NCBI GenBank assembly: GCA_013286935.1
Contig: JABDES010000001.1
Span: 2,499-66,498 of the forward strand
Direction of reading: 5' to 3'
From: Candidatus Babelota bacterium
GTDB lineage: Bacteria; Babelota; Babeliae; Babelales; Vermiphilaceae
Length of the DNA stretch: 64,000 bases
In this document: positions 1-64,000 of the stretch, one piece after another
How the letters are laid out: each line of letters opens with the position of its first letter
Position numbering within the stretch: the stretch's first letter is position 1
The notes under the pieces: generated by a model
The model's database searches: none
What the model was told of the DNA's origin: nothing
What the model saw: the letters and a program-made list of their open reading frames with translations, nothing else
Program-made: the position numbers and the translations under genes

Positions 1-1155
1 CCAGGCATTATAAATGACGTAGGCGTGTGAAATGGTAACTATTTTTTGTGTAACAATATCCTCTTGTGAGAATGAAAGTAGTTTTTTTGTGTATTCAATT
101 GCTTTATGCAAGAGTTGTTGCTGATCTTCTGTTGGGCGTTTTAGAAATGAACATTCTCCATAGAGTGAACTATATCCGTTGGGAACGCTTGCTCGAGAAA
201 AATTGTGTGGAAATCCAAGTCGATAAAACGGAATTTCCGTTTCTGGAAAATAGATCCAGTGTTTATCGCAAATATCAGGACGATTAAATCCAATATTAAA
301 ATTTATTACGCTATTGCATAGTAGATTCGGCTGAGATTTTTTAAAGTAGGTGGATGATTTGTCTTGTAAAAGGTCTATTAATCTGTCCAGGGGCATGGTG
401 TTAATAAGACGATCATAGCTTTGGGTGCGACCATTAGAAAATCTGATCTGTTTGGTGTTTAAGTTAATAGCGGTGACGGTGTGATTGAATTGTATAGGGT
501 TTATCAGATAGGAGGCAAATTTTTCTACCCAGGAGGCAATTCCGCCCTGTTTTGGATAGAAAAACTGTGCATTATAACCTACTTGTTCATTGCGGTTATC
601 ATTGACGATGCCGTCTATTATGTCAGCAAGTGTTGTTGGAGGTACAAAGCGACCTGTCCAGCTTGCAGTAAGATTGTTAATGTTGTAGGCAAATATTTTT
701 TCCTGATAAGGGAAGAAAAAATGTTTGCCAAAACCTTCTCCAAATTGATGTAAGACCCATTCGCGAAACGTTGATACTGCATGAATGGAATGTTTCCTTT
801 TTACAAAGCCTTCTATACATTCTGCAATAACGTTTGATGGCAGTCCTTTTAGGTTTCCTTGAAATGGGTATGCGGTGTATCTGTTGTGTGTGTAGACAAA
901 CGAGCGCCTTTGTATCTGCTCGAACATCTCAAAGCCGATTATGTTTGTAATGAGCGAACGAAAATAATGATCGTTGATGTGTAGTAGGTGGCCCGTAAAG
1001 TCAAAAGTAAAGCCGTCTTGAAACAAGGAGCGACATAATCCTCCTGGGCTATTTTCTTTTTCAAATAATAGGTAATCATAATAGCCTGCTTTTTCCAGGT
1101 GATAAGCTGCAGATATGCCCGTTAGCCCTGCTCCAAGAATGACTGTTTTGCTCAT
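1..1155 (-). CDS. FAD/NAD(P)-binding oxidoreductase (protoporphyrinogen-oxidase / amine-oxidase-like superfamily); 3' end lies outside the window
   Basis: Absent from the ORF track because it runs off the window edge. Manual reverse-strand translation from ATG (complement of 1153-1155, GGAGG-type RBS upstream) is stop-free to position 1 (385 codons). The N-terminus MSKTVILGAGLTGISAAYHLEKAG...FEKENSPGG is a GxGxxG dinucleotide-binding fold. The exact enzyme cannot be assigned. Confidence 0.75.
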   Translation of the reverse strand, partial: MSKTVILGAGLTGISAAYHLEKAGYYDYLLFEKENSPGGLCRSLFQDGFTFDFTGHLLHINDHYFRSLITNIIGFEMFEQIQRRSFVYTHNRYTAYPFQGNLKGLPSNVIAECIEGFVKRKHSIHAVSTFREWVLHQFGEGFGKHFFFPYQEKIFAYNINNLTASWTGRFVPPTTLADIIDGIVNDNRNEQVGYNAQFFYPKQGGIASWVEKFASYLINPIQFNHTVTAINLNTKQIRFSNGRTQSYDRLINTMPLDRLIDLLQDKSSTYFKKSQPNLLCNSVINFNIGFNRPDICDKHWIYFPETEIPFYRLGFPHNFSRASVPNGYSSLYGECSFLKRPTEDQQQLLHKAIEYTKKLLSFSQEDIVTQKIVTISHAYVIYNAW

Positions 1156-1333
1156 GACCCTCCTGTTTGACCTTTTTATATTGTTACCAGTCTATGTAAA
1201 AACAATGGTGGGTCAAGAGTGATTATTGTCAGGGCAAGCGTGATACATTCCGATATGCTGCAGGGTGTACATAAAAGCGTTTGCGGTAGGTCATTCGGTT
1301 GCCCAAACGGGTAGGCGCACATCAAGAAGCATT

Positions 1334-2083
1334 TTAAGATAGTGCGCAAGCATTATTCGAGCTTCGTTGTCTATTTTTTTTGGCTTCAGCCAAAAGCTCT
1401 CTGATGCGCCTATATTCGTCTTCTGTGCAGCCGGTTATTGCGATTTTCGTAGGCGTGATTCCCCATCTGTTTTCCAGGTTTATATCCGCCCCATTTTCTA
1501 ACAGTAATGTTACTATCGCATCGTTATTTTTACACTTTTTTGCGCACCATAGTGGTGTTTCTCCATTATGGTTAGGTTTATTAACGGATGCTCCCCGCTC
1601 TAGCAATATAGGTATGATGCTTTGGTATGATTGAGTAATTGCGTCACAAAGAATACGTTGCTCACCAGATGGCTGAATCCCGACTTCAAGCAGACAGGTA
1701 AAGATTGGCGCCATTATCGCATCAGACAGTGATTTGTGAGTTTCATTATAACTGGCTATGCGTATGGCGCGATCTAATGCCAGACTGTCATAGGCGCCGT
1801 TTGCCAGTAGGAGTTTCACTATCTCTAGATGGCCGCGGGCGCTTGCAAGAGATAACGGTGTGAATATGTTCCTCCATACATCTTTGCTTTCAGCATTTAC
1901 TGGAGCTCCCAGAGCGATCATTCTTTGAACGCTATACACATTACCCTCTTCTATCGCAGAGAGCAGCCCTGGTAGATGAAATAACGAACGGCTTTGTTCG
2001 TTCGCGCCACAAAGCCGTGAGCTATTAAGCGAGATTGAAAATAAAAACGCTACCAACCACATTGTTTTATTAAGAGATGTCAT
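1334..2083 (-). CDS. Exported ankyrin-repeat protein
   Basis: ORF 1334-2176. The internal ATG at 2083 gives MTSLNKTMWLVAFLFSISLNSS (signal-like). ANK consensus units are present: TPLSLASARGHLEIVKLLLANGA and ETPLWCAKKCKNNDAIVTLLLENGADINLENRWGITP. Confidence 0.8.
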   Translation of the reverse strand: MTSLNKTMWLVAFLFSISLNSSRLCGANEQSRSLFHLPGLLSAIEEGNVYSVQRMIALGAPVNAESKDVWRNIFTPLSLASARGHLEIVKLLLANGAYDSLALDRAIRIASYNETHKSLSDAIMAPIFTCLLEVGIQPSGEQRILCDAITQSYQSIIPILLERGASVNKPNHNGETPLWCAKKCKNNDAIVTLLLENGADINLENRWGITPTKIAITGCTEDEYRRIRELLAEAKKNRQRSSNNACALS

Positions 2084-2365
2084 GCGTATTCCTTTACATA
2101 CATTGTTTGTCGTTGTGTTATATGTGCTAAATGGCATTAGGCTCGTTGTAATTATTTCTATGTGGCATTTATGCATAAAAATACATCATAGTAAAATAGT
2201 TAAAAACGCTTTCTTATGCTTACAATATATGAAATATTGTTTATTTGCAACAGGTCGTCGGGTACGCTAAAAGTCTTGGTTATAAAAAATCCGGCTGAAC
2301 AGACAGAAAGCGCTAACGTGGCGATGCTACCAAATGATGTGCAGTTTTTGGAATTGTTCACCCGT

Positions 2366-3196
2366 TTATTTTTGTTTTAAAAGGCTGGCTGATACTGGAG
2401 CGTGAAAAACGTTGAGTAGATCTTGAATGATCAAAGTGTATTGTGGCAACATAAGTTCATCCGGGATAGAGGGATATGATCCCTGAGTATCGTAAAAAAT
2501 GGCAAGAGCAAACGTATCGAGGTCGGAAAAGCCAGAAGAGCGCATAAGAGCAACGTTGAGAAGTTTTCCGGATTTATCAAGCTGAACCGAAATCTCTATA
2601 GGATCACTTTTTCGAATGAGATTCATCGGCAGTGCATGACGATGAGCTCTAAAGCGAGTTTGCAGTGCCAGTATAATTTTTTGTGCATATCGTCGTAAAA
2701 TAAGTTGAGCAACAGAGGCTTTTCCAGACCGTGCTCCGTGCATTGCTATGCCATCGCTGCTGCTATTAGTTGTTGATGTTTGTTTACCGTTATCTGCATG
2801 ATGTAAAAATTTCTGAACAAATGATTTAAGTGAAATGGGAGATTTTTGTTTAGAGATTCTTTTTTTGTTAATTGTGTGTGTTGGCTTGGTATGAAGATTT
2901 ATGTTGTTATCGACACTTTGTGTCGTCTTTTCAGAGCTATTCGGTTTTGTTTTATGTTCGTTGGTCTCGCTTGCAACGTGAGCCCATGCATCCATTGAAA
3001 GCTGAGCTGGTTGGCTGTGTGTTTGTGTAACGGTTAGATCTTCAGTTGGGGTGTATTCTTGGGTTGGCATGGCTATCCATACCGTAGGCTCAGGTCCTAG
3101 CGTATAAAATAGTATTATGAGCCCTGTAGCATGTAGTAAAAGCGATATAGCGATTGCCAAAATTAGCAACTGTATGTGCGATGATTCTTCGCGCAT
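2366..3196 (-). CDS. TonB/TolA-like membrane protein (N-terminal TM anchor, low-complexity linker, TonB-type C-terminal domain)
   Basis: N-terminal TM segment IQLLILAIAISLLLHATGLIILFY. The C-terminus ISVQLDKSGKLLNVALMRSSGFSDLDTFALAIF resembles the TonB_C pattern (G-x-V-x-x-V-x-V-x-x-SSG-x-x-LD-x-A-A). Confidence 0.55.
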   Translation of the reverse strand: MREESSHIQLLILAIAISLLLHATGLIILFYTLGPEPTVWIAMPTQEYTPTEDLTVTQTHSQPAQLSMDAWAHVASETNEHKTKPNSSEKTTQSVDNNINLHTKPTHTINKKRISKQKSPISLKSFVQKFLHHADNGKQTSTTNSSSDGIAMHGARSGKASVAQLILRRYAQKIILALQTRFRAHRHALPMNLIRKSDPIEISVQLDKSGKLLNVALMRSSGFSDLDTFALAIFYDTQGSYPSIPDELMLPQYTLIIQDLLNVFHAPVSASLLKQK

Positions 3197-3364
3197 GATC
3201 TTCCTAATTTCGGTTCTGGCAACATCTCTTTTTTGGTTTACCGCTATGTTGAGTGGTAGTCTACTAGAAGTACTTCAAGAAAGAAAAAATTTCTGGCTAA
3301 AGCAGCATGTGCTGTGTTATTGTTGTGTTTTGTATAATGTCATCTTAAAAAAAGGAGTGATTGT

Positions 3365-4093
3365 ATGGTTACCTATTTTTTCGCTTATTGTATCATACAG
3401 ATTTTTTTCCCGTTGGGTTTATGTGCGATGGAAAAAGGTGTGAGCTGTTCTGAAGTGGAGCTTAATCCATTTGCAAAAATTCTTATCTGCTTAACAGAAT
3501 GTATCGAGAAAGTTGAAATCTCATACAAGGATCAAATACATAAAGAATGCAATCAATATTATAAAGATTGCATTGCCCAGGGCATAAAGCCGTACGCACG
3601 AGATGAACGTAGGGATCCGCTGCAAAACGTATTAAATCAAAAATTGCTTGACACATACGATGAGAATAATTGGATTGTCTCAACTATTTGTGGTGGTCAT
3701 TTTCGGGCCCTTGAAGAAGCGCTCACATTGGATCCTACTTTGATCGAGCAGGCCTTTAACGATAAAACCCCATTAATGCATGCCGCGGGAATTGGCCATA
3801 CGCAACTGCTTGAATGGTTACTTGGGCATAAAGCCGATGTTGCTAAGGAAAATACATCTGGTCAAACGGTTCTTCATATAGCCTATGACCGTTGTTTTGG
3901 TATGATGGATGCGTTATCTAAATATTCAACCCCACGTTTTTTTATGGGAGACTTTGAAACCTGTGTCGAGGTTTTGAGGTCAAGAGTGTCAATCAGCACA
4001 GACTTAACGACTTTTAAAGATGTCTCTAGGCTTTTTTGGAAGAAGAAAAGAAAAGAAAAAAAGGCTCTTAAAAGAACGGTTGTTGGTTGCTGA
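3365..4093 (+). CDS. Exported ankyrin-repeat protein, paralog of 4175-4900
   Basis: N-terminus MVTYFFAYCIIQIFFPLGLCAME. ANK unit KTPLMHAAGIGHTQLLEWLLGHKADVAKENTSGQTVLHIA. Basic C-terminal tail. Its leader and ANK core match the next gene. Confidence 0.75.
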   Translation: MVTYFFAYCIIQIFFPLGLCAMEKGVSCSEVELNPFAKILICLTECIEKVEISYKDQIHKECNQYYKDCIAQGIKPYARDERRDPLQNVLNQKLLDTYDENNWIVSTICGGHFRALEEALTLDPTLIEQAFNDKTPLMHAAGIGHTQLLEWLLGHKADVAKENTSGQTVLHIAYDRCFGMMDALSKYSTPRFFMGDFETCVEVLRSRVSISTDLTTFKDVSRLFWKKKRKEKKALKRTVVGC

Positions 4094-4174
4094 GCTTTGT
4101 AAATGTAACCAATTACCACAGTGTATATCATGTCATGTGTTGTTTATACTATTACGTGAGGGTGGAATTTTTTC

Positions 4175-4900
4175 ATGATTAACTATTTTACTGTTTGTTT
4201 TATTATGCATATTTTTTTTCCGTTGAGTTTATATGCGATGGAAGAAGATGATGGGTTACTACATTTGTTGGGTCGCTTGGGAGTGAGTGAGGGCTGTTCT
4301 CAAGCAGAGGTTAAAACGTTTTCAGATACTATTACCAGTTTGGTGAGAGATATTGAAGCAATTGAATTGATGACTAACAAAGTATTGTTGAATGCTAACA
4401 AAGAACGTACGGAGTTTCCTGTTGAGGATAGATTAACTGTTTTGTTAAGCGAAGAATCTCAGGTTATATCAACGATTTATGATGAATATATTCAGGTTCT
4501 TAGGGGACTGAGTAGCTCACATCCTGGTCTTATAAGACAAGAGCATAATGGTATTACGCCCTTAACGTATGCTGCAAATATAGGCTTTTCAGAATTGCTT
4601 GAATGGTTACTTGTCAATGGCGCAGACTCTTATAATAAAGATCAGAAAGGCTTGACTGCTATGGATGTTGCTTATGAGAATTATTTGTGCGTTAAGAAAA
4701 ACAGTCCTGGTTATCTTTCAAGCACACGGTATTTGGGCAATTTTGAACAGTGTGTGATTGTTTTAATAAAGCATATGGATGTTAGTTTTGTTTTACGGCT
4801 TTTTAGTGATGTTACGGATAGGGTCTATATGAAAAGACGGTCTCGATTGTTAAAGATCGTGACGGATATGTCGACTAGCGTCCCTTACATCGACGACTAA
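4175..4900 (+). CDS. Exported ankyrin-repeat protein, paralog of 3365-4093
   Basis: N-terminus MINYFTVCFIMHIFFPLSLYAME. ANK unit ITPLTYAANIGFSELLEWLLVNGADSYNKDQKGLTAMDVA. Confidence 0.75.
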   Translation: MINYFTVCFIMHIFFPLSLYAMEEDDGLLHLLGRLGVSEGCSQAEVKTFSDTITSLVRDIEAIELMTNKVLLNANKERTEFPVEDRLTVLLSEESQVISTIYDEYIQVLRGLSSSHPGLIRQEHNGITPLTYAANIGFSELLEWLLVNGADSYNKDQKGLTAMDVAYENYLCVKKNSPGYLSSTRYLGNFEQCVIVLIKHMDVSFVLRLFSDVTDRVYMKRRSRLLKIVTDMSTSVPYIDD

Positions 4901-5937
4901 CATGATATTCTTTTGTGGATAGCCACGAGCCCGTTTAGCTTTGAGAGTAGCCAGTCGTCAGATAGTTGATGAGATCTGCTTTTATTACATTGTAAAAAAT
5001 GTAAAATCTCCTGTAAAAAGCGATTTGATGGATTGAATTGCGCCTTGTTTGCAATAAGATAGTTGATTAAAATGCAATGTTGCAGATTAATTGGCTGGTC
5101 TAGAAGCGTTGAGATTGGTAGCCATGCTTGGTTGTCGATTACAACGCTTTTTTGATTTAAAAAGCGCTTTGCAACCGCAGTTATAGCTTCATCACCTTCT
5201 TGTAGTCGAGTGATAGTTTTTAAAAAATTTGTATCAAATCGGTTGTCGCACGATCTTAGGGCGGGTATGACATATTTGCGTAGGCGGTTGCGCAGAAAGC
5301 TGTCTGAATCGTTTGTTTTGTCGTGAATGAATTTTATATTATTCCTTACAAGATATTCTACGATATCGGCTTTGTGCAGTTCGAGTAGTGGGCGAATTAC
5401 ATGGCCTGAGCGAGCTTTCATGACCGTAAGCCCGGTCAAGGAACTTCCGCGAATTAATCGTATAAAAAAAGTTTCTTGTTGGTCCTGTAGATGGTGTCCT
5501 AATGCTACGGCGTCTGCATTAAACTTTTGATATAGGCTGTCGAAAAATAGTTTACGTGCAATCCGCCCCATATTTTCAAGAGATCCATTTTTATGGGTAA
5601 GCGTGTGTGGTAGCTCTGATAATTTTTGCGTGATAATTTTTATGCCCATCCGATTAGCGGCATCGATACAAAATTGTGCAGTTTTGTCAGAATCGAGCTG
5701 CCATTCATGGTCAAGATGCGCTGCAATTAGAGCTATCAGTCCATTTTGTGCAAGTCTGGCTAAAAAAATGAGTAAAAATAATGAATCAGGACCACCTGAA
5801 AAGCCGCATATAATTGTTGATTTTGCTTTTATCAGACAATGTTGGTCTATAAATCGTTGTGTTTTTGAAAATAATAGATTGGACTCACTGTCTTGATGGT
5901 GAGTCTGTTTGTTAATTGGCTTATACATGGCATTCAA
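4897..5937 (-). CDS. tilS: tRNA(Ile)-lysidine synthase
   Basis: PP-loop motif ICGFSGGPDSLFLL, followed by HLDH and GHHLDDQ-like (GHHLQDQQETF) motifs at the positions typical of TilS. Confidence 0.9.
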   Translation of the reverse strand: MNAMYKPINKQTHHQDSESNLLFSKTQRFIDQHCLIKAKSTIICGFSGGPDSLFLLIFLARLAQNGLIALIAAHLDHEWQLDSDKTAQFCIDAANRMGIKIITQKLSELPHTLTHKNGSLENMGRIARKLFFDSLYQKFNADAVALGHHLQDQQETFFIRLIRGSSLTGLTVMKARSGHVIRPLLELHKADIVEYLVRNNIKFIHDKTNDSDSFLRNRLRKYVIPALRSCDNRFDTNFLKTITRLQEGDEAITAVAKRFLNQKSVVIDNQAWLPISTLLDQPINLQHCILINYLIANKAQFNPSNRFLQEILHFLQCNKSRSHQLSDDWLLSKLNGLVAIHKRISC

Positions 5938-5979
5938 TCACCATTATGACCTGTGTGTTTGAGCGGAAATAGTGTGGGT

Positions 5980-6696
5980 TTATCTTGCTTGCTGGTTTGA
6001 TTGAGCATCTTCAGGGTCGTAGGTAGGCTTTGGCGCGCAGCAATAGAGTCTTTTGTATATTTTTACGCCGAAGTATGCGCAGATTGCAACTGCCCAAAAA
6101 TAGCCATTGGAACATAGTCGTATGAAAGGTGTTGAGTTATCTTCCGGGTTGCTTTGTTCTGATTGATCTGCTTGAAGCAGCGGTGTGCTGGTTAGTGGTG
6201 GTTCGGGTGCTTGGCTAGGTTCATTATCAATGTTGTTTTGTTTCGGTTGTTCTGGTTGCAGCAGCGATGTGCTGATTAGCGGTGATTGGGGTGATTGGTT
6301 TTTACTAGGTTCGTCAATATTTTGTTCATGCTTAGGGTCGCTTTGTTGCTCTGGGCCTTTTTTTTTCTCTCTGATTTCATTTAAGCAATCCTTAAATGGT
6401 TTATTGACACCTTTCATGCAATAAGCTTTCATCAATGTATAGACTTCGGTTTGTTCTGCAATCGTCGCATCTGAACCGGCAGGAACTTGTTCGTTCCTCT
6501 TATTTAGTGGAGACCTTTGAGTATCAAGATTTGTTTGCGAGGGTGAGAGTTCAGGCATTTCAAGCGTTTGAATATTAAGTTCATCGATATATGTATCATC
6601 ATCCTGTATACCAATACCATCATCCTGATCACTCGCCAAGCAGGAACTAGAGACTACAAGGCCTAGCAGTAGTAAAAGATCTTTATATGAACTCAT
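5980..6696 (-). CDS. Signal-peptide / C-terminal-TM protein with acidic, P/Q-rich duplicated low-complexity region
   Basis: The internal ATG at 6696 gives MSSYKDLLLLLGLVVSSSCLA. Duplicated segment SPLISTSLLQPEQPKQNN / PPLTSTPLLQADQSEQSN. C-terminal TM FWAVAICAYFGVKIYKRLYCC. Same architecture as the four genes at 9361-11172. Confidence 0.65.
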   Translation of the reverse strand: MSSYKDLLLLLGLVVSSSCLASDQDDGIGIQDDDTYIDELNIQTLEMPELSPSQTNLDTQRSPLNKRNEQVPAGSDATIAEQTEVYTLMKAYCMKGVNKPFKDCLNEIREKKKGPEQQSDPKHEQNIDEPSKNQSPQSPLISTSLLQPEQPKQNNIDNEPSQAPEPPLTSTPLLQADQSEQSNPEDNSTPFIRLCSNGYFWAVAICAYFGVKIYKRLYCCAPKPTYDPEDAQSNQQAR

Positions 6697-6797
6697 TGTC
6701 AATGCTCCTTTCAAGCGCGTTGGCATTATCAAGATGTTGTAAATATGCTTAATACACTATTGATAGTAGCATTTTATAGCATAACTGTCAAATTTGT

Positions 6798-9239
6798 TCA
6801 AATATCTAAGTTTTTTGCAAACTGTCCGTACTTTTCGATATATTCTTTGCGCCCACTGACGTCATCTCCCATTAATGAGGTAAACCAACGGTCAGCCTCC
6901 AGGGCATCCTCTATGTTTACTTTAAGCAACGAACGAACAGCAGGGTCCATTGCGGTTTCCCATAGCTGATCAGCATTCATTTCTCCCAAGCCTTTATAAC
7001 GTTGGATATTCAAGTATGGCTTACTTATAGCACTTATGGCGCGTACCAGCTCTATAATGGAGTGTCCAGCAATTGAGCGTTCTTTTTCTTTGATAAAAAG
7101 TGCCCATTGCTCTTCTTCTAGACGTATAATTGGTAAAATTAGAGTTGATACCAATCGTTTTACTTCCGCAGCCTCAAAAAAGGAATAAGGCACGCTCCAT
7201 TGCGTGTTTAGCAATGAAAAAGCAAAATACTCTTGTATGGCATCTTCAGCTTCAATTGCCTCTTGATTGACAGCGGTAGGAGCGGGCTCTTTAATGTGGA
7301 TGGTATATTCGGGGAACTCAGCTTTAAGTGCGGACAAAATGAATTCTTTTGACGCCCCAGGCTGCCACCCAGACTTGTACAACGCCACAATGAGGTGATC
7401 ACATCGTTCAGATGAAATATAGAATCTTGTTCCAATAACTGCTAAAAGCTCTTCATACTCTGCCAATGCATTTATAAGTGTGAGGCACTCTTCTGTTGTG
7501 CATTTTGTACCATCAAATGATAGTTCTGTCTGTTCACGTGCCCAATCAAATAGAAACGATTTGAACGCCTTATCATCCTTTAAATATTGTTCTTTTTTGC
7601 CGATTTTTGCTTTGTAAAGTGGCGGTTGAGCGATATACAAATATCCTGCCTCAATCAGTGGTGTCATATAGCGGAAAAAGAATGTGAGTAGCAAGGTGCG
7701 TATGTGTGAGCCATCTACGTCGGCATCTGTCATGAGGATAATTTTATGATATCGAGCTTTGGTTACGTCAAACTCAGTACCGATGCCACATCCGATTGCA
7801 GTGATGAGGGCTCGGATTTCTTCGTTGGACAAAATTTTATCAAATCGCGCCTTTTCTACGTTCAAAATTTTACCTTTGAGTGGTAAAATGGCCTGAATAA
7901 GGCGATCACGTCCTATTTTTGCAGATCCTCCTGCAGAATCACCTTCAACGATAAAAAGTTCCGTTTTGGCGGGCTCTTCACTGTTGCAATCAGCCAGCTT
8001 GCCTGGCAAGAGCGTAGATTCAAGAACGGTTTTTCTGCGCGTGAGATCTCGAGCTTTTTTTGCTGCTTCTCGAGCATGCTTTGCAAGTTCAGCTTTTTGC
8101 AAAATTTTACGGGCTATCGTTGGATTTTCTTCAAAAAATGTTTCTAGATTTGCAAAGCACCAGGAATCAACTATCCCCTTTATTTCGCTATTGCCAAGTT
8201 TTGTTTTTGTTTGTCCTTCAAATTGTGGCTCAGGTACTTTGATACTGATGACACCTACCAATCCTTCGCGAACATCCTCGCTTGAAAATCCTTCAGCGCC
8301 GCTTTTTATTAGATTGAATTCGGAAGCTTTTTTATTGCATATTTTAGTAAGCGCCGAACGAAAACCGGACACATGTGTTCCGCCTTCGACCGTATTGATA
8401 TTGTTTACAAAGGAAAAAAGTTGCTCTCCGTATCCGTCATTGTATTGCAGGGCAATATCAAGCAGCAGGCTTTCCGACTCGGATTCGAAATGAATTACCT
8501 CTGTAAACAGCGGATTCTTTTTTTTGTTGATAAATTCAACAAATGAAACGATGCCGCCTTCAAAATAAAATTCATGGAAGCGGTCGGTTCGTTCATCAGA
8601 GATTGATATTTTTAGCTTTTTATTTAAAAAAGCTAGCTCTCTCAGGCGGGCGGATAAAAGTTCAAAGCTAAACTCAGTTGTTTCTGTAAAAATAGTGGAA
8701 TCTGGCATAAATTGGATGAGGGTGCCGCGTTTTTCCGTATCCCCGGTGACATGAAGTGAATCTTTTGCGATTCCGCATTCAAAATATTGCTCATGAACTT
8801 TATGATGTTGAAAGACGGTTAACTTCAACCAAGATGATAATGCATTAACAACGGAGATTCCGACTCCGTGTAATCCGCCTGAAAATTTGTATGATTCTTT
8901 GTCAAATTTTCCTCCTGCGTGAAGTTTTGTAAGAACTACTTCCGCTGCAGACACACCTTCAGATGGATGAATGTCTGTTGGGATTCCTCGACCATTATCC
9001 TCAACAGAACAGGACCCATCAGTATGCAAAATAACTTTAACGTTGTCGCAATGTCCACCAAGGGCTTCGTCGACTGAATTGTCGACTACTTCATATACCA
9101 AATGGTGCAGCCCCTGCGGCCCTGTTGATCCGATGTACATGGCCGGTCTTTTACGGACAGCAGAAAGTCCTTCCATTACTCTGATTGATTGGGCGGAATA
9201 TTCGTTTGTTTTTTTTCCGGGATTATTATCATTTGCCAT
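6798..9239 (-). CDS. gyrB: DNA gyrase subunit B
   Basis: 813 aa. GHKL ATPase motifs ([22 protein letters not shown]), Toprim motifs [12 protein letters not shown] and [11 protein letters not shown]-terminal GLGEMN. Confidence 0.97.
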
Positions 9240-9360
9240 GGCGGCGATTCCCTAACTGTTTTTATATTTTGTGGCAAAACTAGGCGACACTAAGCAATGT
9301 ATTCACAGGAAAAGGATAGAGTATTTGCCAGAAAATGCAATATGAGCACGCCTGGGTCCT

Positions 9361-9810
9361 TTAGTTGATTTCTTCTGTTTCTTCTTCCTTTTTTGATACT
9401 TTGTAATACAAGTAGGCAGATGCAGTTATGATTAACATTGCGCCAACGACATAAACCGCAGCATAAGAGCTTTGATCGGTTGATTGTTTGCCATCTACTG
9501 CAGGTGACGGTGCCCGTTGTGAGGTGTTGCTGACCGCTGGTGTGTGATTAGGGCGCTGTTCTTCATAACATTTTGGATCCATATCGATGTTGTATTTTTT
9601 CAGCTTGAAATACCTAGCTGACTCAACGTCTGCTTCGGATATCTTTGTTGTTTTCTGAAGCGTGGTATCCCAATGGTACCATGCTTCATTATTTTTATAT
9701 AAGCATGTTTCATCAGTACCATTCGGTAATATTGAAATTTCGTCCATGGATAAAGCGTTTGTTGTAATAAGCATTGTTATGAAAACGATGCTGGATAATA
9801 GTTTCTTCAT
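9361..9810 (-). CDS. Small signal-peptide / C-terminal-TM protein (operon member 4)
   Basis: Leader MKKLLSSIVFITMLITTNALS. C-terminal TM VYVVGAMLIITASAYLYYKVSKK. Its start overlaps the upstream stop by 4 nt (ATGA). Confidence 0.65.
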   Translation of the reverse strand: MKKLLSSIVFITMLITTNALSMDEISILPNGTDETCLYKNNEAWYHWDTTLQKTTKISEADVESARYFKLKKYNIDMDPKCYEEQRPNHTPAVSNTSQRAPSPAVDGKQSTDQSSYAAVYVVGAMLIITASAYLYYKVSKKEEETEEIN

Positions 9811-10184
9811 AGTATGTTTTCCTTCATTGATGTTTTAGGGTTGTTTGTCTGTTCTGATTGTGTTTTTGATTGTAGAAATTTGTACATCTTTACGCCTAAA
9901 TAAACCGCTAACGATGCAACGATAATTGCGCAACTAGGCGCAATGACATCTTTGGCAAAATCAGGTGCCCTGACGTAGGGGTCCAGTGGTGTTGCTGATG
10001 GGAGAGGTGGGGTTTTTTGGCCTGGATAAATCTTCCATACAAACCCATTGCGGATTATAGGTTCGACTGGGTTCAGGTCAACGACTTCCCACTTTTTGGC
10101 TTGCACAGGCTCTGTTGACATGCCACTTGTGTCAATTGAAACTAGACTAATGATTAAGATGACCGTGTATCTTAAGTTTTTCAT
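9807..10184 (-). CDS. Small signal-peptide / C-terminal-TM protein (operon member 3)
   Basis: Leader MKNLRYTVILIISLVSIDTSG. C-terminal TM SCAIIVASLAVYLGVKMYKFLQSK. 4-nt overlaps at both ends. Confidence 0.65.
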   Translation of the reverse strand: MKNLRYTVILIISLVSIDTSGMSTEPVQAKKWEVVDLNPVEPIIRNGFVWKIYPGQKTPPLPSATPLDPYVRAPDFAKDVIAPSCAIIVASLAVYLGVKMYKFLQSKTQSEQTNNPKTSMKENIL

Positions 10185-10504
10185 GTTGGATCCTGCGGTT
10201 TATTGCGCATACTAGCTTTTTGTTTTCCAGAATAGAGTTGATATGCTTTGTAAGTGATGGCTAGTCCTATGATTATGCTTCCAATCAGACTGATGACAAT
10301 AACCTGTTCTTTATATTCCCATAGAGATGACGTTTCAGTTTTCGACCCTAAAGGTGGCTTTTCAGGTTTTGACCTTGGCGGCTCAAGGCTTTCAAATGCT
10401 TTTTGAATGCCTTGATTGTTACGGATTCTTTCCTGCATGCATACAGAATCGGTTGCAGTGGCTAAGAAAATTAAGATTGTGCTTAATAATAATAGCTTTT
10501 TCAT
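10181..10504 (-). CDS. Small signal-peptide / C-terminal-TM protein (operon member 2)
   Basis: Leader MKKLLLLSTILIFLATATDSVC. C-terminal TM VIVISLIGSIIIGLAITYKAYQLY. 4-nt overlaps at both ends. Confidence 0.65.
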   Translation of the reverse strand: MKKLLLLSTILIFLATATDSVCMQERIRNNQGIQKAFESLEPPRSKPEKPPLGSKTETSSLWEYKEQVIVISLIGSIIIGLAITYKAYQLYSGKQKASMRNKPQDPT

Positions 10505-11172
10505 GATACGCGTTCTTCTGATGGTGCCTGGCTTTTGTCTGAGTCTGTAGCCAAAGTCTTGTAAATTTTGTGGGCCACAAATACAGCGAGCGCAACCACC
10601 ACAACAAAGCCACTAACTCTACAAATGGGAGCGTTATACCAAGGGCTCTTCTGACCTATCGCTTGATCGCTCTCGGTGTTACTGTTTCGGCTTGGATTGT
10701 CTAAATCATTTACTGTATGCTCCTTGGTAAGGCTAATTGCATTGGGGAGCAATTTTGATCTTTCTCCAGTTGTCCAGACATAATAAAGCTGATTATTTTT
10801 TCGATAATAACCAGTTTTATTGGGAAGATATTCCGGAGTGGACTCTTCTTCTGTTTCGATTAGGTGATCTTTGCCCTCATTTTTCCATACTATTTTTTTA
10901 TCAAGATGTGATGTTTCGCAGGTATTGCCCAGGTCGCTGTGTACGTCTGTTGCTTTCTCGGGATCGTCAGGATTGAAAAGATCATCTGTATCATCATCAT
11001 CTGACTCATCCTGATCATCATCTGACTCATCCTGTTGGTTTTTTTCAGATTCTTCAGGACAATCATATATATGGCGTTTGACTTTATTATCAGGTCCTGT
11101 CTTGTTCATTCCGATGATATTGGTCGACATTATCCCAATGAGCAAAATGGCTACATGTATTGATTTTTTCAT
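10501..11172 (-). CDS. Signal-peptide / C-terminal-TM protein with poly-acidic tract (operon member 1)
   Basis: Leader MKKSIHVAILLIGIMSTNIIG. Acidic run DESDDDQDESDDDDTDD. C-terminal TM VSGFVVVVALAVFVAHKIYKTLA. Confidence 0.65.
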   Translation of the reverse strand: MKKSIHVAILLIGIMSTNIIGMNKTGPDNKVKRHIYDCPEESEKNQQDESDDDQDESDDDDTDDLFNPDDPEKATDVHSDLGNTCETSHLDKKIVWKNEGKDHLIETEEESTPEYLPNKTGYYRKNNQLYYVWTTGERSKLLPNAISLTKEHTVNDLDNPSRNSNTESDQAIGQKSPWYNAPICRVSGFVVVVALAVFVAHKIYKTLATDSDKSQAPSEERVS

Positions 11173-11243
11173 GCCAGATTCCCTATTTGATATTTTTATG
11201 CTAAGATTTGCCTTTATAAAGTATTTTACATTTTATTTTCAAT

Positions 11244-11765
11244 ATGTCAAACAATTATTTGTTAAAAGGAACTCAGCTTTTGGGTGAATCACGCTTTGGG
11301 GCAGCGCAAGATGCTATTTTCATGTCTCAGGCGCTGCGGTTTGCGGAGTTTGCCTACGATCAGGACGAAGTTCCTATAGGCGCCGTTGTTGTAAGCGAAG
11401 GTGGTGAGGTTATAGGGCGCGGTTACAATCAAGTTGAGTTACAACATTGTCAACTTGCTCATGCTGAAAGCATAGCCATTGAACAAGCAACGGGCCACAT
11501 GGGTGACTGGCGGTTGGATCGATGTTGGGTGTTTGTAACACTTGAACCGTGCTGCATGTGCATGTCATTGATTCGTTTGAGCAGATGTGAGGGGGTTGTG
11601 TATGGTGCGACCTCACCTTTATTTGGATATCATCTTGACAACATACAACAATCTCCAGTATACAAAAGGGGTACTTTTGTGGTAGTTAATGGCATTCTAC
11701 AGCAACAATCTAGCGCATTATTGCAGCGTTTTTTTCAAAAAAAAAGGAAAAACAACAGTGATTAG
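11244..11765 (+). CDS. tadA: tRNA-specific adenosine deaminase
   Basis: CDA zinc motifs HAESIAIEQA and LEPCCMCMSLI. VPIGAVVV near the N-terminus. The start (11244 or a later Met) is uncertain. Confidence 0.85.
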   Translation: MSNNYLLKGTQLLGESRFGAAQDAIFMSQALRFAEFAYDQDEVPIGAVVVSEGGEVIGRGYNQVELQHCQLAHAESIAIEQATGHMGDWRLDRCWVFVTLEPCCMCMSLIRLSRCEGVVYGATSPLFGYHLDNIQQSPVYKRGTFVVVNGILQQQSSALLQRFFQKKRKNNSD

Positions 11766-12114
11766 TCGAAATGGTGAGTTTGCTCAGATAAAAGATGATC
11801 TAACCAGAAGGAAAAATGAGCTGGAGGCTAAGCTTGTAGAGCTTACGCATGAGAAGATAACGGATGATCAGGTTCAAGATCCTGGTGATCAGGCTCTCAC
11901 GTCAACTATGGAGTCTGTAAGGACCTCTCTTCAGACGGCAGAAGCTGAAGAGTACAAGCGCATAGTTCATGCCCTTGAAAAACTAGAGGAAGGCATTTTT
12001 GGCGTGTGTTCAGATTGCGCCCAACAGATTTCTGACAAGCGCCTTAGGTCGTATCCGGATGCAGCTCGTTGTCTTGTCTGTCAGGAGTTGTTTGAGGATA
12101 AGGAAAAAAAATAG
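11758..12114 (+). CDS. DksA/TraR-family C4 zinc-finger protein
   Basis: A coiled-coil N-terminal part is followed by CSDCAQQI...AARCLVCQ (CxxC-x17-CxxC). I prefer the in-frame GTG at 11758 (RBS-like AAAGGAAAAA upstream). The longer ORF from 11689 would overlap the tadA 3' end. Confidence 0.7.
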   Translation: MISRNGEFAQIKDDLTRRKNELEAKLVELTHEKITDDQVQDPGDQALTSTMESVRTSLQTAEAEEYKRIVHALEKLEEGIFGVCSDCAQQISDKRLRSYPDAARCLVCQELFEDKEKK

Positions 12115-12240
12115 AAGCATGGCCTCTATAGATTTTTCGTTGACCGGTTGGTCCTTGCGCATATTTGTCTTGTGACGGCAAAGGACAACTAAACAGTTTT
12201 ATTTTACGCTTATTTTGGTACTATATATTTCTGTTCTTGT

Positions 12241-12316
<76 letters not shown>

Positions 12317-12418
12317 CAGAAGATCTTGTATTAGTTTTGACAATTTTTTTCTGGCCGGTATTATTGAAGATAATCGGATCCTAACAATGATGTGCGTTTG
12401 AAAGGCTTATAGAATTAT

Positions 12419-12871
12419 ATGATCCAAAAAAAGACTACTTTACCGGTTGCTAAGGCACCAAAAAAACAGCAGAAGAAAGCTTCTGCGCCCGTTTCCCATG
12501 GCGTTGGACGTCGGAAAAATGCCATTGCTCGTGTGTGGGTTTATAAAGGTTCAGGAAAGTTCACCGTAAATCACGGCGATCTGGGTGAATACTTTGACAC
12601 GAATGAGACGCGTGTCGTTGCAACAACTATTTCGAAGGTATATCCTGCGAGTGCGGATTATGATGTTGCTGTTAACGTTATCGGCGGCGGAAAAGTTGGT
12701 CAGGCTGCGGCTATTATGCTTGGTACTGCCAGAGCGTTTCTGCTTCTTGATGAAACTATGCGTCCATTATTTCGTCAACACAACATGTTGACTGTTGACT
12801 CAAGAAATAAAGAACGTAAAAAATATGGTCAGCGAGGCGCACGGCGTAAATTTCAGTTTGTGAAACGTTAA
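12419..12871 (+). CDS. rpsI: 30S ribosomal protein S9
   Basis: GVGRRKNAIARVWV, GGGKVGQAAAI, and a C-terminal GQRGARRKFQFVKR typical of S9. Extended Lys-rich N-terminus. Confidence 0.93.
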   Translation: MIQKKTTLPVAKAPKKQQKKASAPVSHGVGRRKNAIARVWVYKGSGKFTVNHGDLGEYFDTNETRVVATTISKVYPASADYDVAVNVIGGGKVGQAAAIMLGTARAFLLLDETMRPLFRQHNMLTVDSRNKERKKYGQRGARRKFQFVKR

Positions 12872-12931
12872 TTATTTTTTTAACGATTTTTTTTTCGATA
12901 CCACCTACAGGACGATATAGAAAAAAATAAC

Positions 12932-12968
12932 AAAAAACCGCTTGGATTAAAAAAGGGGCGGTTTTTTT
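12932..12968 (+). terminator. Candidate rho-independent terminator after rpsI
   Basis: AAAAAACCGC ... GCGGTTTTTTT inverted repeat followed by a T-run. The loop is long (~16 nt), so confidence is modest. Confidence 0.4.
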
Positions 12969-12995
12969 ACCTTATAAAGAAGAGTGGTAAAGAAG

Positions 12996-14846
12996 ATGTG
13001 TAGCGTTGCTGGGTATATCGGAAAAAATTATAGCAAATCATTTATTTTGGAAGGTCTTCGTCGGCTTGAATATCGCGGGTATGATTCAGCCGGATTTGCA
13101 TGCTTGAGTCCCTCTGACGGTCGGCTGTTGTACGCTAAGACGCAAGGGCGTTTAATCTGTCTGGAGGAACGTCTCAATCAGTTTCCTATCGATGGCTTCT
13201 TAGGCGTTGGTCACACGAGATGGTCTACTCATGGTTCATCCGCACGTTTGGACAATGCTCACCCTCATTTTGATTGTGAAAAAACTATTGCCATTGTCCA
13301 TAATGGCATTGTTGAAAATCATCACGAACTCAAAAAACAGCTCATAGAATACGGACATGTGTTTCATTCGCAAACAGACACAGAAGTTATAGCGCATCTT
13401 TTTGAAACAATGTTGGCCACTCATGTAACGTTCAAGGGCGCAGTTATTAGCTTGGTGGCGCGGCTTGAAGGGGCATATGCCTTTGTCTGTATTGTGCAGC
13501 AATACCCGGATCAAATGTTGCTTGTGCGCAGACACTCGCCGCTGTGTATAGGGATAGGTGATGATGAAATGTTTGTTGCTTCAGATCCTATTGCCTTTGC
13601 TGATAAAACGAAAAAAATCGTTTTTATGCCTGACGAGAGTATAGTCATTGCGCATAAAGATGTTCTTGAGATGTATGATTTTTCAGGAGCATCTTCAGCG
13701 ATTGTTCCCCAGACAGTCGAGTACGATTGGCGCACTGACGGGAAAAAAGACTATGAACATTATATGCTCAAGGAGATCTTTGACCAACGAACGGCAATAT
13801 GCGCAACCGTTGGATTTTTAAGATCTAACATGGATCACATTTGGGACCAGTTATCGATCTGGGCAGATAGCATTACGCAATTACAATGTATTCATCTGGT
13901 TGGTTGCGGGACATCCTGGCATGCTGCTCGCATGGCTCAATTTTTTTTCGAAACGATTTGTAAAATTCCCACACGAGTTCATTTGGCGTCAGAGTTTCGA
14001 TGTATGCCCTTTTTTGCAGAAAAAAATGCTATTTTTATTGCAATGTCTCAGTCGGGAGAAACAGCAGATACTTTGGCTGCTTTGCGCATTGTCAATGAGT
14101 CTGGTGGTATGCCAACTATTGGGTTGACAAATGTTGATTCTAGCACGCTTATGCGTGAGGCAGGTGGGTTTTTGCTTACCCAGGCTGGTCGAGAGATTGC
14201 GGTTGCTTCAACAAAGGCATTTTCTACACAACTGACGGTTCTGTACTGGTTGGCTCATTTTATAGCGCTGCAAAAGGGAATGATCTCTGACGGACAACTC
14301 GAGCAGGCAGAAGAGGAGTTGCGCACGTGTGCCCAAGTTCTTGAAAATGCAGTCGAGGAGTATAAATTTGAGATTATACACACACATGCACCGCACTATG
14401 CTCAATATGAAAGGGCGATTTTTTTGGGTCGCCATATCAGCTATCCATTTGCGCTTGAGGCGGCGCTCAAGCTTAAAGAGGTTGCGTATATTTTTTCGCA
14501 ATGCTATCCGGCTGGTGAGATCAAGCATGGACCGCTTGCATTAATAGATAAAAATACTCCTGTGTTTGTATTTTCGCATCAAGATGAACTGATTTATCGA
14601 AAGCTACTATCAAATGCTCAAGAAGTTAAAGCACGTGATGGGAGGTTGGCTGTTTTTGCATTCGAAGGACAACAAGAGCTCATATGTTTGGCAGATGTAT
14701 CTTTTGTTGTACCGCGTGTTAAACCATTATTGGGGCAACTTGCAATGACGGGTCTTATGCAGTTTTTTGTGTATGCGATTGCAAAAGAGCTTGGTAGACC
14801 AATAGATTATCCGCGCAACTTGGCAAAAGCCTTGACGGTCGAATAA
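12996..14846 (+). CDS. glmS: Glutamine--fructose-6-phosphate aminotransferase (isomerizing)
   Basis: The start at 12996 gives MCSVAGYIG, placing the Ntn Cys nucleophile right after Met. Two SIS domains (SQSGETADT). C-terminal NLAKALTVE matches the usual KSVTVE ending. Confidence 0.96.
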   Translation: MCSVAGYIGKNYSKSFILEGLRRLEYRGYDSAGFACLSPSDGRLLYAKTQGRLICLEERLNQFPIDGFLGVGHTRWSTHGSSARLDNAHPHFDCEKTIAIVHNGIVENHHELKKQLIEYGHVFHSQTDTEVIAHLFETMLATHVTFKGAVISLVARLEGAYAFVCIVQQYPDQMLLVRRHSPLCIGIGDDEMFVASDPIAFADKTKKIVFMPDESIVIAHKDVLEMYDFSGASSAIVPQTVEYDWRTDGKKDYEHYMLKEIFDQRTAICATVGFLRSNMDHIWDQLSIWADSITQLQCIHLVGCGTSWHAARMAQFFFETICKIPTRVHLASEFRCMPFFAEKNAIFIAMSQSGETADTLAALRIVNESGGMPTIGLTNVDSSTLMREAGGFLLTQAGREIAVASTKAFSTQLTVLYWLAHFIALQKGMISDGQLEQAEEELRTCAQVLENAVEEYKFEIIHTHAPHYAQYERAIFLGRHISYPFALEAALKLKEVAYIFSQCYPAGEIKHGPLALIDKNTPVFVFSHQDELIYRKLLSNAQEVKARDGRLAVFAFEGQQELICLADVSFVVPRVKPLLGQLAMTGLMQFFVYAIAKELGRPIDYPRNLAKALTVE

Positions 14847-14850
14847 TAGT

Positions 14851-16350
14851 CTACGTTGCTACTTCTTGCGCAGTAAGAGATTGTTGGCGAGCAAAAGCCG
14901 ATCCTAAGAACTCTAGGACCTTTTTTCTGCTTGTGACAAGTTCTGGAGATTTTTGTTTGATTGCATATATCATATCAATGAGTGTAATTGCTTGCTGTAA
15001 TTGATTATCACGTTCAAGCATCTGCTGTGCCCGCTGGGCTAGCCGCTCTTTACTTGTTTTCTTCTGATCATTGATTGCCGGAGTCGATGGTTTTTCTTTG
15101 GTCTTTTGGTAACAAGGAGGTTTTATAAAATTTTCAAGAGTATGTTCGTGGCCGTAATTTTTAGTTATCCATTGCATGTGTTCGGTTTGTGGTAACATAC
15201 GCTCGATATAAAAATCCGGCTCTATGCCCGTTCCTTGTACAGTGGTTGAGTCTGGCAAATAATACAGTTGTGTAGTGAGTTTTAGAGCGCAGTTATTGCC
15301 AATGGGTATTATCTCTTGAACGGACCCTTTTCCAAATGTTGGAGTTCCTATCAAAAATACTAACGGTGCTGCGCCAGGAGTATGTTGGGCGTTTTCAGAA
15401 TATGTTTTTAAATAACCGGCTAGTATCTCTGCTGCTGAGGCGGTGTAATTATTAATCATAATAAAGATTGGTATTGATACATTCGCCACAGGTGCACGCT
15501 TTGTTAGATGGCGTTCCGTTTCGTTGTTATTGCGATCCTTAGTGATTACGACAGTACTATTTTTTGGTCCAAAAAGACCTGCAATATCTATAGCAGATGT
15601 CAAAAGACCGCCAGAATTATTTCTTAGATCTAAAATGAGTCCTCTGCATGGACGAGTATTGGCGCCAATAAGCAGTTGTTCGACCTGCCGTGCAGCATTT
15701 TCGCAAAACATGCTGAGAGCAAGATAGTAAATATCATGATCTTTGATTTGAAAGCTCAGTAGGTTATGTTCTTTTATTAAGTCTCTTGGAATGATAAATT
15801 CAATTAAATCCTGTTGGTTTTCACGAAGAATCTTAACTTTAACCGTTGAATTACGTGCTCCTTTCAAAAGAGCGGTTATTTCCTCGGTTGTTAGTCCTTC
15901 AAGTGGTTTACCGTCAACGTCAACTATTTTATCAAGTGCCTTGAGTCCTGCTTTGTCTGCGGGGCCGTCTGGAATGGTATCGGCCACCAGTAAAAATCTG
16001 TCCTTTGATTTTCTTGTGTTGTCGATAATGATTCCTACTCCGCAAAATTCCCCATTGGTCGCTTCTATCATTGATCGATATGCTTTTGGGTCCAAAAAGG
16101 ATGAATGAGGATCGAGCGTGTAGCAAAATGTGTCGATAGACTTAATCATTGCTTGTTCAATGTTGGCCGGGTTGCAGTGTCTTTGACCCGAAAGTTGTAA
16201 CGTTTGAGCAAAGGTCCGAGACCAGTTGAAAATAATCTTTTCAATTTCATCATAGGTTAGAGGAGTGGGGGCGGTATCGCTTGTGTCGGTGACTTTGGCA
16301 AGTAAGATGAATGTTGTAATAAATGGTATTAAGCTAAGCTTTTTTTTCAT
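14851..16350 (-). CDS. ctpA: Carboxy-terminal processing protease (S41) with PDZ domain
   Basis: Signal peptide MKKKLSLIPFITTFILLA. PDZ segment GPADKAGLKALDKIVDVDG. S41 motifs GLILDLRNNSGGLL, YTASAAEILAG, TFGKGSVQ. Confidence 0.9.
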   Translation of the reverse strand: MKKKLSLIPFITTFILLAKVTDTSDTAPTPLTYDEIEKIIFNWSRTFAQTLQLSGQRHCNPANIEQAMIKSIDTFCYTLDPHSSFLDPKAYRSMIEATNGEFCGVGIIIDNTRKSKDRFLLVADTIPDGPADKAGLKALDKIVDVDGKPLEGLTTEEITALLKGARNSTVKVKILRENQQDLIEFIIPRDLIKEHNLLSFQIKDHDIYYLALSMFCENAARQVEQLLIGANTRPCRGLILDLRNNSGGLLTSAIDIAGLFGPKNSTVVITKDRNNNETERHLTKRAPVANVSIPIFIMINNYTASAAEILAGYLKTYSENAQHTPGAAPLVFLIGTPTFGKGSVQEIIPIGNNCALKLTTQLYYLPDSTTVQGTGIEPDFYIERMLPQTEHMQWITKNYGHEHTLENFIKPPCYQKTKEKPSTPAINDQKKTSKERLAQRAQQMLERDNQLQQAITLIDMIYAIKQKSPELVTSRKKVLEFLGSAFARQQSLTAQEVAT

Positions 16351-16520
16351 GAGATTTTCCTTACGTATACCAAATTAATTTTGCTACTTGGTGACGAGCT
16401 ATCTGAAATATGTTGGTAAAAATCGGCTTTGTTCTGACAAAGATTTTCTTTCTATTCTAGTCAAGGCAAAAAGTTATGTATAAAGTCAATATTGTGACCA
16501 AAAAATAGTTTCAAGAAGTA

Positions 16521-16549
16521 TTGGCCATGGAATATTTCTATGGTACAAT
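16521..16549 (+). promoter_or_regulatory. Candidate sigma70-type promoter (TTGGCC - 17 nt with TG - TACAAT) upstream of small ORF/sodA
   Basis: -35 TTGGCC at 16521-16526, 17-nt spacer ending in TGG, -10 TACAAT at 16544-16549. Pattern match only. Confidence 0.3.
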
Positions 16550-16596
16550 ATCCGCTCAATAATTATTTGACTAAAGAATTTTAAAAAGGCTATAAA

Positions 16597-16767
16597 GTGC
16601 GTCATTACAGAAAACAGTGGTTTAATTGGATATGGGTTAGTATAGGTGGAATTATTCTTTCAAGTAGTATCTTATTTTATTTAAAAGCGATCAAAGGAGA
16701 GTCTAGCCTTTTGGTATGCAGTGATATAAAAAATCGTTCAGAATTGATGCGTAACTCTTGCCAATAA
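16597..16767 (+). CDS. Possible small membrane protein (56 aa, GTG start)
   Basis: Below the ORF-track size cutoff. Translation VRHYRKQWFNWIWVSIGGIILSSSILFYLKAIKGESS... contains one clear TM segment and lies just upstream of sodA. No other support. Confidence 0.3.
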   Translation: MRHYRKQWFNWIWVSIGGIILSSSILFYLKAIKGESSLLVCSDIKNRSELMRNSCQ

Positions 16768-16786
16768 AAAAGAAAGGTGGAAAATT

Positions 16787-17407
16787 ATGGTGTATCCATA
16801 TGTTTTACCAAAGCTTTTGTACTCATATGATGCTTTGGAGCCCTACATTGATAAGCAAACGATGGAGATTCATTATACCAAGCATCATCAAGCGTACATA
16901 GACAATCTTAATAAAGCGTTGGAGCAATATCCGGATTTGCAAAAAAAAATGTTGGTTGATTTGTTAAAAGAGATTGACCAAGTGCCTGAAGCTATTCGAA
17001 CAACAGTGCGCAATAATGGTGGTGGACATTATAACCATAGTTTGTTTTGGAGGTATATAACTCCATGTATTGGTCAAGGACCGTTAACAAAGGTGAGCGC
17101 CGCTCTTGAGTCTGAATATGGTACATTTGATGCGTTCAAAGAGCTATTTATCGCTAAAGCAAAGTCTGTGTTTGGTAGTGGATGGGCATGGTTATGCGCA
17201 GATAAAAATAAAAAGATGGTAATTATCTCCAGCGCGAATCAGGATGCGCCAATTATGACCGGTTATGAACCGATTCTTGGGCTTGATGTGTGGGAACATG
17301 CTTATTATTTGAAGTATCAAAATAAACGTCCTGATTACATAGCAGCATGGTGGTCCTTAATTGATTGGGCCTATGTTGAAACAGAATTTGAGCATAAAAC
17401 GCTGTAA
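16787..17407 (+). CDS. sodA: Superoxide dismutase, Mn-type
   Basis: HYTKHHQAYIDNLN and DVWEHAYYLKYQNKRPDY. The segment NNGGGHYNHSLFW matches the Mn-SOD pattern (E. coli SodA NNAGGHANHSLFW) rather than the Fe-SOD AAQ..NH.F.W pattern. Confidence 0.9.
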   Translation: MVYPYVLPKLLYSYDALEPYIDKQTMEIHYTKHHQAYIDNLNKALEQYPDLQKKMLVDLLKEIDQVPEAIRTTVRNNGGGHYNHSLFWRYITPCIGQGPLTKVSAALESEYGTFDAFKELFIAKAKSVFGSGWAWLCADKNKKMVIISSANQDAPIMTGYEPILGLDVWEHAYYLKYQNKRPDYIAAWWSLIDWAYVETEFEHKTL

Positions 17408-17553
17408 GATAGCTCTAAAACAAAATTATTGAGCTATGGTTGACTTGTGCTATCGAGCGTGTTATTACGAAAGCTATGCTGATGTTCGTTACGTTACCGT
17501 TCGGTAATTATTTGGTGATGTAACAAAATCAGTAAATAAAGGAGAAGCTTTTG

Positions 17554-19431
17554 ATGAGGCGATTCAATTGTACAGTGTTTTTACTATTTGTTATGTTGTT
17601 TTCCGTTTTTCATCACGGCCTAATCTGTATGGATCTGTTGGTTGGGCATCAATGCACAAAGAGCGAAGATGCGGTCGCAGCAGCATCATCAGATGAAGAT
17701 CAATATGCTTTGGTTTATAATTTATTATTGTCCGTTGAAGGCCTGATAGATATTTATGAACGTGCATGCCATAAGGTCCAGGAGACGGTTACCCAAACTC
17801 GTGGTTGCTGTGATCAAGTAGATTTGTTTGGTTGCCATACAGAGATGTTGAGTATTCTTCTTATTTTGCAAAATCGTATAGATTTGGTTTTGGCTGAAAT
17901 TGCAGGTCTTGGTCAGAACATAAATATAGCAGTTGTACAAACGGTACAGCAATTATTTGTCCCCCTCTGTTCAAAGCTACAAGCAATAGAAACGAGCATT
18001 CAGAATCTAGACATAGATTTAACTTCACAAGTCAGTCAATTAGAACAAGAAATAGCTTTGCAAGGTGAAGAGCTACTGTCTGCCTTATCAGGCGTTGAAA
18101 CATTTATTGCTCTTGGCGATGATGCATTGTCTTCTCAGCTATCTTCCGTTCTTACCAGCCTTACACTGCAAAATAACTCTTTGATATTAGCTATATCAGC
18201 GTTGTCTGATCAATTAACTACACAAAATAATTTGCTATGTTCTAAGATAGCGACTTCTGAGAAAAATATTTCTAATCAACTAACTACTGGGTTTGCCACG
18301 CAACAGATATCGACAACATCGCAGTTAGACTCTATTAGTGGACAGATAAGCACTTCTAAATCGCAACTATCAAAACAAATTACCGCGCAAGGAGCATCGC
18401 TTAATACGGCAATTGTTAATGGTATTAATGATCTTTGCGCAAAGATCATTTGCGGCAACGAAGCATTAAGTGCTCAAATCAAAAAAAGTACTGGTCTTAT
18501 TCGTACAGATATAACCCTTCTTTCTGGTGCACTTGGTTCACAAATTTCCACAGTGGATAAAGATCTTGCATTGCAGACAGATAGGGTTTGTGCAAAGATT
18601 GCAAATTCTGCGGCAGCATCGGCTATCCAGTCTGAACGATTATCTGAAAATATTTTTGACGCGAAGGTTGATTTGAGTAATCAAATGACGGTTCAGGTTG
18701 CTGGAGTTGATAATAGTGTAAATGCACAAGGAAATGCTATTTCAGCAAAATTATGTGCATTGCAATCTGGGTTACGTGGTCAGCTTGCAGTTCAAGTTGC
18801 CGAGTTTAGTTCAGATTTTAACGTACAAACTACGCAATTGTGTTCAAAGTTGTCTACAATTTATACTAATTTGACCAATCAAATAGATACTGATTTTTCT
18901 AATTTGAGTTGTGATCTGGTTGAACAGATGGCCGTTTTATGTGCGAAATTAGTTGGAATTGATACGGATATAACAACCCAGTCAAGCAGGATTAATGCTC
19001 GATTGGCGAAGGTAGAATCTGATTTGTCAAGCCAAGTATGTGTCAAAGTTTCCAATATTGAGACAAATCAGGTTATAGGTAAGAATCAGTTGAGCGCTCA
19101 GATATCTAATTGTTGTTCTTTACTTAGCAATCAGCTAACTTCACAGCTTTCCTCTGTTGAAACGGACCTTACGTTACAAAATAATTCTCTTAGTTCACAA
19201 ATAGCTGCGGTGCAAACGGCTCTAGGCAACCAATTAACTGTTCAAATAGGAAGCGTTAACGGAGAAATTGTAAGCTTTGAAGGATCTGTAAACTCACAAT
19301 TATCTGCAATACAAACCGATCTGACGAATTTGATTACCGCCCAAATATCTTCCTTGGGCGCGAGTTTAACTATGCAAATTAATAATGTGCTGACAGCAGT
19401 GGCTGCGGTCTCTTGTCCTTCATGTACGTGA
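17554..19431 (+). CDS. Exported hendecad-repeat Cys-ladder protein, subfamily A, member 1
   Basis: ATG at 17554 after AAAGGAGAAG. Signal-like FNCTVFLLFVMLFSVFHHGLIC. N-terminal CC box RGCCDQVDLFGC. Dozens of consecutive 11-residue units. Cys codons at 18841, 18940 and 19039 are exactly 33 codons apart in LCSK/LCAK/VCVK contexts. Ends ...AVSCPSCT. Confidence 0.85.
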   Translation: MRRFNCTVFLLFVMLFSVFHHGLICMDLLVGHQCTKSEDAVAAASSDEDQYALVYNLLLSVEGLIDIYERACHKVQETVTQTRGCCDQVDLFGCHTEMLSILLILQNRIDLVLAEIAGLGQNINIAVVQTVQQLFVPLCSKLQAIETSIQNLDIDLTSQVSQLEQEIALQGEELLSALSGVETFIALGDDALSSQLSSVLTSLTLQNNSLILAISALSDQLTTQNNLLCSKIATSEKNISNQLTTGFATQQISTTSQLDSISGQISTSKSQLSKQITAQGASLNTAIVNGINDLCAKIICGNEALSAQIKKSTGLIRTDITLLSGALGSQISTVDKDLALQTDRVCAKIANSAAASAIQSERLSENIFDAKVDLSNQMTVQVAGVDNSVNAQGNAISAKLCALQSGLRGQLAVQVAEFSSDFNVQTTQLCSKLSTIYTNLTNQIDTDFSNLSCDLVEQMAVLCAKLVGIDTDITTQSSRINARLAKVESDLSSQVCVKVSNIETNQVIGKNQLSAQISNCCSLLSNQLTSQLSSVETDLTLQNNSLSSQIAAVQTALGNQLTVQIGSVNGEIVSFEGSVNSQLSAIQTDLTNLITAQISSLGASLTMQINNVLTAVAAVSCPSCT

Positions 19432-19493
19432 GAGGTTAGTTTGAGAGTAATAATCTAATAAATTCTTCAAAAAAAGAGTTAGCGGGAGAGAGT

Positions 19494-20555
19494 ATGAATG
19501 GTAAAATAGGCTTGTTATGTTCTAGCGTGATCACGATTTTTTGTACCGTTTTTGTTATGACAGTCGATGAGGTTTGCGCAAAAGCATATGATTGGACAGA
19601 GCAAAATGTTGAACGTATCCAGCAAGTGATAAAGGATCAACAAAAGACAGAGCAGGAAAATAGTAAGGGAGTTGATCAGCGGGGAGGATGTGCTGCTGGC
19701 GTGTGTCCTTCAACGGAAGGTTTATTGTTGCAGGAGATTATAACCTGCCTGAATATTATAAAGGCAAGGATAAATACTGTTATAAATGACATCACACAAG
19801 TTTCTCTACAAGATGTTGTTATTATAAGCAAAATTGAAGCGTTAAGCTCTCAGGTAGCACTATGTTGTTCGGAACTTGAAGCGGCCATTGAAACCTCTCT
19901 TGACTCGATTATTTCTGAATTAATAACGACTCAAGATTCAATAATTTCCGAGCTGATAACGGCTCAAGATTCAATAATTGCTGAAGTAAATACATGTTGT
20001 GCCGTAATCACCTCAGATCTGTCTGCCCTGGAAATCTCTCTGATCAGCGCCTTTGATTCTGGCCTTACTTCAGTAGAAAGTTCACTGGCATCAGACATCA
20101 ATAGCTGTTGCGCATCTATCACCTCAGATCTGTCTGCGCTGGAAACTTCTCTGATTGGTGCTTTTGATTCTGGTCTTGCTTCAGTCGAAAGTTCATTAGC
20201 CTCAGATATTAACAGTTGCTGTGCATCTATTACTTCAGATTTATCTGCGGTAGAAACTTCTCTGATCAGCGCTTTTGACTCTGGTCTTACTTCAGTAGAA
20301 AGTTCACTAGCGGCAGACATTAATAGTTGTTGTTCAACCATTACTTCAGATTTGTCCGCCTTGGAAAGTTCAATTATAAGTACTTTTATTAGTCAACTTG
20401 CTTTAGTAGAGTCTTCAATTATAAGTACCTTTTCTAGTGAGATTGCCTCTTTGGAAAGTGCAATAGATGCAAACTCATTTACATCTTGTTGTTCTGTGTT
20501 GAGTTCTCAAATTAATGCAATTCAAGAGATCTTGCTTGGTCAGCTATGCCCTTAG
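19494..20555 (+). CDS. Exported hendecad-repeat Cys-ladder protein, subfamily A, member 2 (short, internally tandem-repeated)
   Basis: Signal-like LLCSSVITIFCTVFVMTV. Cys box GGCAAGVCPS. Three 11-aa repeats (DSIISELITTQ), then four 37-aa repeats each with an INSCCASITSDL box. Ends LLGQLCP. Confidence 0.85.
   Translation: MNGKIGLLCSSVITIFCTVFVMTVDEVCAKAYDWTEQNVERIQQVIKDQQKTEQENSKGVDQRGGCAAGVCPSTEGLLLQEIITCLNIIKARINTVINDITQVSLQDVVIISKIEALSSQVALCCSELEAAIETSLDSIISELITTQDSIISELITAQDSIIAEVNTCCAVITSDLSALEISLISAFDSGLTSVESSLASDINSCCASITSDLSALETSLIGAFDSGLASVESSLASDINSCCASITSDLSAVETSLISAFDSGLTSVESSLAADINSCCSTITSDLSALESSIISTFISQLALVESSIISTFSSEIASLESAIDANSFTSCCSVLSSQINAIQEILLGQLCP
19902..20426 (+). repeat. 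In-frame tandem repeats inside member A2: 33 bp x ~3 (19902-19982), then 111 bp x 4 (19983-20426)
   Basis: Unit starts read directly: GACTCGATTATTTCT at 19902, GATTCAATAATTTCC at 19935, GATTCAATAATTGCT at 19968. The 111-bp units start at 19983, 20094, 20205 and 20316 (GACATCAATAGCTGTTGC / GATATTAACAGTTGCTGT / GACATTAATAGTTGTTGT). Confidence 0.9.
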
Positions 20556-20635
20556 TAAGATAATTCAAATGAAAAGATGGGCGCCATGATAATGAAGCGA
20601 TGTAGAGTAATTTTTATATATTATAAGGAGAAAAA

Positions 20636-21094
20636 ATGAAAAAAAAGCTGGTACATTATGTAACGCTATCTGTCGCTCTCATAAGCCTTATGTCGATACA
20701 GATGACAATGGCTACAGATACCGAACATAAGGCTGCAACTATTCAAAAGCAGCTGGAAGAGTCACTCGAGTCAGATGTTATAGTTTTGTCTCGAGAACAG
20801 GCAATGAAAATAATGCATGTGTTAGAATGCGTTGTAGAGACCTATCAGAAGGACGGCTCTCTGGATTTGCCAGGACAGGGAGCGCGTGCTGCCTTAAGTT
20901 GTTGTGCTCAGTTAGATGAGGTTGTCCAGTGCTTGTTGCTCATTAAATCCTCACTGGCTACTATTCAGGTAATAGATACTTCCATACTGGGTACAGTGGA
21001 AAGCTGCTGTAGCGTTATTGAAGGCCAAATAGCAACTAATCAATCTACACTTGTTTCACTTTTGCAGACAATTATTAGTTGTACATGTACCTAA
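20636..21094 (+). CDS. Exported mini-member of subfamily A (member 3, 152 aa)
   Basis: Signal peptide MKKKLVHYVTLSVALISLMSIQMTMA. N-terminal CC box LSCCAQLDEVVQCLLLIKSSL and C-terminal CC box VESCCSVIEGQI. Ends IISCTCT. Confidence 0.8.
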   Translation: MKKKLVHYVTLSVALISLMSIQMTMATDTEHKAATIQKQLEESLESDVIVLSREQAMKIMHVLECVVETYQKDGSLDLPGQGARAALSCCAQLDEVVQCLLLIKSSLATIQVIDTSILGTVESCCSVIEGQIATNQSTLVSLLQTIISCTCT

Positions 21095-21179
21095 GATTTC
21101 ATGTAAAGATAGAACACAGCAAAATTTTGAATATAAGTTTTGCTGTGTTCCCGTTGTAGTACCGTTGGTATAACAGAGG

Positions 21180-23180
21180 GTGAGAGTGAAATCAATGTTG
21201 TTTTTTTTCTGTGCTGTGTTATTGGTCTTTGTTAATTGGGCAAGCTACATAATTTGTAATAATGTGATCGAAAATAGTTGTGTATGTCAGGAGCGCAACG
21301 AAACGATTTTACTGATAGAAAGCATACAAAAAAGCATCGATGAGCTGTGCTCTCAACTTGCCTGCCTTGCACATCCCAGTTCCTGTGCGACTTGTGACGA
21401 TTTTACAAATTTTTTTATTGCTTTAGACGATCAAATTAGTGCGCTTGTCAAACTTTTGTTAGCCCAAAGCATTACGATTTGTAGTAAATTTACGACGCTT
21501 GAGCGTAGTTTATCCGAACAGGAAGAAGCGATTTGTAGACAGATCATCTCCATACAAAACCAACTTGGAATGAGCATAGATGATATTCTCACACTATTCA
21601 CCAAAACAGCAAGTCATAATAACATAAAAAGACAACACATTTTAGAAGCAATTGGAAAGCTAGGCGCTACCCTTCAGATTGAATTACAATGTGCGTTTAG
21701 TGCCCTCAGATCTGCTGTGCTTGTGCAAACTAATGGTATAAGCATATTGACTAACGATACAAAAACAGCTGTGGTAAAATCCATAGGTGAAATATCTACT
21801 CAGATAGTAAAGTTTGAACATGAAGTTATTGCTCTTATTAACATACTTTTTTCTTATATAGAGTCGGCTACTGCGAGCAATCTTTGCACGTGGTGTGCTG
21901 TATTAAAAGATGCTGGAACAACAATAACAAAAACTATTTTAGAGCAGAACGATACATTTGAATTGACAATGTCTGTCTTGCACGATGAGCTTGTTTCAAA
22001 ATTAAGTGGATTGGAAACGTTTCTGACGCAAAAAGATTCGCACTTATTGGCTCAGATTAATAAAGTAAAAGAGAGTGCGAAAACTGAGCAGTTACGGTTT
22101 GGCTCTGTGTTTGTTATGGCTAACAGTGAAATTAACAGCAGCATTCTTTCTACGTTTGGTAAAATGGATACAGATGTCGTATGTACGGTTGATAGCATTA
22201 GATTATGCTTAATTAGGTTGTGCACCGCTCTGCATACGGATTTGAATAATAATACATTGGCTTTTGCTACCAAATTAGTGGCCTGGTTGGATCAATTTTG
22301 TCTAAAGCTTTCCTGTCTGCAGTCAGCAATATGTGATGTGCTTGCTGCTCAATTTACGGCAACAGAATTGTTTGCTAGTAATAAATTGGATCGCATAAAA
22401 ATTAGAGTGGAGGAGATGCAAGATGGGGTGCAGGTGCAACAGGCTGAAGCACTTGGGAGCATTGATTGTTTAGGTGCTCTCTTAGAACAGGAAGTATGTA
22501 TAAAAATTTCAGGACTTGAAACATCGCAAGCCAAAGATACTGATCAGTTTTTACAGCAATTTGGTTATTTTCAGGCCAATTTGGTGAGTCAGCTGTGTTC
22601 AAAATTGGCCGCTATGGAGCTTGTATTGCTTGGAAAGGCTTCAGATATTATGAACAAAATTGTAAGGACGCAGGTTCAGTTAGATGAAAAAATTGATGAT
22701 ATTGCCGGACAGATAATCTCTGATACTATTGCTCGTGACGATCTTCTTTGTGCTCAGGTGCAAGCGGCTGCATTTGGATTAGAAAGTCAGTTGGTGGTAG
22801 CAATTTCAAATTTGGGCGTAGAATTAAAGAGCCAAGAACACAATCTGTGCGTTAAGGTTACACAAGAGTCTGCATCTCTCCAGCAGGAGACCAATGATAA
22901 TGTGCAAAACAGCGAAGCCGCTTTATTGTCATACAATCAAATGTTATCCACTCAGATAATGGATATGGGATCTACGGTTGACGAAGCATATGAAAACTTT
23001 CTTTCAAATATGGACGTTGTTCAAAATGAGATTATAGGAGATATAGTTGCCACAGGTGCTATTTTAGATAGTCGCCTACAGGATATTACTGCTGCGCTAG
23101 GAGCGGCTTATCTAGAATATTTGGGTGTGCTGACCACTCTGATACTTAATGTAGCAACAAATGGTAGTGCAATATTTTAA
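21180..23180 (+). CDS. Exported hendecad-repeat Cys-ladder protein, subfamily A, member 4
   Basis: Signal-like MLFFFCAVLLVFVNWASYI (GTG 21180 or ATG 21195 start). Cys box SSCATCDDF. Motifs ICSKFTTLERSL, QLCSKLAAMEL and LLCAQV...NLCVKV (the last pair 33 aa apart). Confidence 0.8.
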   Translation: MRVKSMLFFFCAVLLVFVNWASYIICNNVIENSCVCQERNETILLIESIQKSIDELCSQLACLAHPSSCATCDDFTNFFIALDDQISALVKLLLAQSITICSKFTTLERSLSEQEEAICRQIISIQNQLGMSIDDILTLFTKTASHNNIKRQHILEAIGKLGATLQIELQCAFSALRSAVLVQTNGISILTNDTKTAVVKSIGEISTQIVKFEHEVIALINILFSYIESATASNLCTWCAVLKDAGTTITKTILEQNDTFELTMSVLHDELVSKLSGLETFLTQKDSHLLAQINKVKESAKTEQLRFGSVFVMANSEINSSILSTFGKMDTDVVCTVDSIRLCLIRLCTALHTDLNNNTLAFATKLVAWLDQFCLKLSCLQSAICDVLAAQFTATELFASNKLDRIKIRVEEMQDGVQVQQAEALGSIDCLGALLEQEVCIKISGLETSQAKDTDQFLQQFGYFQANLVSQLCSKLAAMELVLLGKASDIMNKIVRTQVQLDEKIDDIAGQIISDTIARDDLLCAQVQAAAFGLESQLVVAISNLGVELKSQEHNLCVKVTQESASLQQETNDNVQNSEAALLSYNQMLSTQIMDMGSTVDEAYENFLSNMDVVQNEIIGDIVATGAILDSRLQDITAALGAAYLEYLGVLTTLILNVATNGSAIF

Positions 23181-23198
23181 ATTAGTGGAAAGGTGGAG

Positions 23199-25301
23199 AT
23201 GTCTGCTAGATTTTGCTCATTTTATGGTCTTGCCAACTGCTTGAGTATAGTAGCATTATGTATATGTATTTTGCGCGGCCAAGAGTCTGGCAAGATTTCT
23301 TCTTTTGCCAAGAACGATTTAGAACGGTTGTTAAGTGACATAGAGAACTTTGTTAAAGATAATCCGTACCTTTGTCAGTACAGAGGTGCGTTATGCAAGC
23401 AACCGAATGCTTGTTGCATAGACATTCAATTACTTAATGAGATTGATTCTTCTTTGTTTGTTATTAAGGCCAGGTTAATTGAATGCCTTTCTCAGATTAA
23501 TTTTTGTTGTGGCGGCGCTGAACAGATTATTGACGCAGAGATTGATCCTTTCTTTGCTAGAATCAACAATCTTATATGCGTATTGAATGATCTGATTATT
23601 GTGCAGCAGAGTAACACTAATTCTTTTGTAGACCAAATTAATACTGAGTTGGATGCAAATAATAATACGACCAAACAAAAACTTTATAGCCTGAATGCTG
23701 CGGTCTTGGCAAATTATGCGGCTTTGTCTGCGCAGATTACCAATGAAAAACAGTTGATTATAGAACAACAGAGGTTGCAAAAAAATGAGTTAGCCCTCGT
23801 GCAATCGAAATTAGATGTCCAAATAGTTACGGGTTGTCTTGAACTCAAAGAACAACTGTTCACTGCTATTGGCCAGATCAGTCAACAATCGATTGCATTA
23901 AACAATACTATTGTACGGGCAGATGAACAGTTAAATAGTGCATTATATGGCGCTCGGCATGCAATTACGAATGCCTTTATTAGTGGCAGTGCTCAACTGG
24001 CTGATTTGATCGAACAGCAATCTTGCGCATTTGATACCAAGATAAAAAAATTATTTGCAAAGCTTAGTGGTCAGTTGACTGGGCAAGTTTCACGTAGCGC
24101 CGTCAATAGCTCTATTCAAACAGATATGATCTGCCAAGGTATTTCAAATATAGGACGCTCACAACAGCGTCAGTCTAATGTTCTTATTCAAAAACTAGTT
24201 GATATTATAGCGCTTCTTGGAAAATTAACCGATGTTACGGTAGAACGAATTCTTGTTGCCACATCTGCTTTGACTACTCAAGTCAATGAGCAAAGTTCCC
24301 TTTTGGCCTCCACAATGTCTAATTCCATTCCCACTCTTATTACTCAATTAGTAAGTTGTCGGTCAAGTCTATACAATGCATTATGCGAGCAAGTATTGGG
24401 GCTAGAGATTCAAATGGTTGAAAGTAGTGACAAAGCCTGTGCCAAACTACAAAATTTTGAAACGGATTTTTGCCAGTTTTTTGAAATGCAAATTTCAAAG
24501 CTAAATAACAATGCTATTGTATCGATGGCAGATATCACTGGTCAACTCGCTGTTTTGGATGAATCTTTGCGCACGTATAAAACATATGTTTCCAGTCGTT
24601 TTTCTTGCGTCCAGCAGGGTGTGCAGTCGCAAATATGCCAAAAGCTTTCCAATCTTTCTACCGAAGAGCTTTTTAATAAAAATTGCATTCTTGGACAGTT
24701 AGTTAATGCAGATTTACAGATTACAGGACAGCTTTCAAATAAAATATCTACAATTTCTAAAAATTTGACCGCAGAAAATGCAGCTATCCAGGTTGGCATA
24801 AGCAATGCATTGCTGGATGTGTATAACCATTTGGGGCAAAATTTTTCTACACTCAATGGAGTGCTTGTTGCCAATAGCAATGCATTATGCGCAAAGCTGG
24901 CGGCAGCACAAACGGTTCTTGCCGGAGATCTTAATAACTCATTGGCGCAGTTATATACTGATTTGACAAATCGAAATAATATAATATCTCAAAGAATTAC
25001 GACGCTTGGTTTGGATTCTGGATTAGCAGTCAATGGTGGTCTATCTACCCTCTCTACGAGCATATTCGTCCAGAATCAAAGCCTATGTAACCAATTAGTT
25101 AATTTTTTAACAGAAGTTACGGCGGATAACAATGCTGTTATGACCAAATTATCAGGAATAGAATTGGCAATTACAACAACGTTGATCAATACAACCCAGG
25201 AGGTTGATAATGCTATTACTATGATTTATGCAGAGGTTCAGAACCTGCTATTAACGTTTGCGTATACCTATTCAGCCATACTGATTTATTTGTTGGTGTG
25301 A
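23199..25301 (+). CDS. Exported hendecad-repeat Cys-ladder protein, subfamily A, member 5
   Basis: ATG 23199 after AAAGGTGGAG. Signal-like FYGLANCLSIVALCICIL. CC box PNACCIDIQLLNEI. Clean hendecad run QLVNADLQITG/QLSNKISTISK/NLTAENAAIQV/... ALCAK to SLCNQ spacing is 66 aa. Hydrophobic C-terminus TFAYTYSAILIYLLV. Confidence 0.85.
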   Translation: MSARFCSFYGLANCLSIVALCICILRGQESGKISSFAKNDLERLLSDIENFVKDNPYLCQYRGALCKQPNACCIDIQLLNEIDSSLFVIKARLIECLSQINFCCGGAEQIIDAEIDPFFARINNLICVLNDLIIVQQSNTNSFVDQINTELDANNNTTKQKLYSLNAAVLANYAALSAQITNEKQLIIEQQRLQKNELALVQSKLDVQIVTGCLELKEQLFTAIGQISQQSIALNNTIVRADEQLNSALYGARHAITNAFISGSAQLADLIEQQSCAFDTKIKKLFAKLSGQLTGQVSRSAVNSSIQTDMICQGISNIGRSQQRQSNVLIQKLVDIIALLGKLTDVTVERILVATSALTTQVNEQSSLLASTMSNSIPTLITQLVSCRSSLYNALCEQVLGLEIQMVESSDKACAKLQNFETDFCQFFEMQISKLNNNAIVSMADITGQLAVLDESLRTYKTYVSSRFSCVQQGVQSQICQKLSNLSTEELFNKNCILGQLVNADLQITGQLSNKISTISKNLTAENAAIQVGISNALLDVYNHLGQNFSTLNGVLVANSNALCAKLAAAQTVLAGDLNNSLAQLYTDLTNRNNIISQRITTLGLDSGLAVNGGLSTLSTSIFVQNQSLCNQLVNFLTEVTADNNAVMTKLSGIELAITTTLINTTQEVDNAITMIYAEVQNLLLTFAYTYSAILIYLLV

Positions 25302-25323
25302 TGATTGACGAAAGAAGTGGACA

Positions 25324-27342
25324 ATGAACGTGAGTGGTTGGCATGCTATAGCTTTTCTAACGGTCTCTTTTATATATTGTTCAGTTTTGTCTGCTGATAC
25401 TGTTCAGACCAGAGTTGTCAATAACGGGGTACAGGGCTCAATGGAATGTATGAATACGGTAGTAGGCGTTGCATTGTACATTAAACTATTGCTTGAAGAT
25501 TTTATTGCCGTATTTGATTTATTCGAGACTACGAGTAGTCAATCCATAGGTCGCAAAGTTTTGGAGCGCTTCGCTCTTTTAAGTAGTAAGTTAAATGCCA
25601 TAGAAACTATGATCTCTAAAGAAGATGAATATTTGATTGCCCAATTCAACGCCCTTTCGATTGGCGCTGTACAGGATTACGACATGCGCACGCAACAGGT
25701 AGGCCAAGTAGGTCGCACTCTTGATGAGTCTCAGATGAGCTTTGTAGAACAACTCGCTCAATTACTGGTTGTGTCCAAAGTAATGGTTGAACAACTGTCT
25801 GTTCAGATAAACAGTTTTCAAAAAAGATTTTCTATCATATTTAACGATTGCTCTGCGGATTTATACAACACATTTGTCTACGAAAATCAACAACTTATTA
25901 CACAATACAATACCACTGCATCTCTATTGTCTGGATTTATTACAGATTTTTGTGAACATCTTTTTAATACTCAAGAAAATCTACAGGTACTTTTTAATAT
26001 TCAGGGAAATCAGATAACACGTATGCTTCATAATCAAAATGAATATGTAATAAAACTAATCAAGGAATTTGGTAGATCACTGGAGTTGCAGGCAGCTCGT
26101 CAGATTACCCTGATAGGTACCGATTTAACCGTTAATACTAATGCCATTTGCTCAAAATTATCAGGACTTGAGTTAGCATGTACACAGCAGGGCGATACAG
26201 TTTTATTAAATGAAAAGTTTATAGAGCAGGCAGAAAGTTTTTATGAGCAATCTGTAGAGCAAGCTCTTGTTCGTTATAATACACAAATTAATAGAATTAT
26301 GGTTCGTCAATTTTCACGCCTCCTGTTAGGTTTTACAGAACTTGCATCTCGATTCAACGTTGATTTATCGTTATTTGAAAACGACTTACGTGCTCGTATA
26401 GTGCAACAGCTTAGTATGAGCATGCAAACTTTAACTGGTGTTTCATCGACATTACAATCAAAGATATGTTTTATTTCTGCAGATTTGGGATGCAAGGTTC
26501 GAAAAAGTTTGTCTGATACCCGTCTTATCTTTGGAAAAACTGCATCCAAGACACTATCGCAGATAGCATTGCTCGAAGAGCATGTGCAGATATATACGGG
26601 TGATATAAAAAGACAGTTTGCCTGTGTAGATTCTCAATTACGTTCAACGGCATGCAAAAAGGTTTCTGATCTGGAATTACAGCAGGTCATGTATGCTCAA
26701 GCGATTACCGATCAGCTGGCAGCTATGTACTCAGGTATTAATCAACAGTCTAGTCTTCAATTATCCTCTTTGGAGATTGAGCTTAGCAGGCAAAATGACC
26801 AGATTTGTACACAACTTGTTAACTTTGATGCAAATCTTATAGCACTGCTTGCGCGACAATTTTCCAACGAGCAGTCATCTATTGCATCTAACAAAGCGCT
26901 TTTGTGCTCTAAAATAAATAGTATTCAGGTGAATACGCAGGCTGATATTAAAACAAAATTATCATCATTTGCTACCAATCTTGCAAAACAAGATTATTCA
27001 TTATGCGCACAGTTGGAATCTGCAGAATGCGATCTTATTGCTACTTCAACTACAGAGTTTACGAGTATCTTTGCTCAAATAGCACTAGCCAATGCTGCTT
27101 ATTGTTCAAAAATCGCTTCAATTGAAAATAATCTTGCCAGTCAAACTGACAATTTGTGTACTCAAATAATGATGTTTGATGCATCAATCATGGCCTCTAT
27201 TCAATCAGAGAGTGACTTTCTTCAGTCGCGCATAGGAGAAGTTATTACTCTGATTAATATGAATAATAATTTATTAACCGTAGCAAACCAAGTGTTTGGA
27301 GCTGTTGCAGCTGGTCAAGTTGCGTTGCCTGCTCAAGCATAA
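25324..27342 (+). CDS. Exported hendecad-repeat Cys-ladder protein, subfamily A, member 6
   Basis: Signal-like WHAIAFLTVSFIYCSVLSA. LLCSK -> SLCAQ -> AYCSK are each exactly 33 aa apart. Ends AAGQVALPAQA. Confidence 0.85.
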   Translation: MNVSGWHAIAFLTVSFIYCSVLSADTVQTRVVNNGVQGSMECMNTVVGVALYIKLLLEDFIAVFDLFETTSSQSIGRKVLERFALLSSKLNAIETMISKEDEYLIAQFNALSIGAVQDYDMRTQQVGQVGRTLDESQMSFVEQLAQLLVVSKVMVEQLSVQINSFQKRFSIIFNDCSADLYNTFVYENQQLITQYNTTASLLSGFITDFCEHLFNTQENLQVLFNIQGNQITRMLHNQNEYVIKLIKEFGRSLELQAARQITLIGTDLTVNTNAICSKLSGLELACTQQGDTVLLNEKFIEQAESFYEQSVEQALVRYNTQINRIMVRQFSRLLLGFTELASRFNVDLSLFENDLRARIVQQLSMSMQTLTGVSSTLQSKICFISADLGCKVRKSLSDTRLIFGKTASKTLSQIALLEEHVQIYTGDIKRQFACVDSQLRSTACKKVSDLELQQVMYAQAITDQLAAMYSGINQQSSLQLSSLEIELSRQNDQICTQLVNFDANLIALLARQFSNEQSSIASNKALLCSKINSIQVNTQADIKTKLSSFATNLAKQDYSLCAQLESAECDLIATSTTEFTSIFAQIALANAAYCSKIASIENNLASQTDNLCTQIMMFDASIMASIQSESDFLQSRIGEVITLINMNNNLLTVANQVFGAVAAGQVALPAQA

Positions 27343-27372
27343 TGTGGCTATGATGAAAGGGGTTGTAAAAAA

Positions 27373-29625
27373 ATGAAAAAAGCGACGATGCATGGCATAT
27401 TGATGGGCATATTTCTTGCGCTTTATTCGACCTCTTTGGTGGCTTGCGAGTCACTAAGGCTTGAGCAACTTGCTGATAAGTTGGCTTGTATAAATTCAAA
27501 ATCAGTTGAACGCGGTCACTTGAAAGAATGTTGTGAAGATCCAAGGATTTTAAATGAGATTTTTACTGATCTGTTTCGTTGTATATTTATTATCAGTAAC
27601 CGTTTAAGTTACCTAACAGAGGCAATTAGCTCTTTTGACACCTCACTGACCCAAGAGATTATTAATATTATTAATGATCAATTGCATTCTCAACTTCTTG
27701 CATGTCAAATTGATACCATTGAATCTGATCTGCGCCAGCAAGAACTTCTTATTTGTGAGCTAGTGTCTGCTTTTGATAGTCTTACTAAAATGTTAAACAC
27801 ACAATTGAGCGAATCTTTGAGTAGTTTGTCTGACGATATAGTGGTAGATGAGAGTTTAAATGACAGTGCCGTGTTAGTTTTTGCAACTCAATCTGCACAT
27901 CTTAATGATCGGGCTTTTTTTAGTGTTGAAAAGGCACAGGCAGAAACCGTTTCATTTATTGATCAATCAGAATCGTCGTTGTTAAATGTTTTTGCTACGG
28001 GTTTTAGTCAGACAGAACGGGTTATAACAGCAATTAACCAAACAGTTACAGATCAACTATCAGATGCAAAACTTTTGGTAATAAAAGCATTTGAGACGGA
28101 CAGTGCATTATTGCAGGAAATTTCACTACAAGCTGCGTTAGAGCTTAAGAATGCGCATACGGTTTCAGAAATTATATCCTCTGCTGCTATTCAGGTTGAT
28201 GCTGCACTCATAAAAGATTTTAATACTCTTTTGTCAATTGCGCAGGCCAATCAGGAACGATTATATGCTTCGATTGATAGGATAAAAAATAGTTGCTGTT
28301 GTCAAGATAGTAAGTTGAGTGATGCTTTAACTAAGAATCAATCAACTTTGGTCCAATCAACAGAGCGTCTTTTACAAGAATTGTCAAAAGACAAAAAAAC
28401 GATTATGAGTTTTTTAGGGAAGTCGGGAGATAATTTTATCGATAAGGTTAATCAATTTGGTTGCTGTGCATGTGAGCGCACAAATAAAATAGGCAAATCG
28501 CTTATTGCCGATATTGACGAACAGTATAAGCTACTGCAAGTACAGGCCTCAGAGCAGCTGTTTTGTTTAGTAGATCAGCTTTCTTGTTTACAAAAAGTAG
28601 CAATAAAAGAAACAGCAGAACAAATAGAGCTTTTACGTCCACAAATTGCTGGTACATGTACCACCATTGGTGGAAGATTGTCTCATTTGGATAAGGAAAT
28701 TTGTGCAGCAGATGCACAGGTTTTACAACAACTAAAGTGCATAGAAATGCAATTAATAGGGCAGTTATGTCTTAAATTGTCATCTCTTGAAAGCACGCGT
28801 ATTGTACAGAAAAATAGTTTGCTGATAGAGTCTTCCGACTTTCAAACTCATATTATAAACGAATTATGTTCAAAAATTTCAAGTATAGAAACTGATTTAG
28901 TAGTGCAGAATGGCATGCTCCGCTCCAGAGCCTCTTGCCTGGATACATCTATCTCGCGTGCATTGCTAGAAGGTTTTGGACAGGTTCGCTCAAGTCTGAA
29001 TGCGTTTAATGCAGCTATTTTTTCTAAAATTCTGACCTTTCAAAGTGGAGTGAGCACGACAATTGACAGTTCTGTTTCAGCGACTTTATCAGAGCTTTCA
29101 ACTCTTAATAGCTTGCTAAAGCAAAAAGTTGACCAGCTTGATTCTGGCGCGCAGTCGTCATTAAATCAGGGCTTTATTGCTTTATCGGGGCAGTTGGCTG
29201 CACGTAATGCGCTACTGTGTCAAAAAAATGCAAGTTTAGAGGCTATGGCTATTTCAGAAGTTGATTTCTTGTGTGAAAAATTCAGTAATGCTTCGTCGGA
29301 TATAAGTTTTTCTCTATTGCAGATGAGTACCACCTTATTAGAGTCAATTGCTAGTTTGGATACTGGCATAACGTTAAGTTTGCTGCTTATCAGCCAATTA
29401 AATGGCTTGGTAGATACTATGCAGCCAGGATTTTTAACCTTTAAGTATGACCCACTTGTAGGAGCAGGTTTGGTAGCGCTACTTTCAGCAGGATTTAATG
29501 CTATGGATGCTGAAGTTGCAGCAAATCCTTCGTTAGCATCGCTTCAAGCTGCGCTTTTAAATGCGGATTTTCTTGCAGCTGTAGCTATAATCACTGTTTT
29601 CTCTTTCCTTCCTCCACTCATTTAA
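27373..29625 (+). CDS. Exported hendecad-repeat Cys-ladder protein, subfamily A, member 7
   Basis: Signal peptide MKKATMHGILMGIFLALYSTSLVAC. CC box LKECCEDPRILNEI. QLCLKLSSLES -> ELCSKISSIET is 33 aa apart. Hydrophobic C-terminus AAVAIITVFSFLPPLI. Confidence 0.85.
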   Translation: MKKATMHGILMGIFLALYSTSLVACESLRLEQLADKLACINSKSVERGHLKECCEDPRILNEIFTDLFRCIFIISNRLSYLTEAISSFDTSLTQEIINIINDQLHSQLLACQIDTIESDLRQQELLICELVSAFDSLTKMLNTQLSESLSSLSDDIVVDESLNDSAVLVFATQSAHLNDRAFFSVEKAQAETVSFIDQSESSLLNVFATGFSQTERVITAINQTVTDQLSDAKLLVIKAFETDSALLQEISLQAALELKNAHTVSEIISSAAIQVDAALIKDFNTLLSIAQANQERLYASIDRIKNSCCCQDSKLSDALTKNQSTLVQSTERLLQELSKDKKTIMSFLGKSGDNFIDKVNQFGCCACERTNKIGKSLIADIDEQYKLLQVQASEQLFCLVDQLSCLQKVAIKETAEQIELLRPQIAGTCTTIGGRLSHLDKEICAADAQVLQQLKCIEMQLIGQLCLKLSSLESTRIVQKNSLLIESSDFQTHIINELCSKISSIETDLVVQNGMLRSRASCLDTSISRALLEGFGQVRSSLNAFNAAIFSKILTFQSGVSTTIDSSVSATLSELSTLNSLLKQKVDQLDSGAQSSLNQGFIALSGQLAARNALLCQKNASLEAMAISEVDFLCEKFSNASSDISFSLLQMSTTLLESIASLDTGITLSLLLISQLNGLVDTMQPGFLTFKYDPLVGAGLVALLSAGFNAMDAEVAANPSLASLQAALLNADFLAAVAIITVFSFLPPLI

Positions 29626-29640
29626 TGATATGGTGCTCTT

Positions 29641-31578
29641 ATGAACATTGCTTTTATGCGCTATATACGTTTGTGTAAGATGCGTTTTGTATGCGTCTTC
29701 TTGGTTACTTGTATGCAGGCCAATGCATCCGAATATGTAGATCAATCTGAACAGATGGCATATGAGATTATTTCCCTGCTGGTTTCTATGGAAAATAATC
29801 TTGAGTATTTGTGTCAACGTATGCGTTCCTCTATCGTTTCAAAAACCGATAGGCAGGCAAATTTTGCTGTGCCAGACAACATTATCAGCTCAAATGTGTG
29901 CGATAGACTTTTTGACTTGATTGATACAATGGAAGGTTTTATTAATGACGATCAATATCAATCTACTTTGTCGTTGCATAAGGATGCTGAAAGCATTCTC
30001 AAGGTAAAAACCTATTTTGAAAATCTTTTTTTACATATGCAATCCAATTATAAAACCTATCAGATGGCTATTAATTCGAATGTAGAGCGATTTAAGGCAG
30101 CAGTTGATCATGATAGATTTTTGATGCAAGAGGCGCAGGAAAAAGTTGCCTTGTACCTAAATTCTGCGTGTTCGAGTTTACTTGATAGGGTGCGTTGTAA
30201 TGTTGTAGAAAAAATAGGTGAACTTAGTGGTGGTTTACATATAGAGGAATGTGAACTAAAAATACGTGATGAATATCAAAAAAATATCTGTATTGGCGAT
30301 AGTATGTTCGGTCTCTTTAGAGATGAAATTGATCAGATATTGAATATGTTCGAAGAAAAATTCCACAACATGATGCTTCCTGATGATACATCAATCTTTG
30401 ATGCCTTAGACAAAAAAGGTGCTACGTTGCTAGAAGAGTTGCTGTCGGACTTTGAAATAAAAAATGCGCAGTTAAGAGTCATTTTCTGCGCGCAACGTTC
30501 TACATTTTATTCTACGTTTAATGATATGTGTGAATCGATGGCCGCAATCATTAATGGTGTAGTGCAAAATCGGATTTGCTTTGATACATATTCTGTGAAC
30601 AAATCAACCAGCTGTGAAAGATGTAAAGAGCAGTGTGATGTGTTAACAGAGCAATGTGCTTGTCTTAAGCAATCAATTTTTTCTGCGCTAGAGAACTGTG
30701 TTGTGAGACAGTGCAGTTTTTATGAAGAACAAATTGTTTTTGTGCAGCAAGAAATGAAATCTGCGCTCCAAAAAAATGCCGTAGCAAAAAATACATTGTG
30801 TAATAATTTAAAAAGGCATACAGATCTTGTGTGCCAATTTTGTTCGTCAATCTGCGGTAACGTTGCTCAGTATTTTTCAACCGCCGCCGCAGAGAGCATT
30901 TACAGCAAAAACGAACTTGTGCGAAACATTGCCTTATTTCAGACTGATATAGTGGATCAAATGAAAATCGTCTCTGAAAGATTTAATTTCGATATGCATG
31001 AGTATTTGGCTGACTGTCACGACATAATTTGTGTTATTGATACCATTGTGGACAATGCGTTATCAAAGATGAGCGGTGCATTTGATAGAGCACTGTTTTC
31101 TGCTGAAAGCGATTGCTCTTTAGTCAGTGCGCTTGCAATCGACATTATGGATGAGATTACTGTGCAACAGTCTCAAACACAATGTGTAGTGGCTGCCAGA
31201 ATAAAATCTTTCACTGATCTGTTGCATGAACAGGTTACCAACGTGGCAAATGTGCAGGCTTTGGCGGCGCAACAATGTTGTAATTTATCAATGATATTTA
31301 GCGACCTATGCCAAAAGATACTCAATGTAGAATGTGCATTGGCTCAGGAAGTTGCAGTGGTCGGTAATCAGTATAATGCCCTGACTGCTACTACTGTAAA
31401 TGAAATTAAGCTGATGGAAGACAACATAAATAGCTCGATTGTCCAAGCGCTTGCAGCCTTGGGCGGTATCCTAGGTGGTCTTATTGGTCAAGCAAAGACA
31501 TTGTTGATCTCAGAAGGAGCGAATGCAGACCTGCTAGCCAAGTCTGGCAAAGGAGGCAAAAAAAGCGGTGGAGGATAA
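29641..31578 (+). CDS. Exported Cys-rich helical protein, subfamily B, member 1
   Basis: Signal-like MRFVCVFLVTCMQANA. More charged and very Cys-rich. Shared C-terminal module LCQKILNVECALAQE...SSIVQALAALGGILGGLIG, then a basic Gly-rich tail KSGKGGKKSGGG. Confidence 0.8.
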   Translation: MNIAFMRYIRLCKMRFVCVFLVTCMQANASEYVDQSEQMAYEIISLLVSMENNLEYLCQRMRSSIVSKTDRQANFAVPDNIISSNVCDRLFDLIDTMEGFINDDQYQSTLSLHKDAESILKVKTYFENLFLHMQSNYKTYQMAINSNVERFKAAVDHDRFLMQEAQEKVALYLNSACSSLLDRVRCNVVEKIGELSGGLHIEECELKIRDEYQKNICIGDSMFGLFRDEIDQILNMFEEKFHNMMLPDDTSIFDALDKKGATLLEELLSDFEIKNAQLRVIFCAQRSTFYSTFNDMCESMAAIINGVVQNRICFDTYSVNKSTSCERCKEQCDVLTEQCACLKQSIFSALENCVVRQCSFYEEQIVFVQQEMKSALQKNAVAKNTLCNNLKRHTDLVCQFCSSICGNVAQYFSTAAAESIYSKNELVRNIALFQTDIVDQMKIVSERFNFDMHEYLADCHDIICVIDTIVDNALSKMSGAFDRALFSAESDCSLVSALAIDIMDEITVQQSQTQCVVAARIKSFTDLLHEQVTNVANVQALAAQQCCNLSMIFSDLCQKILNVECALAQEVAVVGNQYNALTATTVNEIKLMEDNINSSIVQALAALGGILGGLIGQAKTLLISEGANADLLAKSGKGGKKSGGG

Positions 31579-31583
31579 TTTAG

Positions 31584-33503
31584 ATGTTTAGCCTGCTATC
31601 CAATACAATGCGTAAGTTGTTAGTTGCGTGTTGCATTATTGCGACAATCCAGGATGTTTTTGGTGGTGATGAGCAGATAGCCAATGAGATTTTTGCCAAT
31701 TCTGTTCAAATTGCTCAGTTAGCTACATTATTAAAACATAGCATTGAAAATATTGAGTCCTCTGATGTAATCAACACTGAGAATCATGTTACACAACGGC
31801 TTGCAACGTTGACGTTGCAAGCCCTCGACCAGATTGTCTTGTCTGAAAGTAAAAAGGTTCAGAAATATATTGTTTTGTATGATAAGTGTGCCAAAGGGCA
31901 GGAGCTAATGGCTCGAGAATGCAGTGATGTATACAATGCTATCTTTAACCAAGTATGCAACATAAAAAAAAGGTGTAATGAATGCATTACCCAGCAAAAT
32001 TCTATGATCTTACAATTAGAAGAATGGACAGAACATTGCTCTAAAGAGTTGGTTTCTTTTAATGCAAAGCGCTATGAGTCGTATGTTTCCGATTGCAATG
32101 TCCACTTAGGACAATTGTCTGAAGAGTTGCAGGCTATTTTGACCTCCAAAGTATCTGCTGGTCAAGATAACGGTTATGTGTCGGATGATTTTATTGGTGA
32201 TTTACGTAATGTATCCACCATGTATGACGATGTGCGGTGTTCTGTTCGCGCTATATCGCAAGACGCTATAGGTAAAATTCGCCAATGGGATAAACAGGCA
32301 GAAGATGCCTTTTTGCAGTTTTCTCAGAATAACAAGAATGCTTTAAAAGATAGATTATCAATGGATATTAATACTCATTTGAGCAAACTTTATAACGATT
32401 ATTATGAAGAATTATGCGCCAAAGAGGCTATATTTTATCAGCATAGCTCTGAAAAAATTATTACATTATTAAGTGAACTTGATATATGGATGAGTAATGA
32501 TAATTTTGATTTTATAAAAGATATTTCTTTATATTCTTATGATGATTCGATACGAATGATACCCGATACAAATGTGCTTGTAGCTGAACGCCATCGTATG
32601 CAGGATCTTATCGCTAATTTTACTAAAGAATCCTATTTTTCTAACAAAGAATTATGTGCATTCAATAGTGATGAATTTACATCACCTTATCTTGTTCGTA
32701 TAAAAAAAGCCTATGATGAGATATGTCCAATTGTAGGTCAGATAAAAGAATGCTGTAATCAATCTACTGCGCTTTTATATTTATCTATTGAGAATATGAA
32801 TTCCATTATTGAGCTAGCTTGTTCTCAGGCAAAAAATGTTCAATCGAAAGCAATCGCTGATATTGCTACAACAGCGCAAGCTGATATAAAACGGGCGTTG
32901 TCGTGTGCGTCATATGAATTGGGATCTGAATATTGTCATGTCACAGAAAAACTTAATTGTTCAGCGGCTTGTTTGTTGTCCGAGCTACAAAATGCATTTT
33001 TACGCTCAAATTTACAAAATGATACATACAATAGCCAGAACGTAGAACAGATTAAGCGAGCAAAAGATGCATTTGTTGATAGCGCTTCAATAATTGTGGG
33101 TCGTGATTTGCCATGTGTATCATCAACAATTCTTTCATTTTGTAATCAAATTACCTCTGACAATCAAGAATCAGCGGTTATTTTTAGTCAAATGCTCGAG
33201 ACTCAGGAATCTCTCTTGTGCAAAGCTCAAGCAGTATTGTGCGAAAAAATCTTTGATATTCAAAATAATATTATTAATGATATAAATATGCTGAACAATA
33301 GATTAAACTCATCAACTGAGCGTATTATTAATCAGATAAAACGTTCAGAATTTGCTATCAATCAAGATATTGCCGCAATGATGAATTCTATACGAGGTAT
33401 TATCGGGGCATTTGGTAATTATTATTTTTATATTAATAGACAAACAGAGCGCAATATAGAGTTAGCTATAATACTTTTGGTCATAAAGATTTTAACGCTA
33501 TAA
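31584..33503 (+). CDS. Exported Cys-rich helical protein, subfamily B, member 2
   Basis: Starts 5 nt after the B1 stop. Signal-like LLVACCIIATIQDVFG. C-terminal module VLCEKIFDIQNNIINDI...IAAMMNSIRGIIGAFG and hydrophobic end IELAIILLVIKILTL. Confidence 0.8.
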   Translation: MFSLLSNTMRKLLVACCIIATIQDVFGGDEQIANEIFANSVQIAQLATLLKHSIENIESSDVINTENHVTQRLATLTLQALDQIVLSESKKVQKYIVLYDKCAKGQELMARECSDVYNAIFNQVCNIKKRCNECITQQNSMILQLEEWTEHCSKELVSFNAKRYESYVSDCNVHLGQLSEELQAILTSKVSAGQDNGYVSDDFIGDLRNVSTMYDDVRCSVRAISQDAIGKIRQWDKQAEDAFLQFSQNNKNALKDRLSMDINTHLSKLYNDYYEELCAKEAIFYQHSSEKIITLLSELDIWMSNDNFDFIKDISLYSYDDSIRMIPDTNVLVAERHRMQDLIANFTKESYFSNKELCAFNSDEFTSPYLVRIKKAYDEICPIVGQIKECCNQSTALLYLSIENMNSIIELACSQAKNVQSKAIADIATTAQADIKRALSCASYELGSEYCHVTEKLNCSAACLLSELQNAFLRSNLQNDTYNSQNVEQIKRAKDAFVDSASIIVGRDLPCVSSTILSFCNQITSDNQESAVIFSQMLETQESLLCKAQAVLCEKIFDIQNNIINDINMLNNRLNSSTERIINQIKRSEFAINQDIAAMMNSIRGIIGAFGNYYFYINRQTERNIELAIILLVIKILTL

Positions 33504-33517
33504 GCAAAAGGCGGATT

Positions 33518-35467
33518 GTGTGTAATGTTACTTTTATATTGAGACTAGTTTTATATTTTGTGATTATACCTGCTGTCAATTGTTTAGAAATTGGCAATGT
33601 GTATGGAGCAGATCTTAAGATGCAAAAAGATTCATCTATCGATAGTGGTAAAAAATCTGGTAGACATCTTTCCTCCCTAGTTCTTGCAGAGATTGCGTAT
33701 CATATCGCTAAGGTTGATGCCCAGCTGCGTGATGCATTATTTTTATGTGACTCTTTGACTAATAAAGATGCAAAAAAGCCGGAAGATATATTTGACTATC
33801 AACGCACAGCAGAACATTTAGTCGCTGCCAATCAGCTTATTGAGCGATTAAATAGTATGAGCCAGTTATGCAAAGAAGAGGATGCTCATATAGATTCAAT
33901 GCAAGAGGCATCTGTTACTATTCGCTCGCTGGTTGACGATATGCAGCTTCAAATAGGCAAAGTAGATAGTAGCATTACAAAAGATCAATCTTTAATCTGT
34001 GCTGAGCATGCGCAGATTATGAAATCATTACCGTGCAAGTACTTTGTGCATCTTAATGATGACAAGTCTGAAAAGGATCAATGTTCAATGTTTACTTTGC
34101 TTAAAAATGGTCTAATGCATTCTATCGACTTGTGTAGAGCTGATGATACTTTCAACCCCTCATGCAATGTATTGAAAGAGGCCCACTGTATAGTGCCGGC
34201 ACAAAAGGAGTTTGGTAATGCATTGAGCACGGTTGCTTTAAAAGATCAATTAGATGTTTTATTAAAAACGAAAAGTGTTAATATTCTTGCCCGTGAATGT
34301 CAGCACCGGGTTCTTGACAAAATTAATGTTGTCAAACAAAAGACAATGCCGATCTCTGAAGATATTGCTGTTGTTGTAGCTCGCGCACAGGAAGAGCTGA
34401 ATAATTTTAAAATGAACATAGATGTAGCATATAACAATTTAGACAAGCGATTTCACAAATCTTTTCAAAAAATAGAACAGATTCGTTCAAGCCTTTGTAC
34501 AGCATGTTCTAAGTGTGTCAATACGGTCAAAGAGCTGATGGAAAAAGAGATAGACACCTTATCTTGCAACGCTTGCCATCAGGCTGGAATCTGTAGGGAG
34601 CAGATCAATACCGGTTGTTTGCAGCTGGAAAATGAGCTTCACGTAATCATGAATGATATGTGCTTTAATGTTTTAAGTCACAAAAAAGCGGTAGTTTCTT
34701 GTGTTAATCAATTTGACAAAAATATGAATGTTGCTGTTCAAAACGTTATAGGCAGTATGACAGAAGGTGGTTCGAGTGTTGTTAAGACAATAAGCATTGA
34801 CAAGAATGAGATTTTACGATTTCTTAGTGAGCTGTCTGTGCAATTTTATACAATGTTTTCTGGTGGATTGAATTTGGCTAAGGCTGATTTTTCCTGCAAT
34901 GTCGGATCGTTAAGCAATCTTTCTGAAAAGGTTTGCTTGAATGGAGCTGCAAATATAGGAAATGCCTTGTCAGACTTTGAAAAGCTTAGCGCGTGCAATG
35001 AAGCCTGTATCAATAATGAAATTGATAAAATACAATTTTCACTAACAGATTTTTTCAAAAATACGTTTAGTCTGCTGTCTTGCCAGATTATATCTCATTT
35101 TAACGACAGTGTTAGTCAGATAAGACAGCAGCTTGCAGATGAAAACACAGCTATCCAACAGTCTGTTGTAGCGTGCTGCATACCAAGTTTAACTGATGCA
35201 CTTTGTATAAAACTGTTGGGTGTACAAAAAGAGATGGCGGTTGCTATAAACCAATTAGAGATTCAGATTGCCAACAATGAGCAGCTTATTATTAACGAAA
35301 TTATTGCAACGCAAGATGACATTGCCACTTCGCTTGCAAATATGATGGCCGCTATTACGGGTATATTTGGAGCTTTTGCTGCATTAACGTTTTCTATCGT
35401 TTCAGCCATTTTTGTTAATGAACAGTCATTTATAGAATTGATTATTACCCTAGGACTAGGGATTTGA
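33518..35467 (+). CDS. Exported Cys-rich helical protein, subfamily B, member 3
   Basis: GTG start. Signal-like FILRLVLYFVIIPAVNC. C-terminal module LCIKLLGVQKEMAVAINQLE...LANMMAAITGIFGAFAALTFSIVSAIF. Confidence 0.8.
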   Translation: MCNVTFILRLVLYFVIIPAVNCLEIGNVYGADLKMQKDSSIDSGKKSGRHLSSLVLAEIAYHIAKVDAQLRDALFLCDSLTNKDAKKPEDIFDYQRTAEHLVAANQLIERLNSMSQLCKEEDAHIDSMQEASVTIRSLVDDMQLQIGKVDSSITKDQSLICAEHAQIMKSLPCKYFVHLNDDKSEKDQCSMFTLLKNGLMHSIDLCRADDTFNPSCNVLKEAHCIVPAQKEFGNALSTVALKDQLDVLLKTKSVNILARECQHRVLDKINVVKQKTMPISEDIAVVVARAQEELNNFKMNIDVAYNNLDKRFHKSFQKIEQIRSSLCTACSKCVNTVKELMEKEIDTLSCNACHQAGICREQINTGCLQLENELHVIMNDMCFNVLSHKKAVVSCVNQFDKNMNVAVQNVIGSMTEGGSSVVKTISIDKNEILRFLSELSVQFYTMFSGGLNLAKADFSCNVGSLSNLSEKVCLNGAANIGNALSDFEKLSACNEACINNEIDKIQFSLTDFFKNTFSLLSCQIISHFNDSVSQIRQQLADENTAIQQSVVACCIPSLTDALCIKLLGVQKEMAVAINQLEIQIANNEQLIINEIIATQDDIATSLANMMAAITGIFGAFAALTFSIVSAIFVNEQSFIELIITLGLGI

Positions 35468-35494
35468 CATAGTTGTGCGTTTTATTGCCAAGGG

Positions 35495-37426
35495 ATGGAA
35501 ATGACAGCTGCTCTTAGACCAATATTAGGTGTTACCAGTTCATTGTTGTTATTGCACATCATCTATGCATCAGATGTTTATGATTTTCGTCTTATAGAAC
35601 CGCTGGCGCATCTTCTGGGGGCCAACCAAGACGTCAGCCAAACAACCGATGTTATTGATATTCTTGTTGACCCTGTTGTGTTCTATGAAACGAATACAGA
35701 CTCTCTATTGATTGAGTCTGAAGTGGATTACCTTGTCAGAAAGGTAGGTATCGACAGTGTATTATTGTCAAAGCGGCTTGATATGGCTATCGATCTTCAC
35801 AATACGGTTATTGCTTGTCAAGAAAAAATGCACAATGATGCTTGCGCTGCGCAGCATTCAATTACGAGCTTGTGCCAATCGTGCGTAGAACAACTCGATG
35901 TGCGAATGCCTAGTCATTTAGAGGTGCTTGATACGAACGGTGGTGTGTACGATATTAACGATGCCATATTAGGTATAGAATCTGGACTAGCCGCCTTGGA
36001 GTGTATGCTCGATAAAGCAGTTACTATATTTGTCCAACATAGCGTACAAGATACCAAAAAGCGTCTTGATCAAGCTGACAACGTTATTACTAGATTGCAA
36101 GAACAGCTGTGTGATCAGAGCCAAGATTTTGCACAAGAATGCAGTTCGCTCAAGGATGAGATAAACCATCAAGCAGAGCTTGCTGCTCAACATATTCAAA
36201 CCAATAAAAGTAATGCATATAAACAGATAGACGATGCTCTAAGGGCAGTTGAGGATGATAGAGGTGCAGCGATAACAGATGAGACTGCCTTAAAACATGC
36301 CCGTGCAATAGCTACTGTTAATAGTCACAATCAATCGGCGATTGTTGTACTCGAACAGGCGATTCACGAATCTGAAAAGGTGGTACAAAAAAAGGCGAAC
36401 GCATTATTACAACATTGTTCTGATGCTCAGAAAAAAATGCTGCAGTTTGACACTTTTTATAATGCTGAGCGTGATGCTCATGCTTTATTTCACGAGCAAG
36501 TCGAATCTTGTATGAGTGAATTTATTTGTCAGATACCGCTATTCTGTCAGGGGTGGAGTAAGTCATGTGATACATCACAGGAGCATCTTCAAGCGGAAAG
36601 TGAGCACATAATAAAAAGATGGTGTGATACATTGTCAAAAATCCCGTGGAAACAATGTGACTGCCGTATGGTGGCAGAGTGGGTAGAAAAATCGGCTGCA
36701 ATATTTGATAATTTTTTGTCTGGCATGGCATCAAATTTAAAGATTCATACGGTAGAATCAAAAAATGAGCTTAATCGGCAGCTAGGTCCGATGTTAGTCC
36801 TCTTGTCCGAGGTTATTCGTACTGGTTATGCACAGTTAGGCATTGATTTGACTGAACGTCAGGAGCAGCTTGGTGCTAATACTCAGCAACTTGCAGATTC
36901 GATAGCCAATGATACTGCTGCTTGGGCAGATTCATTTTCGGAAAATGTTGTATCGAATCACAATGCATTTGTTATGGCCTTAGAAGACTCTATGTCTGAT
37001 ATAAAACAAACGATTCAGGATACCTTTTTGTCGTTGCAATCTTTAGTGAGCTGTACATTAAAAGCATGTTCGCAGGAATTATCAGGCACGCAATCGGCGC
37101 AAGATGCCTCGGCGCAGATGGCAATTCAAAAGCAATTATGTCAGATCAGCGTGTTTGGTAACGTGTTGTGCGAGAAAATTTTCAATTTGCAAAACAATAT
37201 ACTATTTGCCTTCAACGAAAATCTAAAGTTGGCCTATCGAAATGAAGCGGCAATAGTAAATCAACTTATAGCATCCACCGACCAAATAAATCTTCTTATA
37301 GCTGCGATGGTTAGTGCGGTACAGAGCGATTTAGGTGGGGTGTCTGGCTTTATTGAGCAGGCAATAAAAAATTCAGAAAAAACAACAACAATTCTCGATG
37401 TTATTGTTATTTTAAGTATGTTGTAA
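35495..37426 (+). CDS. Exported Cys-rich helical protein, subfamily B, member 4
   Basis: Signal-like ILGVTSSLLLLHIIYA. C-terminal module VLCEKIFNLQNNILFAF...LIAAMVSAVQSDLGGVSGFI and hydrophobic end ILDVIVILSML. Confidence 0.8.
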   Translation: MEMTAALRPILGVTSSLLLLHIIYASDVYDFRLIEPLAHLLGANQDVSQTTDVIDILVDPVVFYETNTDSLLIESEVDYLVRKVGIDSVLLSKRLDMAIDLHNTVIACQEKMHNDACAAQHSITSLCQSCVEQLDVRMPSHLEVLDTNGGVYDINDAILGIESGLAALECMLDKAVTIFVQHSVQDTKKRLDQADNVITRLQEQLCDQSQDFAQECSSLKDEINHQAELAAQHIQTNKSNAYKQIDDALRAVEDDRGAAITDETALKHARAIATVNSHNQSAIVVLEQAIHESEKVVQKKANALLQHCSDAQKKMLQFDTFYNAERDAHALFHEQVESCMSEFICQIPLFCQGWSKSCDTSQEHLQAESEHIIKRWCDTLSKIPWKQCDCRMVAEWVEKSAAIFDNFLSGMASNLKIHTVESKNELNRQLGPMLVLLSEVIRTGYAQLGIDLTERQEQLGANTQQLADSIANDTAAWADSFSENVVSNHNAFVMALEDSMSDIKQTIQDTFLSLQSLVSCTLKACSQELSGTQSAQDASAQMAIQKQLCQISVFGNVLCEKIFNLQNNILFAFNENLKLAYRNEAAIVNQLIASTDQINLLIAAMVSAVQSDLGGVSGFIEQAIKNSEKTTTILDVIVILSML

Positions 37427-37485
37427 GTCCAGCAGCAGTTGTTTAAAGTGGATTAGCATCAACTGAAAGTGTATGGTTTTTTACC

Positions 37486-37992
37486 TCAAAGCCTGTCGCC
37501 ATTGCATGCCAAAATAGTATTAAATACTAAAAAAGTACCTGAAAAAAGAGTGGCCATTGTCATTCCCGTCCTGATAATTACACGTGTAGTCGCGTTTTCA
37601 TAAGCTTTGCGCACAATATCTAGTGGATTAATTATTGCGGGTTGTTTATCAACAAGAGCTTTTTCCTCATCGCCCATCTGCACAGACTCATCGTTTTGAC
37701 GAACTATTTTCTCCCAGGTATCGGCGGTAATTGTGGAAGGAAGTGCCATAAAATAATCAAGTAAAGGATAAACATTCACAAGTAATTGAGTTTTTTCAGG
37801 GTCTTTATCTGGCAGCAAAAGAACTTCTTCTAATTTTTTTTTGTTCGCCCACGAGATGGCGGTAAATGTTAAAAAGCTGACTCCACCCAGGACTGAGGCA
37901 GGAATTGGGGATGTCGATGTCCAATAGGACCAATCACAAGAAAAGGTAGTACTTGATATGCAAAATAATAACAGCAACACACTAGGCTTCAT
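37486..37992 (-). CDS. Hypothetical membrane protein (signal peptide plus internal and C-terminal hydrophobic segments)
   Basis: Leader MKPSVLLLLFCISSTTFSC. Hydrophobic segments VLGGVSFLTFTAISW and MTMATLFSGTFLVFNTILAC. No recognisable domain. Confidence 0.55.
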   Translation of the reverse strand: MKPSVLLLLFCISSTTFSCDWSYWTSTSPIPASVLGGVSFLTFTAISWANKKKLEEVLLLPDKDPEKTQLLVNVYPLLDYFMALPSTITADTWEKIVRQNDESVQMGDEEKALVDKQPAIINPLDIVRKAYENATTRVIIRTGMTMATLFSGTFLVFNTILACNGDRL

Positions 37993-38163
37993 GAATATTC
38001 CTTACAAAATTATATAATTTTAACTGGTGTTGGAAAATGATATACCATAATTTTTCATGCAGAGCTAGCTAGGATGCGGGGCGAATTTAGGATCGTCTAT
38101 TGCATTTTTATACCTTTTTTATAACATGTAACAGTTTTATATTGTTCAATACAAAAGGAGAGT

Positions 38164-38547
38164 ATGTTTATGAGATCAATCTATCTTATTCTAATTGTGC
38201 TGTTGGTAACATCCCCTGCAGGGGCTGTGCTTTATACCATAAAAATGTGTTATGACAACGAAAAAATGTCAGAGCCGCTTGCCTATGAGGCTCATGACGA
38301 ACCGAGCCTGATACAACAACTTTTTCAAGCCGGTTTTAATATAGCGGTGACTGATGACAATAAAACTATAATTCGATCAAAGAATGCCTCTTTAGGGGAA
38401 ACACGTTTAACTCTGGAATCGTTTTTGATTACTAAGTCTGGACCAGAAAAGGGATTATTGTTTTTTGAGAGCACATCTGGTAAAACACGTCGGGATACAT
38501 TAAGCCTTATTGATAGCATTATGGCCAAAAGAGGAGTTTATGTTTAG
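38164..38547 (+). CDS. Hypothetical small exported protein
   Basis: Leader MFMRSIYLILIVLLVTSPAGA after a GGAG RBS. No recognisable domain. Confidence 0.5.
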   Translation: MFMRSIYLILIVLLVTSPAGAVLYTIKMCYDNEKMSEPLAYEAHDEPSLIQQLFQAGFNIAVTDDNKTIIRSKNASLGETRLTLESFLITKSGPEKGLLFFESTSGKTRRDTLSLIDSIMAKRGVYV

Positions 38548-38566
38548 TTTGTTTGGTTGAATGACC

Positions 38567-39496
38567 CTATTTGCGATAAAGAAAAATCTTTCCGGATGCA
38601 TCTGTGCTGTAATTGGTATTCTTTTTACAAAAATTAAAGAGTTTAGCAATAAAAATACCTCTTAGGGTAATGGGTATGATCTTACCAATAGCAAGCGGCG
38701 GTAGTTTTTTAGGATTCTTAATAACGCTGCCGGAACTATTGCAATCTTTTTTGAGCAGATTTTTAGATGTTGTCTTGCGCATGGCTGCTTTAAGCTTATT
38801 CCAGGGTATCCAGGCGATTATATGAGCGTCTACAACATGCTCATGATGCGCTATGGCCTTCATAAGATAGTCCCATTTTACTAAGGCAATGGCATCCTTT
38901 TCTAAAAAACAGGATTTGTTTGCATGTTTGTTTTTATGTGTGTCGGTAAGTTCGGCAAATTTTTCTCCATATTTTTTTACAATATCTTCAGAAAATCTTG
39001 TTAGGTAGGCTACGTAATTACATCCACCCCAAAATGTGCCTGCTGCTTCCTGAGCGACGATCTGTTCGGTATTGTTATTATTTTGATGAATGTAATCAGC
39101 AAATTGTTTTTTGTTCATTCCAAAAATAAATTCAGAATTTAATTCCTCATATCCTTCTCGTGCAGCAGTTTGGATTGGAGTTTCACCATAATTAGCTTTA
39201 CCACCAAAATCATCCCATTGGCCCCTGTCTTTGCCTCGAGATTCGCGTGAAAGCATAACGTACTCTTCGCCATTGATTGTTATTACAGGCAACACAGATG
39301 CGGCAGCATGTTTAAAAGAGTTTAGGTTGCAATCTGATTGACGTTGTTTCTCGTATAGGAAATCAGAAATTTGGGTTCGTTTTGAGCATGGATTGTACTG
39401 TTGTGCTTTGATCTGATGTGACCAACTGGCAGATGAATAGCATATGCTGCCTGCTAATACTAAGTGACCGTAAAGAAATAAGTACCACTCGTACAA
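38567..39496 (-). CDS. Nudix-hydrolase-domain protein with hydrophobic N-terminus
   Basis: Nudix box GGKANYGETPIQTAAREGYEELN fits G-x5-E-x7-RE-x2-EE. N-terminus LFLYGHLVLAGSICYSSA is signal-like. The predicted start is TTG and therefore uncertain. Confidence 0.65.
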   Translation of the reverse strand: MYEWYLFLYGHLVLAGSICYSSASWSHQIKAQQYNPCSKRTQISDFLYEKQRQSDCNLNSFKHAAASVLPVITINGEEYVMLSRESRGKDRGQWDDFGGKANYGETPIQTAAREGYEELNSEFIFGMNKKQFADYIHQNNNNTEQIVAQEAAGTFWGGCNYVAYLTRFSEDIVKKYGEKFAELTDTHKNKHANKSCFLEKDAIALVKWDYLMKAIAHHEHVVDAHIIAWIPWNKLKAAMRKTTSKNLLKKDCNSSGSVIKNPKKLPPLAIGKIIPITLRGIFIAKLFNFCKKNTNYSTDASGKIFLYRK

Positions 39497-39827
39497 AAAG
39501 TTTTATGTAATGTTAGTTGTGCCATTATTTCCAAAAAGTGGAAGTTATTTCTTTACAATGGCTAACGGTTTCCATTTAAGATTTCTTAATGTGAGCATTA
39601 CCATTCTTATTTTTTAGCATTTTGGGGACAGAATAGATTGATTTGACCGTGCTGTACCGACTTTACATCTCATTGTATTAATAATAGCTTGTCTTGCGCA
39701 AAACTACAATCATAACAAAATGAAGTTCAGAGTGTAGAAGGCGAAAAATAGCAATGGAGAAAGTTTGATATGAAGCTTACGTAATCTTAATAAGCTGTTT
39801 GATTTTTTGTTGTTACAAGACAGAAAT

Positions 39828-41927
39828 TTAATAAGTAACAAGTTCCTTAACTTCTTTTAGGCGCGAAGACAGCAGATTGTTGATGTTGTTTTTAATTTTA
39901 AACCGTTGATCATTGGTTGTGTAAACGCTTCGTGCCAACTCGACGAACTCTTGATCGAATGTTTTTTTCTGTTCCTTGTAACGAATGTTATCTTCAATCT
40001 CCCACAACGTTTCATTTACCATGCGTAGTGCAATAGTAAGCTCATCAAGCTCTTTTGATGGCGTTACTATCTTTTGATAGGCGGTTTGCAAGGCGCTTCT
40101 TTCGTTTTTGAGATGATGTAATTTAGCATCATCCCTTATTTTAGATAGTTTAATATCCAAAATGGTCATTTTATCAATCAGCTCTCCCAGTGATACTTCT
40201 GCAACTGCAATGGTATTATTTTGTTGGTTTAAGTTTATCAGCGCGCTTAATTCGTTGTGTAAATAGCCGGTAACATCATCCCACACACCATTACGGCATT
40301 GCCTGAATAACGTCATTGAGGGATACCAAGGCGAATCTGTACGATGTTGCATCCACCGCCAATGTGCATTTTTTGGCAATAGTACCCATGTTAGCTTATC
40401 AAGCGCACCAGCGATGTGTGCGATGCTGTTATCAGCGCTCATAACAAGGTCTAGGTTATTTACAAGGCCGGAGATTTCAACTAGAGAATCTGCATTGATC
40501 CCCATGCCATTTAAGGTATTGATTTGTGGCAATGTTAGTTCGAGCTTTGACAGTTGATCAATGTCATGTTCTGAAGGGGTTTGCAATAAGTAAACCGTTA
40601 CATGATCTTTGGGCAGAGCCGAAAGAATGAGTGGGAGTGGTATTGTGTTTTCTGAAAAACCGTTTTCTTGTTTGTAATCGTACCATGAGATGCCTACTTT
40701 CAAGCGCACATCTGTTTTTAGTTTATGTTTCCACATGCGATTTATCGATGGCGGTATAGTAATGTATGGTGTTGAGTTTGGTATGGATTCTAAGGTTGTG
40801 TTGCATACATAAGGTAAGCTTGAAAGTGGAATTTGAATATCTGATTTAGGCAATTCATGGCAAGATTGAACTGCTGGAATGAATTCGTCAATAGATGGAT
40901 TTGTCTCCAGAAGCGTTGCAAGCTGTTCATTGCATTCTACGATTAACGATGAGGCGCCACGATTTTTAAGTAACTGCGCGTACCGTATGAATTGAACCAT
41001 ATCGCAGTCGGTTTCTGCTCCAGCGCGAATCGTTACCGTTTTTCCAACCAAATCATCGTTATTCCAATAGGAAGATGAAATATGTGGTTGATCTGTGTTT
41101 CCGGATAGCCTCCATTCTCTGTGCGCAAATCCTTTTTTGAACTCTCCAAGAGCCAAATAGGCTTCTGCTACGCTGCAATGAGCTGATCTGTGTTCTGGCC
41201 ATTGCTCGAGAGTTGAGTGAAAATGCGGGAGCGCTTCCTTGATTTTTCCAAGATAGGTATAGATATGAGCAATAGAAAGATGAGCTTCTGGGTGATTTGG
41301 ATTAATGCGTAACACCCGTCTGAAAAGATCTAATGCGTTTTGAAAATCCCCAGTACGCGCATTGATGCATCCGGCTTCAAACATGAGTGTCGTATCGCTT
41401 GGCTGGAACTCTATTGCGCGATTATATGCTTTTACAGCTTCTGGCAGTAGGTTAGCAACCGTGTACAACCGAGAAAGATTTGCATGTGCTTGTGCATGAG
41501 TTGGATCTATGGTAAGCGCGCGCTTGAGAGCTGCGATACTTTTGGCTATGTCTCCCTGTTCTTGCCATATTGATGCTAAAAAAAGATGCGGCTGTGCTTT
41601 TGATGGATCTAGCTCTGCTGATTTTTCAAGTGCGGCTGCAGCCGTTTTACTGTCTTTATGCATTAAAAAAATAAGCCCAATATTAAAATATGCTTCAGCG
41701 CAGTCCGGTTTTTTCATAATAACTTGTTGAAAACCGATGAGCGCTTCTTTATATTGTTTGTTTGCCAAAAATTGAAGGCTTTTTTTAAATTCTTCGTCGA
41801 CAGAGACTAGCTCTTGCAGGGTTTGCACAGCAGGCATTGACTGGATAAGATCCGCTTTTATGTAACCTGAAAAAATTAAGCCGGATGCCAAAAGAAGGGG
41901 GATAGTAAAATAGTTTTTTGCTTTCAT
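39828..41927 (-). CDS. TPR-repeat protein with degenerate GT9-like glycosyltransferase domain and extra C-terminal helical domain
   Basis: Signal-like FTIPLLLASGLIFSGYIKA. Multiple TPR units (AEAYFNIGLIF, AQAHANLSRLY, PEAHLSIAHIY). GT region VQFIRYAQLLKNRGA, SIAHIAGAL, HWRWM...SPWYPSMTLFRQ, but the GLGD motif is replaced by AETDCD. A ~130-aa extra C-terminus is present (GELIDKMTILDIKL...LWEIEDNIR...LARSVYTTNDQRFKIKN). Confidence 0.75.
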   Translation of the reverse strand: MKAKNYFTIPLLLASGLIFSGYIKADLIQSMPAVQTLQELVSVDEEFKKSLQFLANKQYKEALIGFQQVIMKKPDCAEAYFNIGLIFLMHKDSKTAAAALEKSAELDPSKAQPHLFLASIWQEQGDIAKSIAALKRALTIDPTHAQAHANLSRLYTVANLLPEAVKAYNRAIEFQPSDTTLMFEAGCINARTGDFQNALDLFRRVLRINPNHPEAHLSIAHIYTYLGKIKEALPHFHSTLEQWPEHRSAHCSVAEAYLALGEFKKGFAHREWRLSGNTDQPHISSSYWNNDDLVGKTVTIRAGAETDCDMVQFIRYAQLLKNRGASSLIVECNEQLATLLETNPSIDEFIPAVQSCHELPKSDIQIPLSSLPYVCNTTLESIPNSTPYITIPPSINRMWKHKLKTDVRLKVGISWYDYKQENGFSENTIPLPLILSALPKDHVTVYLLQTPSEHDIDQLSKLELTLPQINTLNGMGINADSLVEISGLVNNLDLVMSADNSIAHIAGALDKLTWVLLPKNAHWRWMQHRTDSPWYPSMTLFRQCRNGVWDDVTGYLHNELSALINLNQQNNTIAVAEVSLGELIDKMTILDIKLSKIRDDAKLHHLKNERSALQTAYQKIVTPSKELDELTIALRMVNETLWEIEDNIRYKEQKKTFDQEFVELARSVYTTNDQRFKIKNNINNLLSSRLKEVKELVTY

Positions 41928-41987
41928 ATACTCTCTTTTTTAATTAAAGTTGCCAAGCACGTAAAATAAGTTAGAACTCCTCATTAT

Positions 41988-43379
41988 TTATTGTGTAATA
42001 AATGCTTCAGACAGTATGTTTAATTCCCAGCGAACGCGTTGGATAACGCTATGCCAATCAAATGGCATAGGCTGCTTGAACAAAGTCATTGTTGGATACC
42101 ACTCAGAACTTGTTTTTCCACTTACCCATCGCCAGTCAGAACTATAAGGTAACAAAAGCCAAACACGACAACCAAGGCCTCCTGCAAGATGACCTACGGC
42201 GGAGTCTACGCATATGATTAAATCTAAATTATTAATAACAGCGGCGGTGTCTGAAAAGTTTCCATGAATTTGATCGAATGTGTCATCAAAGGTCGTTACG
42301 CGAAAATTGTTTGATATATGTTGGATGTCGTTGGCACCATCTTTTTGTTGCAGGCTGTACAACGATACATTGGGCAAGGTGCTCAAGCTTGCCAACAGCT
42401 CACACGGTATTCCTCTTCGTGCCATTGGCAAACGCGAAGAATCATTATGGATGTCTACTTGCCAGCAAATTCCGACCTTACATTTTTTATCTGATGCAAA
42501 AAATGCTTTCCATTTTTCTTGTAATATTTTGTTTGCAGTAATGTATGGAACATCGCGCTGTAGCGTTTCCTGGGAACAATGTAGTATTGATGGCAAGCTC
42601 ATATACGTTACTCGCGCGTCATGAGGTGGAATGTGAGAACCAGCTTCTATTACACAGTCATAGTAATTACAATTTTTTAATAGCTCATATAACGGTTTTT
42701 GTACGAGCGCAATAATGCGAGCTCCACGTTGTTTTAACTCTTTAGCGCATGGAAAAAAATTGATAGTGTCGCCCAATCCGCCTTCTGGAATCAGTAAAAT
42801 TGTTTTTCCGGCTATAGTATTTTCAGCCAATAGTGCGCGCAGTTCCGGTGCATTTTTTCCTTGTTTGATTAAATTCCATTCATGTGCTTTGAACCCTTCT
42901 TGAAAAGACCCCTTAGTGATCAAAGCAAACGAAAGCCCCAGTCGTGCTGCTTCATACTCCGGGTTTACAAGAATTATTTTTCTGAAAATTTCAATTGCCT
43001 TATCAATATATCCCGCAGTCTTTAGGGCGTATCCTATGTTATACAATGCCGAAGTTGAATATTGTGGAAAATGCTTTATGAGTGAATAGTATGCATGCAG
43101 TGCCTGTGGGACATCGCCGCGACAAAGGTGAATGTGTCCAAGCTTGAAAAGCAACTCTATATTAATAGGGTCAAGAGATTGCGCCTGATTTAAATAGAGT
43201 AAGGCTGTGTCAAAATCCTCAGTTTCGCAGGCTTTTGCGCCCTGCGCCAAAAGCGTTGCTACGGTTGGTTGTTCATTTTGATGACCGCACAGCGCAATGT
43301 GTGCGTTGATGATACATATAAGGCATATGACTTTTGCCCATAATGCTTCTTTTTTTATTACTATTGTTTTTGTAATCAT
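41988..43379 (-). CDS. TPR + GT9-like (heptosyltransferase-fold) glycosyltransferase paralog
   Basis: TPR units followed by EGGLGDTINFFPCAKELKQRGA, VGICWQ, VDSAVGHLAGGLG and DWRWV...EWYPTMTLFKQ. The ATG directly abuts the stop of the upstream paralog. Confidence 0.8.
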   Translation of the reverse strand: MITKTIVIKKEALWAKVICLICIINAHIALCGHQNEQPTVATLLAQGAKACETEDFDTALLYLNQAQSLDPINIELLFKLGHIHLCRGDVPQALHAYYSLIKHFPQYSTSALYNIGYALKTAGYIDKAIEIFRKIILVNPEYEAARLGLSFALITKGSFQEGFKAHEWNLIKQGKNAPELRALLAENTIAGKTILLIPEGGLGDTINFFPCAKELKQRGARIIALVQKPLYELLKNCNYYDCVIEAGSHIPPHDARVTYMSLPSILHCSQETLQRDVPYITANKILQEKWKAFFASDKKCKVGICWQVDIHNDSSRLPMARRGIPCELLASLSTLPNVSLYSLQQKDGANDIQHISNNFRVTTFDDTFDQIHGNFSDTAAVINNLDLIICVDSAVGHLAGGLGCRVWLLLPYSSDWRWVSGKTSSEWYPTMTLFKQPMPFDWHSVIQRVRWELNILSEAFITQ

Positions 43380-45020
43380 TTACTCACCGTTATTTAAAGA
43401 CGAACCTGTTTTTTGTTCGACAAATCGTACGAGTTCCTGTTTGATCGTTTCAAATACCTGATCCCAATTGCCGGCGGTTTCCTGCCTGAAAAGACGCATA
43501 TTTGGATACCACGGTGTTTTTGCGGTATACAACATCCAGCGCCAATCTGCAGGTTCTGGTAAAAATACCCAGGTTTCTATTCCAAGACCCGCTGCAAGGT
43601 GAGCCATAGAGGTGTCGACTGTAATGAAAAGATCCATATTTTTTAGTACTGCAGCGGTATCCATAAAGCGTCCATTCGTGCTGTCAAAGCTATCATCAAA
43701 GATATGGATTTCCGGTGGAAGGGCTGCTGCCTGATCAACACCAGTCTCTTTTTGTAGGGAATATAATTTGATATGCGGTACTTGGCAAAGCTTTGCAAAT
43801 TTCACTGCAGGGATTGACTTTGCAGCCACTACAGAGCGAAGTGCAGCGGTTCGATAATTTGCATTTCCTTGCCAGCAAATACCGATCTTAACTCGCTTTT
43901 CGTGCGATAATTTCTGTTTCCACTCATGTTCAAGTGATGCGGATGCATACAGATAAGGTATGACATTTGGGGTAGTTTCAACGGTAGTTTTTAAGATATA
44001 AGGCAGTGTCATAAGTGGTGCTTGGTAATCATATTTGACTGGCTGCTGATTCATAGCAATTACTTTATCTATGTATGGACACAACGCAATAATGGACAAA
44101 AGTGGATTTTGAACACTTACTACAACGCGAGCTCCTTTGTTTTTGAGTATGCGTGCATAACGGATAAATTGAAATGTGTCACCCAGCCCCTGTTCTGCAT
44201 ATAAATAAACGATTTTTCCGTTTAAATCGGCATCTTTGTCAAGCATTGGTTCGCTCAACGTCCTTTGTGGGGGGTACCCGGGACGTTTCCATCTATATTC
44301 ATATTCTGGCCACCCACGATCCCAGTCCCCTATGGTTAGGTATGCCAAGCCTCTGCTAAAACGAGCTTCAGCGTATTCAGGGTCCTGCTCGAGCGATGCG
44401 TTATAAAAAACCATAGCTTCATCTACTCGATTTATTTTTTTTAAGGTGTATGCAGTGTTGTAAAGGATTGTTTTATTGGTGGGAAATTTATCCAACAATT
44501 TGTAATACCAAAATAAAGATTCGTCATTTTCATTTGCCATATTTAAGGTATTTGCAAGATCGAACATGAGATGAGCATTGTCGGGCCGTATTCGAAGTGC
44601 TTCTTTTGTATACAAAATTGCCTGCGCATGATTTTGTGATTCTCGTAAGGAGTTAGCAGTTGCTATGTACATATCCGCCAGAGAGTCTTGCTCGTTTGGC
44701 ATTGGCTCAACTGTTTGACTGTTAGCGATATTGAATGCGGCATCTTTCGGGTCTAATTTAGCAAGTAATAGGCTGGCAGCAGACGTCAAAGATGGATCTG
44801 ATGGGCGCAAACGAGCAGCCTCTTTAAGGTATATTAAAGCAGTTTTATATTCTTTTTTTGTTTGAAGTTCTTCAGATAGGGTTAAATATGAATCTACCAA
44901 AATCTCTTGTTCGTTTTTTGGTAGTAATTCGCTATCAGTTTGTTCGCATAGTGATATTGATGATGTAATGATATGTAGTATGCAAAGGGCATGGTGTAAA
45001 ATTAACTTTATGGTCTTCAT
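43380..45020 (-). CDS. TPR + GT9-like glycosyltransferase paralog
   Basis: Motifs EQGLGDTFQFIRYARILKNKGA, IGICWQGN, VDTSMAHLAAGLG and DWRWM...PWYPNMRLFRQ. N-terminal hydrophobic segment plus TPR units. Confidence 0.8.
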   Translation of the reverse strand: MKTIKLILHHALCILHIITSSISLCEQTDSELLPKNEQEILVDSYLTLSEELQTKKEYKTALIYLKEAARLRPSDPSLTSAASLLLAKLDPKDAAFNIANSQTVEPMPNEQDSLADMYIATANSLRESQNHAQAILYTKEALRIRPDNAHLMFDLANTLNMANENDESLFWYYKLLDKFPTNKTILYNTAYTLKKINRVDEAMVFYNASLEQDPEYAEARFSRGLAYLTIGDWDRGWPEYEYRWKRPGYPPQRTLSEPMLDKDADLNGKIVYLYAEQGLGDTFQFIRYARILKNKGARVVVSVQNPLLSIIALCPYIDKVIAMNQQPVKYDYQAPLMTLPYILKTTVETTPNVIPYLYASASLEHEWKQKLSHEKRVKIGICWQGNANYRTAALRSVVAAKSIPAVKFAKLCQVPHIKLYSLQKETGVDQAAALPPEIHIFDDSFDSTNGRFMDTAAVLKNMDLFITVDTSMAHLAAGLGIETWVFLPEPADWRWMLYTAKTPWYPNMRLFRQETAGNWDQVFETIKQELVRFVEQKTGSSLNNGE

Positions 45021-45044
45021 AGTTACTGCTCCTAATATTGTAAT

Positions 45045-46865
45045 CTAACGTTGTGTACCAAATCGATGTTGATAGCGCGCTAACTCCTCTTGGACTATAT
45101 GCCTTGTTTTATCCGTAAAAGAAATGGTTGATGTGCTTGTGGATTGATTTTCAGAGGTATCGTCACTGGTTGGGATTGTAGGCCTTGCTTGGGTTACCGG
45201 TTCTGTTGATTGGGCAGGACTAGGGTCATTTTTTGATTTATGCTCACTATTTTTATCTTTACTATCCGCTTTATGGCAGACAATCTGTGCGATGATGTTA
45301 GTGATATTTTTTTCAAGCGCGGCAGGGTCGATAATATTTTTTTTTAATTTTGTTGCATTGTCATTTACAAGTGACTCTACCGTATTTTTAATGCGTTGTA
45401 TTACCGGCCCCCATTCACCGGGGGTTTCTTGCTGAAAAATGCGTATTTTTGGATACCATGGAGAATCTTGTCTGTCTACAATCCACCGCCAATCTGCTGG
45501 TGTTGGTAAAATAAGGAATGCATTTACATCAAGTCCTCCTGCAAGATGAATTATGGAGGTATCAACAGAAACAACTAAATCCAAATTTTTCATTACGGCT
45601 GCTGTATCCATAAAGCGGCCATGCGTTTTATCAAAATCACCAGAAAATTGATGTATTGCTATTGAGGGGTCAAGTTCATTTAACTGGTTTAGGCCATCCA
45701 CTTGTTGCAAGCTATAGACCGATACGTTTGGTATTTTTGCAAGGCTTGCAAAAAGATTAAGAGGAACAGACTTTGCAGCTACTGCCCTGCGCAACGCTTG
45801 GGTTGGGTAGTTGCCATTGCCATGCCAGCAGATACCGATTTTGAAATTTTTATCCGAGGATAATCGTTGCTTCCAATAATCGATTAGTTTTGCATCCGCA
45901 TGCAGATAGGGGATATTATTTGGCACGGTTTCAATGGTGGTTCCAAGGATGAGTGGTAGGCTCATGAGTGGAACTTGATAATCGAATTGTGGTAGCGGTT
46001 GATTGCGCACTACGACCTGATCAATATACTTACACAGTCGTAATATATCTGCGGCGGCCGCTTGGGTTTCAAAAATGACGTGAGCACCTTTTTCTTTCAG
46101 GATTTGCGCATATCTAATAAATTCAAACGTATCTCCTAGCCCTTGCTCTGAATAGATTAATATTTTTTTTCCTGCAATATCTGCGCCGTCCCAGAGTGGC
46201 TGAGAAAATCGTTTTGGTGATTCTCCATATGCCTGCCATCGCCATTCATATTCTGACCAACCTTCTTTAAAGTTACCAATTGTCAAAAGAGTGGCTGCCA
46301 AGTTAAAATGCCCAAGTCCATAGTTAGGTGTTATTTCTAATAATTTTCTAAATACTTTAATTGCATCTTCATAGCGGCCCATTTTTTTTAGAGTAAAGCC
46401 AAAGTTGTGTAGTGCGGATACCATGTCCGGCTTTAGCTCAAGAACACGCATGTATAGCGTTATTGACTCCGGATCGCGATCCAGCATGTTAAGCGTATTG
46501 CCAAGTTCCATTAATGCGGTCAAATGGGTTGGGTGTAGCTGTAAGGCCTGTGCATAATGTTTTAATGCAGCATCAAAAGAATCTTTTTCTCGTAAAATGT
46601 TTCCAGCATTGATATGTATGTCAGCCAACCGAGCGCTATCCATGCCAGATGATACAGCAATTGTTTTTTCATAGTAGGCAAGAGCTTTTTCCTTATCTGA
46701 TTTTTCAGCGTAAAATTTGGCAAGCTCAAGATATTCTTCTGCGCTAGGATTGATCGATGGCGTAGATGATTCAATCTCTGACTGACCATATGCATGCGTT
46801 ATGCAAACAAGAAATAGACAAAGGACATAAGACCGGAGAAATGCCAGAGATTTGTTATGCTTCAT
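45045..46865 (-). CDS. TPR + GT9-like glycosyltransferase paralog with S/T/P-rich C-terminal extension
   Basis: Motifs EQGLGDTFEFIRYAQILKEKGA, IGICWHGN, VDTSIIHLAGGL and DWRWI...PWYPKIRIFQQ. Tail DPSPAQSTEPVTQARPTIPTSDDTSENQSTSTSTIS. Confidence 0.8.
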   Translation of the reverse strand: MKHNKSLAFLRSYVLCLFLVCITHAYGQSEIESSTPSINPSAEEYLELAKFYAEKSDKEKALAYYEKTIAVSSGMDSARLADIHINAGNILREKDSFDAALKHYAQALQLHPTHLTALMELGNTLNMLDRDPESITLYMRVLELKPDMVSALHNFGFTLKKMGRYEDAIKVFRKLLEITPNYGLGHFNLAATLLTIGNFKEGWSEYEWRWQAYGESPKRFSQPLWDGADIAGKKILIYSEQGLGDTFEFIRYAQILKEKGAHVIFETQAAAADILRLCKYIDQVVVRNQPLPQFDYQVPLMSLPLILGTTIETVPNNIPYLHADAKLIDYWKQRLSSDKNFKIGICWHGNGNYPTQALRRAVAAKSVPLNLFASLAKIPNVSVYSLQQVDGLNQLNELDPSIAIHQFSGDFDKTHGRFMDTAAVMKNLDLVVSVDTSIIHLAGGLDVNAFLILPTPADWRWIVDRQDSPWYPKIRIFQQETPGEWGPVIQRIKNTVESLVNDNATKLKKNIIDPAALEKNITNIIAQIVCHKADSKDKNSEHKSKNDPSPAQSTEPVTQARPTIPTSDDTSENQSTSTSTISFTDKTRHIVQEELARYQHRFGTQR

Positions 46866-46929
46866 TAACTTTCCTTAGCGCGTGATAGGTGATTTAGTTC
46901 ATCTTGATAAAATTGTTCATACTACAAAA

Positions 46930-48063
46930 TTATGTTGATGTAAATTCTGTTTTTTTGGAAGAGGTCCATTGTAATAAAAGATCAATTAATGGTTGCAATC
47001 CTGATTTTGAGCGAGCATCAATGACTACATGTGGCTGATAACGTTCAATCATTTTTTCTATAAGTGGCGTTAGTTCAATTTTGTCACATTTATTGAATGC
47101 GTATATGATCGGTTTTTCTGTCAGTGAAAGATCATCGAGCAACTCTTGGACCGTCCTAATATGTTGTTGCCACGAATGGCTTGAAATATCTACGACATGA
47201 ATTAATAAGGAGGCGTAAGATAGTTCTGCCAACGTTGATTTAAATGCGTCTATCAATCGAGTAGGTAACTCTTGAATAAATCCAACAGTATCAGACAATA
47301 GTGCTACTTTTTCAGAACCTATAAACAGCTCGCGCGTTGTTGTATCAAGCGTTGCAAATAGTTTGTCTTGTGCGAGTACATTGCTTTTGGTCAAAGTATT
47401 TAAAATGGTAGATTTGCCTGAATTTGTATAACCGATCAATGAGATGAGCGGTAGTGAGCTTGAAAGACGCTGTTTGCGTTGTGTTTGGCGAGTTGTTTCA
47501 ATTTTTTTAAGTTGACTTTTAAGTTTATTAATGAGCAGCTCTATGTGCCGTCGTTCGCGTTCTTTGAGCGTCTCGCCCGGTCCACCGCGCGCACCTGCAA
47601 CACCTAACTGCTGAGAGAGCGTTACGCCTTTTCCTGCCAACCGTGTTTTTTCGTGAGAAAGGAGGGCAATGGCGACTTGTGTTTTCCCTTCAGCTGAATG
47701 AGCAGCTTTTTCAAAAATCTCCAAAATAAGCCGTGTGCGATCGATGATTGTGCATTCAAGATAGTCTGAAGCATTGCGCTCTTGCTGCGGGGAAAGTGAT
47801 TCAGAGATGATGACACGCTCAATAGCATGTTCTTGGCAGAATTTTTTTACATCTTCTAGCTTGCCAGTAGTTAGTAGGTATGCATTGTCGATTGTGCGTA
47901 GTTTTAAAAATAAGACATGGTCTGCGCAGGATCCGTGTGTTTTTACAAGATTGAGAAATTCGTCAAAATAAGATTGAATATCCTCATGTTTTTTTGTTGC
48001 GATATCAAGACCCAAAATGAGCGTTTTTGGTTCTTGTAGGTTGTTTGTTGCTATCCTGGTCAT
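46930..48063 (-). CDS. hflX: GTPase HflX
   Basis: HflX N-terminal domain followed by a G domain: GYTNSGKSTILN (G1), LSDTVGFI (G3), NKCD (G4). I prefer the ATG at 48063 over the TTG at 48087. Confidence 0.9.
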   Translation of the reverse strand: MTRIATNNLQEPKTLILGLDIATKKHEDIQSYFDEFLNLVKTHGSCADHVLFLKLRTIDNAYLLTTGKLEDVKKFCQEHAIERVIISESLSPQQERNASDYLECTIIDRTRLILEIFEKAAHSAEGKTQVAIALLSHEKTRLAGKGVTLSQQLGVAGARGGPGETLKERERRHIELLINKLKSQLKKIETTRQTQRKQRLSSSLPLISLIGYTNSGKSTILNTLTKSNVLAQDKLFATLDTTTRELFIGSEKVALLSDTVGFIQELPTRLIDAFKSTLAELSYASLLIHVVDISSHSWQQHIRTVQELLDDLSLTEKPIIYAFNKCDKIELTPLIEKMIERYQPHVVIDARSKSGLQPLIDLLLQWTSSKKTEFTST

Positions 48064-48143
48064 ACGTATGCGCTTTCTGGCAGTCAATTCGATTAATTAA
48101 ATGTACACATCTTATAATACAAGATTTCTAAAAAACATATATC

Positions 48144-49418
48144 TCATCCACCAGGCGTGCAAAATGTTTCAATGATGGCCTTAATCTCCTCCTCTGCGGG
48201 GTTGTGTTTCGTTCCCAAGGAATCGAGAATATGTAATGCGTATTGAGAATCGTTATTCTCCATGACCGCCAAATACCAGTGGCCGTCCTTTATTAAAGGA
48301 TCAGGACTTCCCCTACGAATAAGAAATGAATGTCTATCTCCGATGGGTAGATTTCTGGCAATATTTTTATAATTGTTAGGACGAGCATCATTAGCCCAGT
48401 GCTTGTCCGATGCGCGCCTAGAATAACTTAGCACCTTGTAACTGTCATATACAAAGCTTGTATTACTTGTTGATGGTAATTGATTTGCCATATCTAACTG
48501 ATATGTGTGAATAAAATGATAATGTAAAAATGCGTCCTGTTGGCATTTGTCAGACATCTCTAAGAGATTATGTTTTATTGTTCTAGCGATCTGCGCAACA
48601 TCTTCTTGTGTAATCTGCTCAATACCAAGTGCATCATTAGGGGATTGAAGAGATGGAAATCTATCTGTGCATATTTCGATTGCCCATCTGTTTATGTTGG
48701 CTTGGGTGACAGCTTTTCGAAACTCATCGACCGATGGAATTTTGTCATTTTCAAACAGATGGACTATTTTATTTGCCCACGGATAGATACTATTATTTGC
48801 ATTAAGTAGAGTCGTCATACGTAATAGGAGTTTTGGGTGATACGCTTTGTTTAGGTTGATTATTTTTCCACAAAAAAACCACGCAATGGGATTTGGAATG
48901 TACTTCAAGGCAGCCATGTTTTTTAAGTAGTCATTAACGTATGCACTAAATTGATCGCGATTAATCGTGCTCAGATAGCCTTCAGGGGATCCATTGTTTT
49001 TATTAAGGTGTTCATTAAATCTCATACAATTAAACATTGCCTGATGATGGCATTCTGTTCCATTTGGTTGACGTAGCGTTTTTACGTTAACAATCTTTAC
49101 ACGGTCATTATATGGGCAGTCGATGCCTTGCAGCTCGGGCTGTGGTGAAGGTCTCGTTTTATTAGCGCTGGTTGTGGTTTGTGGGTTGTGTAATAGCCTG
49201 ACAATCGCAGCTTGATGGTACAAGGCTATGGTAGAGATTACTAGCAGCGTTGCTGCAACGATGATCTTTTTCCTATGAGTATAGCAAAACGCTTTGACTG
49301 AATCGGTCAGTGAATATTCCGGCTCACTATCGCATTCCTGTGGCAATGCACCGTTAGACTCGAAGGCAATCAAAAAGAGTACGGTAAAAAGAGGGATTAA
49401 TATTGAGCGTACATTCAT
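48144..49418 (-). CDS. Membrane-anchored/exported putative papain-fold Cys peptidase (paralog P1)
   Basis: Leader MNVRSILIPLFTVLFLIAFES and a second hydrophobic segment. Conserved LRQPNGTECHHQAMFNC and, near the C-terminus, GHWYLAVMENNDSQYALHILDSLGT. Confidence 0.75.
   Translation of the reverse strand: MNVRSILIPLFTVLFLIAFESNGALPQECDSEPEYSLTDSVKAFCYTHRKKIIVAATLLVISTIALYHQAAIVRLLHNPQTTTSANKTRPSPQPELQGIDCPYNDRVKIVNVKTLRQPNGTECHHQAMFNCMRFNEHLNKNNGSPEGYLSTINRDQFSAYVNDYLKNMAALKYIPNPIAWFFCGKIINLNKAYHPKLLLRMTTLLNANNSIYPWANKIVHLFENDKIPSVDEFRKAVTQANINRWAIEICTDRFPSLQSPNDALGIEQITQEDVAQIARTIKHNLLEMSDKCQQDAFLHYHFIHTYQLDMANQLPSTSNTSFVYDSYKVLSYSRRASDKHWANDARPNNYKNIARNLPIGDRHSFLIRRGSPDPLIKDGHWYLAVMENNDSQYALHILDSLGTKHNPAEEEIKAIIETFCTPGG
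48909..49380. repeat. Near-identical duplicated block, copy 1 (5' third of P1)
   Basis: Aligns base-for-base with 50180-50657 apart from scattered substitutions and one 6-bp indel. The remaining parts of P1 and P2 are much more diverged. Confidence 0.85.
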
Positions 49419-50695
49419 AGTCCATCTCCTGCGGGCTTAGCGTCGGGGGTGCAAAATGTTTCAATGATTGTTTTAATTCCCTCTTCTGTGGCCGTGTGTT
49501 CCGTGCCAAGAGAGTCAAGAATGTGTAGATTGTATTGATTGTTATCATTGTGTATAACGATTAGGTACCAGTGATTATTATCCCCAGAATGAGAGATTAG
49601 CCAATGTTTGCTTCCAGCCGGCAAAGTTCTAAGAGTGTTTTGATGATTTGGTAGTGCACACGGATCGCCTGATTGATCTTGTCTACTAAAATAATTTAGT
49701 ATGTTGGTACAAAGACCTTTCCGAGAATACGCAAAACTCGTATCATTTTTTGAGGGCAATTGCTTTGCTATATCTAGCTGGTATGCGTGAATTCGATCAT
49801 AATGACCAAATGCGTCTGATTGGCACTCGCTAGTTATCGTTAAGAGACGATTTTTGATAGTGCTCGCAATCTCTGCAATATCTTTTTTTGTAATCCGTTC
49901 AATATCAGCGGGTTGGAGCGATGGAGAAATATACGCGCATGTTTCGATTATCCATCTGTTTACGTTTGCTTTGGTTACAGCCTCTTGAAACTCTTTGACC
50001 GATGGGATTTTGCCATGCTCAAACAAAGAGGCTATTTCTTTGCCTGCCCATGGATAGATAACATTCTTTTCTTCGGTAAATTGGCTCATATGGTCTTGAA
50101 GCTTTCTATCATGTGTTTGGTTTTGTTTGATTATTTCGCGACCAAAAAACCAAGCAATGCTATCAGCAATGCATTTTAAGGCAGCCATGTTTTTTAAGTA
50201 GTCATTAACGTATGCATTAAATTGATCGCGATTAATCGTGCTCAGATAGCCTTCAGGGGATCCATTGTTTTTATTAAGGTGTTCATTAAATTTCATACAA
50301 TTAAACATTGCCTGATGATGGCATTCTGTTCCATTTGGTTGACGTAGCGTTTTTACGTTAAAAATCTTTACACGGTCATTATAGGGGCAGTCGATGGCTT
50401 GCAGCTCGGGCTGTGGCGAAGGCCTCGTTTTATTAGCGCTGGTTGTGGTTTGTGGGTTGTGTAATAGCCTGGCAATCGCAGCTTTATGGTACAAGGCTAT
50501 AGTAATAGTAGAGGTTACTAGCAGCGTTGTTGCAATGATGATCTTTTTTCTATGTGTATAGCAAAACGTTTTGACTGAATCAGTCAGTGAATATTCCGGT
50601 TCACTATCACATTCCTGCGGTAATGCACCGTCAGACTCGAAGGCAATCAAAAAGAGTGCGGTCAGACAAAAGACTGTTGCTTTATTAAAGTTCAT
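49415..50695 (-). CDS. Membrane-anchored/exported putative papain-fold Cys peptidase (paralog P2)
   Basis: Conserved LRQPNGTECHHQAMFNC and NHWYLIVIHNDNNQYNLHILDSLGT. 4-nt overlap with P1 and 11-nt overlap with P3. Confidence 0.75.
   Translation of the reverse strand: MNFNKATVFCLTALFLIAFESDGALPQECDSEPEYSLTDSVKTFCYTHRKKIIIATTLLVTSTITIALYHKAAIARLLHNPQTTTSANKTRPSPQPELQAIDCPYNDRVKIFNVKTLRQPNGTECHHQAMFNCMKFNEHLNKNNGSPEGYLSTINRDQFNAYVNDYLKNMAALKCIADSIAWFFGREIIKQNQTHDRKLQDHMSQFTEEKNVIYPWAGKEIASLFEHGKIPSVKEFQEAVTKANVNRWIIETCAYISPSLQPADIERITKKDIAEIASTIKNRLLTITSECQSDAFGHYDRIHAYQLDIAKQLPSKNDTSFAYSRKGLCTNILNYFSRQDQSGDPCALPNHQNTLRTLPAGSKHWLISHSGDNNHWYLIVIHNDNNQYNLHILDSLGTEHTATEEGIKTIIETFCTPDAKPAGDGL
50180..50657. 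repeat. Near-identical duplicated block, copy 2 (5' third of P2)
   Basis: See 48909-49380. The offset between copies is about 1271 bp. Confidence 0.85.
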
Positions 50696-51887
50696 TTAAT
50701 ACCTGCACAATAGTCTTAATCTCAGGCTCTGCTGAGCTGTGTCCGGTACTCAAAGAATCAAGCATATAGAGCTTATATCGATCATTACTTTTTTGTATGG
50801 CCCCAAAAAACCAGTGCGCGTATGATTCTTTGAAACAGAATAACGAATGTATGTCGTCTCTAGATAGTGTATTTCTCACATGTTGAGTATGGTCTTCATA
50901 CTGATTGAAAACATTACTTATATAGACTTGCTTTGCCTTACCATCATAGTACAGTAAACTTATATCATCTTTTGATGTTGATGAATTACACACATCTGGT
51001 GGAGCTTTAGAGCAGACGTACGTTAAATGATGAATGATCGTACCGGGTATGTTTGGCAACAGGTGGCCATCGTACATTTTTATTGTTTCAGCAATCTTGT
51101 AAATATCCTTTGTCGTAATATCTTTAATAGGGAAAGATCCAAATGATGCAGAGAACGGTTTGATTTTTTCTGTAAGCCATGTTTGCATAGCAGATTCGTC
51201 TATGGCTTTTTGCCATTCTTGTACAGAGGGTATCTTGTTGTTGGAAAACAGAGGGACTATTGCGCTCGCCCATGGGTATCTAAGGCTATAATTTTTTTTA
51301 CTTATTGGGTTAGAATCACCGTTCATTGTTGCGAAGTAGAACTTGTCGAGCTCCTCTGCATTCTGGTCTGTTGCGTGTTTTGAAATCAAAAAACGCACGA
51401 TTGTGTTAGGAATTGTTTTTAAGGTACTTACCTCATCTCTGAAGCTATCAACGAACTCTTTAAATGAACTTTCTGTTATGCTACTGATGTAGCCATCATG
51501 GCATCCGTTGTGTTCTTTTAGATATTCATTAAATTTTATAAAATTAAATACTGTTCGCCAATGGCAGTCGGTCGCATTTGGCTGAAGCAGTGTGCGCACA
51601 TTGATAATGTCTACCTTGCCATCCCTGATTATTTGGTCGCCGCTTATCGGTAGTAGGCTGCCAAATAGTCGTCCAATCGCATCTTTATGGTATAAACCCG
51701 TTATGCATCCCACCAACAATGTGCAAGCGGCAAGTATCTTCCTATGGTTGTAGAAAAACGCTTGAACTGAATTTTTAATGGAGGCTTTAGGCTCACTATC
51801 GCATTCCTGTGATAGTGCAGGGTTAAATCCGACCGTTACCAGAGAGAGTACGGTAAAAAAAGGGATTAATATTGAGCGTACATTCAT
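50685..51887 (-). CDS. Membrane-anchored/exported putative papain-fold Cys peptidase (divergent paralog P3)
   Basis: The internal ATG at 51887 gives MNVRSILIPFFTVLSLV, with the same AGGAGATGGACT leader as P1. Conserved LLQPNATDCHWRTVFN and AHWFFGAIQKSNDRYKLYMLDSLST. Confidence 0.7.
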   Translation of the reverse strand: MNVRSILIPFFTVLSLVTVGFNPALSQECDSEPKASIKNSVQAFFYNHRKILAACTLLVGCITGLYHKDAIGRLFGSLLPISGDQIIRDGKVDIINVRTLLQPNATDCHWRTVFNFIKFNEYLKEHNGCHDGYISSITESSFKEFVDSFRDEVSTLKTIPNTIVRFLISKHATDQNAEELDKFYFATMNGDSNPISKKNYSLRYPWASAIVPLFSNNKIPSVQEWQKAIDESAMQTWLTEKIKPFSASFGSFPIKDITTKDIYKIAETIKMYDGHLLPNIPGTIIHHLTYVCSKAPPDVCNSSTSKDDISLLYYDGKAKQVYISNVFNQYEDHTQHVRNTLSRDDIHSLFCFKESYAHWFFGAIQKSNDRYKLYMLDSLSTGHSSAEPEIKTIVQVLNEL

Positions 51888-52150
51888 AGTCCATCTCCTG
51901 TGTGTGCTTTGCACTAGATGCGCGTGCCATATTGAGCATTTCGTAGTATTATAGAGTATAGCAATTATAATTATATTATGCAAATTGGCAAATTGGAGGG
52001 CTCTGGACTACTCAGGCCAGGCTTGGTTGCATGTGTGGCAGGTTGATATGAATGGGAAATGGGCCCTGTGGCTAGATTGATGGGGCTTGTTGGCTGGATT
52101 ATTGAAGGTTGTCAGAACGGTACAGATAGATTGAGGGGCTGTACAAAACG

Positions 52151-52188
52151 CTCCACCCTGATCGCAATATATTGCGATCAGGGTGGAG
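52151..52188. terminator. Perfect 38-nt palindrome, likely terminator hairpin downstream of 52226-53161
   Basis: CTCCACCCTGATCGCAATA|TATTGCGATCAGGGTGGAG. T-rich sequence follows on the + strand and CGTTTTG on the - strand. It sits between two minus-strand genes. Confidence 0.5.
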
Positions 52189-52225
52189 TTTGGTGTTTGT
52201 GGCCTGTTTTTTTAGAGTGTCAAAG

Positions 52226-53161
52226 TTATGATTTGCCTTGTGGCGCCTGTGTGGCTACGCCCTGCTGCGCTTCAATTTTTTTGACCTTGTCTGGGTTTTG
52301 CTTGGCCCATTCGTTAATTTTTTCATTTATTGTGTTACGATCCATGTTTTTAATAGAGAGTCGCTCGAATATCCCCGCGCTATTTAACTCTATATAGCGG
52401 TTGTCGCTATCATTATCAATGCACCTACAGTCTATCTGGCACAATAGATCATCGTATCCTGCAAATGCACCAGAGCCTTTGTAAGAAATCGTATATTTTT
52501 GTTTAATATCAAGCACTAATTGCCAACCATAACTATATGAGATTTTTAATAGGCTTAAGGGTATCCGTTTTGTTACATAAGTGTCAGATTGAATCTCTAT
52601 TTTGTGTTCATTTCTATCGTTATACCATTGGTCAGGCAGTGCTTGCCCTGGTTTTGAAACGCCAAACTCCATAGTGCTTCCACCGACAGTGCCTTTTGTA
52701 CGAATTTGCAGCTTAGCAGGAGAAGTTACTCCAGGCAGATAAAGCTCTATGATAAAGTCATACGTATCGCCTCGTTTTTCAGTTTTACGTGAAAAGCTCA
52801 TAACTTTTGCTTTGTCTGGCTTTGCAAATGCGTTTTCCCAAGGAACAATATCTGAGTCCCATTTGGCCCAAACATCTTTATTTCCATCCTTAAAAAAATT
52901 AAAAAATTGATGGTCATTATAAAAGCACCTAAACTTTATATCTTCCGACAGCTTTGGACAGTTGCCCGAGAAAGTACTTCTGGCGATTCCAGAGCTACCA
53001 CCTTCATAAGCACTCGACCCACCGCAATGCCCGTCGGACCTACTATCCTGCCCAACATATACATAGGTAGTTGAAGCCCAGATGCTGACAGTATTGATAC
53101 CGCATAGCAGTGCAATGGCTGCCATGTTGCGTAGTCGTTTTATAGTGCATATAGTGATCAT
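52226..53161 (-). CDS. Hypothetical exported protein
   Basis: Signal-like NMAAIALLCGINTVSIWA. 311-aa ORF with no recognisable motif. The start (53161 or Met at 53125) is uncertain. Confidence 0.55.
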   Translation of the reverse strand: MITICTIKRLRNMAAIALLCGINTVSIWASTTYVYVGQDSRSDGHCGGSSAYEGGSSGIARSTFSGNCPKLSEDIKFRCFYNDHQFFNFFKDGNKDVWAKWDSDIVPWENAFAKPDKAKVMSFSRKTEKRGDTYDFIIELYLPGVTSPAKLQIRTKGTVGGSTMEFGVSKPGQALPDQWYNDRNEHKIEIQSDTYVTKRIPLSLLKISYSYGWQLVLDIKQKYTISYKGSGAFAGYDDLLCQIDCRCIDNDSDNRYIELNSAGIFERLSIKNMDRNTINEKINEWAKQNPDKVKKIEAQQGVATQAPQGKS

Positions 53162-53398
53162 CCTTTATCCTCCTTATTGTTACGTAATTGAAATAATCAT
53201 AAGGATTATAAGATAAACAATAATTAATAGTCAATATTTGAGTGGAAAATGGTCGGTAATATCTGCTGAATACCGTATTCCGAAGCTTTGTTAAAATTGA
53301 CTAATTGGCTAGCAACAATTATTAAGGTAGGCTTTGGTTACATGTTGCTTTTTTGTATTATGAAAATGTTTACCTGCTTATTTGAAAAATGGATCTTT

Positions 53399-53917
53399 AT
53401 GCTTAAAAAATTACCTCTAGCTCTAAGTGATTTTCGTAGATTACGGGAATCTAACTGTCTTTATGTTGATAAAACAAAGTATGTCTACGAGCTTATTACC
53501 GGTTATGGGCGTTACTTTTTGTCCCGCCCGAGGCGGTTTGGCAAATCGCTATTAGTTTCAACGCTCAAGCAGGCTCTGGAAGGCAACAAGGGGCTTTTTG
53601 CTGGCCTATGGATTGCCGATAGTGACTATACATGGGAAAAACATGCGGTGGTGTTTCTTGATTTTTCAACGCTTGGTGGGATTGGAACTCCCCAGGAATT
53701 CCTTTTATGCATGGTTAATGCGTTAGTGCTGAATGGAAATCAACATGGCATTGAGTTGGATACAAGTTCGCAATCAGTTAGTATAATTTTTCAAAATTAC
53801 CTGATTGCTATGCATAAAAAATATGGCAAAGTCGCCATATTGATTGATGAATATGATCGTCCAATTTTGCATAATCTGCATAACATTGAACTTGCTAAAT
53901 CGATCAGGCGTCTTTAA
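53399..53917 (+). pseudogene. Truncated AAA-ATPase-like gene (N-terminal ~170 aa only)
   Basis: LSDFRRLRESNCLYVDKTKYVYELI...YFLSRPRRFGKSLLVSTL...ILIDEYDRP matches the predicted AAA-ATPase N-terminal domain. As I recall, this is normally followed by a PD-(D/E)XK-type domain in ~500+ aa proteins. Here a stop follows shortly after the IDEYD motif and ffh starts 170 bp later. Confidence 0.55.
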
Positions 53918-54090
53918 ATCTCTATAGTGCATTGCAGATTGGGCGTTTCGTGTCACTATTCTTTCTGTTTGAAAAAATCTGTTTTTTTGATAGGCTCTTA
54001 ACTCATAGAAGCTTTTACTTTACAAAAACGTACTGTTAGTAATTGTTTATAGTCATAATTCGTAGAAAAAACTAATTTGAGTTGTATTAT

Positions 54091-55422
54091 ATGTTTGATT
54101 TTATATCTAAGAAATTTTCCTCTATGATTTCAGAGCTAACGCGGGCAAAAAAGCTTACTTTCGCTCATGTTGATGAATGGCTTTCTCGCATTAAAGATAC
54201 ATTGATAGAGGCTGATGTGTCGCTAGAGGTCGTTCAGGCGTTTATAGAGTCAGTCAAACGAGAGGCGATTGGAAAGCGCATAGAGGTGGCATTAAAGCCT
54301 GGTGAACAGTTTGTTACCGTTGTGCGTGATCAATTAATTACGTTTATGGGTGGCGCTCAGGAACCGTTTACATTTGATAAGGGTGCTACCGTCTTGATGA
54401 TGGGTCTGCAGGGGGCAGGCAAAACAACCACTATTGGCAAATTGGCCCACCTGATTGCAAAAACTGCTCAGGTTTCGGCAAAGAAGGACTCTGTTATGGT
54501 TGCCTCTGTTGATTTTAATCGACCGGCTGCTATTGATCAATTGGAACAACTGGCCAAGCAGGTTGGAATCGTTTTTTACAGAGCGGCTTCAACAAGTATC
54601 ATGGATGCGGTTGGTGAAATTGTTGCGTATCGTAATCAGAATAGATTCGACTATCTTTTTTTGGATACGGCTGGTCGTCTTCAGGTGGATGAGTGCCTGA
54701 TGGATGAGCTTGTCAAAATAAAAAAAGCATTGAATCCGTCTTGTACGATTATGGTCATTGATGGTATGACCGGTCAAGAAGGCCTTTCTGTCGCTCGTTC
54801 TTTTCAGAATCAGCTTTCATTTGATGGTGCAATAATTACTAAGATGGACAGCGATGCCCGTGGAGGCATTGCCTTTTCGTTTTCATATGCTTTGGGCAAA
54901 AAAGTATTGTTTTTAGCTGAAGGAGAAAAGGTCGCAGATCTTTTGCCATTTGACGCTAAAAGAATGACGAGCCGTATTTTAGGGATGGGCGATATTGCAA
55001 CATTATCTGAGCGCGCAAGTGAGAAGATGTCGCAGTTTGATGCTCAAAAGGCAACCTCCTCTTTGGAGGAAGGCAGATTGTCATTTCGTGATTTTTCAAA
55101 ACAGCTTGCAATGATGAGCCAGTTGGGCTCTATGTCACAACTTATTAAATATTTGCCAACATCCTTGGTTGGCAATGTTTCCGCTACAGCTCTGCGCAAA
55201 AGTGAAATTGATATGAAAAAGCATAATGCTATATTTTCATCTTTGAGTAAAAAAGAGCTTGATAGTGGGCGCAGTCCAAGCGGTTATAGAAAAAAACAGA
55301 TAGCATTTGGGGCTGGAGTATCGGTAAAAGATATCGACTTACTTTTTGAGCGCTTTGCACAAGCTCAACAGTATGTTAAGTTATTAAAAGGTAACAATTA
55401 TATGAAAAACAACGTTCGCTGA
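54091..55422 (+). CDS. ffh: Signal recognition particle protein Ffh
   Basis: MFDFISKKFSS start (ATG 54091). GTPase motifs GLQGAGKTTT, DTAGR, TKMDSDARGG. Met-rich M domain. Confidence 0.95.
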   Translation: MFDFISKKFSSMISELTRAKKLTFAHVDEWLSRIKDTLIEADVSLEVVQAFIESVKREAIGKRIEVALKPGEQFVTVVRDQLITFMGGAQEPFTFDKGATVLMMGLQGAGKTTTIGKLAHLIAKTAQVSAKKDSVMVASVDFNRPAAIDQLEQLAKQVGIVFYRAASTSIMDAVGEIVAYRNQNRFDYLFLDTAGRLQVDECLMDELVKIKKALNPSCTIMVIDGMTGQEGLSVARSFQNQLSFDGAIITKMDSDARGGIAFSFSYALGKKVLFLAEGEKVADLLPFDAKRMTSRILGMGDIATLSERASEKMSQFDAQKATSSLEEGRLSFRDFSKQLAMMSQLGSMSQLIKYLPTSLVGNVSATALRKSEIDMKKHNAIFSSLSKKELDSGRSPSGYRKKQIAFGAGVSVKDIDLLFERFAQAQQYVKLLKGNNYMKNNVR

Positions 55423-55455
55423 GGATGTGCGAATCTATTTTAACCAAAGGATTAT

Positions 55456-55740
55456 ATGTCAGTCAGAATTCGTCTTGCTCGGATAGGAAAAAAGCAGGTT
55501 CCGTTTTATAAATTAGTTGCAATTGACTCACGCAAGAAGCGTGACGGTGCCTATCTTGCCAACATAGGGACTTTTGATGGCCTCAATGGCGTCGTTGTGA
55601 CGTTTTACGAAGAAATATATAATGAATGGATATCAAAAGGCGCTTTGCCTACAGATAGTGCTAAAAAGATATACAAGCTCTATAAAAAACAACAAAGCAT
55701 CGAAAAGCCACTTGCGCAACCGGTTGGCGTTAGCAGTTAA
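55456..55740 (+). CDS. rpsP: 30S ribosomal protein S16
   Basis: MSVRIRLARIGKKQVPFYKLVAIDSRKKRDG is the canonical S16 N-terminus. Confidence 0.93.
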   Translation: MSVRIRLARIGKKQVPFYKLVAIDSRKKRDGAYLANIGTFDGLNGVVVTFYEEIYNEWISKGALPTDSAKKIYKLYKKQQSIEKPLAQPVGVSS

Positions 55741-55760
55741 TCATCAAAGGTTTTATACAC

Positions 55761-55994
55761 GTGTCCAAAGAACTTATTGAATATGTCGTTAAAAGTATAG
55801 TTGGAGAAGCTCCAATTATAGATATTGATAAAAGCAGTCAGGATGGAGTTATTAGTTTCAAGGTTAAGGTCAATCGAGAAGATCGTGGCCGCCTGATAGG
55901 AAGAGAAGGAAGAACGATTCGTTCTTTGAAGGCTCTGGTGCAAAATTTAAAAGAAAATGCGCACCGACATTGCAGCATAGAGCTTATTGATTAA
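55761..55994 (+). CDS. KH-domain RNA-binding protein (YlqC/UPF0109-like)
   Basis: GTG start. The motif GRLIGREGRTIRSLKALV and the position between rpsP and trmD are both typical. Confidence 0.8.
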   Translation: MSKELIEYVVKSIVGEAPIIDIDKSSQDGVISFKVKVNREDRGRLIGREGRTIRSLKALVQNLKENAHRHCSIELID

Positions 55995-56046
55995 CTATTA
56001 TTGCAATGTGAGCTCAGTATAAAGATTTAAGCGAAAGACTCATCTG

Positions 56047-56097
56047 GATCGTCGTTTTGAGCTGGATTGCTTCGGATGAATCCTCGCAACGACGATC
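56047..56097 (+). other. Structured hairpin in the KH-trmD spacer
   Basis: 10-bp perfect arms GATCGTCGTT / AACGACGATC enclose a nested GGATT...AATCC stem with a C-TTCG-G tetraloop-like centre. No T-run follows. Confidence 0.4.
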
Positions 56098-56192
56098 TGT
56101 ATGTCCCATTGTCAATTCCTTAACCCGAATTAGCGTTATCGTACTAATCTTGGGTGAAATGAAATGTACGGATCACTCAATATATACATTTT

Positions 56193-56236
56193 AATAAAAG
56201 CGTTATTTTCGTTACGGCTAAGATAACGCTTTTATT
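56193..56236 (+). other. Second hairpin immediately upstream of trmD
   Basis: 14-bp arms AATAAAAGCGTTAT / ATAACGCTTTTATT with a ~16-nt loop, followed by T-rich sequence. Possible terminator or attenuator. Confidence 0.35.
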
Positions 56237-56267
56237 GATTTACCACACTTCCAAGGCCAAGATTCTC

Positions 56268-57575
56268 ATGCCAATTTTAGTATCCATTATTACTGTTTTT
56301 GAAGAGCTCTATAAGCCCTTTTTGCAAACAAGTCTTCTCGGGCGTGCTTGCCAGGCAAAATTAATTGACGTATTTGTTGAAAATTTATTTTCACATGCCC
56401 AGCCAAAGAAACGCATAGATGCCCCTGCTTATGGTCCTGGGGCTGGAATGCTTATTCGTCCTGACATAGTTCAAAGGGCCATCGAGAAGCGAGAACAAGA
56501 GTCTGGCAAGGCCTTTAAAATATTTTTCTCTCCACAGGGTCAAAAGATTGATCAGCGCCTTTTAGAGCGATTGGCTGAAAAAATCAGAAGTATTGGGCAT
56601 GTAATGCTGATTGCGCCCAGATACGAAGGAGTTGACGCGCGGGCCGAGGAGGTATACGCCGATAGCGTATTGTCGATTGGTGATTTTGTGTTAATGGGCG
56701 GAGATTTACCAGCGCTACTGTTTTTAGAGGCGTTTTTGAGGCTCATCCCAGGAGTGGTTGGTTGTAAGGAGTCTGTTGAACGCGACTCATTTTCCGGTCC
56801 ATTTGTTGACTACCCCTCATTTACTGAGCCGCTTGTGTGGCTCGGCAGACAAGTGCCGGACATACTTCGTTCTGGCAACCATGATCTTATTGAAAAATGG
56901 CGATTAGACCAAGCAGCTAAAAAGACGGTTTTGCAGCATTTTGCTTGGTTGCGCGTCACGCGAACGAATGACTATCAACAAGAAAGCGCATGGAAGCATA
57001 TACCGCCTCACTATGTTGTGCTATTGCATTCTGATGTTTTGGTTGGTCCTGATTTGGTTGAAGGTACAACCTCTGTTACCTCTTTGGATATTCACGACAT
57101 AGCGCGGTCGGCTACGACGTATGGATTTAAGAAATTTTTTATCGTTACGCCCCTGTTAGACCAACAAAAAATTGTTAATAAATTACTTGATTTTTGGCAA
57201 AATGAGGAAGGTAAGGACTACAATCCGAATCGTTATCAGGCGCTTGAACGTGTGCTTTTGCTTAGCTCTCTTGATGAAGTGGTTGCGTATATACACAAAA
57301 TGGAAAACGAGTTTGCGCTTTTGATTGGTACGTCTGCGGATCGAAAAGAGCATACCAACGCAATAACGTTCTTTGATCAAGAAAAAGTATGGGCTGCTAA
57401 GCGGCCTGTGTTATTTTTGCTCGGCACAGGCAATGGGTTGAGCGGGTCCGTTATTCAGAAAACGGACTTTTTTTTAGAGCCGATTTACGGATTTATGAAG
57501 TTTAATCATTTGTCAGTGCGTTCTGCAGCAGCAATATTATTTGATCGTTGGCTGGGGCTCAGTCCGCGGTCATGA
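56268..57575 (+). CDS. trmD: tRNA (guanine37-N1)-methyltransferase TrmD fused to a C-terminal second SPOUT-like RNA methyltransferase domain
   Basis: ATG 56268 gives MPILVSIITVFEE. TrmD motifs GPGAGMLIRPD, PRYEGVDAR, SIGDFVLMGGDLPAL, RSGNH. An extra ~200 aa follows (VVLLHSDVL...TSLDIHDIARSATTYGF...LLGTGNGLS...FNHLSVRSAAAILFDRWLG). Confidence 0.85.
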   Translation: MPILVSIITVFEELYKPFLQTSLLGRACQAKLIDVFVENLFSHAQPKKRIDAPAYGPGAGMLIRPDIVQRAIEKREQESGKAFKIFFSPQGQKIDQRLLERLAEKIRSIGHVMLIAPRYEGVDARAEEVYADSVLSIGDFVLMGGDLPALLFLEAFLRLIPGVVGCKESVERDSFSGPFVDYPSFTEPLVWLGRQVPDILRSGNHDLIEKWRLDQAAKKTVLQHFAWLRVTRTNDYQQESAWKHIPPHYVVLLHSDVLVGPDLVEGTTSVTSLDIHDIARSATTYGFKKFFIVTPLLDQQKIVNKLLDFWQNEEGKDYNPNRYQALERVLLLSSLDEVVAYIHKMENEFALLIGTSADRKEHTNAITFFDQEKVWAAKRPVLFLLGTGNGLSGSVIQKTDFFLEPIYGFMKFNHLSVRSAAAILFDRWLGLSPRS

Positions 57576-57658
57576 CAGATAGTGGACAAATGAATGACAA
57601 TAGGCCAAAATAAGAATAACGTTTCGTACGATTTATGGTTTTTACATCAGGAAGGCTC

Positions 57659-58066
57659 ATGAAGGCGCAAAAATATACTAAAGAGACAATTCGCACCATC
57701 GGTACTGAAGATCGAGGGTTCCCTGAATTTTTTGTTGGAGATACTATTTCAGTGTCTCAACGAATACGGGAGGCAGATAAGGAGCGTATCCAGCTCTTTG
57801 AGGGTGATGTAATTGCAATGAAGCGCCGTGGTGTCGCATCGACATTTACGGTTAGAAAGATCGGGGCGCATGGAATTGCGGTTGAAAGAATTTTTCCATA
57901 CTATTCTCCACTGGTAAAGGAAGTTGCAGTCGTCAGATCTGGCGATGTGCGTCGTGCCAAGCTGTATTACATTCGAGATCGTGTTGGCAAATCTGCTCGC
58001 TTGAAGGAGCGAGTAAAAAGAAAGATTGACGTGAAGAGTCAGCCCTCAGCTGCTCTGACAGAATAG
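57659..58066 (+). CDS. rplS: 50S ribosomal protein L19
   Basis: ATG 57659 after AGGAAGG. Motifs GDTISVSQRIREADKERIQLFEGDVIA, FTVRKIGAHGIAVERIFP, VRRAKLYYIRDRVGK. Confidence 0.92.
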   Translation: MKAQKYTKETIRTIGTEDRGFPEFFVGDTISVSQRIREADKERIQLFEGDVIAMKRRGVASTFTVRKIGAHGIAVERIFPYYSPLVKEVAVVRSGDVRRAKLYYIRDRVGKSARLKERVKRKIDVKSQPSAALTE

Positions 58067-58094
58067 GTCGACTCATCTTACGTATGTCTATGTA

Positions 58095-58134
58095 CGAGGT
58101 GCTTCATTTTTTATGTAAAAAATGAAGCACCTCG
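58095..58134. terminator. Bidirectional rho-independent terminator between convergent rplS and 58167-58586
   Basis: Perfect 18-bp arms CGAGGTGCTTCATTTTTT / AAAAAATGAAGCACCTCG with a 4-nt loop ATGT. A/T runs on both sides. Confidence 0.8.
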
Positions 58135-58166
58135 CCGCGTTTGGGGTAATGCTTTTGCCCGCGCGC

Positions 58167-58586
58167 TCAATCTCTTAATTTTTTACGCATTCCTGTTCGT
58201 CCAGAGGTGCGTCTATAGTGTACTTGATCAACAGCTGGTTCCTCCTCCTGCTCATATATCACATTAGGGTCCGTTTCTGGTTCATATTCTGCCGTTGAAT
58301 AGTGATAATGATGAATAACTTTTACAGGACGCTTGTCATAATAATACCTTCGTCGTCTTCGACGCTCATTTTCCGCGCTGCTTCCAACCAATAGGCCCGT
58401 GCCAACCCCGACAGCTGCTCCTATGCCGGCCCCTCTTCCGCCTCCGATAATACCTCCAACGCCTGCACCTAATATGCCAAGGCCAAGCGCCCCCGTAGCG
58501 GTTTCATTATCGGCTTTAAGATCAATGCTGGTATGTCCGCTTATAATTATTGATATCAAAAGTGACAAAATATATTTTTTTTGCAT
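58167..58586 (-). CDS. Exported glycine-zipper protein
   Basis: Leader MQKKYILSLLISIIISG. Glycine zipper GLGILGAGVGGIIGGGRGAGIGAAVGVGTGLLVG, followed by an RRRRRYYY basic/aromatic tract. Confidence 0.7.
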   Translation of the reverse strand: MQKKYILSLLISIIISGHTSIDLKADNETATGALGLGILGAGVGGIIGGGRGAGIGAAVGVGTGLLVGSSAENERRRRRRYYYDKRPVKVIHHYHYSTAEYEPETDPNVIYEQEEEPAVDQVHYRRTSGRTGMRKKLRD

Positions 58587-58901
58587 TATGTTCTCCTTGT
58601 TTTGAGCACGGTATGAATAATCAGCCTGCTATGCATTGTTACATGTTGTTTAGCTTCTTAGATCGCATTTTTTAATTTTGGGCCCCCTTAAGGGGATTGT
58701 TGATATAAGTGTAATAATTTTCCTATTGAAATTTCAATAGTTATTTAAAATTGGTTTTTTACTCCTTTTATACGCTGCTATTAGGAAAACTGTAATGTCT
58801 AGATTGAGCAGCGCACTATTGAAATAGATAAAAGCAGTTTTTTTTGCTATCTTTAATACATTCTTTATATATGTAACACTTATTTTTCCTGAGTTTTTAT
58901 T

Positions 58902-60584
58902 ATGAACTTACCCATTCCGTTTGTTGTTTTTACAACTGCTCTTATAGTCTTTTGTATGCTTGCTGACTTGTTTTTGCAACATGTTGCAAGACTTGCAAAT
59001 CCGGTCTACCGTATGTTGTTGATATTTGGAGCCTTTTTTATTATTCAACATATTTTTTATCCGCCCAAGCCTTTAGCGGTTGAGGATTTAGCATCAACGG
59101 TAGCCGTTGAACAGGTTTCGGTTTGTAAAAATGTTGATTATGCATCAACGTACATCTCTGGCAACAACTGTTCAAATGCCGCTCAAAACAATATCGAGGT
59201 TAATACGCATTGGGGAAAGGTAGCTTTTTCCGGGTGGGATGCGACAATCTCGTCGCTAGAGTTTAGCCGTGTTGGTCAACGCCAGCTAGATCGACCGTTG
59301 TTTACTACGACATCAAAACTTCCTGATATAGTGCCGATGTTTCTTGTTGGGGCTGGCAGTCAGATTATTACCAAGTATGAGTGCGAGGGTGTTACAGAAG
59401 CACCGGAGGCATTTACCGTTACGTATAAAGCAGATTTTGAAAAAAATAGCACCATACGTAAAACATTTATAGTTGATAAAAATCTACATCGCATTGATCT
59501 ACAGATACAGATTAAGTCTGAGCATGACAAAGATTGTGCGCTGCCTATCCATATTTTTTTTCCGGCACCAACGCTCTATGCTCCACATGGTGAGTCTGGT
59601 GATACGGCTGAGTTTAGCTCTGCTGTTAAAGAACAATTGTCTGCCGTCGTAATATCAGAAGACAATAGGTTTGAACAAACACTCCGTGATCCTTTGGTTA
59701 GCACGAAGCAAATATGGAAACATCCAGCTTTGTTTGGTATGGATACACGTTATATTGTGTACGCGATGCTCAAGGATAAAAATAACTTTGTACAAAATGC
59801 TTCTTTTTTGTTTAACAACATAAGCGGTATGACCGCTGTTTTGGAAGGATCGATGTCAACAAAACAGGCATCTTGGAGCTTTTCTTTCTATGTGGGACCA
59901 AAAGAGACAAAAGCGCTTAACCAGGTAGATGTTCGACTTGATAAAACGCTCAACAACTACTGGTGGCCATTTGGGCCGTTTATGCGGTTTTTGTTGAGTG
60001 TGGTTAATATGCTATTTTCTATATTGGGCAGTTATGGATGGGCCATTGTTGTTTTAACTCTTTTATTCAATCTGTTGTTGCTGCCTCTTACGGTTGATAA
60101 TAGTGTAGCAGTCAAAAAGCAAGAAGAGCAGGCAAAAAAAATGGCATACATCAAGCAAAAATACAAAAATGACCCGGAGGTATTAAAAAGAGAGCAGGCG
60201 TCGCTGATGATGGACTCTTTTTCTGGTGGCGCTATTGGAAAAGGGATAGGAACTATTTTACAAACAGGCATATTTCTTACATGTAATCGTTTATTTGCAA
60301 ACGCGGTTGAAATGCACGGTTCTTCATGGTTATGGATTTCTGACCTGTCTGCATCAGATCCGTACTATGTATTACCTATTGCAGTCATCATCCTTGGCCT
60401 CGCACGTGTGATTTTGCTTTCCGATCGCAAGCAGTCAAGCAGCGTTATCGTAACCGGATTAGTCTTCGGATTGGTTTTTGGGGTAGTTATGGTTTACTTT
60501 TCTGCAGGAACCGTTCTGTATGTTGCCACCAATACATTGGCGGCTTTGCTGCTTACCCCAGTTATCAAAATGTTAAAAAAATAA
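58902..60584 (+). CDS. yidC: Membrane protein insertase YidC
   Basis: N-terminal TM, a large periplasmic domain, then SYGWAIVVLTLLFNLLLLPLT and further TM segments. Gram-negative-type architecture. Confidence 0.9.
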   Translation: MNLPIPFVVFTTALIVFCMLADLFLQHVARLANPVYRMLLIFGAFFIIQHIFYPPKPLAVEDLASTVAVEQVSVCKNVDYASTYISGNNCSNAAQNNIEVNTHWGKVAFSGWDATISSLEFSRVGQRQLDRPLFTTTSKLPDIVPMFLVGAGSQIITKYECEGVTEAPEAFTVTYKADFEKNSTIRKTFIVDKNLHRIDLQIQIKSEHDKDCALPIHIFFPAPTLYAPHGESGDTAEFSSAVKEQLSAVVISEDNRFEQTLRDPLVSTKQIWKHPALFGMDTRYIVYAMLKDKNNFVQNASFLFNNISGMTAVLEGSMSTKQASWSFSFYVGPKETKALNQVDVRLDKTLNNYWWPFGPFMRFLLSVVNMLFSILGSYGWAIVVLTLLFNLLLLPLTVDNSVAVKKQEEQAKKMAYIKQKYKNDPEVLKREQASLMMDSFSGGAIGKGIGTILQTGIFLTCNRLFANAVEMHGSSWLWISDLSASDPYYVLPIAVIILGLARVILLSDRKQSSSVIVTGLVFGLVFGVVMVYFSAGTVLYVATNTLAALLLTPVIKMLKK

Positions 60585-60636
60585 GAGCATTCAGATATTA
60601 AAACTATTAAGCGTTGCAAGCTGTAAAGGGGTAAGT

Positions 60637-61932
60637 ATGTCTTTGAGTCAGTTGGACATGTCATCATCATTGGTATTGCGCAAAGAACAGCTTTGCAAAC
60701 GTATTAACGAACAACTAGGCTGCAAAGCCACGGGTGCTCTTCTGTTATTTGGTGGATTGGATTTTGGGCATAAGGCTTTTGTACAGGAAAGCAGCTTCTA
60801 TTATGTAACAGGCTTGAGCGACCCGGGACTTGTTTGGCTGCATGAGATAGAAAGTAAATCCACTATATACATGCCCGAATATAGGTATGATAAATCAGCA
60901 TGGTCACCTATGAAAGTGTCACTCAATACAGCGCCCGACCAGGTGTATGTTGACCATATCAAGCCTCTAGGGGCAGCGCTCAGAACGAATGAGCTTACAT
61001 TGCTTTTTGACAAAGAAGAGGTTGCGTCACTACTTATAGCAATAGAGCGCTTATTGCGCGACCGCAAAACATTATTTGTTTTAAACCCTCATGGTGGAAG
61101 TGAATATATAGAACAGCGCATATTTTTGAATAGACTTATTCAGTTTATGCCCGATATTGCAGATGCATTAGTGGATATATCTCCGTTGATTGCTGACTTG
61201 CGACGTACTAAAGAGTCCTTGGAGATAGACTCGATTTTTCATGCTGTTCAGCTAGGTATAGCCGCCCAGCGATTAGCGGCAGACTCGATTGCAGACAATG
61301 AGCCCGAAAGTCTTGTGCAAGCGTCTGCTGAATGGGTGATGACTGCCGCTGGTGCGCAGCCTTCATTTACAAGCATAGTAGCTGGTGGGAAAAATGCGAC
61401 TGTTTTGCATTACGCGAACAATAACGGATTCTTGAAAAATGGACAGATGGTTGTTGTTGATATAGGCGCGCGATTAGAGGGTTACTGCTCTGATTTGACT
61501 AGATCATATCCGGTGTCAGGAAAGTTTAATAAGCGCCAAAAAGAACTCTATTCGATAGTGTTGGAGGTACAAAGACACATAGAAGAGGTTGCAAAACCAG
61601 GTTTTTGGTTATCTAACAAGGAGTATCCGGAAAAATCGCTCCACCACATTGCACAAACGGTTTTCGCGCGTTATGGTTTGGATGCATATTTTATCCACAA
61701 CATAGGTCATTTTTTAGGGCTTGACGTTCATGATGTGGGCGATGTATCTCAGCCTCTCAGGCCGGGGGATGTTATAACAATTGAGCCCGGGCTTTATATC
61801 CCAGACGAGGAGATTGGTATACGCATAGAGGATGACTATTGGATGGCAGGTCGTGGCCTTGTTTGTTTGAGCGATGATCTTGAAAAGGATATAGAGGCTA
61901 TTGAAGATTTAATGCGTAAAAAAAATGGTTAG
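60637..61932 (+). CDS. Xaa-Pro aminopeptidase (M24B family)
   Basis: Metal-ligand motifs VVDIGARLEGYCSDLTR, HNIGHFLGLDVHD, TIEPGLYIP, IRIEDD. Confidence 0.88.
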   Translation: MSLSQLDMSSSLVLRKEQLCKRINEQLGCKATGALLLFGGLDFGHKAFVQESSFYYVTGLSDPGLVWLHEIESKSTIYMPEYRYDKSAWSPMKVSLNTAPDQVYVDHIKPLGAALRTNELTLLFDKEEVASLLIAIERLLRDRKTLFVLNPHGGSEYIEQRIFLNRLIQFMPDIADALVDISPLIADLRRTKESLEIDSIFHAVQLGIAAQRLAADSIADNEPESLVQASAEWVMTAAGAQPSFTSIVAGGKNATVLHYANNNGFLKNGQMVVVDIGARLEGYCSDLTRSYPVSGKFNKRQKELYSIVLEVQRHIEEVAKPGFWLSNKEYPEKSLHHIAQTVFARYGLDAYFIHNIGHFLGLDVHDVGDVSQPLRPGDVITIEPGLYIPDEEIGIRIEDDYWMAGRGLVCLSDDLEKDIEAIEDLMRKKNG

Positions 61933-62065
61933 GGAAGTTGCTTGATCAATTTGACTGATTGTGTTTTTTAGATTACCCTTTCTGAAAACTGTTATATTAA
62001 AAAAAAACTTAATTTTCACTTAAATAGTAGGAATGTTTGTGGATAGTAATAGATTTCATGCAGAT

Positions 62066-62494
62066 ATGAATAAAACGTATTTTTTGCGCAAAGAAGATAG
62101 AGAGCCACGATGGTTTGTCATAGATGCAGCTGGTCAAGTACTTGGTAGATTGGCCACGCATGTAGCAAATATGTTGCGCGGCAAAGATAAGCCAAATTAC
62201 ACTCCTCATACCGATGGTGGTGATTATGTAGTGGTTATCAATGTTAATAAAATAGTTTTGACCGGTAATAAATGGAATGCCAAAATGTATCAACGGTATA
62301 CCGGTTATATTGCAGGACTCAGAGAAATTTCAGCAAAAGATCTTTTGAAAAAACGTCCAACGGATCTTATCAAAATTGCGGTTAAAGGAATGCTGCCTAA
62401 AAACAAATTGAGCGATCAGGTTATAAAAAAGCTTAAAGTATACGCAACAGCTGATCATCCACATCAAGCTCATAATATTCAATCGACAGTATAA
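62066..62494 (+). CDS. rplM: 50S ribosomal protein L13
   Basis: ATG 62066 gives MNKTYFLRKEDREPRWFVIDAAGQVLGRLA. Motifs RGKDKPNYTPHTDGGDYVVVIN, GMLPKN. Confidence 0.93.
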   Translation: MNKTYFLRKEDREPRWFVIDAAGQVLGRLATHVANMLRGKDKPNYTPHTDGGDYVVVINVNKIVLTGNKWNAKMYQRYTGYIAGLREISAKDLLKKRPTDLIKIAVKGMLPKNKLSDQVIKKLKVYATADHPHQAHNIQSTV

Positions 62495-62531
62495 TTATAT
62501 TTCATCACTTAAGATTATATTAAAAAACTAC

Positions 62532-62927
62532 ATGAATCATAATCGCAATCATCCATTAACGCTTGTTGTTCTTCCAGAGAAATTAGCGGTCTGCAGGCTT
62601 GATGCAGATTCTCAAATTCCTGATTGGGCGATAAAATCAGCCTTTTTTTCAATTACAAAGACTTTGGATGAGCTTTCCATTGTTTTAATTGACAATGATG
62701 TGCCAGCAGAGATTAAGGCTGAGAAATATTGGCGCTCGCTAAAGGTGCAAGGGCCACTTGATTTTGCTTTGACCGGCGTATTGGTTTCGTTGATTGCGCC
62801 GTTAGCGGAAGCACGCATTAGTATTTTTGCTCTTTCAACGTTTGACACTGATTATATTTTGGTTAAGGAAGAGCGGTTAGAAGAATCAATTAAAATATTG
62901 AGCCAATTTTGTACGGTGATCTGTTGA
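62532..62927 (+). CDS. ACT-domain protein (small, stand-alone)
   Basis: The pattern LAVCRL...WA...FFSITKTLDELSIV...W..LKVQGPLDFALTGVL..L...LAEA.ISIFALSTFDTDYILVK matches stand-alone ACT_7-type proteins as I recall them. Confidence 0.6.
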   Translation: MNHNRNHPLTLVVLPEKLAVCRLDADSQIPDWAIKSAFFSITKTLDELSIVLIDNDVPAEIKAEKYWRSLKVQGPLDFALTGVLVSLIAPLAEARISIFALSTFDTDYILVKEERLEESIKILSQFCTVIC

Positions 62928-63067
62928 ATACAGGCATTAAGTATTGGGCATACAGCAGAAATGGGCATTGCATTCGGCATTGCATCTGCCATCGCATATG
63001 TGCCTTTATCAAAACCTACGTTTTATTCAGACTCAACCAGTTGCTAATAGCAACCTTGTAATTTTTC

Positions 63068-63097
63068 TTGACAAGGTGTGAATATTTTTGCTACAGT
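63068..63097 (+). promoter_or_regulatory. Candidate sigma70-type promoter (TTGACA - 18 nt - TACAGT)
   Basis: TTGACA at 63068-63073 and TACAGT at 63092-63097, about 80 bp upstream of the ATG at 63175. Pattern match only. Confidence 0.3.
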
Positions 63098-63174
63098 TTA
63101 TTTAACTGAAAATATGCCCCATGGTACATGAGATTGTCAAATAGGGATTATAAATCTTAGCAAGAGGTCAAGCT

Positions 63175-64000
63175 ATGAACTTTTCTATCTATCTATCTAT
63201 CTATTTAGCCCTAGTGCCGTGTGTCATCTTGCCCAAGGCGCATGTTGGTAGTTTGCTCAATGTTGGTCGAACGCTTGTGCATGTGCTATATGATGAGCAA
63301 AGTGAGGCTGAAAATCGCCCTTTGGAGATGTCCTTTAACGGTGTAAAAGCAGCAAATACTACTACTCCACTTGCCGACAGTAAGTTTTGGCCTGCTAAAG
63401 GCGATGTAGTTGCTATTAACAAATCTGAAGACGTAGTTATAGCCGAAATTACACGTTCCGTAGGGCTTAAAAATGGCATTGCTTACCACATGCAGGAGGT
63501 TATACAGTTACCAGGAGTTGGGCCGGTTAGTTTGATACAACAGATAACCGGGACAAAGTTAGGTAGTAGCATGAAAATTGGCATCTCTGCCCCAGAATTA
63601 TCAATTGAAACTCAGCTGTTTGACGACAGCGATTGGCATACTGTCACTCTTGACCATAAAGATCAAGATGGGATTGTCCTTGGGCAATGGACAATAGATT
63701 TCTGTCGATATTACTTTGGGTCATTTTTTTCTAGAAATCTGAAACATAAGAATAGTCCGTTGTGGGAAAGATTAGGAAAAATAAGAAGAACGATATGGAA
63801 TATGCAGTTATTAAGCATGGTTGCAGGAGCTATCGATACTAGTTTCAAGCTTCCCACGCCTCAAAGTAAAGCTACAGCCATAGAAAGCGAGGCCAAGTTA
63901 TTTGAAAATATCGAGACCCATATTAAAAAGGCATATACCACCCTGGGGCTTGATCCAGAAGAGGCAATTAATGTAGAAACTGCAAAAAAAACGTATTATA
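63175..64000 (+). CDS. Hypothetical protein with hydrophobic N-terminus and probable J-domain beginning at the window edge (partial)
   Basis: Absent from the ORF track because it runs off the window. Manual translation from ATG 63175 is stop-free to 64000. N-terminus MNFSIYLSIYLALVPCVILP. The last residues KKAYTTLGLDPEEAINVETAKKTYY resemble the start of helix I/II of a DnaJ J-domain. Confidence 0.6.
   Translation, partial: MNFSIYLSIYLALVPCVILPKAHVGSLLNVGRTLVHVLYDEQSEAENRPLEMSFNGVKAANTTTPLADSKFWPAKGDVVAINKSEDVVIAEITRSVGLKNGIAYHMQEVIQLPGVGPVSLIQQITGTKLGSSMKIGISAPELSIETQLFDDSDWHTVTLDHKDQDGIVLGQWTIDFCRYYFGSFFSRNLKHKNSPLWERLGKIRRTIWNMQLLSMVAGAIDTSFKLPTPQSKATAIESEAKLFENIETHIKKAYTTLGLDPEEAINVETAKKTYY
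63184..63203 (+). repeat. (TCTA)5 tetranucleotide microsatellite within codons 4-10 of the 63175 CDS
   Basis: Read directly: TCTATCTATCTATCTATCTA. Confidence 0.9.

Follow-up and report, generated by a model that had tools for sequence, protein, structure and literature searches.

Eleven consecutive open reading frames (ORFs) of 152–750 aa occupy the plus strand at 17551/17554–37426 and take up ~20 kb of the window, by which we mean the whole 64-kb stretch of DNA that was analyzed. The ORF coordinates give intergenic gaps of 62, 80, 85, 12, 22, 30, 15, 5, 14, and 27 bp (in order from m1 to m11), in line with the same-strand run and the spacing of ~5–85 bp in a preliminary description of this DNA. 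A Shine-Dalgarno-like motif lies ahead of most start codons, and in m1 an AAGGAG found 8 nt before the ATG at 17554 favors that position as the start. Only the tight spacing suggests that the array is co-transcribed. The GyrB of this genome is 65–67% identical to that of Dependentiae/Babeliales MAGs and at most 51% identical, over its full length, to that of other phyla, a placement that supports the host-associated bacterium proposed earlier. Dependentiae are a phylum of protist parasites.

The proteins had been described as one paralogous family of 11. Instead, BLAST and hhalign resolve three weakly linked subgroups: BLAST yields a group A (m1, m2, and m4–m7) and a group B (m8–m11, related through their last ~130 residues only) and leaves m3 unlinked, which joins m2 only via its own longer ortholog in a related array (L001). 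Groups A and B are only weakly linked (hhalign probability 43%, E 2.5e-4), and in a search against the window's ORF set m10 weakly matches the group A profile (E 1.8e-6). The subgroups had been overlooked, as had the register-specific conserved Cys, the C-terminal hydrophobic tails, and the neighboring TPR genes.

All members lie on the plus strand. The predicted hendecad rods of group A are m1 (17551..19431, 626 aa), m4 (21180..23180, 666 aa), m5 (23193..25301, 702 aa), m6 (25324..27342, 672 aa), and m7 (27373..29625, 750 aa). A hydrophobic C-terminal tail is present in m5 (...YSAILIYLLV) and m7 (...AIITVFSFLPPLI) and absent from m1 (...AAVSCPSCT). The CC-repeat subfamily is represented by m2 (19494..20555, 353 aa, ending in ...GQLCP) and the short m3 (20636..21094, 152 aa, ending in ...ISCTCT). 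In m2, 37-aa tandem repeats carry one Cys-Cys pair each, and it is the sole array member with a tandem repeat at the DNA level (111 bp x3.3, at 20007–20371). Its L001 ortholog measures 583 aa, thus the repeat number varies; L084 g1 is 27% identical to m2 (E 4e-18). The L001 ortholog of m3 (300 aa, 49% identical) has m2-like TCCA repeats.

Group B consists of m8 (29641..31578, 645 aa), m9 (31584..33503, 639 aa), m10 (33518..35467, 649 aa, C-terminal ...ITGIFGAFAALTFSIVSAIFV), and the final array gene m11 (35495..37426, 643 aa). m8 combines a weaker period with 4.8% Cys and a Gly-rich hydrophobic segment close to its C-terminus, and shares only 23% identity with its L001 ortholog, while m9 matches m11 over the last 133 aa (BLAST, E 7e-8). 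Gly/Ala-rich segments of the GIFGAFAA- and GGILGGLIG-type occur in this group.

The composition is likewise as first described: the array is rich in Q/S/T/N/L/I/A, with a predominance of polar uncharged residues, 0.58% Pro, and 3.65% Cys, compared with 1.59% for 30 genes elsewhere in the window (Fisher p 1.6e-17). All members are acidic. In a hydropathy scan, 11/11 members begin with a hydrophobic stretch that falls inside residues 1 to ~30, as expected from the signal-like N-termini noted before; the relatives share such a segment. These segments are predicted signal peptides, although they could instead be signal anchors. At the other end, tails of hydrophobic residues, many with a small-xxx-small pattern, recur across the family, relatives included; in the array they are found in most members other than m1–m3, which end in a Cys motif.

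Helical period and cysteine register

Autocorrelation of hydrophobic residues gives z-scores of 4–9 at lags 11/22/33/44 in m1, m2, and m4–m7 (9.3 for m1 at lag 11) and of ~0 or below at the heptad-type lags 14/21/28/35; six control proteins show no 11-residue signal by the same measure. The peaks foreseen at 11 and 33 are thus present, and these proteins have the sustained period (11 residues, 3.67 per turn) without heptad harmonics that characterizes a hendecad coiled coil. The peptide blocks by which the period was originally illustrated are found in the translations of m5 and m1. Its extension to all members only partly stands, as it weakens in m8, m10, and m11 (z 3–5), is marginal in m9 (2.6), and is absent from m3 (152 aa) in its own autocorrelation.

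A register model requires only 3–9 breaks per ~600 residues, and residues 281–598 of m6 run without any. The share of LIVMF is 86% at position a, 77% at h, 45% at e, and 27% at d, giving a narrow hydrophobic stripe of ~2.3 of 11 positions. AlphaFold2 monomer models are helical but of low confidence: m5 forms three helices of ~180–220 residues (75–297, 303–484, and 496–701; pLDDT only 45) and m10 is mostly helical (pLDDT 34). Foldseek returned no match with these low-confidence models. The period, the register model, and the AlphaFold2 helices (at low pLDDT) support long, almost all-helical non-heptad rods, and with them the fibrous proteins envisaged in the preliminary description.

The tetrabrachion stalk of the Staphylothermus marinus S-layer and other hendecad (11/3) coiled coils are close counterparts. 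In common with the array they have extended stretches of 11-residue repeats, a core at a/(d,e)/h, an extracellular fibrous role (putative for the array), and an expected near-absence of left-handed supercoil. Unlike tetrabrachion, to which no sequence similarity was found, the array has a narrower core (a and h strong, e partial), comprises 7–11 paralogs with register-specific Cys and a C-terminal hydrophobic tail, and comes from a bacterial intracellular parasite. The bacterial cytoskeletal proteins Scy and FilP are built from 51-residue (hendecad plus heptad) repeats and are cytoplasmic, without signal peptides or periodic Cys. A mix of 11- and 7-residue units is shared with them, and the Cys-motif spacings 51 and 18 recur in the array; the signal-like N-termini and the periodic Cys set it apart, and no similarity was detected.

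Counted with a Cys-neutral register template, the Cys residues of group A in the window favor positions b and i (16 and 25 of 88, p 5e-10), as they do in 19 relatives (75 and 108 of 321, p 7e-71). These are the two hendecad positions right after core residues. Group B and m2/m3 show no such preference with the template. Successive hCx[KQ]h motifs are spaced by 0 or 7 mod 11 in 100 of 138 cases, most commonly by 33, 51, 18, or 66 residues; in m1 the spacings are 33/66/51/84. Cys is also the most conserved residue type in ortholog trios, 40 of 79 being invariant (51%, vs 21.8% overall), with 15 of the 22 mature Cys invariant for m4. In 11 alignment columns it is common to at least three of five ancient paralogs, where 0.17 columns are expected. 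By helical-wheel geometry, a parallel in-register homo-oligomer would place the b/i Cys opposite the K/Q flank of its neighbor rather than opposite Cys, so disulfides within a bundle would need antiparallel or staggered packing, or else the bonds would run between bundles. No gene for a DsbA/DsbB-like thiol oxidase is visible within the 64-kb window.

Family status, related arrays, and neighboring genes

The family was called unrecognized at the outset and remains so, since no family in Pfam, NCBIfam, or PHROG reaches its cut-off for the array members. PF01442 scores best at 34.8 bits (m1) and 9.9 bits (m6), with no score for the others and a cut-off of 90 bits, whereas PF04513 (Baculovirus polyhedron envelope protein C-terminus) gives 27.9, 22.1, and 13.2 bits for m2, m1, and m10 (cut-off 38). 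Against the PDB, which assigns the array to no family, the match obtained with the group A profile is apoA-IV (31 bits, E 8.6e-7). Cys-free hendecad proteins, including those of the phage tail type, match the same profile and bear the same Pfam labels, so the apolipoprotein match reflects periodicity. A trimeric autotransporter adhesin was considered and rejected: Pfam detects no YadA-like beta-barrel anchor or head/neck domains, and the C-termini are short helical hydrophobic tails.

At least eight related arrays, all same-strand and tightly packed, are found in metagenomes and MAGs, and this conservation as a unit argues for the single system suspected earlier. Orthologs of m1 comprise a cut gene in L001, L084 g2 (33%), and a gene in L090 (27%). 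Those of m4 are P0005 (41%), P0007 (34%), and P0012 and P0016 (21–23%); those of m5 are P0004 (43%), P0008 (35%), and P0013 and P0015 (22–23%); those of m6 are P0006 (43%), P0009 (34%), and P0014 (23%); and those of m7 are found in L001 (750 aa, 39%) and as P0010 (29–32%). As m4, m5, m6, and m7 each have their own orthologs in 3–5 genomes, these paralog types appear non-redundant. The array proteins are 21–43% identical to their relatives (vs 62% for HflX), yet lengths are kept at ~650–750 aa. This is the pattern described for coiled-coil spacers, in which the sequence diverges while the length stays conserved (PMC5082667). In a distant relative, P0037, the ICSK[IL] repeat that it shares with the family forms the stalk between two right-handed beta-helix domains, a layout of the adhesin or fibre type.

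Downstream, on the minus strand, four tandem genes (39828..46865; 699, 463, 546, and 606 aa) each encode TPR repeats behind a signal-like N-terminus, followed by a C-terminal domain that resembles GT9 below the Pfam threshold, the first of them also having DUF6165. One-to-one orthologs (36–59%) directly follow the arrays of L084 and L087, and the L089 contig ends after the first of these genes; the same exported TPR/GT9-like genes thus follow the array wherever its downstream flank is visible. We infer from this recurrence that array and neighbors are functionally linked.

A possible cross-linked envelope layer

We propose, with a probability of roughly 45%, that the array encodes membrane-anchored structural rods, stapled by disulfides into an envelope or fibre layer. 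Export, oligomerization, disulfide bonding, location, and role of the proteins are all what we infer from their sequences. Together they would build a single structural assembly outside the cytoplasm. A Sec-type signal peptide would export each protein, which would fold into an alpha-helical coiled-coil rod of the non-heptad (11/3) kind, long and almost straight. Fully extended, its ~560–640 rod residues would reach up to ~90 nm. Set upright, a 90-nm rod is too long for the periplasm. In most members a short C-terminal hydrophobic helix would hold the rod in a membrane, with Cys motifs in its place in m1–m3. The Cys cluster at the N-terminal head of the rod; farther along, their main interval is 33 residues (~5 nm), and they stay on one and the same flank of the hydrophobic seam, where disulfides would staple rod to rod. 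Rods joined in this way would make up a cross-linked fibre, a palisade, or a coat layer around the envelope, a structure that reduction inside the host might loosen.

Most genes for LPS are reported missing from Babeliales, whose outer membrane is described as degenerate (PMC4776705; PMC6561590); in the absence of LPS synthesis, such a layer could give the extracellular stage mechanical stability or host contact. Critically speaking, the default outcome for a protein with a signal peptide and a C-terminal helix would be a periplasmic rod anchored in the inner membrane, which counts against this reading.

An unlikely alternative is that the rods span the periplasm as tethers or spacers, like Thermotoga Omp-alpha or Braun lipoprotein. 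They would connect the outer membrane, reached through the C-terminal helix, with the wall or the inner membrane and would set the envelope spacing, with Cys stabilizing the oligomers. Omp-alpha (OmpA1) of Thermotoga maritima has a signal sequence, a coiled-coil rod of 316 aa/~50 nm, and a hydrophobic C-terminus (PMC3387000), a layout shared by m5, m7, m10, and most relatives. Conserved length with diverging sequence fits an envelope spacer of the Omp-alpha kind too (PMC3387000, PMC5082667), as does the degenerate outer membrane. However, the array lacks the N-terminal SLH domain of Omp-alpha, and Pfam/NCBIfam scans of it detect no domain for wall binding (SLH, OmpA-like, LysM, or other); its rods have roughly double the number of residues, and they come from a gene array rather than a single gene. 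To our knowledge, periodic Cys have not been reported for Omp-alpha. Moreover, seven to eleven non-redundant paralogs are hard to account for with a simple tether, and the beta-helix domains of P0037 are typical of surface fibres.

Quite improbable, in our judgment, is a host-directed role, with the proteins secreted or tail-anchored in the vacuole or another host membrane to act as coiled-coil effectors resembling Inc or SNARE proteins, or as rods that fuse or disrupt membranes by means of the Gly/Ala-rich segments at the C-termini of group B. The obligate intracellular parasitism of Dependentiae, the fast sequence evolution, and the combination of coiled coils with terminal hydrophobic segments (GIFGAFAA-/GGILGGLIG-type in group B) would suit it. 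On the other hand, if the proteins worked in a reducing host cytosol, register-specific Cys as the best-conserved residues would be difficult to account for, and the uniform length of 7–11 conserved paralogs suggests a structure over an effector set. The hydropathy scan reveals only single N- and/or C-terminal segments and no bilobed Inc-type hydrophobic domain (~40–60 residues), Pfam finds no eukaryote-like domain in the array members, and no secretion-system genes adjoin the array.

The option raised earlier of 11-mer amphipathic helices that coat lipid particles or a membrane (apolipoprotein, perilipin, or LEA-like, e.g., in host lipid scavenging) is highly improbable: the 11/22-residue helical periodicity is shared with exchangeable apolipoproteins (PF01442; apoA-IV, PDB 9hx4, 3s84) and gives the sub-threshold matches above, but those matches are equally obtained with Cys-free hendecad proteins, the hydrophobic face is narrow, charge is low, Pro punctuation is absent, and conserved register-specific Cys and terminal anchors are foreign to apolipoproteins.

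For the disulfide-stapled layer, the closest precedents are functional. Chlamydial OmcA and OmcB belong to the envelope of an obligate intracellular bacterium; both are exported and Cys-rich, and their cross-linking by disulfides makes the extracellular stage stiffer. OmcB does not form a coiled coil. The likeness of this outer membrane complex to the array, whose cross-linking is putative, is one of function without homology, and the chlamydial Cys-rich outer membrane protein families give no Pfam match at E <= 1 (10 members). Hard (trichocyte) keratins, which are eukaryotic, intracellular heptad rods with Cys mostly in head/tail domains and matrix proteins, offer an analogy of disulfide-toughened coiled-coil rods with unrelated sequences.

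More doubtful is the full extension of this reading, namely that a Babeliales clade possesses a multi-component exoskeleton, or a fibre layer for host contact, of a kind not seen before and made of 7–11 length-matched, non-redundant hendecad rods, with disulfides at fixed register positions about every 5 nm, assembled or modified by the four dedicated exported TPR/GT9-like proteins. Being disulfide-linked, such a layer could be redox-switchable between extracellular and intracellular stages. If true, the exoskeleton would have arisen by convergence as an alpha-helical equivalent of the outer membrane complex of Chlamydia.

Organization of the array and its 11-residue period

The array consists of eleven consecutive ORFs (m1–m11; 17551-37426, + strand) encoding 626, 353, 152, 666, 702, 672, 750, 645, 639, 649, and 643 aa, respectively. 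From m1 to m11, the intergenic gaps measure 62, 80, 85, 12, 22, 30, 15, 5, 14, and 27 bp. The preliminary description of closely packed, same-strand ORFs (gaps of 5–85 bp) is thereby borne out, and the peptide blocks quoted in it were found in m5 and m1. A Shine-Dalgarno-like motif lies ahead of most starts and, for m1, favors the ATG at 17554, the start originally proposed. Likewise, the signal-like start ascribed to each protein is present, with a hydrophobic segment within the first ~30 residues of all eleven members. Public gene calls let m4 begin at residue 29 (losing the signal-like segment) and m7 at residue 6, and m1 and m6 were not found in the protein collections. Since the orthologs of m4 retain the N-terminal hydrophobic segment, the longer form of m4 is supported. 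A promoter and terminator scan of the window stayed at chance level, and Rfam returned one tRNA and nothing else.

The unusual, cysteine-rich composition noted earlier is upheld against 30 other genes of the window: Cys makes up 3.65% of the array versus 1.59% in those genes (Fisher p 1.6e-17) and Pro 0.58% versus roughly 2–5% in most of them. Ser, Thr, Asn, and Gln together account for 29.5% of array residues, and all eleven members are acidic (net charge −6 to −41).

Periodicity was assessed per protein by the autocorrelation of L/I/V/M/F against 500 shuffles. For m1, m2, and m4–m7, z reaches 4–9 at lags of 11, 22, 33, and 44; the autocorrelation is raised too at lags of 7, 18, 29, and 40, and z is about zero or negative at 14, 21, 28, and 35. 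The 11-residue period, initially attributed to the whole set, thus stands for these six proteins, is weaker in m8, m10, and m11 (z 3–5), marginal in m9 (2.6), and absent from the short m3. Six control proteins of the window show no periodicity in the same analysis. A Viterbi register model places only 3–9 register breaks per ~600 residues, and in m6 the hendecad register runs unbroken from residue 281 to 598. With the hendecad positions labeled a–k and a and h forming the main core, L/I/V/M/F occupy a in 86%, h in 77%, e in 45%, and d in 27% of cases; this narrow a/h occupancy points to a coiled-coil-type seam and not to a broad lipid-binding face.

At the DNA level, a repeat is present in m2 only (111 bp × 3.3), and outside m2 the period is kept at the protein level. 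A DNA-repeat or low-complexity artifact was rejected on these grounds and because sequences with 21–43% identity still keep their ORF lengths and Cys positions. A 125-aa antisense ORF inside m2 (19964-20341, − strand) maps onto the 111-bp tandem repeat, from which it most likely arises as a side effect without being a gene. AlphaFold2 modeled m5 (from a six-sequence alignment) at a pLDDT of 45, with DSSP helices at residues 75–297, 303–484, and 496–701, and m10 (from 4 sequences) at a pLDDT of 34, mostly as helix and with more breaks than m5. These models were used for secondary structure only, for which they suggest almost all helix; a Foldseek search against the PDB gave no match.

Subgroups, cysteines, and protein ends

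All matches of the array proteins to Pfam, NCBIfam, and PHROG models stay below the respective cut-offs, in line with the initial view of an unrecognized family. The best Pfam scores (Apolipoprotein, 34.8 bits against a cut-off of 90; Baculo_PEP_C, 27.9 bits against 38) and the sole PDB match of a five-member profile (apoA-IV, 31 bits) reflect periodicity, and homology to apolipoproteins or baculovirus PEP was rejected.

The idea of a single family of eleven, on the other hand, had to be given up. All-against-all BLAST connects m1, m2, m4, m5, m6, and m7 (group A) at E 1e-4 to 1e-20, joins m8–m11 (group B) only via their last ~130 residues, and leaves m3 unlinked. Profile-profile comparison yields a weak link between groups A and B (probability 43%, E 2.5e-4), and the hhalign alignment of group A with m2/m3 is not significant. 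Both groups have a hydrophobic-Cys-x-Lys/Gln-hydrophobic motif (hCx[KQ]h; e.g., LCSKL and LCEKI), and the group A profile, run against a small set of window ORFs, matches m10 at E 1.8e-6 and m2 at 9e-8. The m3 ortholog on the related metagenomic contig L001 measures 300 aa and bears the same Cys-Cys repeats as m2; judging from sequence, m3 is a shortened m2 paralog. Three subgroups would therefore describe the set better, namely long rods, CC-repeat proteins (m2 and m3), and the fast-evolving, Cys-rich group B.

Within group A, successive hCx[KQ]h motifs are spaced by 33, 66, 51, 84, or 18 residues. Across 31 family proteins, 100 of the 138 spacings equal 0 or 7 mod 11, the commonest being 33 (33 times), 51 (18 times), 18 (15 times), and 66 (12 times). 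When the register is set by a fixed template that gives Cys a score of zero, 16 of the 88 Cys of the window's group A fall on position b and 25 on i (p 5e-10), and in 19 relatives, the same positions take 75 and 108 of 321 (p 7e-71). Positions b and i each immediately follow one of the main core positions, a and h. Their placement on an 11/3 helical wheel would put both on one flank of the seam and d and k, where Gln and Lys are frequent, on the opposite one. Under the same template, group B and m2/m3 display no b/i preference of Cys.

Cys is also the best-conserved common residue in the ortholog trios of m4–m7, where it is invariant in 40 of 79 cases (51%), compared with 37% of Leu and 21.8% of residues overall. 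Among five ancient paralogs that are 14–22% identical, 11 alignment columns hold Cys in at least three of the five (mean 0.17 and maximum 2 in 2000 shuffles). Further Cys clusters (CC, CxC) occur at the N-terminal head of the rod and, in m1–m3, at the very C-terminus (CPSCT, LCP, and CTCT). A hydrophobic tail of about 20 residues ends m5, m7, m10, and most relatives. Such tails are often of the small-xxx-small type (e.g., ...IALAAIAAGVAALAV), and group B has Gly-rich hydrophobic segments such as ITGIFGAFAALTF and GGILGGLIG.

Relatives, gene order, and flanking genes

Searched in full with HMMER and the group A profile, a set of 1.84 billion cluster representatives returned 91 matches, of which 25 reach E ≤ 1e-10 and 16 reach E ≤ 1e-30. 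About 30 of the 91 are true relatives: they contain 1.1–5.6% Cys and less than 1% Pro, show the same period, and have a signal-like N-terminus and a hydrophobic C-terminus. The others are hendecad proteins without Cys whose match stems from periodicity alone; many are of the phage-tail type. All clusters comprise one or two members, and their sole name is "hypothetical protein". Among the matches listed by a word-indexed search, m1 has no homolog, m5 finds only itself and its ortholog P0004, and a 27-sequence profile adds only Cys-free hendecad proteins. An alignment of m5 orthologs detected no relative among GTDB species representatives, an m7 alignment found nothing beyond the L001 contig among JGI metagenome contigs, and the family was not found in the viral contigs scanned.

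The orthologs are distributed by type: P0005 (41% identical), P0007 (34%), and P0012 and P0016 (about 22%) belong to m4; P0004 (43%), P0008 (35%), and P0013 and P0015 (about 22%) to m5; P0006, P0009, and P0014 to m6; and a gene of L001 (39%) and P0010 (29–32%) to m7. As m4–m7 each have their own orthologs, the paralogs are older than the divergence of the genomes and have all been retained.

Related contigs preserve the gene order to different extents. L001/L002 (JGI 3300020965 and 3300020902) carry m1, m2, m3, m4, m5, m6, m7, and m8 in window order, and L089 (SRR13608730) has m5-, m6-, and m7-types followed by four Cys-rich genes of 616–671 aa in the m8–m11 position. A second layout is found in L084–L086 (GCA_048222815.1 and two sister assemblies), L087 (GCA_964575265.1), and L090 (SRR21707676), in which no group B member is detectable. 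In L084 and L090, an m2-like gene is followed by an m1-like gene and at least five group-A-like rods; the upstream contig end of L087 falls inside the m1-like gene. Together with additional co-located gene sets on other contigs, the total amounts to at least eight distinct arrays, and the suggestion that the array is one unit is strengthened by its retention in at least eight divergent genomes.

The long rods hold their length across genomes, unlike the CC-repeat genes. Between the window (19494-21094) and L001, repeat number differs, with 353 versus 583 aa for m2 (1368-3119 in L001) and 152 versus 300 aa for m3 (3162-4064). Such repeat-number plasticity is common in exposed surface proteins.

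The related protein P0043 (353 aa) contains eleven near-identical 18-aa VICSKLIDLDEDLSRHDT repeats. P0037 (1112 aa; GCA_004196275.1, SDBV01069683.1, L088 281-3619), whose homology to the family is weak (E about 1e-7), combines a signal-like N-terminus and a hydrophobic C-terminus with 18-residue ICSK[IL] repeats bearing the h-C-x-K-h motif, which are interspersed with two right-handed beta-helix domains (PF13229, 74.8 bits). This placement of a Cys-punctuated coil as a stalk beside a fibre/adhesin-type head favors an extracellular fibrous role of the motif. The assembly from which P0037 comes is highly fragmented (tens of thousands of contigs) and may stem from a eukaryote that carries a symbiont.

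Downstream of the window array lie three small genes, then four tandem minus-strand paralogs (39828-46865), and finally HflX. All four paralogs combine a signal-like N-terminus with TPR repeats; DUF6165 is present in the first as well. The C-terminal domains of the 463- and 546-aa copies score 21.7 and 18.5 bits for GT9 heptosyltransferase (cut-off 22), and the L087 ortholog of one GT9-like copy bears a weak GT9 mark. With this match just under the threshold and no PDB sequence match for the C-terminal domain, we make no glycosyltransferase claim. One-to-one orthologs of the TPR genes (36–59% identical) follow the arrays in L084 (14179-20832) and L087 (15016-21713), as does HflX (62% identical in L084). 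In L089, the first TPR gene comes directly after the array (13977-16037), and the contig ends soon after. Upstream flanks differ, with SodA in the window and UvrD in L084 and L090. At this distance the array proteins are only 21–33% identical and thus evolve much faster than their neighbors. The link between rod and TPR genes could be functional, in assembly or modification of the Ser/Thr-rich rods, but plain synteny could equally explain it, since HflX is conserved there too.

Elsewhere in the window, three tandem paralogs of 424, 426, and 432 aa (48144-51983, − strand) have a signal-like N-terminal segment, then a second hydrophobic segment, and share a C-terminal ...HWY/F...LDSL(G/S)T(K/E/G)H... 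region; the 424-aa copy has no Pfam match. Three small proteins (1334-2176, −; 3365-4093, +; 4175-4900, +) have hydrophobic N-termini and, by eye, ankyrin-like repeat motifs, which would be typical of host-interacting proteins of intracellular bacteria. The ORF at 56235-57575 (+, 446 aa), read from its sequence alone, we take to be TrmD; its length is far above that expected, suggesting a fusion with a second domain. A 209-aa ORF (53288-53917, +) could represent a shortened copy of a larger gene.

A candidate envelope layer in Babeliales

The window GyrB is 67%, 65%, and 60% identical to those of MAGs labeled Candidatus Dependentiae, Candidatus Babeliales, and Candidatus Babeliaceae, respectively, and 65% to that of a fourth labeled only "uncultured bacterium". 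A partial match (71%) lies in a MAG labeled Pseudomonadota, and full-length matches in other phyla reach at most 51%. Dependentiae are widespread, and very few have been cultured. They are intracellular protist parasites with a Gram-negative-type envelope, and Babeliales are without most LPS genes, their outer membrane being described as degenerate (PMC4776705). Chromulinavorax has no LPS genes and a complete mur pathway (PMC6561590).

The array proteins constitute an unnamed family of signal-bearing, near-continuous hendecad rods, in which the Cys of group A are register-fixed and the most conserved residues. They carry terminal hydrophobic tails or Cys motifs and hold their length while the sequence diverges. 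Within this Babeliales clade, non-redundant paralogs are maintained in tight same-strand arrays. Our tentative reading, to which we assign a probability of roughly 0.45, is a disulfide-linked, envelope-associated fibre, palisade, or coat. The rods would be exported, assemble into straight coiled coils of several strands (up to ~90 nm at full extension), be anchored by a C-terminal helix, and be cross-linked by disulfides. For a lineage without LPS that must survive outside its host, such a layer would make functional sense. The disulfide-linked chlamydial outer membrane complex offers a parallel, to which the proposed layer, with its putative cross-links, would correspond by a different fold.

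Among the rivals, the strongest is a spacer of the Omp-alpha type that would span the periplasm. Omp-alpha has a like layout of signal, coiled coil, and hydrophobic C-terminus (PMC3387000). We consider this reading unlikely, as no wall-binding domain was detected in the rods and both their length and the number of paralogs argue against it. A host-directed role is more doubtful still, being hard to reconcile with Cys as the most conserved residue. Lipid coating in the manner of apolipoproteins is very improbable: both the narrowness of the hydrophobic seam and the features of Cys and anchors contradict it.

Exported fibres and spacers built of coiled coils are already known, among them tetrabrachion, Omp-alpha, and adhesin stalks, and the array proteins would be of this general kind. 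No description was found in the literature for their combined features, which are apparently new as a set: 7–11 genes per array, hendecads with few interruptions, conserved Cys fixed at particular register positions, occurrence only in a clade of Dependentiae, and sequences unconnected to named families. They give protein science naturally occurring examples of very long hendecad coiled coils with almost no interruptions, in which the conserved Cys are fixed in register; to our knowledge, this design has not been described for known right-handed or straight coiled coils. For the organisms themselves, the loss of most LPS synthesis genes in Babeliales raises the question of where the infectious extracellular cell obtains its integrity and host contact. 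Taking up nearly a third of the window and kept as a unit across those divergent genomes, the array is an obvious candidate answer and supplies targets for antibodies, cryo-ET, and redox biochemistry.

Follow-up and report, generated by a model that had tools for sequence, protein, structure and literature searches.

Hendecad coiled coils, among them the stalk of tetrabrachion from Staphylothermus marinus and further examples that are right-handed or straight, have an 11-residue hydrophobic periodicity, and those of the tetrabrachion type form very long, uninterrupted, exported rods. The protein family described here has the same hydrophobic periodicity and is predicted to form rods of this kind. 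It differs from the tetrabrachion-type proteins in its 33-residue super-repeat, in a recurrent C-x-K motif (hereafter, rung), in its 18-residue stutters and in having 11 paralogues encoded in tandem, and no sequence homology to them was detectable. The 11/22-mer helical periodicity of the apolipoproteins ApoA-I, ApoA-IV and ApoE (PF01442) is also common to the rod family, whereas the dominant period here is 33 and not 22, Pro-punctuated 22-mers are absent, and the helices have a narrow hydrophobic stripe, an uncharged polar face and periodic Cys. The resemblance to apolipoproteins is most likely a convergent periodicity.

Some fibrous coiled coils of eukaryotes have lateral disulfides between rods. 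Keratin and other intermediate filaments, fibrinogen, laminin and COMP have long rods, Cys clusters at the rod ends, and stutters or hendecad insertions, as in the family described here, but they are heptad-based and eukaryotic, lack a regular 33-residue Cys register, and are not homologous to it. Streptococcal M proteins, trimeric autotransporter stalks and Lpp are exported, elongated, envelope-attached coiled coils, as proposed for the rods, but the rod family is Cys-rich and has another repeat period. Neither the member sequences nor Pfam searches revealed an LPXTG motif, a beta-barrel anchor or a YadA-type head. In chlamydiae, which are intracellular bacteria with an extracellular stage, OmcA, OmcB and MOMP are exported, Cys-rich and cross-linked by intermolecular disulfides. 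The chlamydial outer membrane complex would be a functional analogue only, as a set of Cys-rich exported envelope proteins; the folds are unrelated (beta-rich or beta-barrel there, predicted helical rods here), the sequences are not similar, and Pfam gave no match.

The Dependentiae (TM6) are widespread, almost entirely uncultured and thought to be parasites of protists, and to our knowledge almost nothing is known about their envelope and their survival outside the host. We analysed a stretch of 64,000 nucleotides (hereafter, the window) from Candidatus Babelota bacterium (contig JABDES010000001.1), a bacterium of the Dependentiae (TM6) type. The ORFs at 17551-37426 are well supported as a previously undescribed family of alpha-helical rods with Sec-signal-like N termini.

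A tandem array of predicted helical rods

The 11 ORFs (m1 to m11) are all encoded on the forward strand. The first, m1 (17551-19431, 626 aa, identified from its ORF and translation), has a signal-peptide-like N terminus, with a hydrophobic stretch at residues 9-20 in the rule-based prediction. This is followed by a cluster of Cys in the N-terminal part and then by a long helical rod, with the motif SCPSCT toward the C terminus. The neighboring m2 (19494-20555, 353 aa) also has a signal-peptide-like N terminus, ends in LCP, and is similar to m1 and m5 by BLASTP. It carries a different tandem repeat, of 37 residues with a CC doublet in each unit, which was seen by TRF at the DNA level as a 111-nt unit in 3.3 copies (20007-20371). 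The short m3 (20636-21094, 152 aa) is Cys-rich, has a signal-peptide-like N terminus and ends in SCTCT. It is followed by m4 (21180-23180, 666 aa), m5 (23193-25301, 702 aa), m6 (25324-27342, 672 aa) and m7 (27373-29625, 750 aa), with hydrophobic C-terminal tails in m5 and m7. The signal-like segment of m7 includes a lipobox-like LVAC, and an identical copy of the m7 protein is encoded on Logan contig SRR8431268_660. The remaining ORFs, m8-m11 (29641-37426; 645, 639, 649 and 643 aa), form a distant subfamily, with an hhalign alignment of A2 with A4 at a probability of 90% (E 1.5e-6). In BLASTP comparisons among the ORFs, only the C-terminal ~200 residues of m8-m11, including the last LCxKI rung, were common to the rest. 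Elsewhere in the window, a duplication of ffh was suspected for two 446-aa ORFs at 54082 and 56235; these turned out to be unrelated, one being Ffh and the other a TrmD fusion protein.

A rule-based search detected a hydrophobic N-terminal region (Kyte-Doolittle of at least 1.95 over 12 residues) in 11/11 ORFs, in most cases with Lys or Arg before it, and this makes disulfide chemistry plausible. The probable cell location of the rods is likewise a rule-based reading of the signal peptides and hydrophobic tails, and a rod of ~500 residues with an N-terminal signal and a C-terminal anchor would be hard to fit into the periplasm.

We then examined the periodicity of the rods. The hydrophobic residues of m1 and m4-m7 have a period of 3.65 residues and a 4-3-4 spacing, in agreement with what defines hendecads (a period near 11/3 = 3.67 and a 4-3-4 core), and with 3.65 residues per turn the helices are expected to be nearly straight. 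The 33-residue units of these five proteins are diverged from each other; each comprises three hendecads, in which positions a, e and h are hydrophobic. The BLOSUM autocorrelation peaked at lag 33 in m1 (z 11), m4, m6 and m7, and was also raised at lags 11, 18, 22, 44, 51 and 66. In m1, six consecutive 33-residue units make up a three-hendecad repeat block (18835-19428, forward strand, residues 429-626), with i-E-values of 1e-10 to 7e-15 for the units in a repeat HMM search. Column 3 of this repeat is Cys followed by x-K in repeats 1-3, and Thr followed by x-Q in repeats 4-6. Pro is scarce, with 0-6 in each rod of >500 residues. The AF2 monomer model of m1 has helices at residues 96-324 and 334-625, at a low overall confidence (pTM 0.21; pLDDT about 70-76 in the rods and 62.5 overall). 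A 99-nt period is not detectable at the DNA level, indicating that the motif is kept at the protein level, and a recent tandem duplication of DNA was rejected as the origin of the 99-nt period given that TRF detected only the 111-nt repeat of m2.

The initial annotation knew of no described family with this architecture, and none was matched in Pfam, NCBIfam or a literature search. The scores against the Pfam Apolipoprotein family (PF01442) were 34.8 bits for m1 and 9.9 bits for m6, below the gathering cut-off of 90, and those against Baculo_PEP_C (PF04513) were 22.1 to 27.9 bits with a cut-off of 38. Nine of the 10 members tested had no NCBIfam match, and the other had a spurious one to GrpE (15.8 bits, cut-off 200). 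In the PDB, positions 201-373 of the family profile matched apolipoprotein A-IV chains with an E-value of 1.5e-15, and there were weaker matches to ApoA-I and ApoE. A Foldseek comparison of the AF2 model with the PDB gave nothing meaningful, the best E-value being 1.2.

The relatives of the family were recovered by a full HMMER scan. The word-indexed search, in which low-complexity words swamp the index, returned nothing for m1 and only P0011 itself for P0011; the sole match to the profile query was a Rhizobiales apolipoprotein/phasin-like protein, which is unrelated. The family alignment was too diverged for search patterns to be derived from it. A scan of contigs with exact m1 peptide patterns, which say little about the spread of the family in GTDB genomes, found no relatives. 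Long proteins among the weaker profile matches (P0019, P0024 and others) contain generic Apolipoprotein, Baculo_PEP_C or phage tail-fibre regions, and were taken as analogues in periodicity rather than as members of the family.

Spacing and conservation of the cysteines

The Cys register was originally noted in m1 and m4-m7, and the positions and intervals given for it in the initial annotation are accurate. The TGT codons at 18841, 18940 and 19039 (trio at 18841-19041, forward strand) are exactly 99 nt apart, in frame with the ORF at 17551-19431, and encode C431, C464 and C497 in the contexts QLCSKLSTI, VLCAKLVGI and QVCVKVSNI. The rung Cys of m4 are C440, C473, C524 and C557 (nt 22497-22850), that is, two pairs spaced by 33 residues with 51 between the pairs. 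Those of m5 are C482, C566 and C632 (nt 24636-25088), with 66 residues from C566 to C632 and Ser in place of Cys at one rung. In m6, C444, C495, C528, C561, C594 and C612 (nt 26653-27159) have spacings of 51-33-33-33-18, which include the reported run of C528, C561 and C594, and in m7 (C466, C499, C616 and C634; nt 28768-29274) the first two are 33 residues apart.

In general, the rung recurs every 33 residues, or every 51 where an 18-residue stutter is inserted. The 51-residue interval had been regarded as a break in the rule, and is instead a conserved spacing of the family (33+18) that is also seen in homologues. The register, which had been attributed to all 11 proteins, is present only in m1 and m4-m7; it fails in m2, m3 and m8-m11, with a Cys enrichment at lag 33 of only 1.65x in m8-m11.

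It had also been suggested to test Cys-Cys spacings for enrichment at multiples of 11 and especially at 33, and comparison with shuffled sequences showed it for 33 but not for multiples of 11 in general. Among the 11 ORFs of the window, a distance of 33 occurred 16 times with 8.1 expected (p 0.008) and a distance of 66 occurred 17 times with 7.7 expected (p 0.002); neither 99 (p 0.4) nor multiples of 11 overall (p 0.10) were enriched, and the maximum over all distances was not significant (p 0.22). When only m1 and m4-m7 were considered, the counts were 10 against 3.15 expected for 33 (p 0.001), 9 against 3.07 for 51 and 11 against 3.0 for 66. The m1 trio alone had a p-value of 0.018, and 75% of shuffles contained an equally spaced triple at some distance. 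The signal is modest within the window and overwhelming outside it. Among 22 homologues found in other metagenomes, 33 was by far the most enriched distance (55 observed, 11.7 expected, z 13), with further enrichment at 117, 84, 51 (z 10), 66, 135, 10 and 18, and the observed maximum was matched in 0/3000 shuffles. Part of this enrichment comes from homologous positions that paralogues and orthologues have in common, so the counted intervals are not independent. Cys occurs once per three hendecads, and there was no Cys enrichment at lags 11 and 22.

Between orthologues, 70% of Cys were conserved, the highest of all residues, compared with an overall identity of roughly 38% in the same pairs, a pattern indicating strong purifying selection on Cys. 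The orthologues P0005 and P0007 retain all four rung Cys of m4 at an overall identity of 33-39%. The conserved Cys columns of the family are spaced 33-51-33-33-18, and the best conserved of them, corresponding to C497 of m1, is Cys in 20/27 sequences. The commonest replacement of Cys is Ser, and Thr, Ala and Gly also occur, so single rungs are dispensable.

The gene order m1-m2-m3-m4-m5-m6-m7-m8 is kept in the related organism L082, at 39-67% identity. The m1 orthologue there is 67% identical and has Cys in place of T530 along with a Q to K change; the m2 orthologue is 583 aa long, and the m3 orthologue (L82_3162) is 44% identical and matches m2 as well. The more distant organism L083 (34% GC) has a tandem array of at least eight genes, six of which match family members of the window by BLASTP, with the same Cys spacings. 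The rung spacings persist in three organisms with GC contents from 34% to 40%.

Helical phase of the rung and its coupling to lysine

The rung consists of a Cys at hendecad position b, a Lys at +2 on the opposite flank of the helix, a Glu at +7 and often a second Cys at -10. Relative to the rung Cys, the hydrophobic peaks of the context logo are at -12, -8, -5, -1, +3, +6, +10, +14 and +17. As the initial annotation proposed, the Cys has a fixed helical phase along the rod (R 0.48), as tight as that of Leu, Ile and Phe in the hydrophobic seam. Its mean phase is, however, -101 degrees from the seam, and only 12 of 286 Cys (4% of rod Cys) are within 30 degrees of it. Lys and Gln are located on the flank opposite Cys. 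In idealised parallel in-register bundles of two, three or four straight helices, a Cys at ~100 degrees would be 12-13 A (Cb-Cb) from the same residue of another chain, and 6.6-9.5 A from the Lys(+2) of the adjacent chain. At 12-13 A within a bundle, any disulfides must be between bundles or to other Cys.

Lys was found at +2 in 55% of Cys rungs and in 14% of those where the site is Ser, Thr, Ala or Gly (odds ratio 7.6-7.9, p about 1e-18), a coupling much above that of every other motif position except C(-10). The Cys-Lys coupling fell to an odds ratio of 2.2 (p 0.003) in the aligned rung columns. Of all residues, Cys has the strongest lag-33 periodicity and Lys the second strongest.

No consistent pairing of Cys occupancy was detected among the rung columns, one pair (678, 729) having a phi of 0.59. 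There is no bias toward even numbers of Cys, which would have been a sign of intramolecular disulfides; the counts are odd in 13/27 proteins. An intrachain antiparallel hairpin, to which the positions of C230 with C431 and of C140 with C521 in m1 might point (both sum to 661), was dismissed as over-fitting because the pTM is 0.21, the rung columns lack consistent covariation, and the distance would be 10.9 A even in an antiparallel arrangement.

Proposed cross-linking of the rods and other readings of the rung

We favor, at a probability of roughly 0.4, a model in which exported rods are cross-linked laterally through their rung Cys into a lattice of the envelope or surface. The lack of consistent column pairing and of parity bias counts in favor of a homotypic or intermolecular use of Cys. 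The chains would form parallel in-register coiled coils, either as homo-oligomers or as mixtures of paralogues, both of which are possible because the paralogues have the rung spacing in common. The offset of K(+2) and E(+7) is the same as in the well-known ion pairs from i to i'+5 that link the chains of parallel coiled coils. The rung Cys would be out of reach of its own copy and lie on the flank of the bundle, beside the Lys of the adjacent chain. Rods arranged side by side, level or shifted by whole repeats of ~4.9 nm, could then be joined by inter-rod disulfides between rung Cys. Further links would come from the Cys clusters near the N termini and, in m1 to m3, from the C-x-x-C motifs at the C terminus. 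Most members have a hydrophobic C-terminal tail, which would anchor the rod in a membrane, and the outcome would be a fibrous layer, covalently cross-linked and located in the envelope or at the cell surface, comparable in function to the disulfide-linked outer membrane complex of infectious chlamydial forms. A packing role for which any small residue would do is an equally good fit to Ser as the commonest replacement of Cys. Disulfides on their own would not lead one to expect the strong Cys-Lys coupling, which may reflect a different chemistry.

This coupling is the basis for a possible, though on balance unlikely, alternative, in which Cys and Lys make a contact between the flanks of helices in a coiled coil, either by pairing of thiolate with ammonium or covalently through a Lys-O-Cys (NOS) bridge. 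Such a contact would determine the register, decide which paralogues come together, or serve as a redox switch. No Cys-Cys disulfide ladder would be involved, and at sites with Ser or Thr, Gln would complete a neutral alternative to the Cys-Lys pair. The higher frequency of Lys(+2) at Cys rungs and the shared lag-33 periodicity are as expected from it. So are the rungs of m1, where 3/3 Cys are accompanied by K at +2 and 3/3 Thr by Q, and the paired T530 to C and Q to K changes in the L082 orthologue. Being on opposite flanks, Cys and Lys would face each other across the interface of a parallel bundle, within the 6.6-9.5 A given above. On the other hand, the kinship of the sequences inflates the p-values, the odds ratio in aligned columns is 2.2, and the coupling partly distinguishes intact from degenerate copies of the repeat, given that other positions also have odds ratios of 2-3.5. 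The N-terminal clusters, CC doublets and C-terminal C-x-x-C motifs would be left unexplained. A bolder version, which we consider very improbable, is that the C-x-K rungs form a periodic inter-chain Cys-Lys ladder (NOS or thiolate-ammonium) with steps of ~4.9 nm in a redox-switchable lattice of rods, the 11 paralogues being distinct blocks of one structure; if true, the lattice would be stiff while outside the host and would loosen in the reducing environment inside it.

The geometry bears most directly on the model of the initial annotation, which has identical chains in a single parallel in-register coiled coil, with their rung Cys apposed so as to make a ladder of inter-chain disulfides or metal or lipid contacts. 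The fixed phase of Cys is in line with that model, the gain and loss of rungs independently and without parity constraint would fit homotypic pairing, and the proteins are Cys-rich and, judging from their N termini, apparently exported. Nevertheless it is improbable: a Cys at b is about 100 degrees off the seam, which few rod Cys occupy, and the 12-13 A between identical residues in idealised dimers, trimers and tetramers is far too long for a disulfide, making a ladder within one bundle unlikely. Metal contacts are not indicated either, the context logo having no His, Asp or second-Cys partner pattern. We give a similarly low probability to a coat of apolipoprotein- or perilipin-like amphipathic 11-mer helices on a bacterial or host membrane or on lipid, in which Cys would be either a small residue at the interface or the target of acylation by the host. 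A periodicity of 11/3 is typical of helices lying flat on membranes, and the profile match to ApoA-IV in the PDB, the weaker ones to ApoA-I and ApoE, and the weak Pfam matches to Apolipoprotein and Baculo_PEP_C point in this direction. The Pfam score of 34.8 bits is, however, below the cut-off of 90, and the PDB match is located in the middle of the rod, outside the rung region, and is probably due to common periodicity and composition. With about 3/11 positions the hydrophobic stripe is narrow, and the polar face, where Ser, Thr, Gln and Asn are abundant, does not have the class A pattern of flanking Lys and an acidic center. Proline punctuation is also absent. The least probable reading, and one that the conservation data already disfavor, is that the periodic Cys are a neutral leftover from the ancient duplication of a Cys-containing 33-residue unit and have no specific role. 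Cys does belong to the duplicated motif, and Ser, Thr, Ala or Gly are tolerated at single rungs, but the repeats are too diverged to be detected at the DNA level while Cys is still the most periodic and most conserved residue. Moreover, the rung Cys of the m4 orthologues are invariant at 33-39% identity, and the spacings have been kept in three organisms differing in GC content (34% to 40%).

The family is a putative natural example of a long coiled coil outside the heptad type, in which the 33-residue super-repeat is strict and Cys covaries with a Lys on the other flank of the helix. This pair offers a directly testable idea on covalent chemistry between helices or rods. The practical value is modest for now. 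Given that the predicted products are Cys-rich helical rods with signal-peptide-like N termini and that the locus is conserved, the 11-gene block is a good candidate for a structural part of the envelope or surface, or of the interface with the host.

A three-hendecad repeat and its Cys register

Eleven tandem plus-strand ORFs (m1 to m11) span window positions 17551-37426. The first, m1 (17551-19431; 626 aa), carries in-frame TGT codons at 18841, 18940 and 19039 for C431, C464 and C497, in the contexts QLCSKLSTI, VLCAKLVGI and QVCVKVSNI, just as the initial annotation had counted them. The further intervals quoted there were also accurate (528-561-594 in m6, 466-499 in m7, 440-473 and 524-557 in m4 with 51 residues between, and 566-632 in m5). 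The 51-residue interval, taken at the time as an exception, is instead a conserved stutter (33+18) in the Cys columns of a 27-sequence family alignment.

Beneath these spacings lies a real super-repeat of three hendecads (11-residue units), set in long helices with signal-peptide-like N termini. BLOSUM autocorrelation gave a lag-33 peak in m1 (z 11), m4, m6 and m7, with lags 11, 18, 22, 44, 51 and 66 raised too, and the hydrophobic period is 3.65 residues. Written in 33-residue rows, m1 residues 429-626 form six clear repeats, whose column 3 reads C, C, C, T, T, T. Hydrophobic peaks fall at -12, -8, -5, -1, +3, +6, +10, +14 and +17 relative to the Cys, a 4-3-4 (a/e/h) pattern with consensus K or Q at +2 and E at +7. 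AF2, using the family alignment, placed m1 in two helices (96-324 and 334-625) with a rod pLDDT of about 70-76 and low overall confidence (pLDDT 62.5, pTM 0.21); the rods contain just 0-6 prolines each, and a hydrophobic segment resembling a signal peptide begins 11 of 11 ORFs. The 99-nt period was undetectable in the DNA, so the motif is kept up at the protein level.

Across all 11 ORFs, Cys pairs exceed shuffled expectation at 33 residues (16 vs 8.1, p 0.008) and 66 residues (17 vs 7.7, p 0.002), with no enrichment at 99 or at multiples of 11 in general. The maximum across all Cys-Cys distances in these ORFs was not significant (p 0.22). With the count restricted to m1 and m4-m7, enrichment is about threefold at distance 33 (p 0.001), at 51 (p 0.004) and at 66 (p 0.00015). 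For the m1 trio alone p is 0.018, and an equally spaced Cys triple at some distance is present in 75% of shuffles. By themselves, the window data make a moderate case for a non-chance register. Among 22 outside homologues, 33 was the top distance (55 vs 11.7 expected, z 13), followed by 117, 84, 51 (z 10), 66, 135, 10 and 18, with 11, 22, 44, 55, 77 and 88 unenriched. When each amino acid is taken separately, none is as strongly periodic at lag 33 as Cys, whichever data set is used (3.5-4.9 times expectation; Lys is second), and Cys shows no periodicity at lags 11 or 22. Because a genuine repeat underlies it and homologues elsewhere keep it, the register is solid.

Profile searching across 1.84 billion representative proteins recovered some 25 full-length relatives (22 of which served for the spacing counts above), each an unnamed metagenome protein. 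The conserved Cys columns of the alignment (n=27) are spaced 33-51-33-33-18 and hold Cys in 20, 18, 17, 14, 20 and 10 of 27 sequences; Ser is the commonest other residue, and Thr, Ala and Gly are also found. In m1, C497 occupies the first such column, while C431 and C464 are additional upstream rungs (recurring Cys sites, with Cys at 0 and often Lys at +2) present in some relatives. The register holds in m1 and m4-m7 and does not extend across all 11 proteins: m2 has a 37-residue repeat, and lag analysis found no 33-residue Cys register in m8-m11, whose kinship with the register members is limited to the C-terminal ~200 residues, including the last LCxKI rung (hhalign probability 90%, E 1.5e-6).

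Most family members, m4-m11 included, end in a hydrophobic tail of ~20 residues. Short plus-strand Cys motifs replace it in m1 (SCPSCT, 19414-19428), m2 (LCP, 20544-20552) and m3 (SCTCT, 21077-21091), and are retained as TCPTCT, TCSP and NCG by the orthologues on L082, a metagenome contig with a related array. Right after the signal-like segment, m1-m5, m7 and many homologues share a Cys cluster, CC or C-x-x-C followed by an L/I-rich helix (m1 residues 86-95, window ~17800-17850; Cys stands in 8/27 sequences at alignment column 102 and in 11/27 at column 103), which may be an oligomerisation knot at that end of the rod.

In m2 (19494-20555, plus strand), a 111-nt tandem repeat at 20007-20371 (3.3 copies, 81% identity) corresponds to a 37-residue unit with one CC doublet each (INSCCASITSDLSALE). 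At 583 aa the L082 orthologue is far longer and holds many more of the CC units, so copy number differs among relatives. A 125-aa antisense ORF in this region (19964-20341, minus strand) is itself repetitive and almost certainly exists only because of the repeat, without being a gene. A CC doublet of m1 (QISNCCSLLSN, residues 521-522, window 19111-19116) has no counterpart at the same position in the 67%-identical L082 orthologue (ORF 31-1314), where one reappears exactly 33 residues further downstream (KISACCTSLSG).

Rung Cys and their coupling to Lys

Taking a period of 3.65, we measured residue phase against the local hydrophobic moment. The Cys of the rods gather on one side of the seam (the hydrophobic stripe of the helix), about 101 degrees away from it (R 0.48, n 286), with only 12 of 286 within 30 degrees; Lys and Gln gather on the other flank. 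Sites were matched structurally by requiring a hydrophobic residue at each of -1, +3 and +6. The +2 residue is Lys at 55% of those with Cys at position 0 vs only 14% of those with Ser, Thr, Ala or Gly there (odds ratio about 8; shared ancestry inflates the significance, p about 1e-18). The coupling is weaker yet present in the aligned rung columns (odds ratio 2.2, p 0.003). In m1 itself three C-x-K rungs are followed by three T-x-Q ones, and in its L082 orthologue T530 has changed to C together with Q to K, which adds a fourth rung Cys. On a helix, i and i+2 face directions about 200 degrees apart, and the coupling therefore suggests a contact across a helix-helix interface. E at +7 is also associated with rung Cys (odds ratio 3.5), and its five-residue offset from K(+2) is that of the i to i'+5 pair, the classical inter-chain ion pair in parallel coiled coils.

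Only Cys at -10 is more strongly associated with rung Cys than Lys(+2) is (odds ratio 14.6; other positions reach at most about 3). This C-x9-C arrangement, found at 17% of Cys rungs vs 1% of non-Cys rungs, includes C454/C464 of m1, C430/C440 of m4, C472/C482 of m5, C434/C444 of m6 and C456/C466 of m7. The two Cys are about 100 degrees apart and cannot bond together within one helix.

Conservation of the array

The window GyrB shares 60-71% identity with Dependentiae/Babeliales MAGs and at most about 59% with all else, and the window sequence was found also on a Logan contig from SRR8431268. L082 (JGI, GC 40%) carries orthologues of m1 (67% identity) and of m2, m3, m4, m5, m6 and m7 (39-44%) in the window gene order, and an open reading frame at the m8 position runs to the contig end. 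On a second contig (L083; Logan SRR21707676, GC 34%), positions 1-21977 hold an array with 8 or more genes in tandem, of which six match the window family by BLASTP and two have no BLASTP match; Cys spacings of 10, 33, 41 and 66 recur in it. Next to this array lie UvrD and a gene for a class Ib aminoacyl-tRNA synthetase, and the window array is flanked by sodA and ctpA; the array is therefore conserved and its chromosomal neighbourhood is not. Since both contigs carry related arrays, this is an old, conserved multi-gene system rather than one that expanded recently.

Elsewhere in the window, four consecutive TPR-repeat proteins (39828-46865, minus strand; 699, 463, 546 and 606 aa) are followed by an HflX-like GTPase and, past it, by a run of three ORFs (48144-51983, minus strand; 424-432 aa) that match nothing in Pfam; both sets may be further lineage-specific gene families. 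In a 446-aa plus-strand ORF (56235-57575), a TrmD tRNA (m1G) methyltransferase domain (PF01746) is joined to a second SAM-dependent RNA methyltransferase domain (PF09936); this ORF is unrelated to the nearby Ffh ORF of equal length at 54082-55422.

Possible roles of the rods

Semi-conserved Cys occupy a fixed phase on the seam flank, coupled to Lys(+2); Cys as a residue type is strongly conserved, and the gene array is conserved too. We tentatively propose, at a probability of roughly 40%, that the predicted exported rods are laterally cross-linked through their rung Cys: the rods would assemble as parallel in-register bundles with the rung Cys exposed on the bundle flank, and disulfides running sideways between rods would, along with the Cys clusters at the termini, produce a cross-linked fibrous envelope or surface layer. 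The rung data fit rungs that each pair with the same rung of another molecule, or rungs that form no disulfide. Cys occupancy showed no consistent pairwise correlation between rungs (a single pair, columns 678/729, phi 0.59), and Cys counts no even-number bias, which argues against fixed intrachain pairs. The main rival, somewhat unlikely in our judgement, takes the Cys-Lys contact itself, non-covalent or as an NOS bridge, as the functional unit; it draws on the coupling and on the Cys flank facing the Lys flank at a Cb-Cb distance of 6.6-9.5 Å in an idealised parallel bundle.

The initial annotation envisaged a ladder of inter-chain disulfides, or else metal or lipid contacts, locking parallel in-register helices. 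Its rod, fixed register and novel family stand, but identical residues at the Cys angle lie 12-13 Å apart (Cb-Cb) in idealised parallel in-register bundles of two, three or four strands, and 10.9 Å in an antiparallel pair, so that, by ideal geometry rather than a solved model, such an intra-bundle ladder is improbable. Short m2-type proteins may be better candidates for one, because one Cys of each doublet appears to occupy a core position. A membrane-coating role like that of apolipoproteins is equally doubtful: the weak Apolipoprotein and Baculo_PEP_C matches and a mid-rod PDB profile match to ApoA-IV (E 1.5e-15) are best read as common 11-mer periodicity and composition. That the periodic Cys are a neutral relic seems very improbable; Cys is the residue type best kept between orthologue pairs (70% vs roughly 38% overall identity), is replaced most often by Ser when lost, and is invariant at the four rungs of m4 in orthologues at 33-39% identity.

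No Pfam or NCBIfam model matched the array proteins at threshold, Foldseek found no match for the rod model, and the literature searched, including the Babela massiliensis genome paper (PMC4378268), holds no account of such a rod family. Structurally, hendecad coiled coils such as tetrabrachion are the closest class. The nearest functional analogy for the proposed cross-linked layer is with the envelope proteins that disulfides link together in the infectious forms of chlamydiae. Among exported fibrous coiled coils, what would set these predicted rods apart is the periodic C-x-K rung together with a conserved 11-gene array in Dependentiae.

Follow-up and report, generated by a model that had tools for sequence, protein, structure and literature searches.

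Four adjacent genes, B1-B4, in a 64,000-nucleotide stretch of genomic DNA (the window) raise the question of what purpose is served by the conserved module in which all four encoded proteins end. An initial annotation suggested that it is a membrane-anchoring, sorting or oligomerisation signal. The DNA comes from a bacterium of the Dependentiae (TM6; Babeliales), a widespread phylum whose members live inside protists and have, with few exceptions, not been cultivated. Next to nothing is known of their envelope and host-contact machinery.

Gene array, composition and export signals

The four B genes are co-directional and follow seven co-directional A genes, with 15 bp before B1 and then 5, 14 and 27 bp between the B genes. 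The ORF coordinates bear out the earlier description of four genes of about 640 residues with gaps of 5-27 bp:

17551..29625, + strand: A0, A0b, A0c and A1-A4, seven co-directional genes upstream of B1, with predicted signal peptides and Q/S/T-rich hendecad rods
29641..31578, + strand: B1, 645 aa, predicted signal peptide, all-alpha, 31 Cys; C-terminal end KSGKGGKKSGGG, without hydrophobic tail
31584..33503, + strand: B2, 639 aa, predicted signal peptide; short hydrophobic tail LAIILLVIKILTL, present in both orthologues too
33518..35467, + strand: B3, 649 aa, predicted signal peptide; uncharged run of transmembrane (TM) length (25 aa, residues 609-633), the sole such member
35495..37426, + strand: B4, 643 aa, predicted signal peptide; tail ILDVIVILSML

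These are real genes: the ORFs are long, SD-like sequences precede most of them, and orthologues occur in two other organisms. Scans for promoters and terminators found promoter-like sites at about the rate in shuffled sequence, and the intergenic regions held no usable signal. Ankyrin and TPR proteins are encoded near the array.

As originally noted, the B proteins are richer than the A proteins in charged residues (D+E+K+R 20.7-22.1% vs. 13.6-18.8%); they are poorer in Q+S+T (18-21% vs. 23-30%). The label "very Cys-rich" suits the B group overall (3.0-4.8% Cys vs. 2.4-3.6% in the long A proteins) but not B4, which at 3.0% is not enriched over A. K or R followed by an uncharged hydrophobic stretch of 8-20 residues opens every full-length family member (15/15), and we count these predicted export signals among the established features of the family.

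Orthologues and distribution

A profile search of 1.84 billion proteins returned only three further clusters, from two other organisms. Orthologues pair one-to-one with the array genes and keep their order (A4-B1-B2 in L079; B2-B3-B4 in L076, L077 and L078), which strengthens the earlier suggestion that A and B proteins belong to one structure, as the A4-B1-B2 order is kept in another organism. The counterpart of B1 lies in organism Y (L079, 2002-3963; 23% identity over 360 aa), those of B2 in L076 (3-1787; 32% identity over 281 aa) and P0007, that of B3 in P0006 (26% identity over 612 aa, E 1e-51) and that of B4 in P0005/P0008 (25% identity over 509 aa, E 5e-40). All full-length B proteins (n=8) fall within 635-655 aa. 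Identity between orthologues is 20-32% for the array proteins vs. 58-66% for the flanking TPR genes and 75% for HflX, and nothing points to recent duplication of, or gene conversion among, the B genes. B1-B4 are evidently paralogues of long standing, each non-redundant, within a family specific to this lineage.

Six-frame ORFs from the sodA-proximal/glmS loci of 74 other Dependentiae genomes contained no family member and no look-alike. Since the family occurs in only about three organisms and is absent near sodA in these 74 genomes, it is not a phylum-wide envelope solution. Word-indexed protein searches with B2, A0 or a 7-sequence B profile recovered at most the proteins of the query itself, no match came from scanning GTDB genomes with B2 or viral contigs with the B3 pair, and metagenome scans with the A4 pair and the TPR pair found nothing besides the already known contig. 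No mention of such proteins was found in the literature on cysteine-rich, coiled-coil or cryo-ET work in Dependentiae. The C-terminal processing protease gene ctp (14851-16350) was considered as a processor of the non-polar tails and rejected, because gyrB, S9, ctp and sodA recur near glmS in many Dependentiae that have no array, and the adjacency of ctp is therefore inherited synteny.

The conserved C-terminal domain

BLASTP similarity among B1-B4 is limited to the C-terminal 60-215 aa. In Smith-Waterman alignments of the last 90 residues, a comparison set beforehand as the check on a common module, all six pairs were significant against 500 shuffles (z = 4.9-14.4), none of which reached the real score, whereas a control segment (residues 200-290) gave z <= 1.5. 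The module is thus common to B1-B4, and every string originally quoted for it is present in the sequences. Its extent had been underestimated: in a set of nine members (B1-B4 and five orthologues) the conserved unit is a domain of about 222 aa, of which the module of about 90 aa is the best-conserved part. A K-N-[EDSV] landmark opens the unit, with KN 134-136 aa upstream of the Cys of an L-C-x-K motif in 8/9 members, and the motif itself is invariant (9/9) and lies 79-92 aa before the C-terminus. Domain length is nearly free of indels across paralogues and orthologues. Between orthologues of B1, B2 and B3, conservation is highest in the bin with LCxK (551-600), and the best-conserved residues (LCxK, Q, N) sit in an amphipathic rod, outside the tail. 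The domains and motifs are:

30907..31575, + strand: B1 C-terminal rod domain, from the KNE landmark to the end, 223 aa
32832..33500, + strand: B2 C-terminal rod domain, 223 aa; last 150 aa modelled as a long helix and a short terminal helix
34802..35464, + strand: B3 C-terminal rod domain, 221 aa
36761..37423, + strand: B4 C-terminal rod domain, 221 aa; a model of low confidence has helices at 421-531 and 538-626
31306..31317, + strand: B1 invariant L-C-x-K (LCQK)
33237..33248, + strand: B2 invariant L-C-x-K (LCEK)
35201..35212, + strand: B3 invariant L-C-x-K (LCIK)
37166..37177, + strand: B4 invariant L-C-x-K (LCEK)

A second Cys stands at -10 from the LCxK Cys, on the same helical face, in 8/9 members, and one or two more lie 33-42 residues upstream of the motif. 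Counted against a role of these residues in disulfide assembly are the orthologue Y_B2, which has no upstream Cys partners, and the retention of only about one third of Cys between orthologues.

Hendecad periodicity and kinship with the A proteins

The Fourier power of hydrophobicity in the B module has its maximum at 3.667, with none at 3.5. The 3.667 peak exceeds the 99% shuffle level in B2, B3, A0, A1, A2 and A3, and B1 and B4 carry a local 3.667 signal in their C-terminal halves. Counted from the L of LCxK, the hydrophobic core positions are 0, 4, 7, 11, 15, 18 and 22, a narrow stripe of three positions in eleven. AlphaFold2 models the last 150 aa of B2 with an uninterrupted amphipathic helix at residues 2-134 (about 133 residues; pLDDT 82.5, and 92-95 across the LCxK region); a Foldseek search with this single-helix model gave zero matches. 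The full-length B4 model (pLDDT 46) is unreliable and too poor for fold comparison. Periodicity and model together identify the domain as a predicted hendecad (11/3) coiled-coil rod segment. The view that B proteins lack the hendecad rod is wrong for their C-terminal third, which is an A-type hendecad segment.

In the A proteins, [L]C-x-K[IL] motifs are spaced by 33, 66, 51 (=33+18), 84 (=33+51) or 18 residues, and an hhalign alignment (E 1.5e-4, probability 51%) has the 33-mer unit of A and the LCxK of B in register. An HMM of the B domain scored A0 at 59.7, A3 at 27.3 and A2 at 21.1 bits, far above controls (shuffled sequences <= 5 bits; reversed A0-A4 and Y_A4 negative). These scores indicate, at the level of sequence, that A and B proteins form one superfamily.

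Comparison with known families

When all A and B proteins were scanned against Pfam and NCBIfam, only coiled-coil noise below threshold came up, and the superfamily is, as far as these comparisons reach, unannotated and without a Pfam, NCBIfam or PDB relative. PF04513 (Baculovirus polyhedron envelope protein C-terminus) scored 27.9 bits with A0b, 22.1 with A0 and 13.2 with B3, all below its threshold of 38. Kinship to the coronavirus spike S2 HR1, a class I fusion coiled coil with a Q/N/S/A-rich helical segment like that of B, was rejected: the B profile reached a best whole-chain E of 4e-6, the top construct carries two HR1 copies, each of which alone gives i-E 0.02-0.04, and the match covers profile positions 362-426, outside the C-terminal module. 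Coiled-coil composition is its most likely source.

Hendecad coiled coils are known from tetrabrachion (RHCC) and trimeric autotransporter adhesin stalks. The A/B proteins resemble these in their 3.67 periodicity, very long helices and likely nature as exported or surface-associated rods, but differ in having Cys at fixed repeat positions and in lacking sequence or Pfam kinship, a beta-barrel anchor and an S-layer protease partner. The chlamydial cysteine-rich outer membrane complex (OmcA, OmcB and MOMP), whose members are not alpha-helical coiled coils, offers an analogy only, that of Cys-bearing exported envelope proteins in an obligate intracellular bacterium with possible disulfide cross-linking outside the host; no homology to B was detected, and the cross-linking of B is putative.

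C-terminal tails and alternative readings

The hydrophobic or Gly-rich tail initially ascribed to the B proteins is real in some members and missing in others. An uncharged run of TM length (at least 18 residues) is found in B3 only (25 aa, KD19 2.16) and is not kept in its orthologue X_B3 (12). B2 and B4 have tails of 8-13 residues that include K, D or E (B2 8-10; the B4 stretch of 10 lies 34 residues before the end), and B1, Y_B1 and X_B4 have no hydrophobic tail; the end of X_B4 is poly-Gly and that of B1 a Lys/Gly tail. The supposed "GxxGxFG" element degenerates in orthologues to hydrophobic-hydrophobic-x-[AG]-hydrophobic. Nor do the proteins resemble tail-anchored ones, as all members have signal-peptide-like N-termini and the terminal stretch is 8-13 residues in most and absent in three. 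A eukaryotic GPI-signal-like tail (small residues, spacer, short hydrophobic end) was set aside; we know of no route by which a Sec substrate of a bacterium could reach the lumen of the host ER.

It is quite unlikely that the module is an anchor or sorting signal whose tail, after Sec export, spans or enters a bacterial membrane or is recognised and cut by an enzyme of the sortase, exosortase or rhombosortase type. A non-polar C-terminal stretch common to exported paralogues does recall such signals: besides the B3 run, B1 has a glycine-zipper-like segment (ALAALGGILGGLIG), as does B3, the extreme C-terminus of B2 and its two orthologues is very hydrophobic (KD11 2.7-3.2), and A1-A4 also terminate in non-polar residues. 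But no TM-length helix is conserved, conservation peaks in the rod, LPXTG, PEP-CTERM and GlyGly-CTERM motifs were not found in the last 60 residues of nine B proteins, and NCBIfam sorting-domain models gave no match to them at E <= 1. None of the B proteins shows basic residues clustered behind a hydrophobic helix (the Lys-rich tail of B1 is not preceded by a TM segment), and the scanned ORFs of the window include no sortase-, exosortase- or rhombosortase-like gene. The short non-polar end is most likely an accessory element and no conserved transmembrane anchor. Among the three roles originally offered, oligomerisation fits the 3.67 periodicity, the helix of about 133 residues and the fixed length, while anchoring and sorting do not.

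A stronger contender, though still on the unlikely side, is that B1-B4 act independently as fast-evolving host-exposed or delivered proteins (adhesins, coat antigens or effectors), with the C-terminus an inherited scaffold or an element for secretion or host-membrane targeting. The obligate intracellular type of bacterium, the ankyrin and TPR proteins nearby, the signal peptides, the orphan status among 1.84 billion proteins and a divergence much faster than that of the neighbours (20-32% vs. 58-75% identity) would all suit it; strict one-to-one orthology with order and lengths kept in three organisms is, however, unusual for variable antigen or effector families, and many Cys are ill-suited to a reducing host cytosol. 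We regard as very unlikely a multi-component alpha-helical pore-forming system like the tripartite ClyA-family toxins, with a Gly/Ala-rich stretch entering host vacuole membranes. Paralogous all-helical signal-peptide proteins of low mutual identity in an operon-like array, with glycine-zipper-like segments in B1 and B3, fit that picture, but Pfam and PDB sequence searches gave no match to ClyA/HBL-type or, in Pfam, any other toxin family, the hydrophobic Gly-rich segment is not kept in orthologues and is placed by AlphaFold2 inside a continuous helix, and the B proteins (about 640 aa) exceed known tripartite toxins (about 350-450 aa). Scarcely probable, finally, is that the 11/3 amphipathic helices bind lipid surfaces in the style of apolipoproteins, perilipins or synuclein and form no coiled coil. 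The 11- and 33-residue periodicity is shared with apolipoprotein A1/A4/E and perilipin repeats, PF01442 (Apolipoprotein) matches A0 (E 1.7e-8, 34.8 bits, below its gathering cutoff of 90) and faintly P0006, and PDB chains of ApoA-IV and ApoE match the B profile with E of about 3e-3 to 7e-3; B1-B4, however, do not match PF01442, the narrow stripe is typical of coiled-coil cores, the fixed Cys positions and lengths point to protein-protein packing, and the apolipoproteins and perilipins differ from these bacterial proteins with their Cys ladders and signal peptides.

A proposed hetero-oligomeric exported coiled coil

The reading we favour, tentatively and at slightly less than an even chance, is that the C-terminal domain of B1-B4 serves to assemble the subunits in register and to cross-link them by disulfides into an exported, hetero-oligomeric coiled-coil structure. 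Conserved one-to-one paralogues with fixed domain lengths suggest a dedicated multi-subunit extracytoplasmic structure. The B proteins would be Sec-exported and all-alpha-helical, their C-terminal domains would gather the subunits in register as a hetero-oligomeric helical bundle, and disulfides would lock this bundle once outside the cytoplasm. Each subunit could owe a separate role to its 400 divergent N-terminal residues, and the non-polar extreme C-terminus may pack into the bundle or dip into a membrane. Together the subunits would build a structure of the envelope or cell surface such as a coat, a fibre or a periplasm-spanning strut. We infer the oligomerisation, the interchain disulfides, the stoichiometry of the hetero-oligomer and its cellular location.

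According to one report (bioRxiv 10.1101/2021.05.31.446380), none of the four known systems for tethering the outer membrane is present in Dependentiae. A more far-reaching version, which we consider improbable, would make the whole eleven-gene array one disulfide-laddered hetero-oligomeric hendecad apparatus (an exoskeleton, outer-membrane strut or host-attachment fibre), with B1-B4 as a four-subunit in-register bundle and the A proteins as its repetitive shaft.

The locus defines an unannotated superfamily with unusually clear structural rules: it is built on hendecads, its Cys follow a 33-residue register and its domains are of fixed length. If the assembly reading is wrong, B1-B4 would be one more lineage-specific family of fast-evolving secreted proteins. 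If it is right, they would represent a new way to build envelope or surface assemblies from coiled coils with covalent stabilisation, and a candidate means by which one Dependentiae lineage stabilises or arms its envelope.

The gene array and its composition

The window carries eleven co-directional ORFs downstream of sodA (16787-17407), separated by intergenic gaps of 5-85 bp and made up of seven upstream A genes and the last four genes, B1-B4:

17551-29625, + strand: A0, A0b, A0c and A1-A4, co-directional ORFs
29641-37426, + strand: B1-B4, encoding 645, 639, 649 and 643 aa, respectively

Charged residues (D+E+K+R) make up 20.7-22.1% of the B proteins versus 13.6-18.8% of the A proteins, and the Q/S/T share is lower in the B proteins. 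Their Cys content (3.0-4.8%) is on average above that of the A proteins, B4 being the exception in not being enriched. CxxC/CxxxC clusters (CERCKEQC, CQFCSSIC, CTACSKC and CNAC), which might represent metal sites or disulfides within a helix, occur at residues 325-341 and 398-405 of B1 and 327-333 and 350-353 of B3; CTAC of B3 is kept in its orthologue. A0b (19494-20555) contains near-perfect tandem 37-residue repeats (SDLSALExSLIxAFDSGLxSVESSLAxDINSCCxSIT). Its CC doublets (Cys 168/169, 205/206, 242/243 and 279/280) follow one another mostly at 37-residue intervals. An opposite-strand ORF of 125 aa (19964-20341) overlaps these repeats and is probably an artefact of them. At the end of the A4 signal peptide (27373-27450), LVAC precedes E and forms a canonical lipobox, so A4 may be a lipoprotein; its sole orthologue is N-terminally truncated.

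A conserved C-terminal domain in B1-B4

The C-terminal feature shared by B1-B4 is real and well delimited. All C-terminal strings quoted in the initial annotation were found in the B proteins, to whose C-terminus BLASTP similarity among the four is restricted. In Smith-Waterman comparisons of the last 90 residues, every pair scored above 500 of 500 shuffles (z 4.9-14.4), whereas the control segment of residues 200-290 gave z <= 1.5. Across nine aligned members (B1-B4 and five orthologues from two other organisms, X and Y), the motif L-C-x-K is invariant, and the distance from its Cys to the C-terminus is 79-92 residues. Eight of the nine have a second Cys at -10, which corresponds to the same position in the hendecad before, and there are more Cys at 33-42 residues N-terminal to the LCxK Cys. 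The landmark K-N-[EDSV] precedes this Cys by 134-136 residues, again in 8/9 members; this fixed distance delimits a conserved, almost indel-free domain of ~222 aa. The Gly-rich element that had been included in the module is not kept in the orthologues.

Hydrophobic residues fall at 0, 4, 7, 11, 15, 18 and 22 counted from the L of LCxK, and Fourier analysis gave a period of 3.667 residues, not 3.5. For the C-terminal 150 aa of B2, AlphaFold2 gave a single helix over residues 2-134 followed by a short terminal helix (mean pLDDT 82.5; 92-95 in the LCxK region), a single-helix model for which Foldseek was uninformative. The full-length B4 model was all-helical and, at pLDDT 46, unreliable; at this low confidence, its helix 421-531 starts at the KN landmark and its helix 538-626 immediately ahead of the Cys pair.

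Kinship of the A and B proteins

[L]C-x-K[IL] recurs in the A proteins at spacings of 33, 66, 51 (33+18), 84 and 18 residues. By hhalign, the A unit aligned in register with the B motif (E 1.5e-4, probability 51%), a partly circular result because the units had been chosen by the motif. As a non-circular test, an HMM built from the B domain alone was run against the A proteins, yielding 59.7 bits for A0, 27.3 for A3, 21.1 for A2 and 15.5 for both A1 and Y_A4 (the A4 orthologue of organism Y), with matches co-linear with the C-terminal rods. Since 200 shuffles per A protein gave <= 5 bits and reversed A0-A4 and Y_A4 sequences were negative, A and B form one superfamily, and the B module is an A-type rod segment. 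The earlier view that B proteins lack a hendecad rod is therefore wrong for their C-terminal third, given the 3.667 period and the match to the A rods.

Distribution and relation to known families

GlmS of the window is 52-68% identical to proteins of Babeliales/Dependentiae (TM6) MAGs and ~40% identical to those of other phyla; the GyrB, SRP54, YidC, ankyrin and TPR genes are consistent with a small intracellular bacterium. Three ankyrin-repeat proteins, of a kind typical of amoeba-associated intracellular bacteria, are encoded at 1334-4900. TM6 MAGs have been reported from Harvard Forest "Barre Woods" soil mini-metagenomes (PMC7065516).

For B2, neither 5.8 billion proteins searched through a word index nor the GTDB genomes yielded a relative. 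When 1.84 billion representative proteins were searched exhaustively by HMM with the profile of the B C-terminus, B1-B4 themselves and only three further clusters were recovered: full-length orthologues of B4 (P0005; 25% identity over 509 aa, E 5e-40) and B3 (P0006; 26% over 612 aa, E 1e-51), and a B2-like protein (P0007). In organism X the order is B2-B3-B4, after which come the window's four TPR genes and hflX; in organism Y it is A4-B1-B2. Sequences of organism X come from JGI 3300020965 and 3300020902 and Logan SRR8433346, those of organism Y from Logan SRR21360854. The window and organism X share 75% identity in HflX and 58-66% in the TPR proteins, as against only 25-32% in the B proteins. 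By their conserved order and this low identity relative to the neighbours, the B paralogues are old, retained one-to-one and fast-evolving. Family members and look-alikes were absent from all of the 74 other Dependentiae loci around glmS-ctp-sodA. A specific link between the adjacent ctp protease and the array was dismissed, as the protease belongs to a synteny block common to many Dependentiae without the array.

Pfam, NCBIfam and PDB contained no homologue. Sub-threshold matches to Apolipoprotein, Baculo_PEP_C, ApoA-IV and coronavirus S2 HR1 were attributed to coiled-coil composition. The HR1 matches, to PDB chains of the coronavirus spike at profile positions 362-426 (around B4 residues 360-430), had a best E of 4e-6, for a construct carrying HR1 twice, and i-E of 0.02-0.04 for single stretches; kinship was rejected and the match judged compositional. 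The family is new and unannotated, and its general type, a secreted coiled-coil protein, is familiar.

Neighbouring genes

Between B4 and the TPR block, three small genes (37486-39496) encode proteins of 168, 127 and 309 aa, of which the first is membrane-like, the second has a signal peptide and the third contains a NUDIX domain; the absence of these genes from the corresponding position in organism X makes this look like a lineage-specific insertion. The TPR block (39828-46865, - strand), which adjoins the B genes in organism X too, encodes four paralogues (699, 463, 546 and 606 aa) whose N-termini resemble signal peptides. Three of them show a weak, sub-threshold Glyco_transf_9 (heptosyltransferase) match in their C-terminal halves, and DUF6165 is additionally present in the first; a role for them in glycosylation of the S/T-rich A and B proteins is purely speculative. 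Three tandem orphan paralogues (48144-51983, - strand; 424, 426 and 432 aa) have closely similar N-terminal regions, a signal peptide followed by PQECDSEP, and one matches Ulp1/C48 peptidases weakly (E 0.0016); they may be effector-like.

Possible function of the array

The C-terminal domain had been proposed as a membrane-anchoring, sorting or oligomerisation signal, of which we infer that oligomerisation stands; anchoring fails, as a TM-length run is not conserved and no sorting motif or model was found. An uncharged run of TM length occurs only in B3 (25 aa; 12 in its orthologue). In B2 and B4 the hydrophobic end comprises 8-13 residues and is broken by K, D or E, and such an end is absent from B1 (Lys/Gly end) and from the orthologues Y_B1 (polar end) and X_B4 (poly-Gly end). 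LPXTG, PEP-CTERM and GlyGly-CTERM gave neither a motif nor an NCBIfam model match in the B proteins, and no sorting enzyme was present among the scanned window ORFs. All family N-termini resemble Sec signal peptides, which excludes classical tail-anchoring, and we regard an anchor or sorting signal as unlikely.

Judged from sequence, the superfamily is predicted to be Sec-exported and all-alpha. Its hendecad C-terminal domain is conserved with fixed Cys positions, and its paralogues are conserved one-to-one, at near-constant length and in conserved order. Exported helical proteins of this kind might instead be independent host-exposed or effector proteins, a reading to which we assign a rather low probability, or constitute a pore-forming system, which seems very unlikely; binding to lipid surfaces is slightly less probable still. 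We tentatively favour, at a little below even confidence, an assembly role for the C-terminal domain: it would align subunits in register and cross-link them via disulfides into a hetero-oligomeric structure of the envelope or surface, with the non-polar tail as an accessory element.

Because the family is limited to a few organisms, such a structure cannot be a phylum-wide solution. An envelope role is nevertheless attractive for these bacteria, since all four known outer-membrane tethers are reportedly absent from Dependentiae (bioRxiv 10.1101/2021.05.31.446380).
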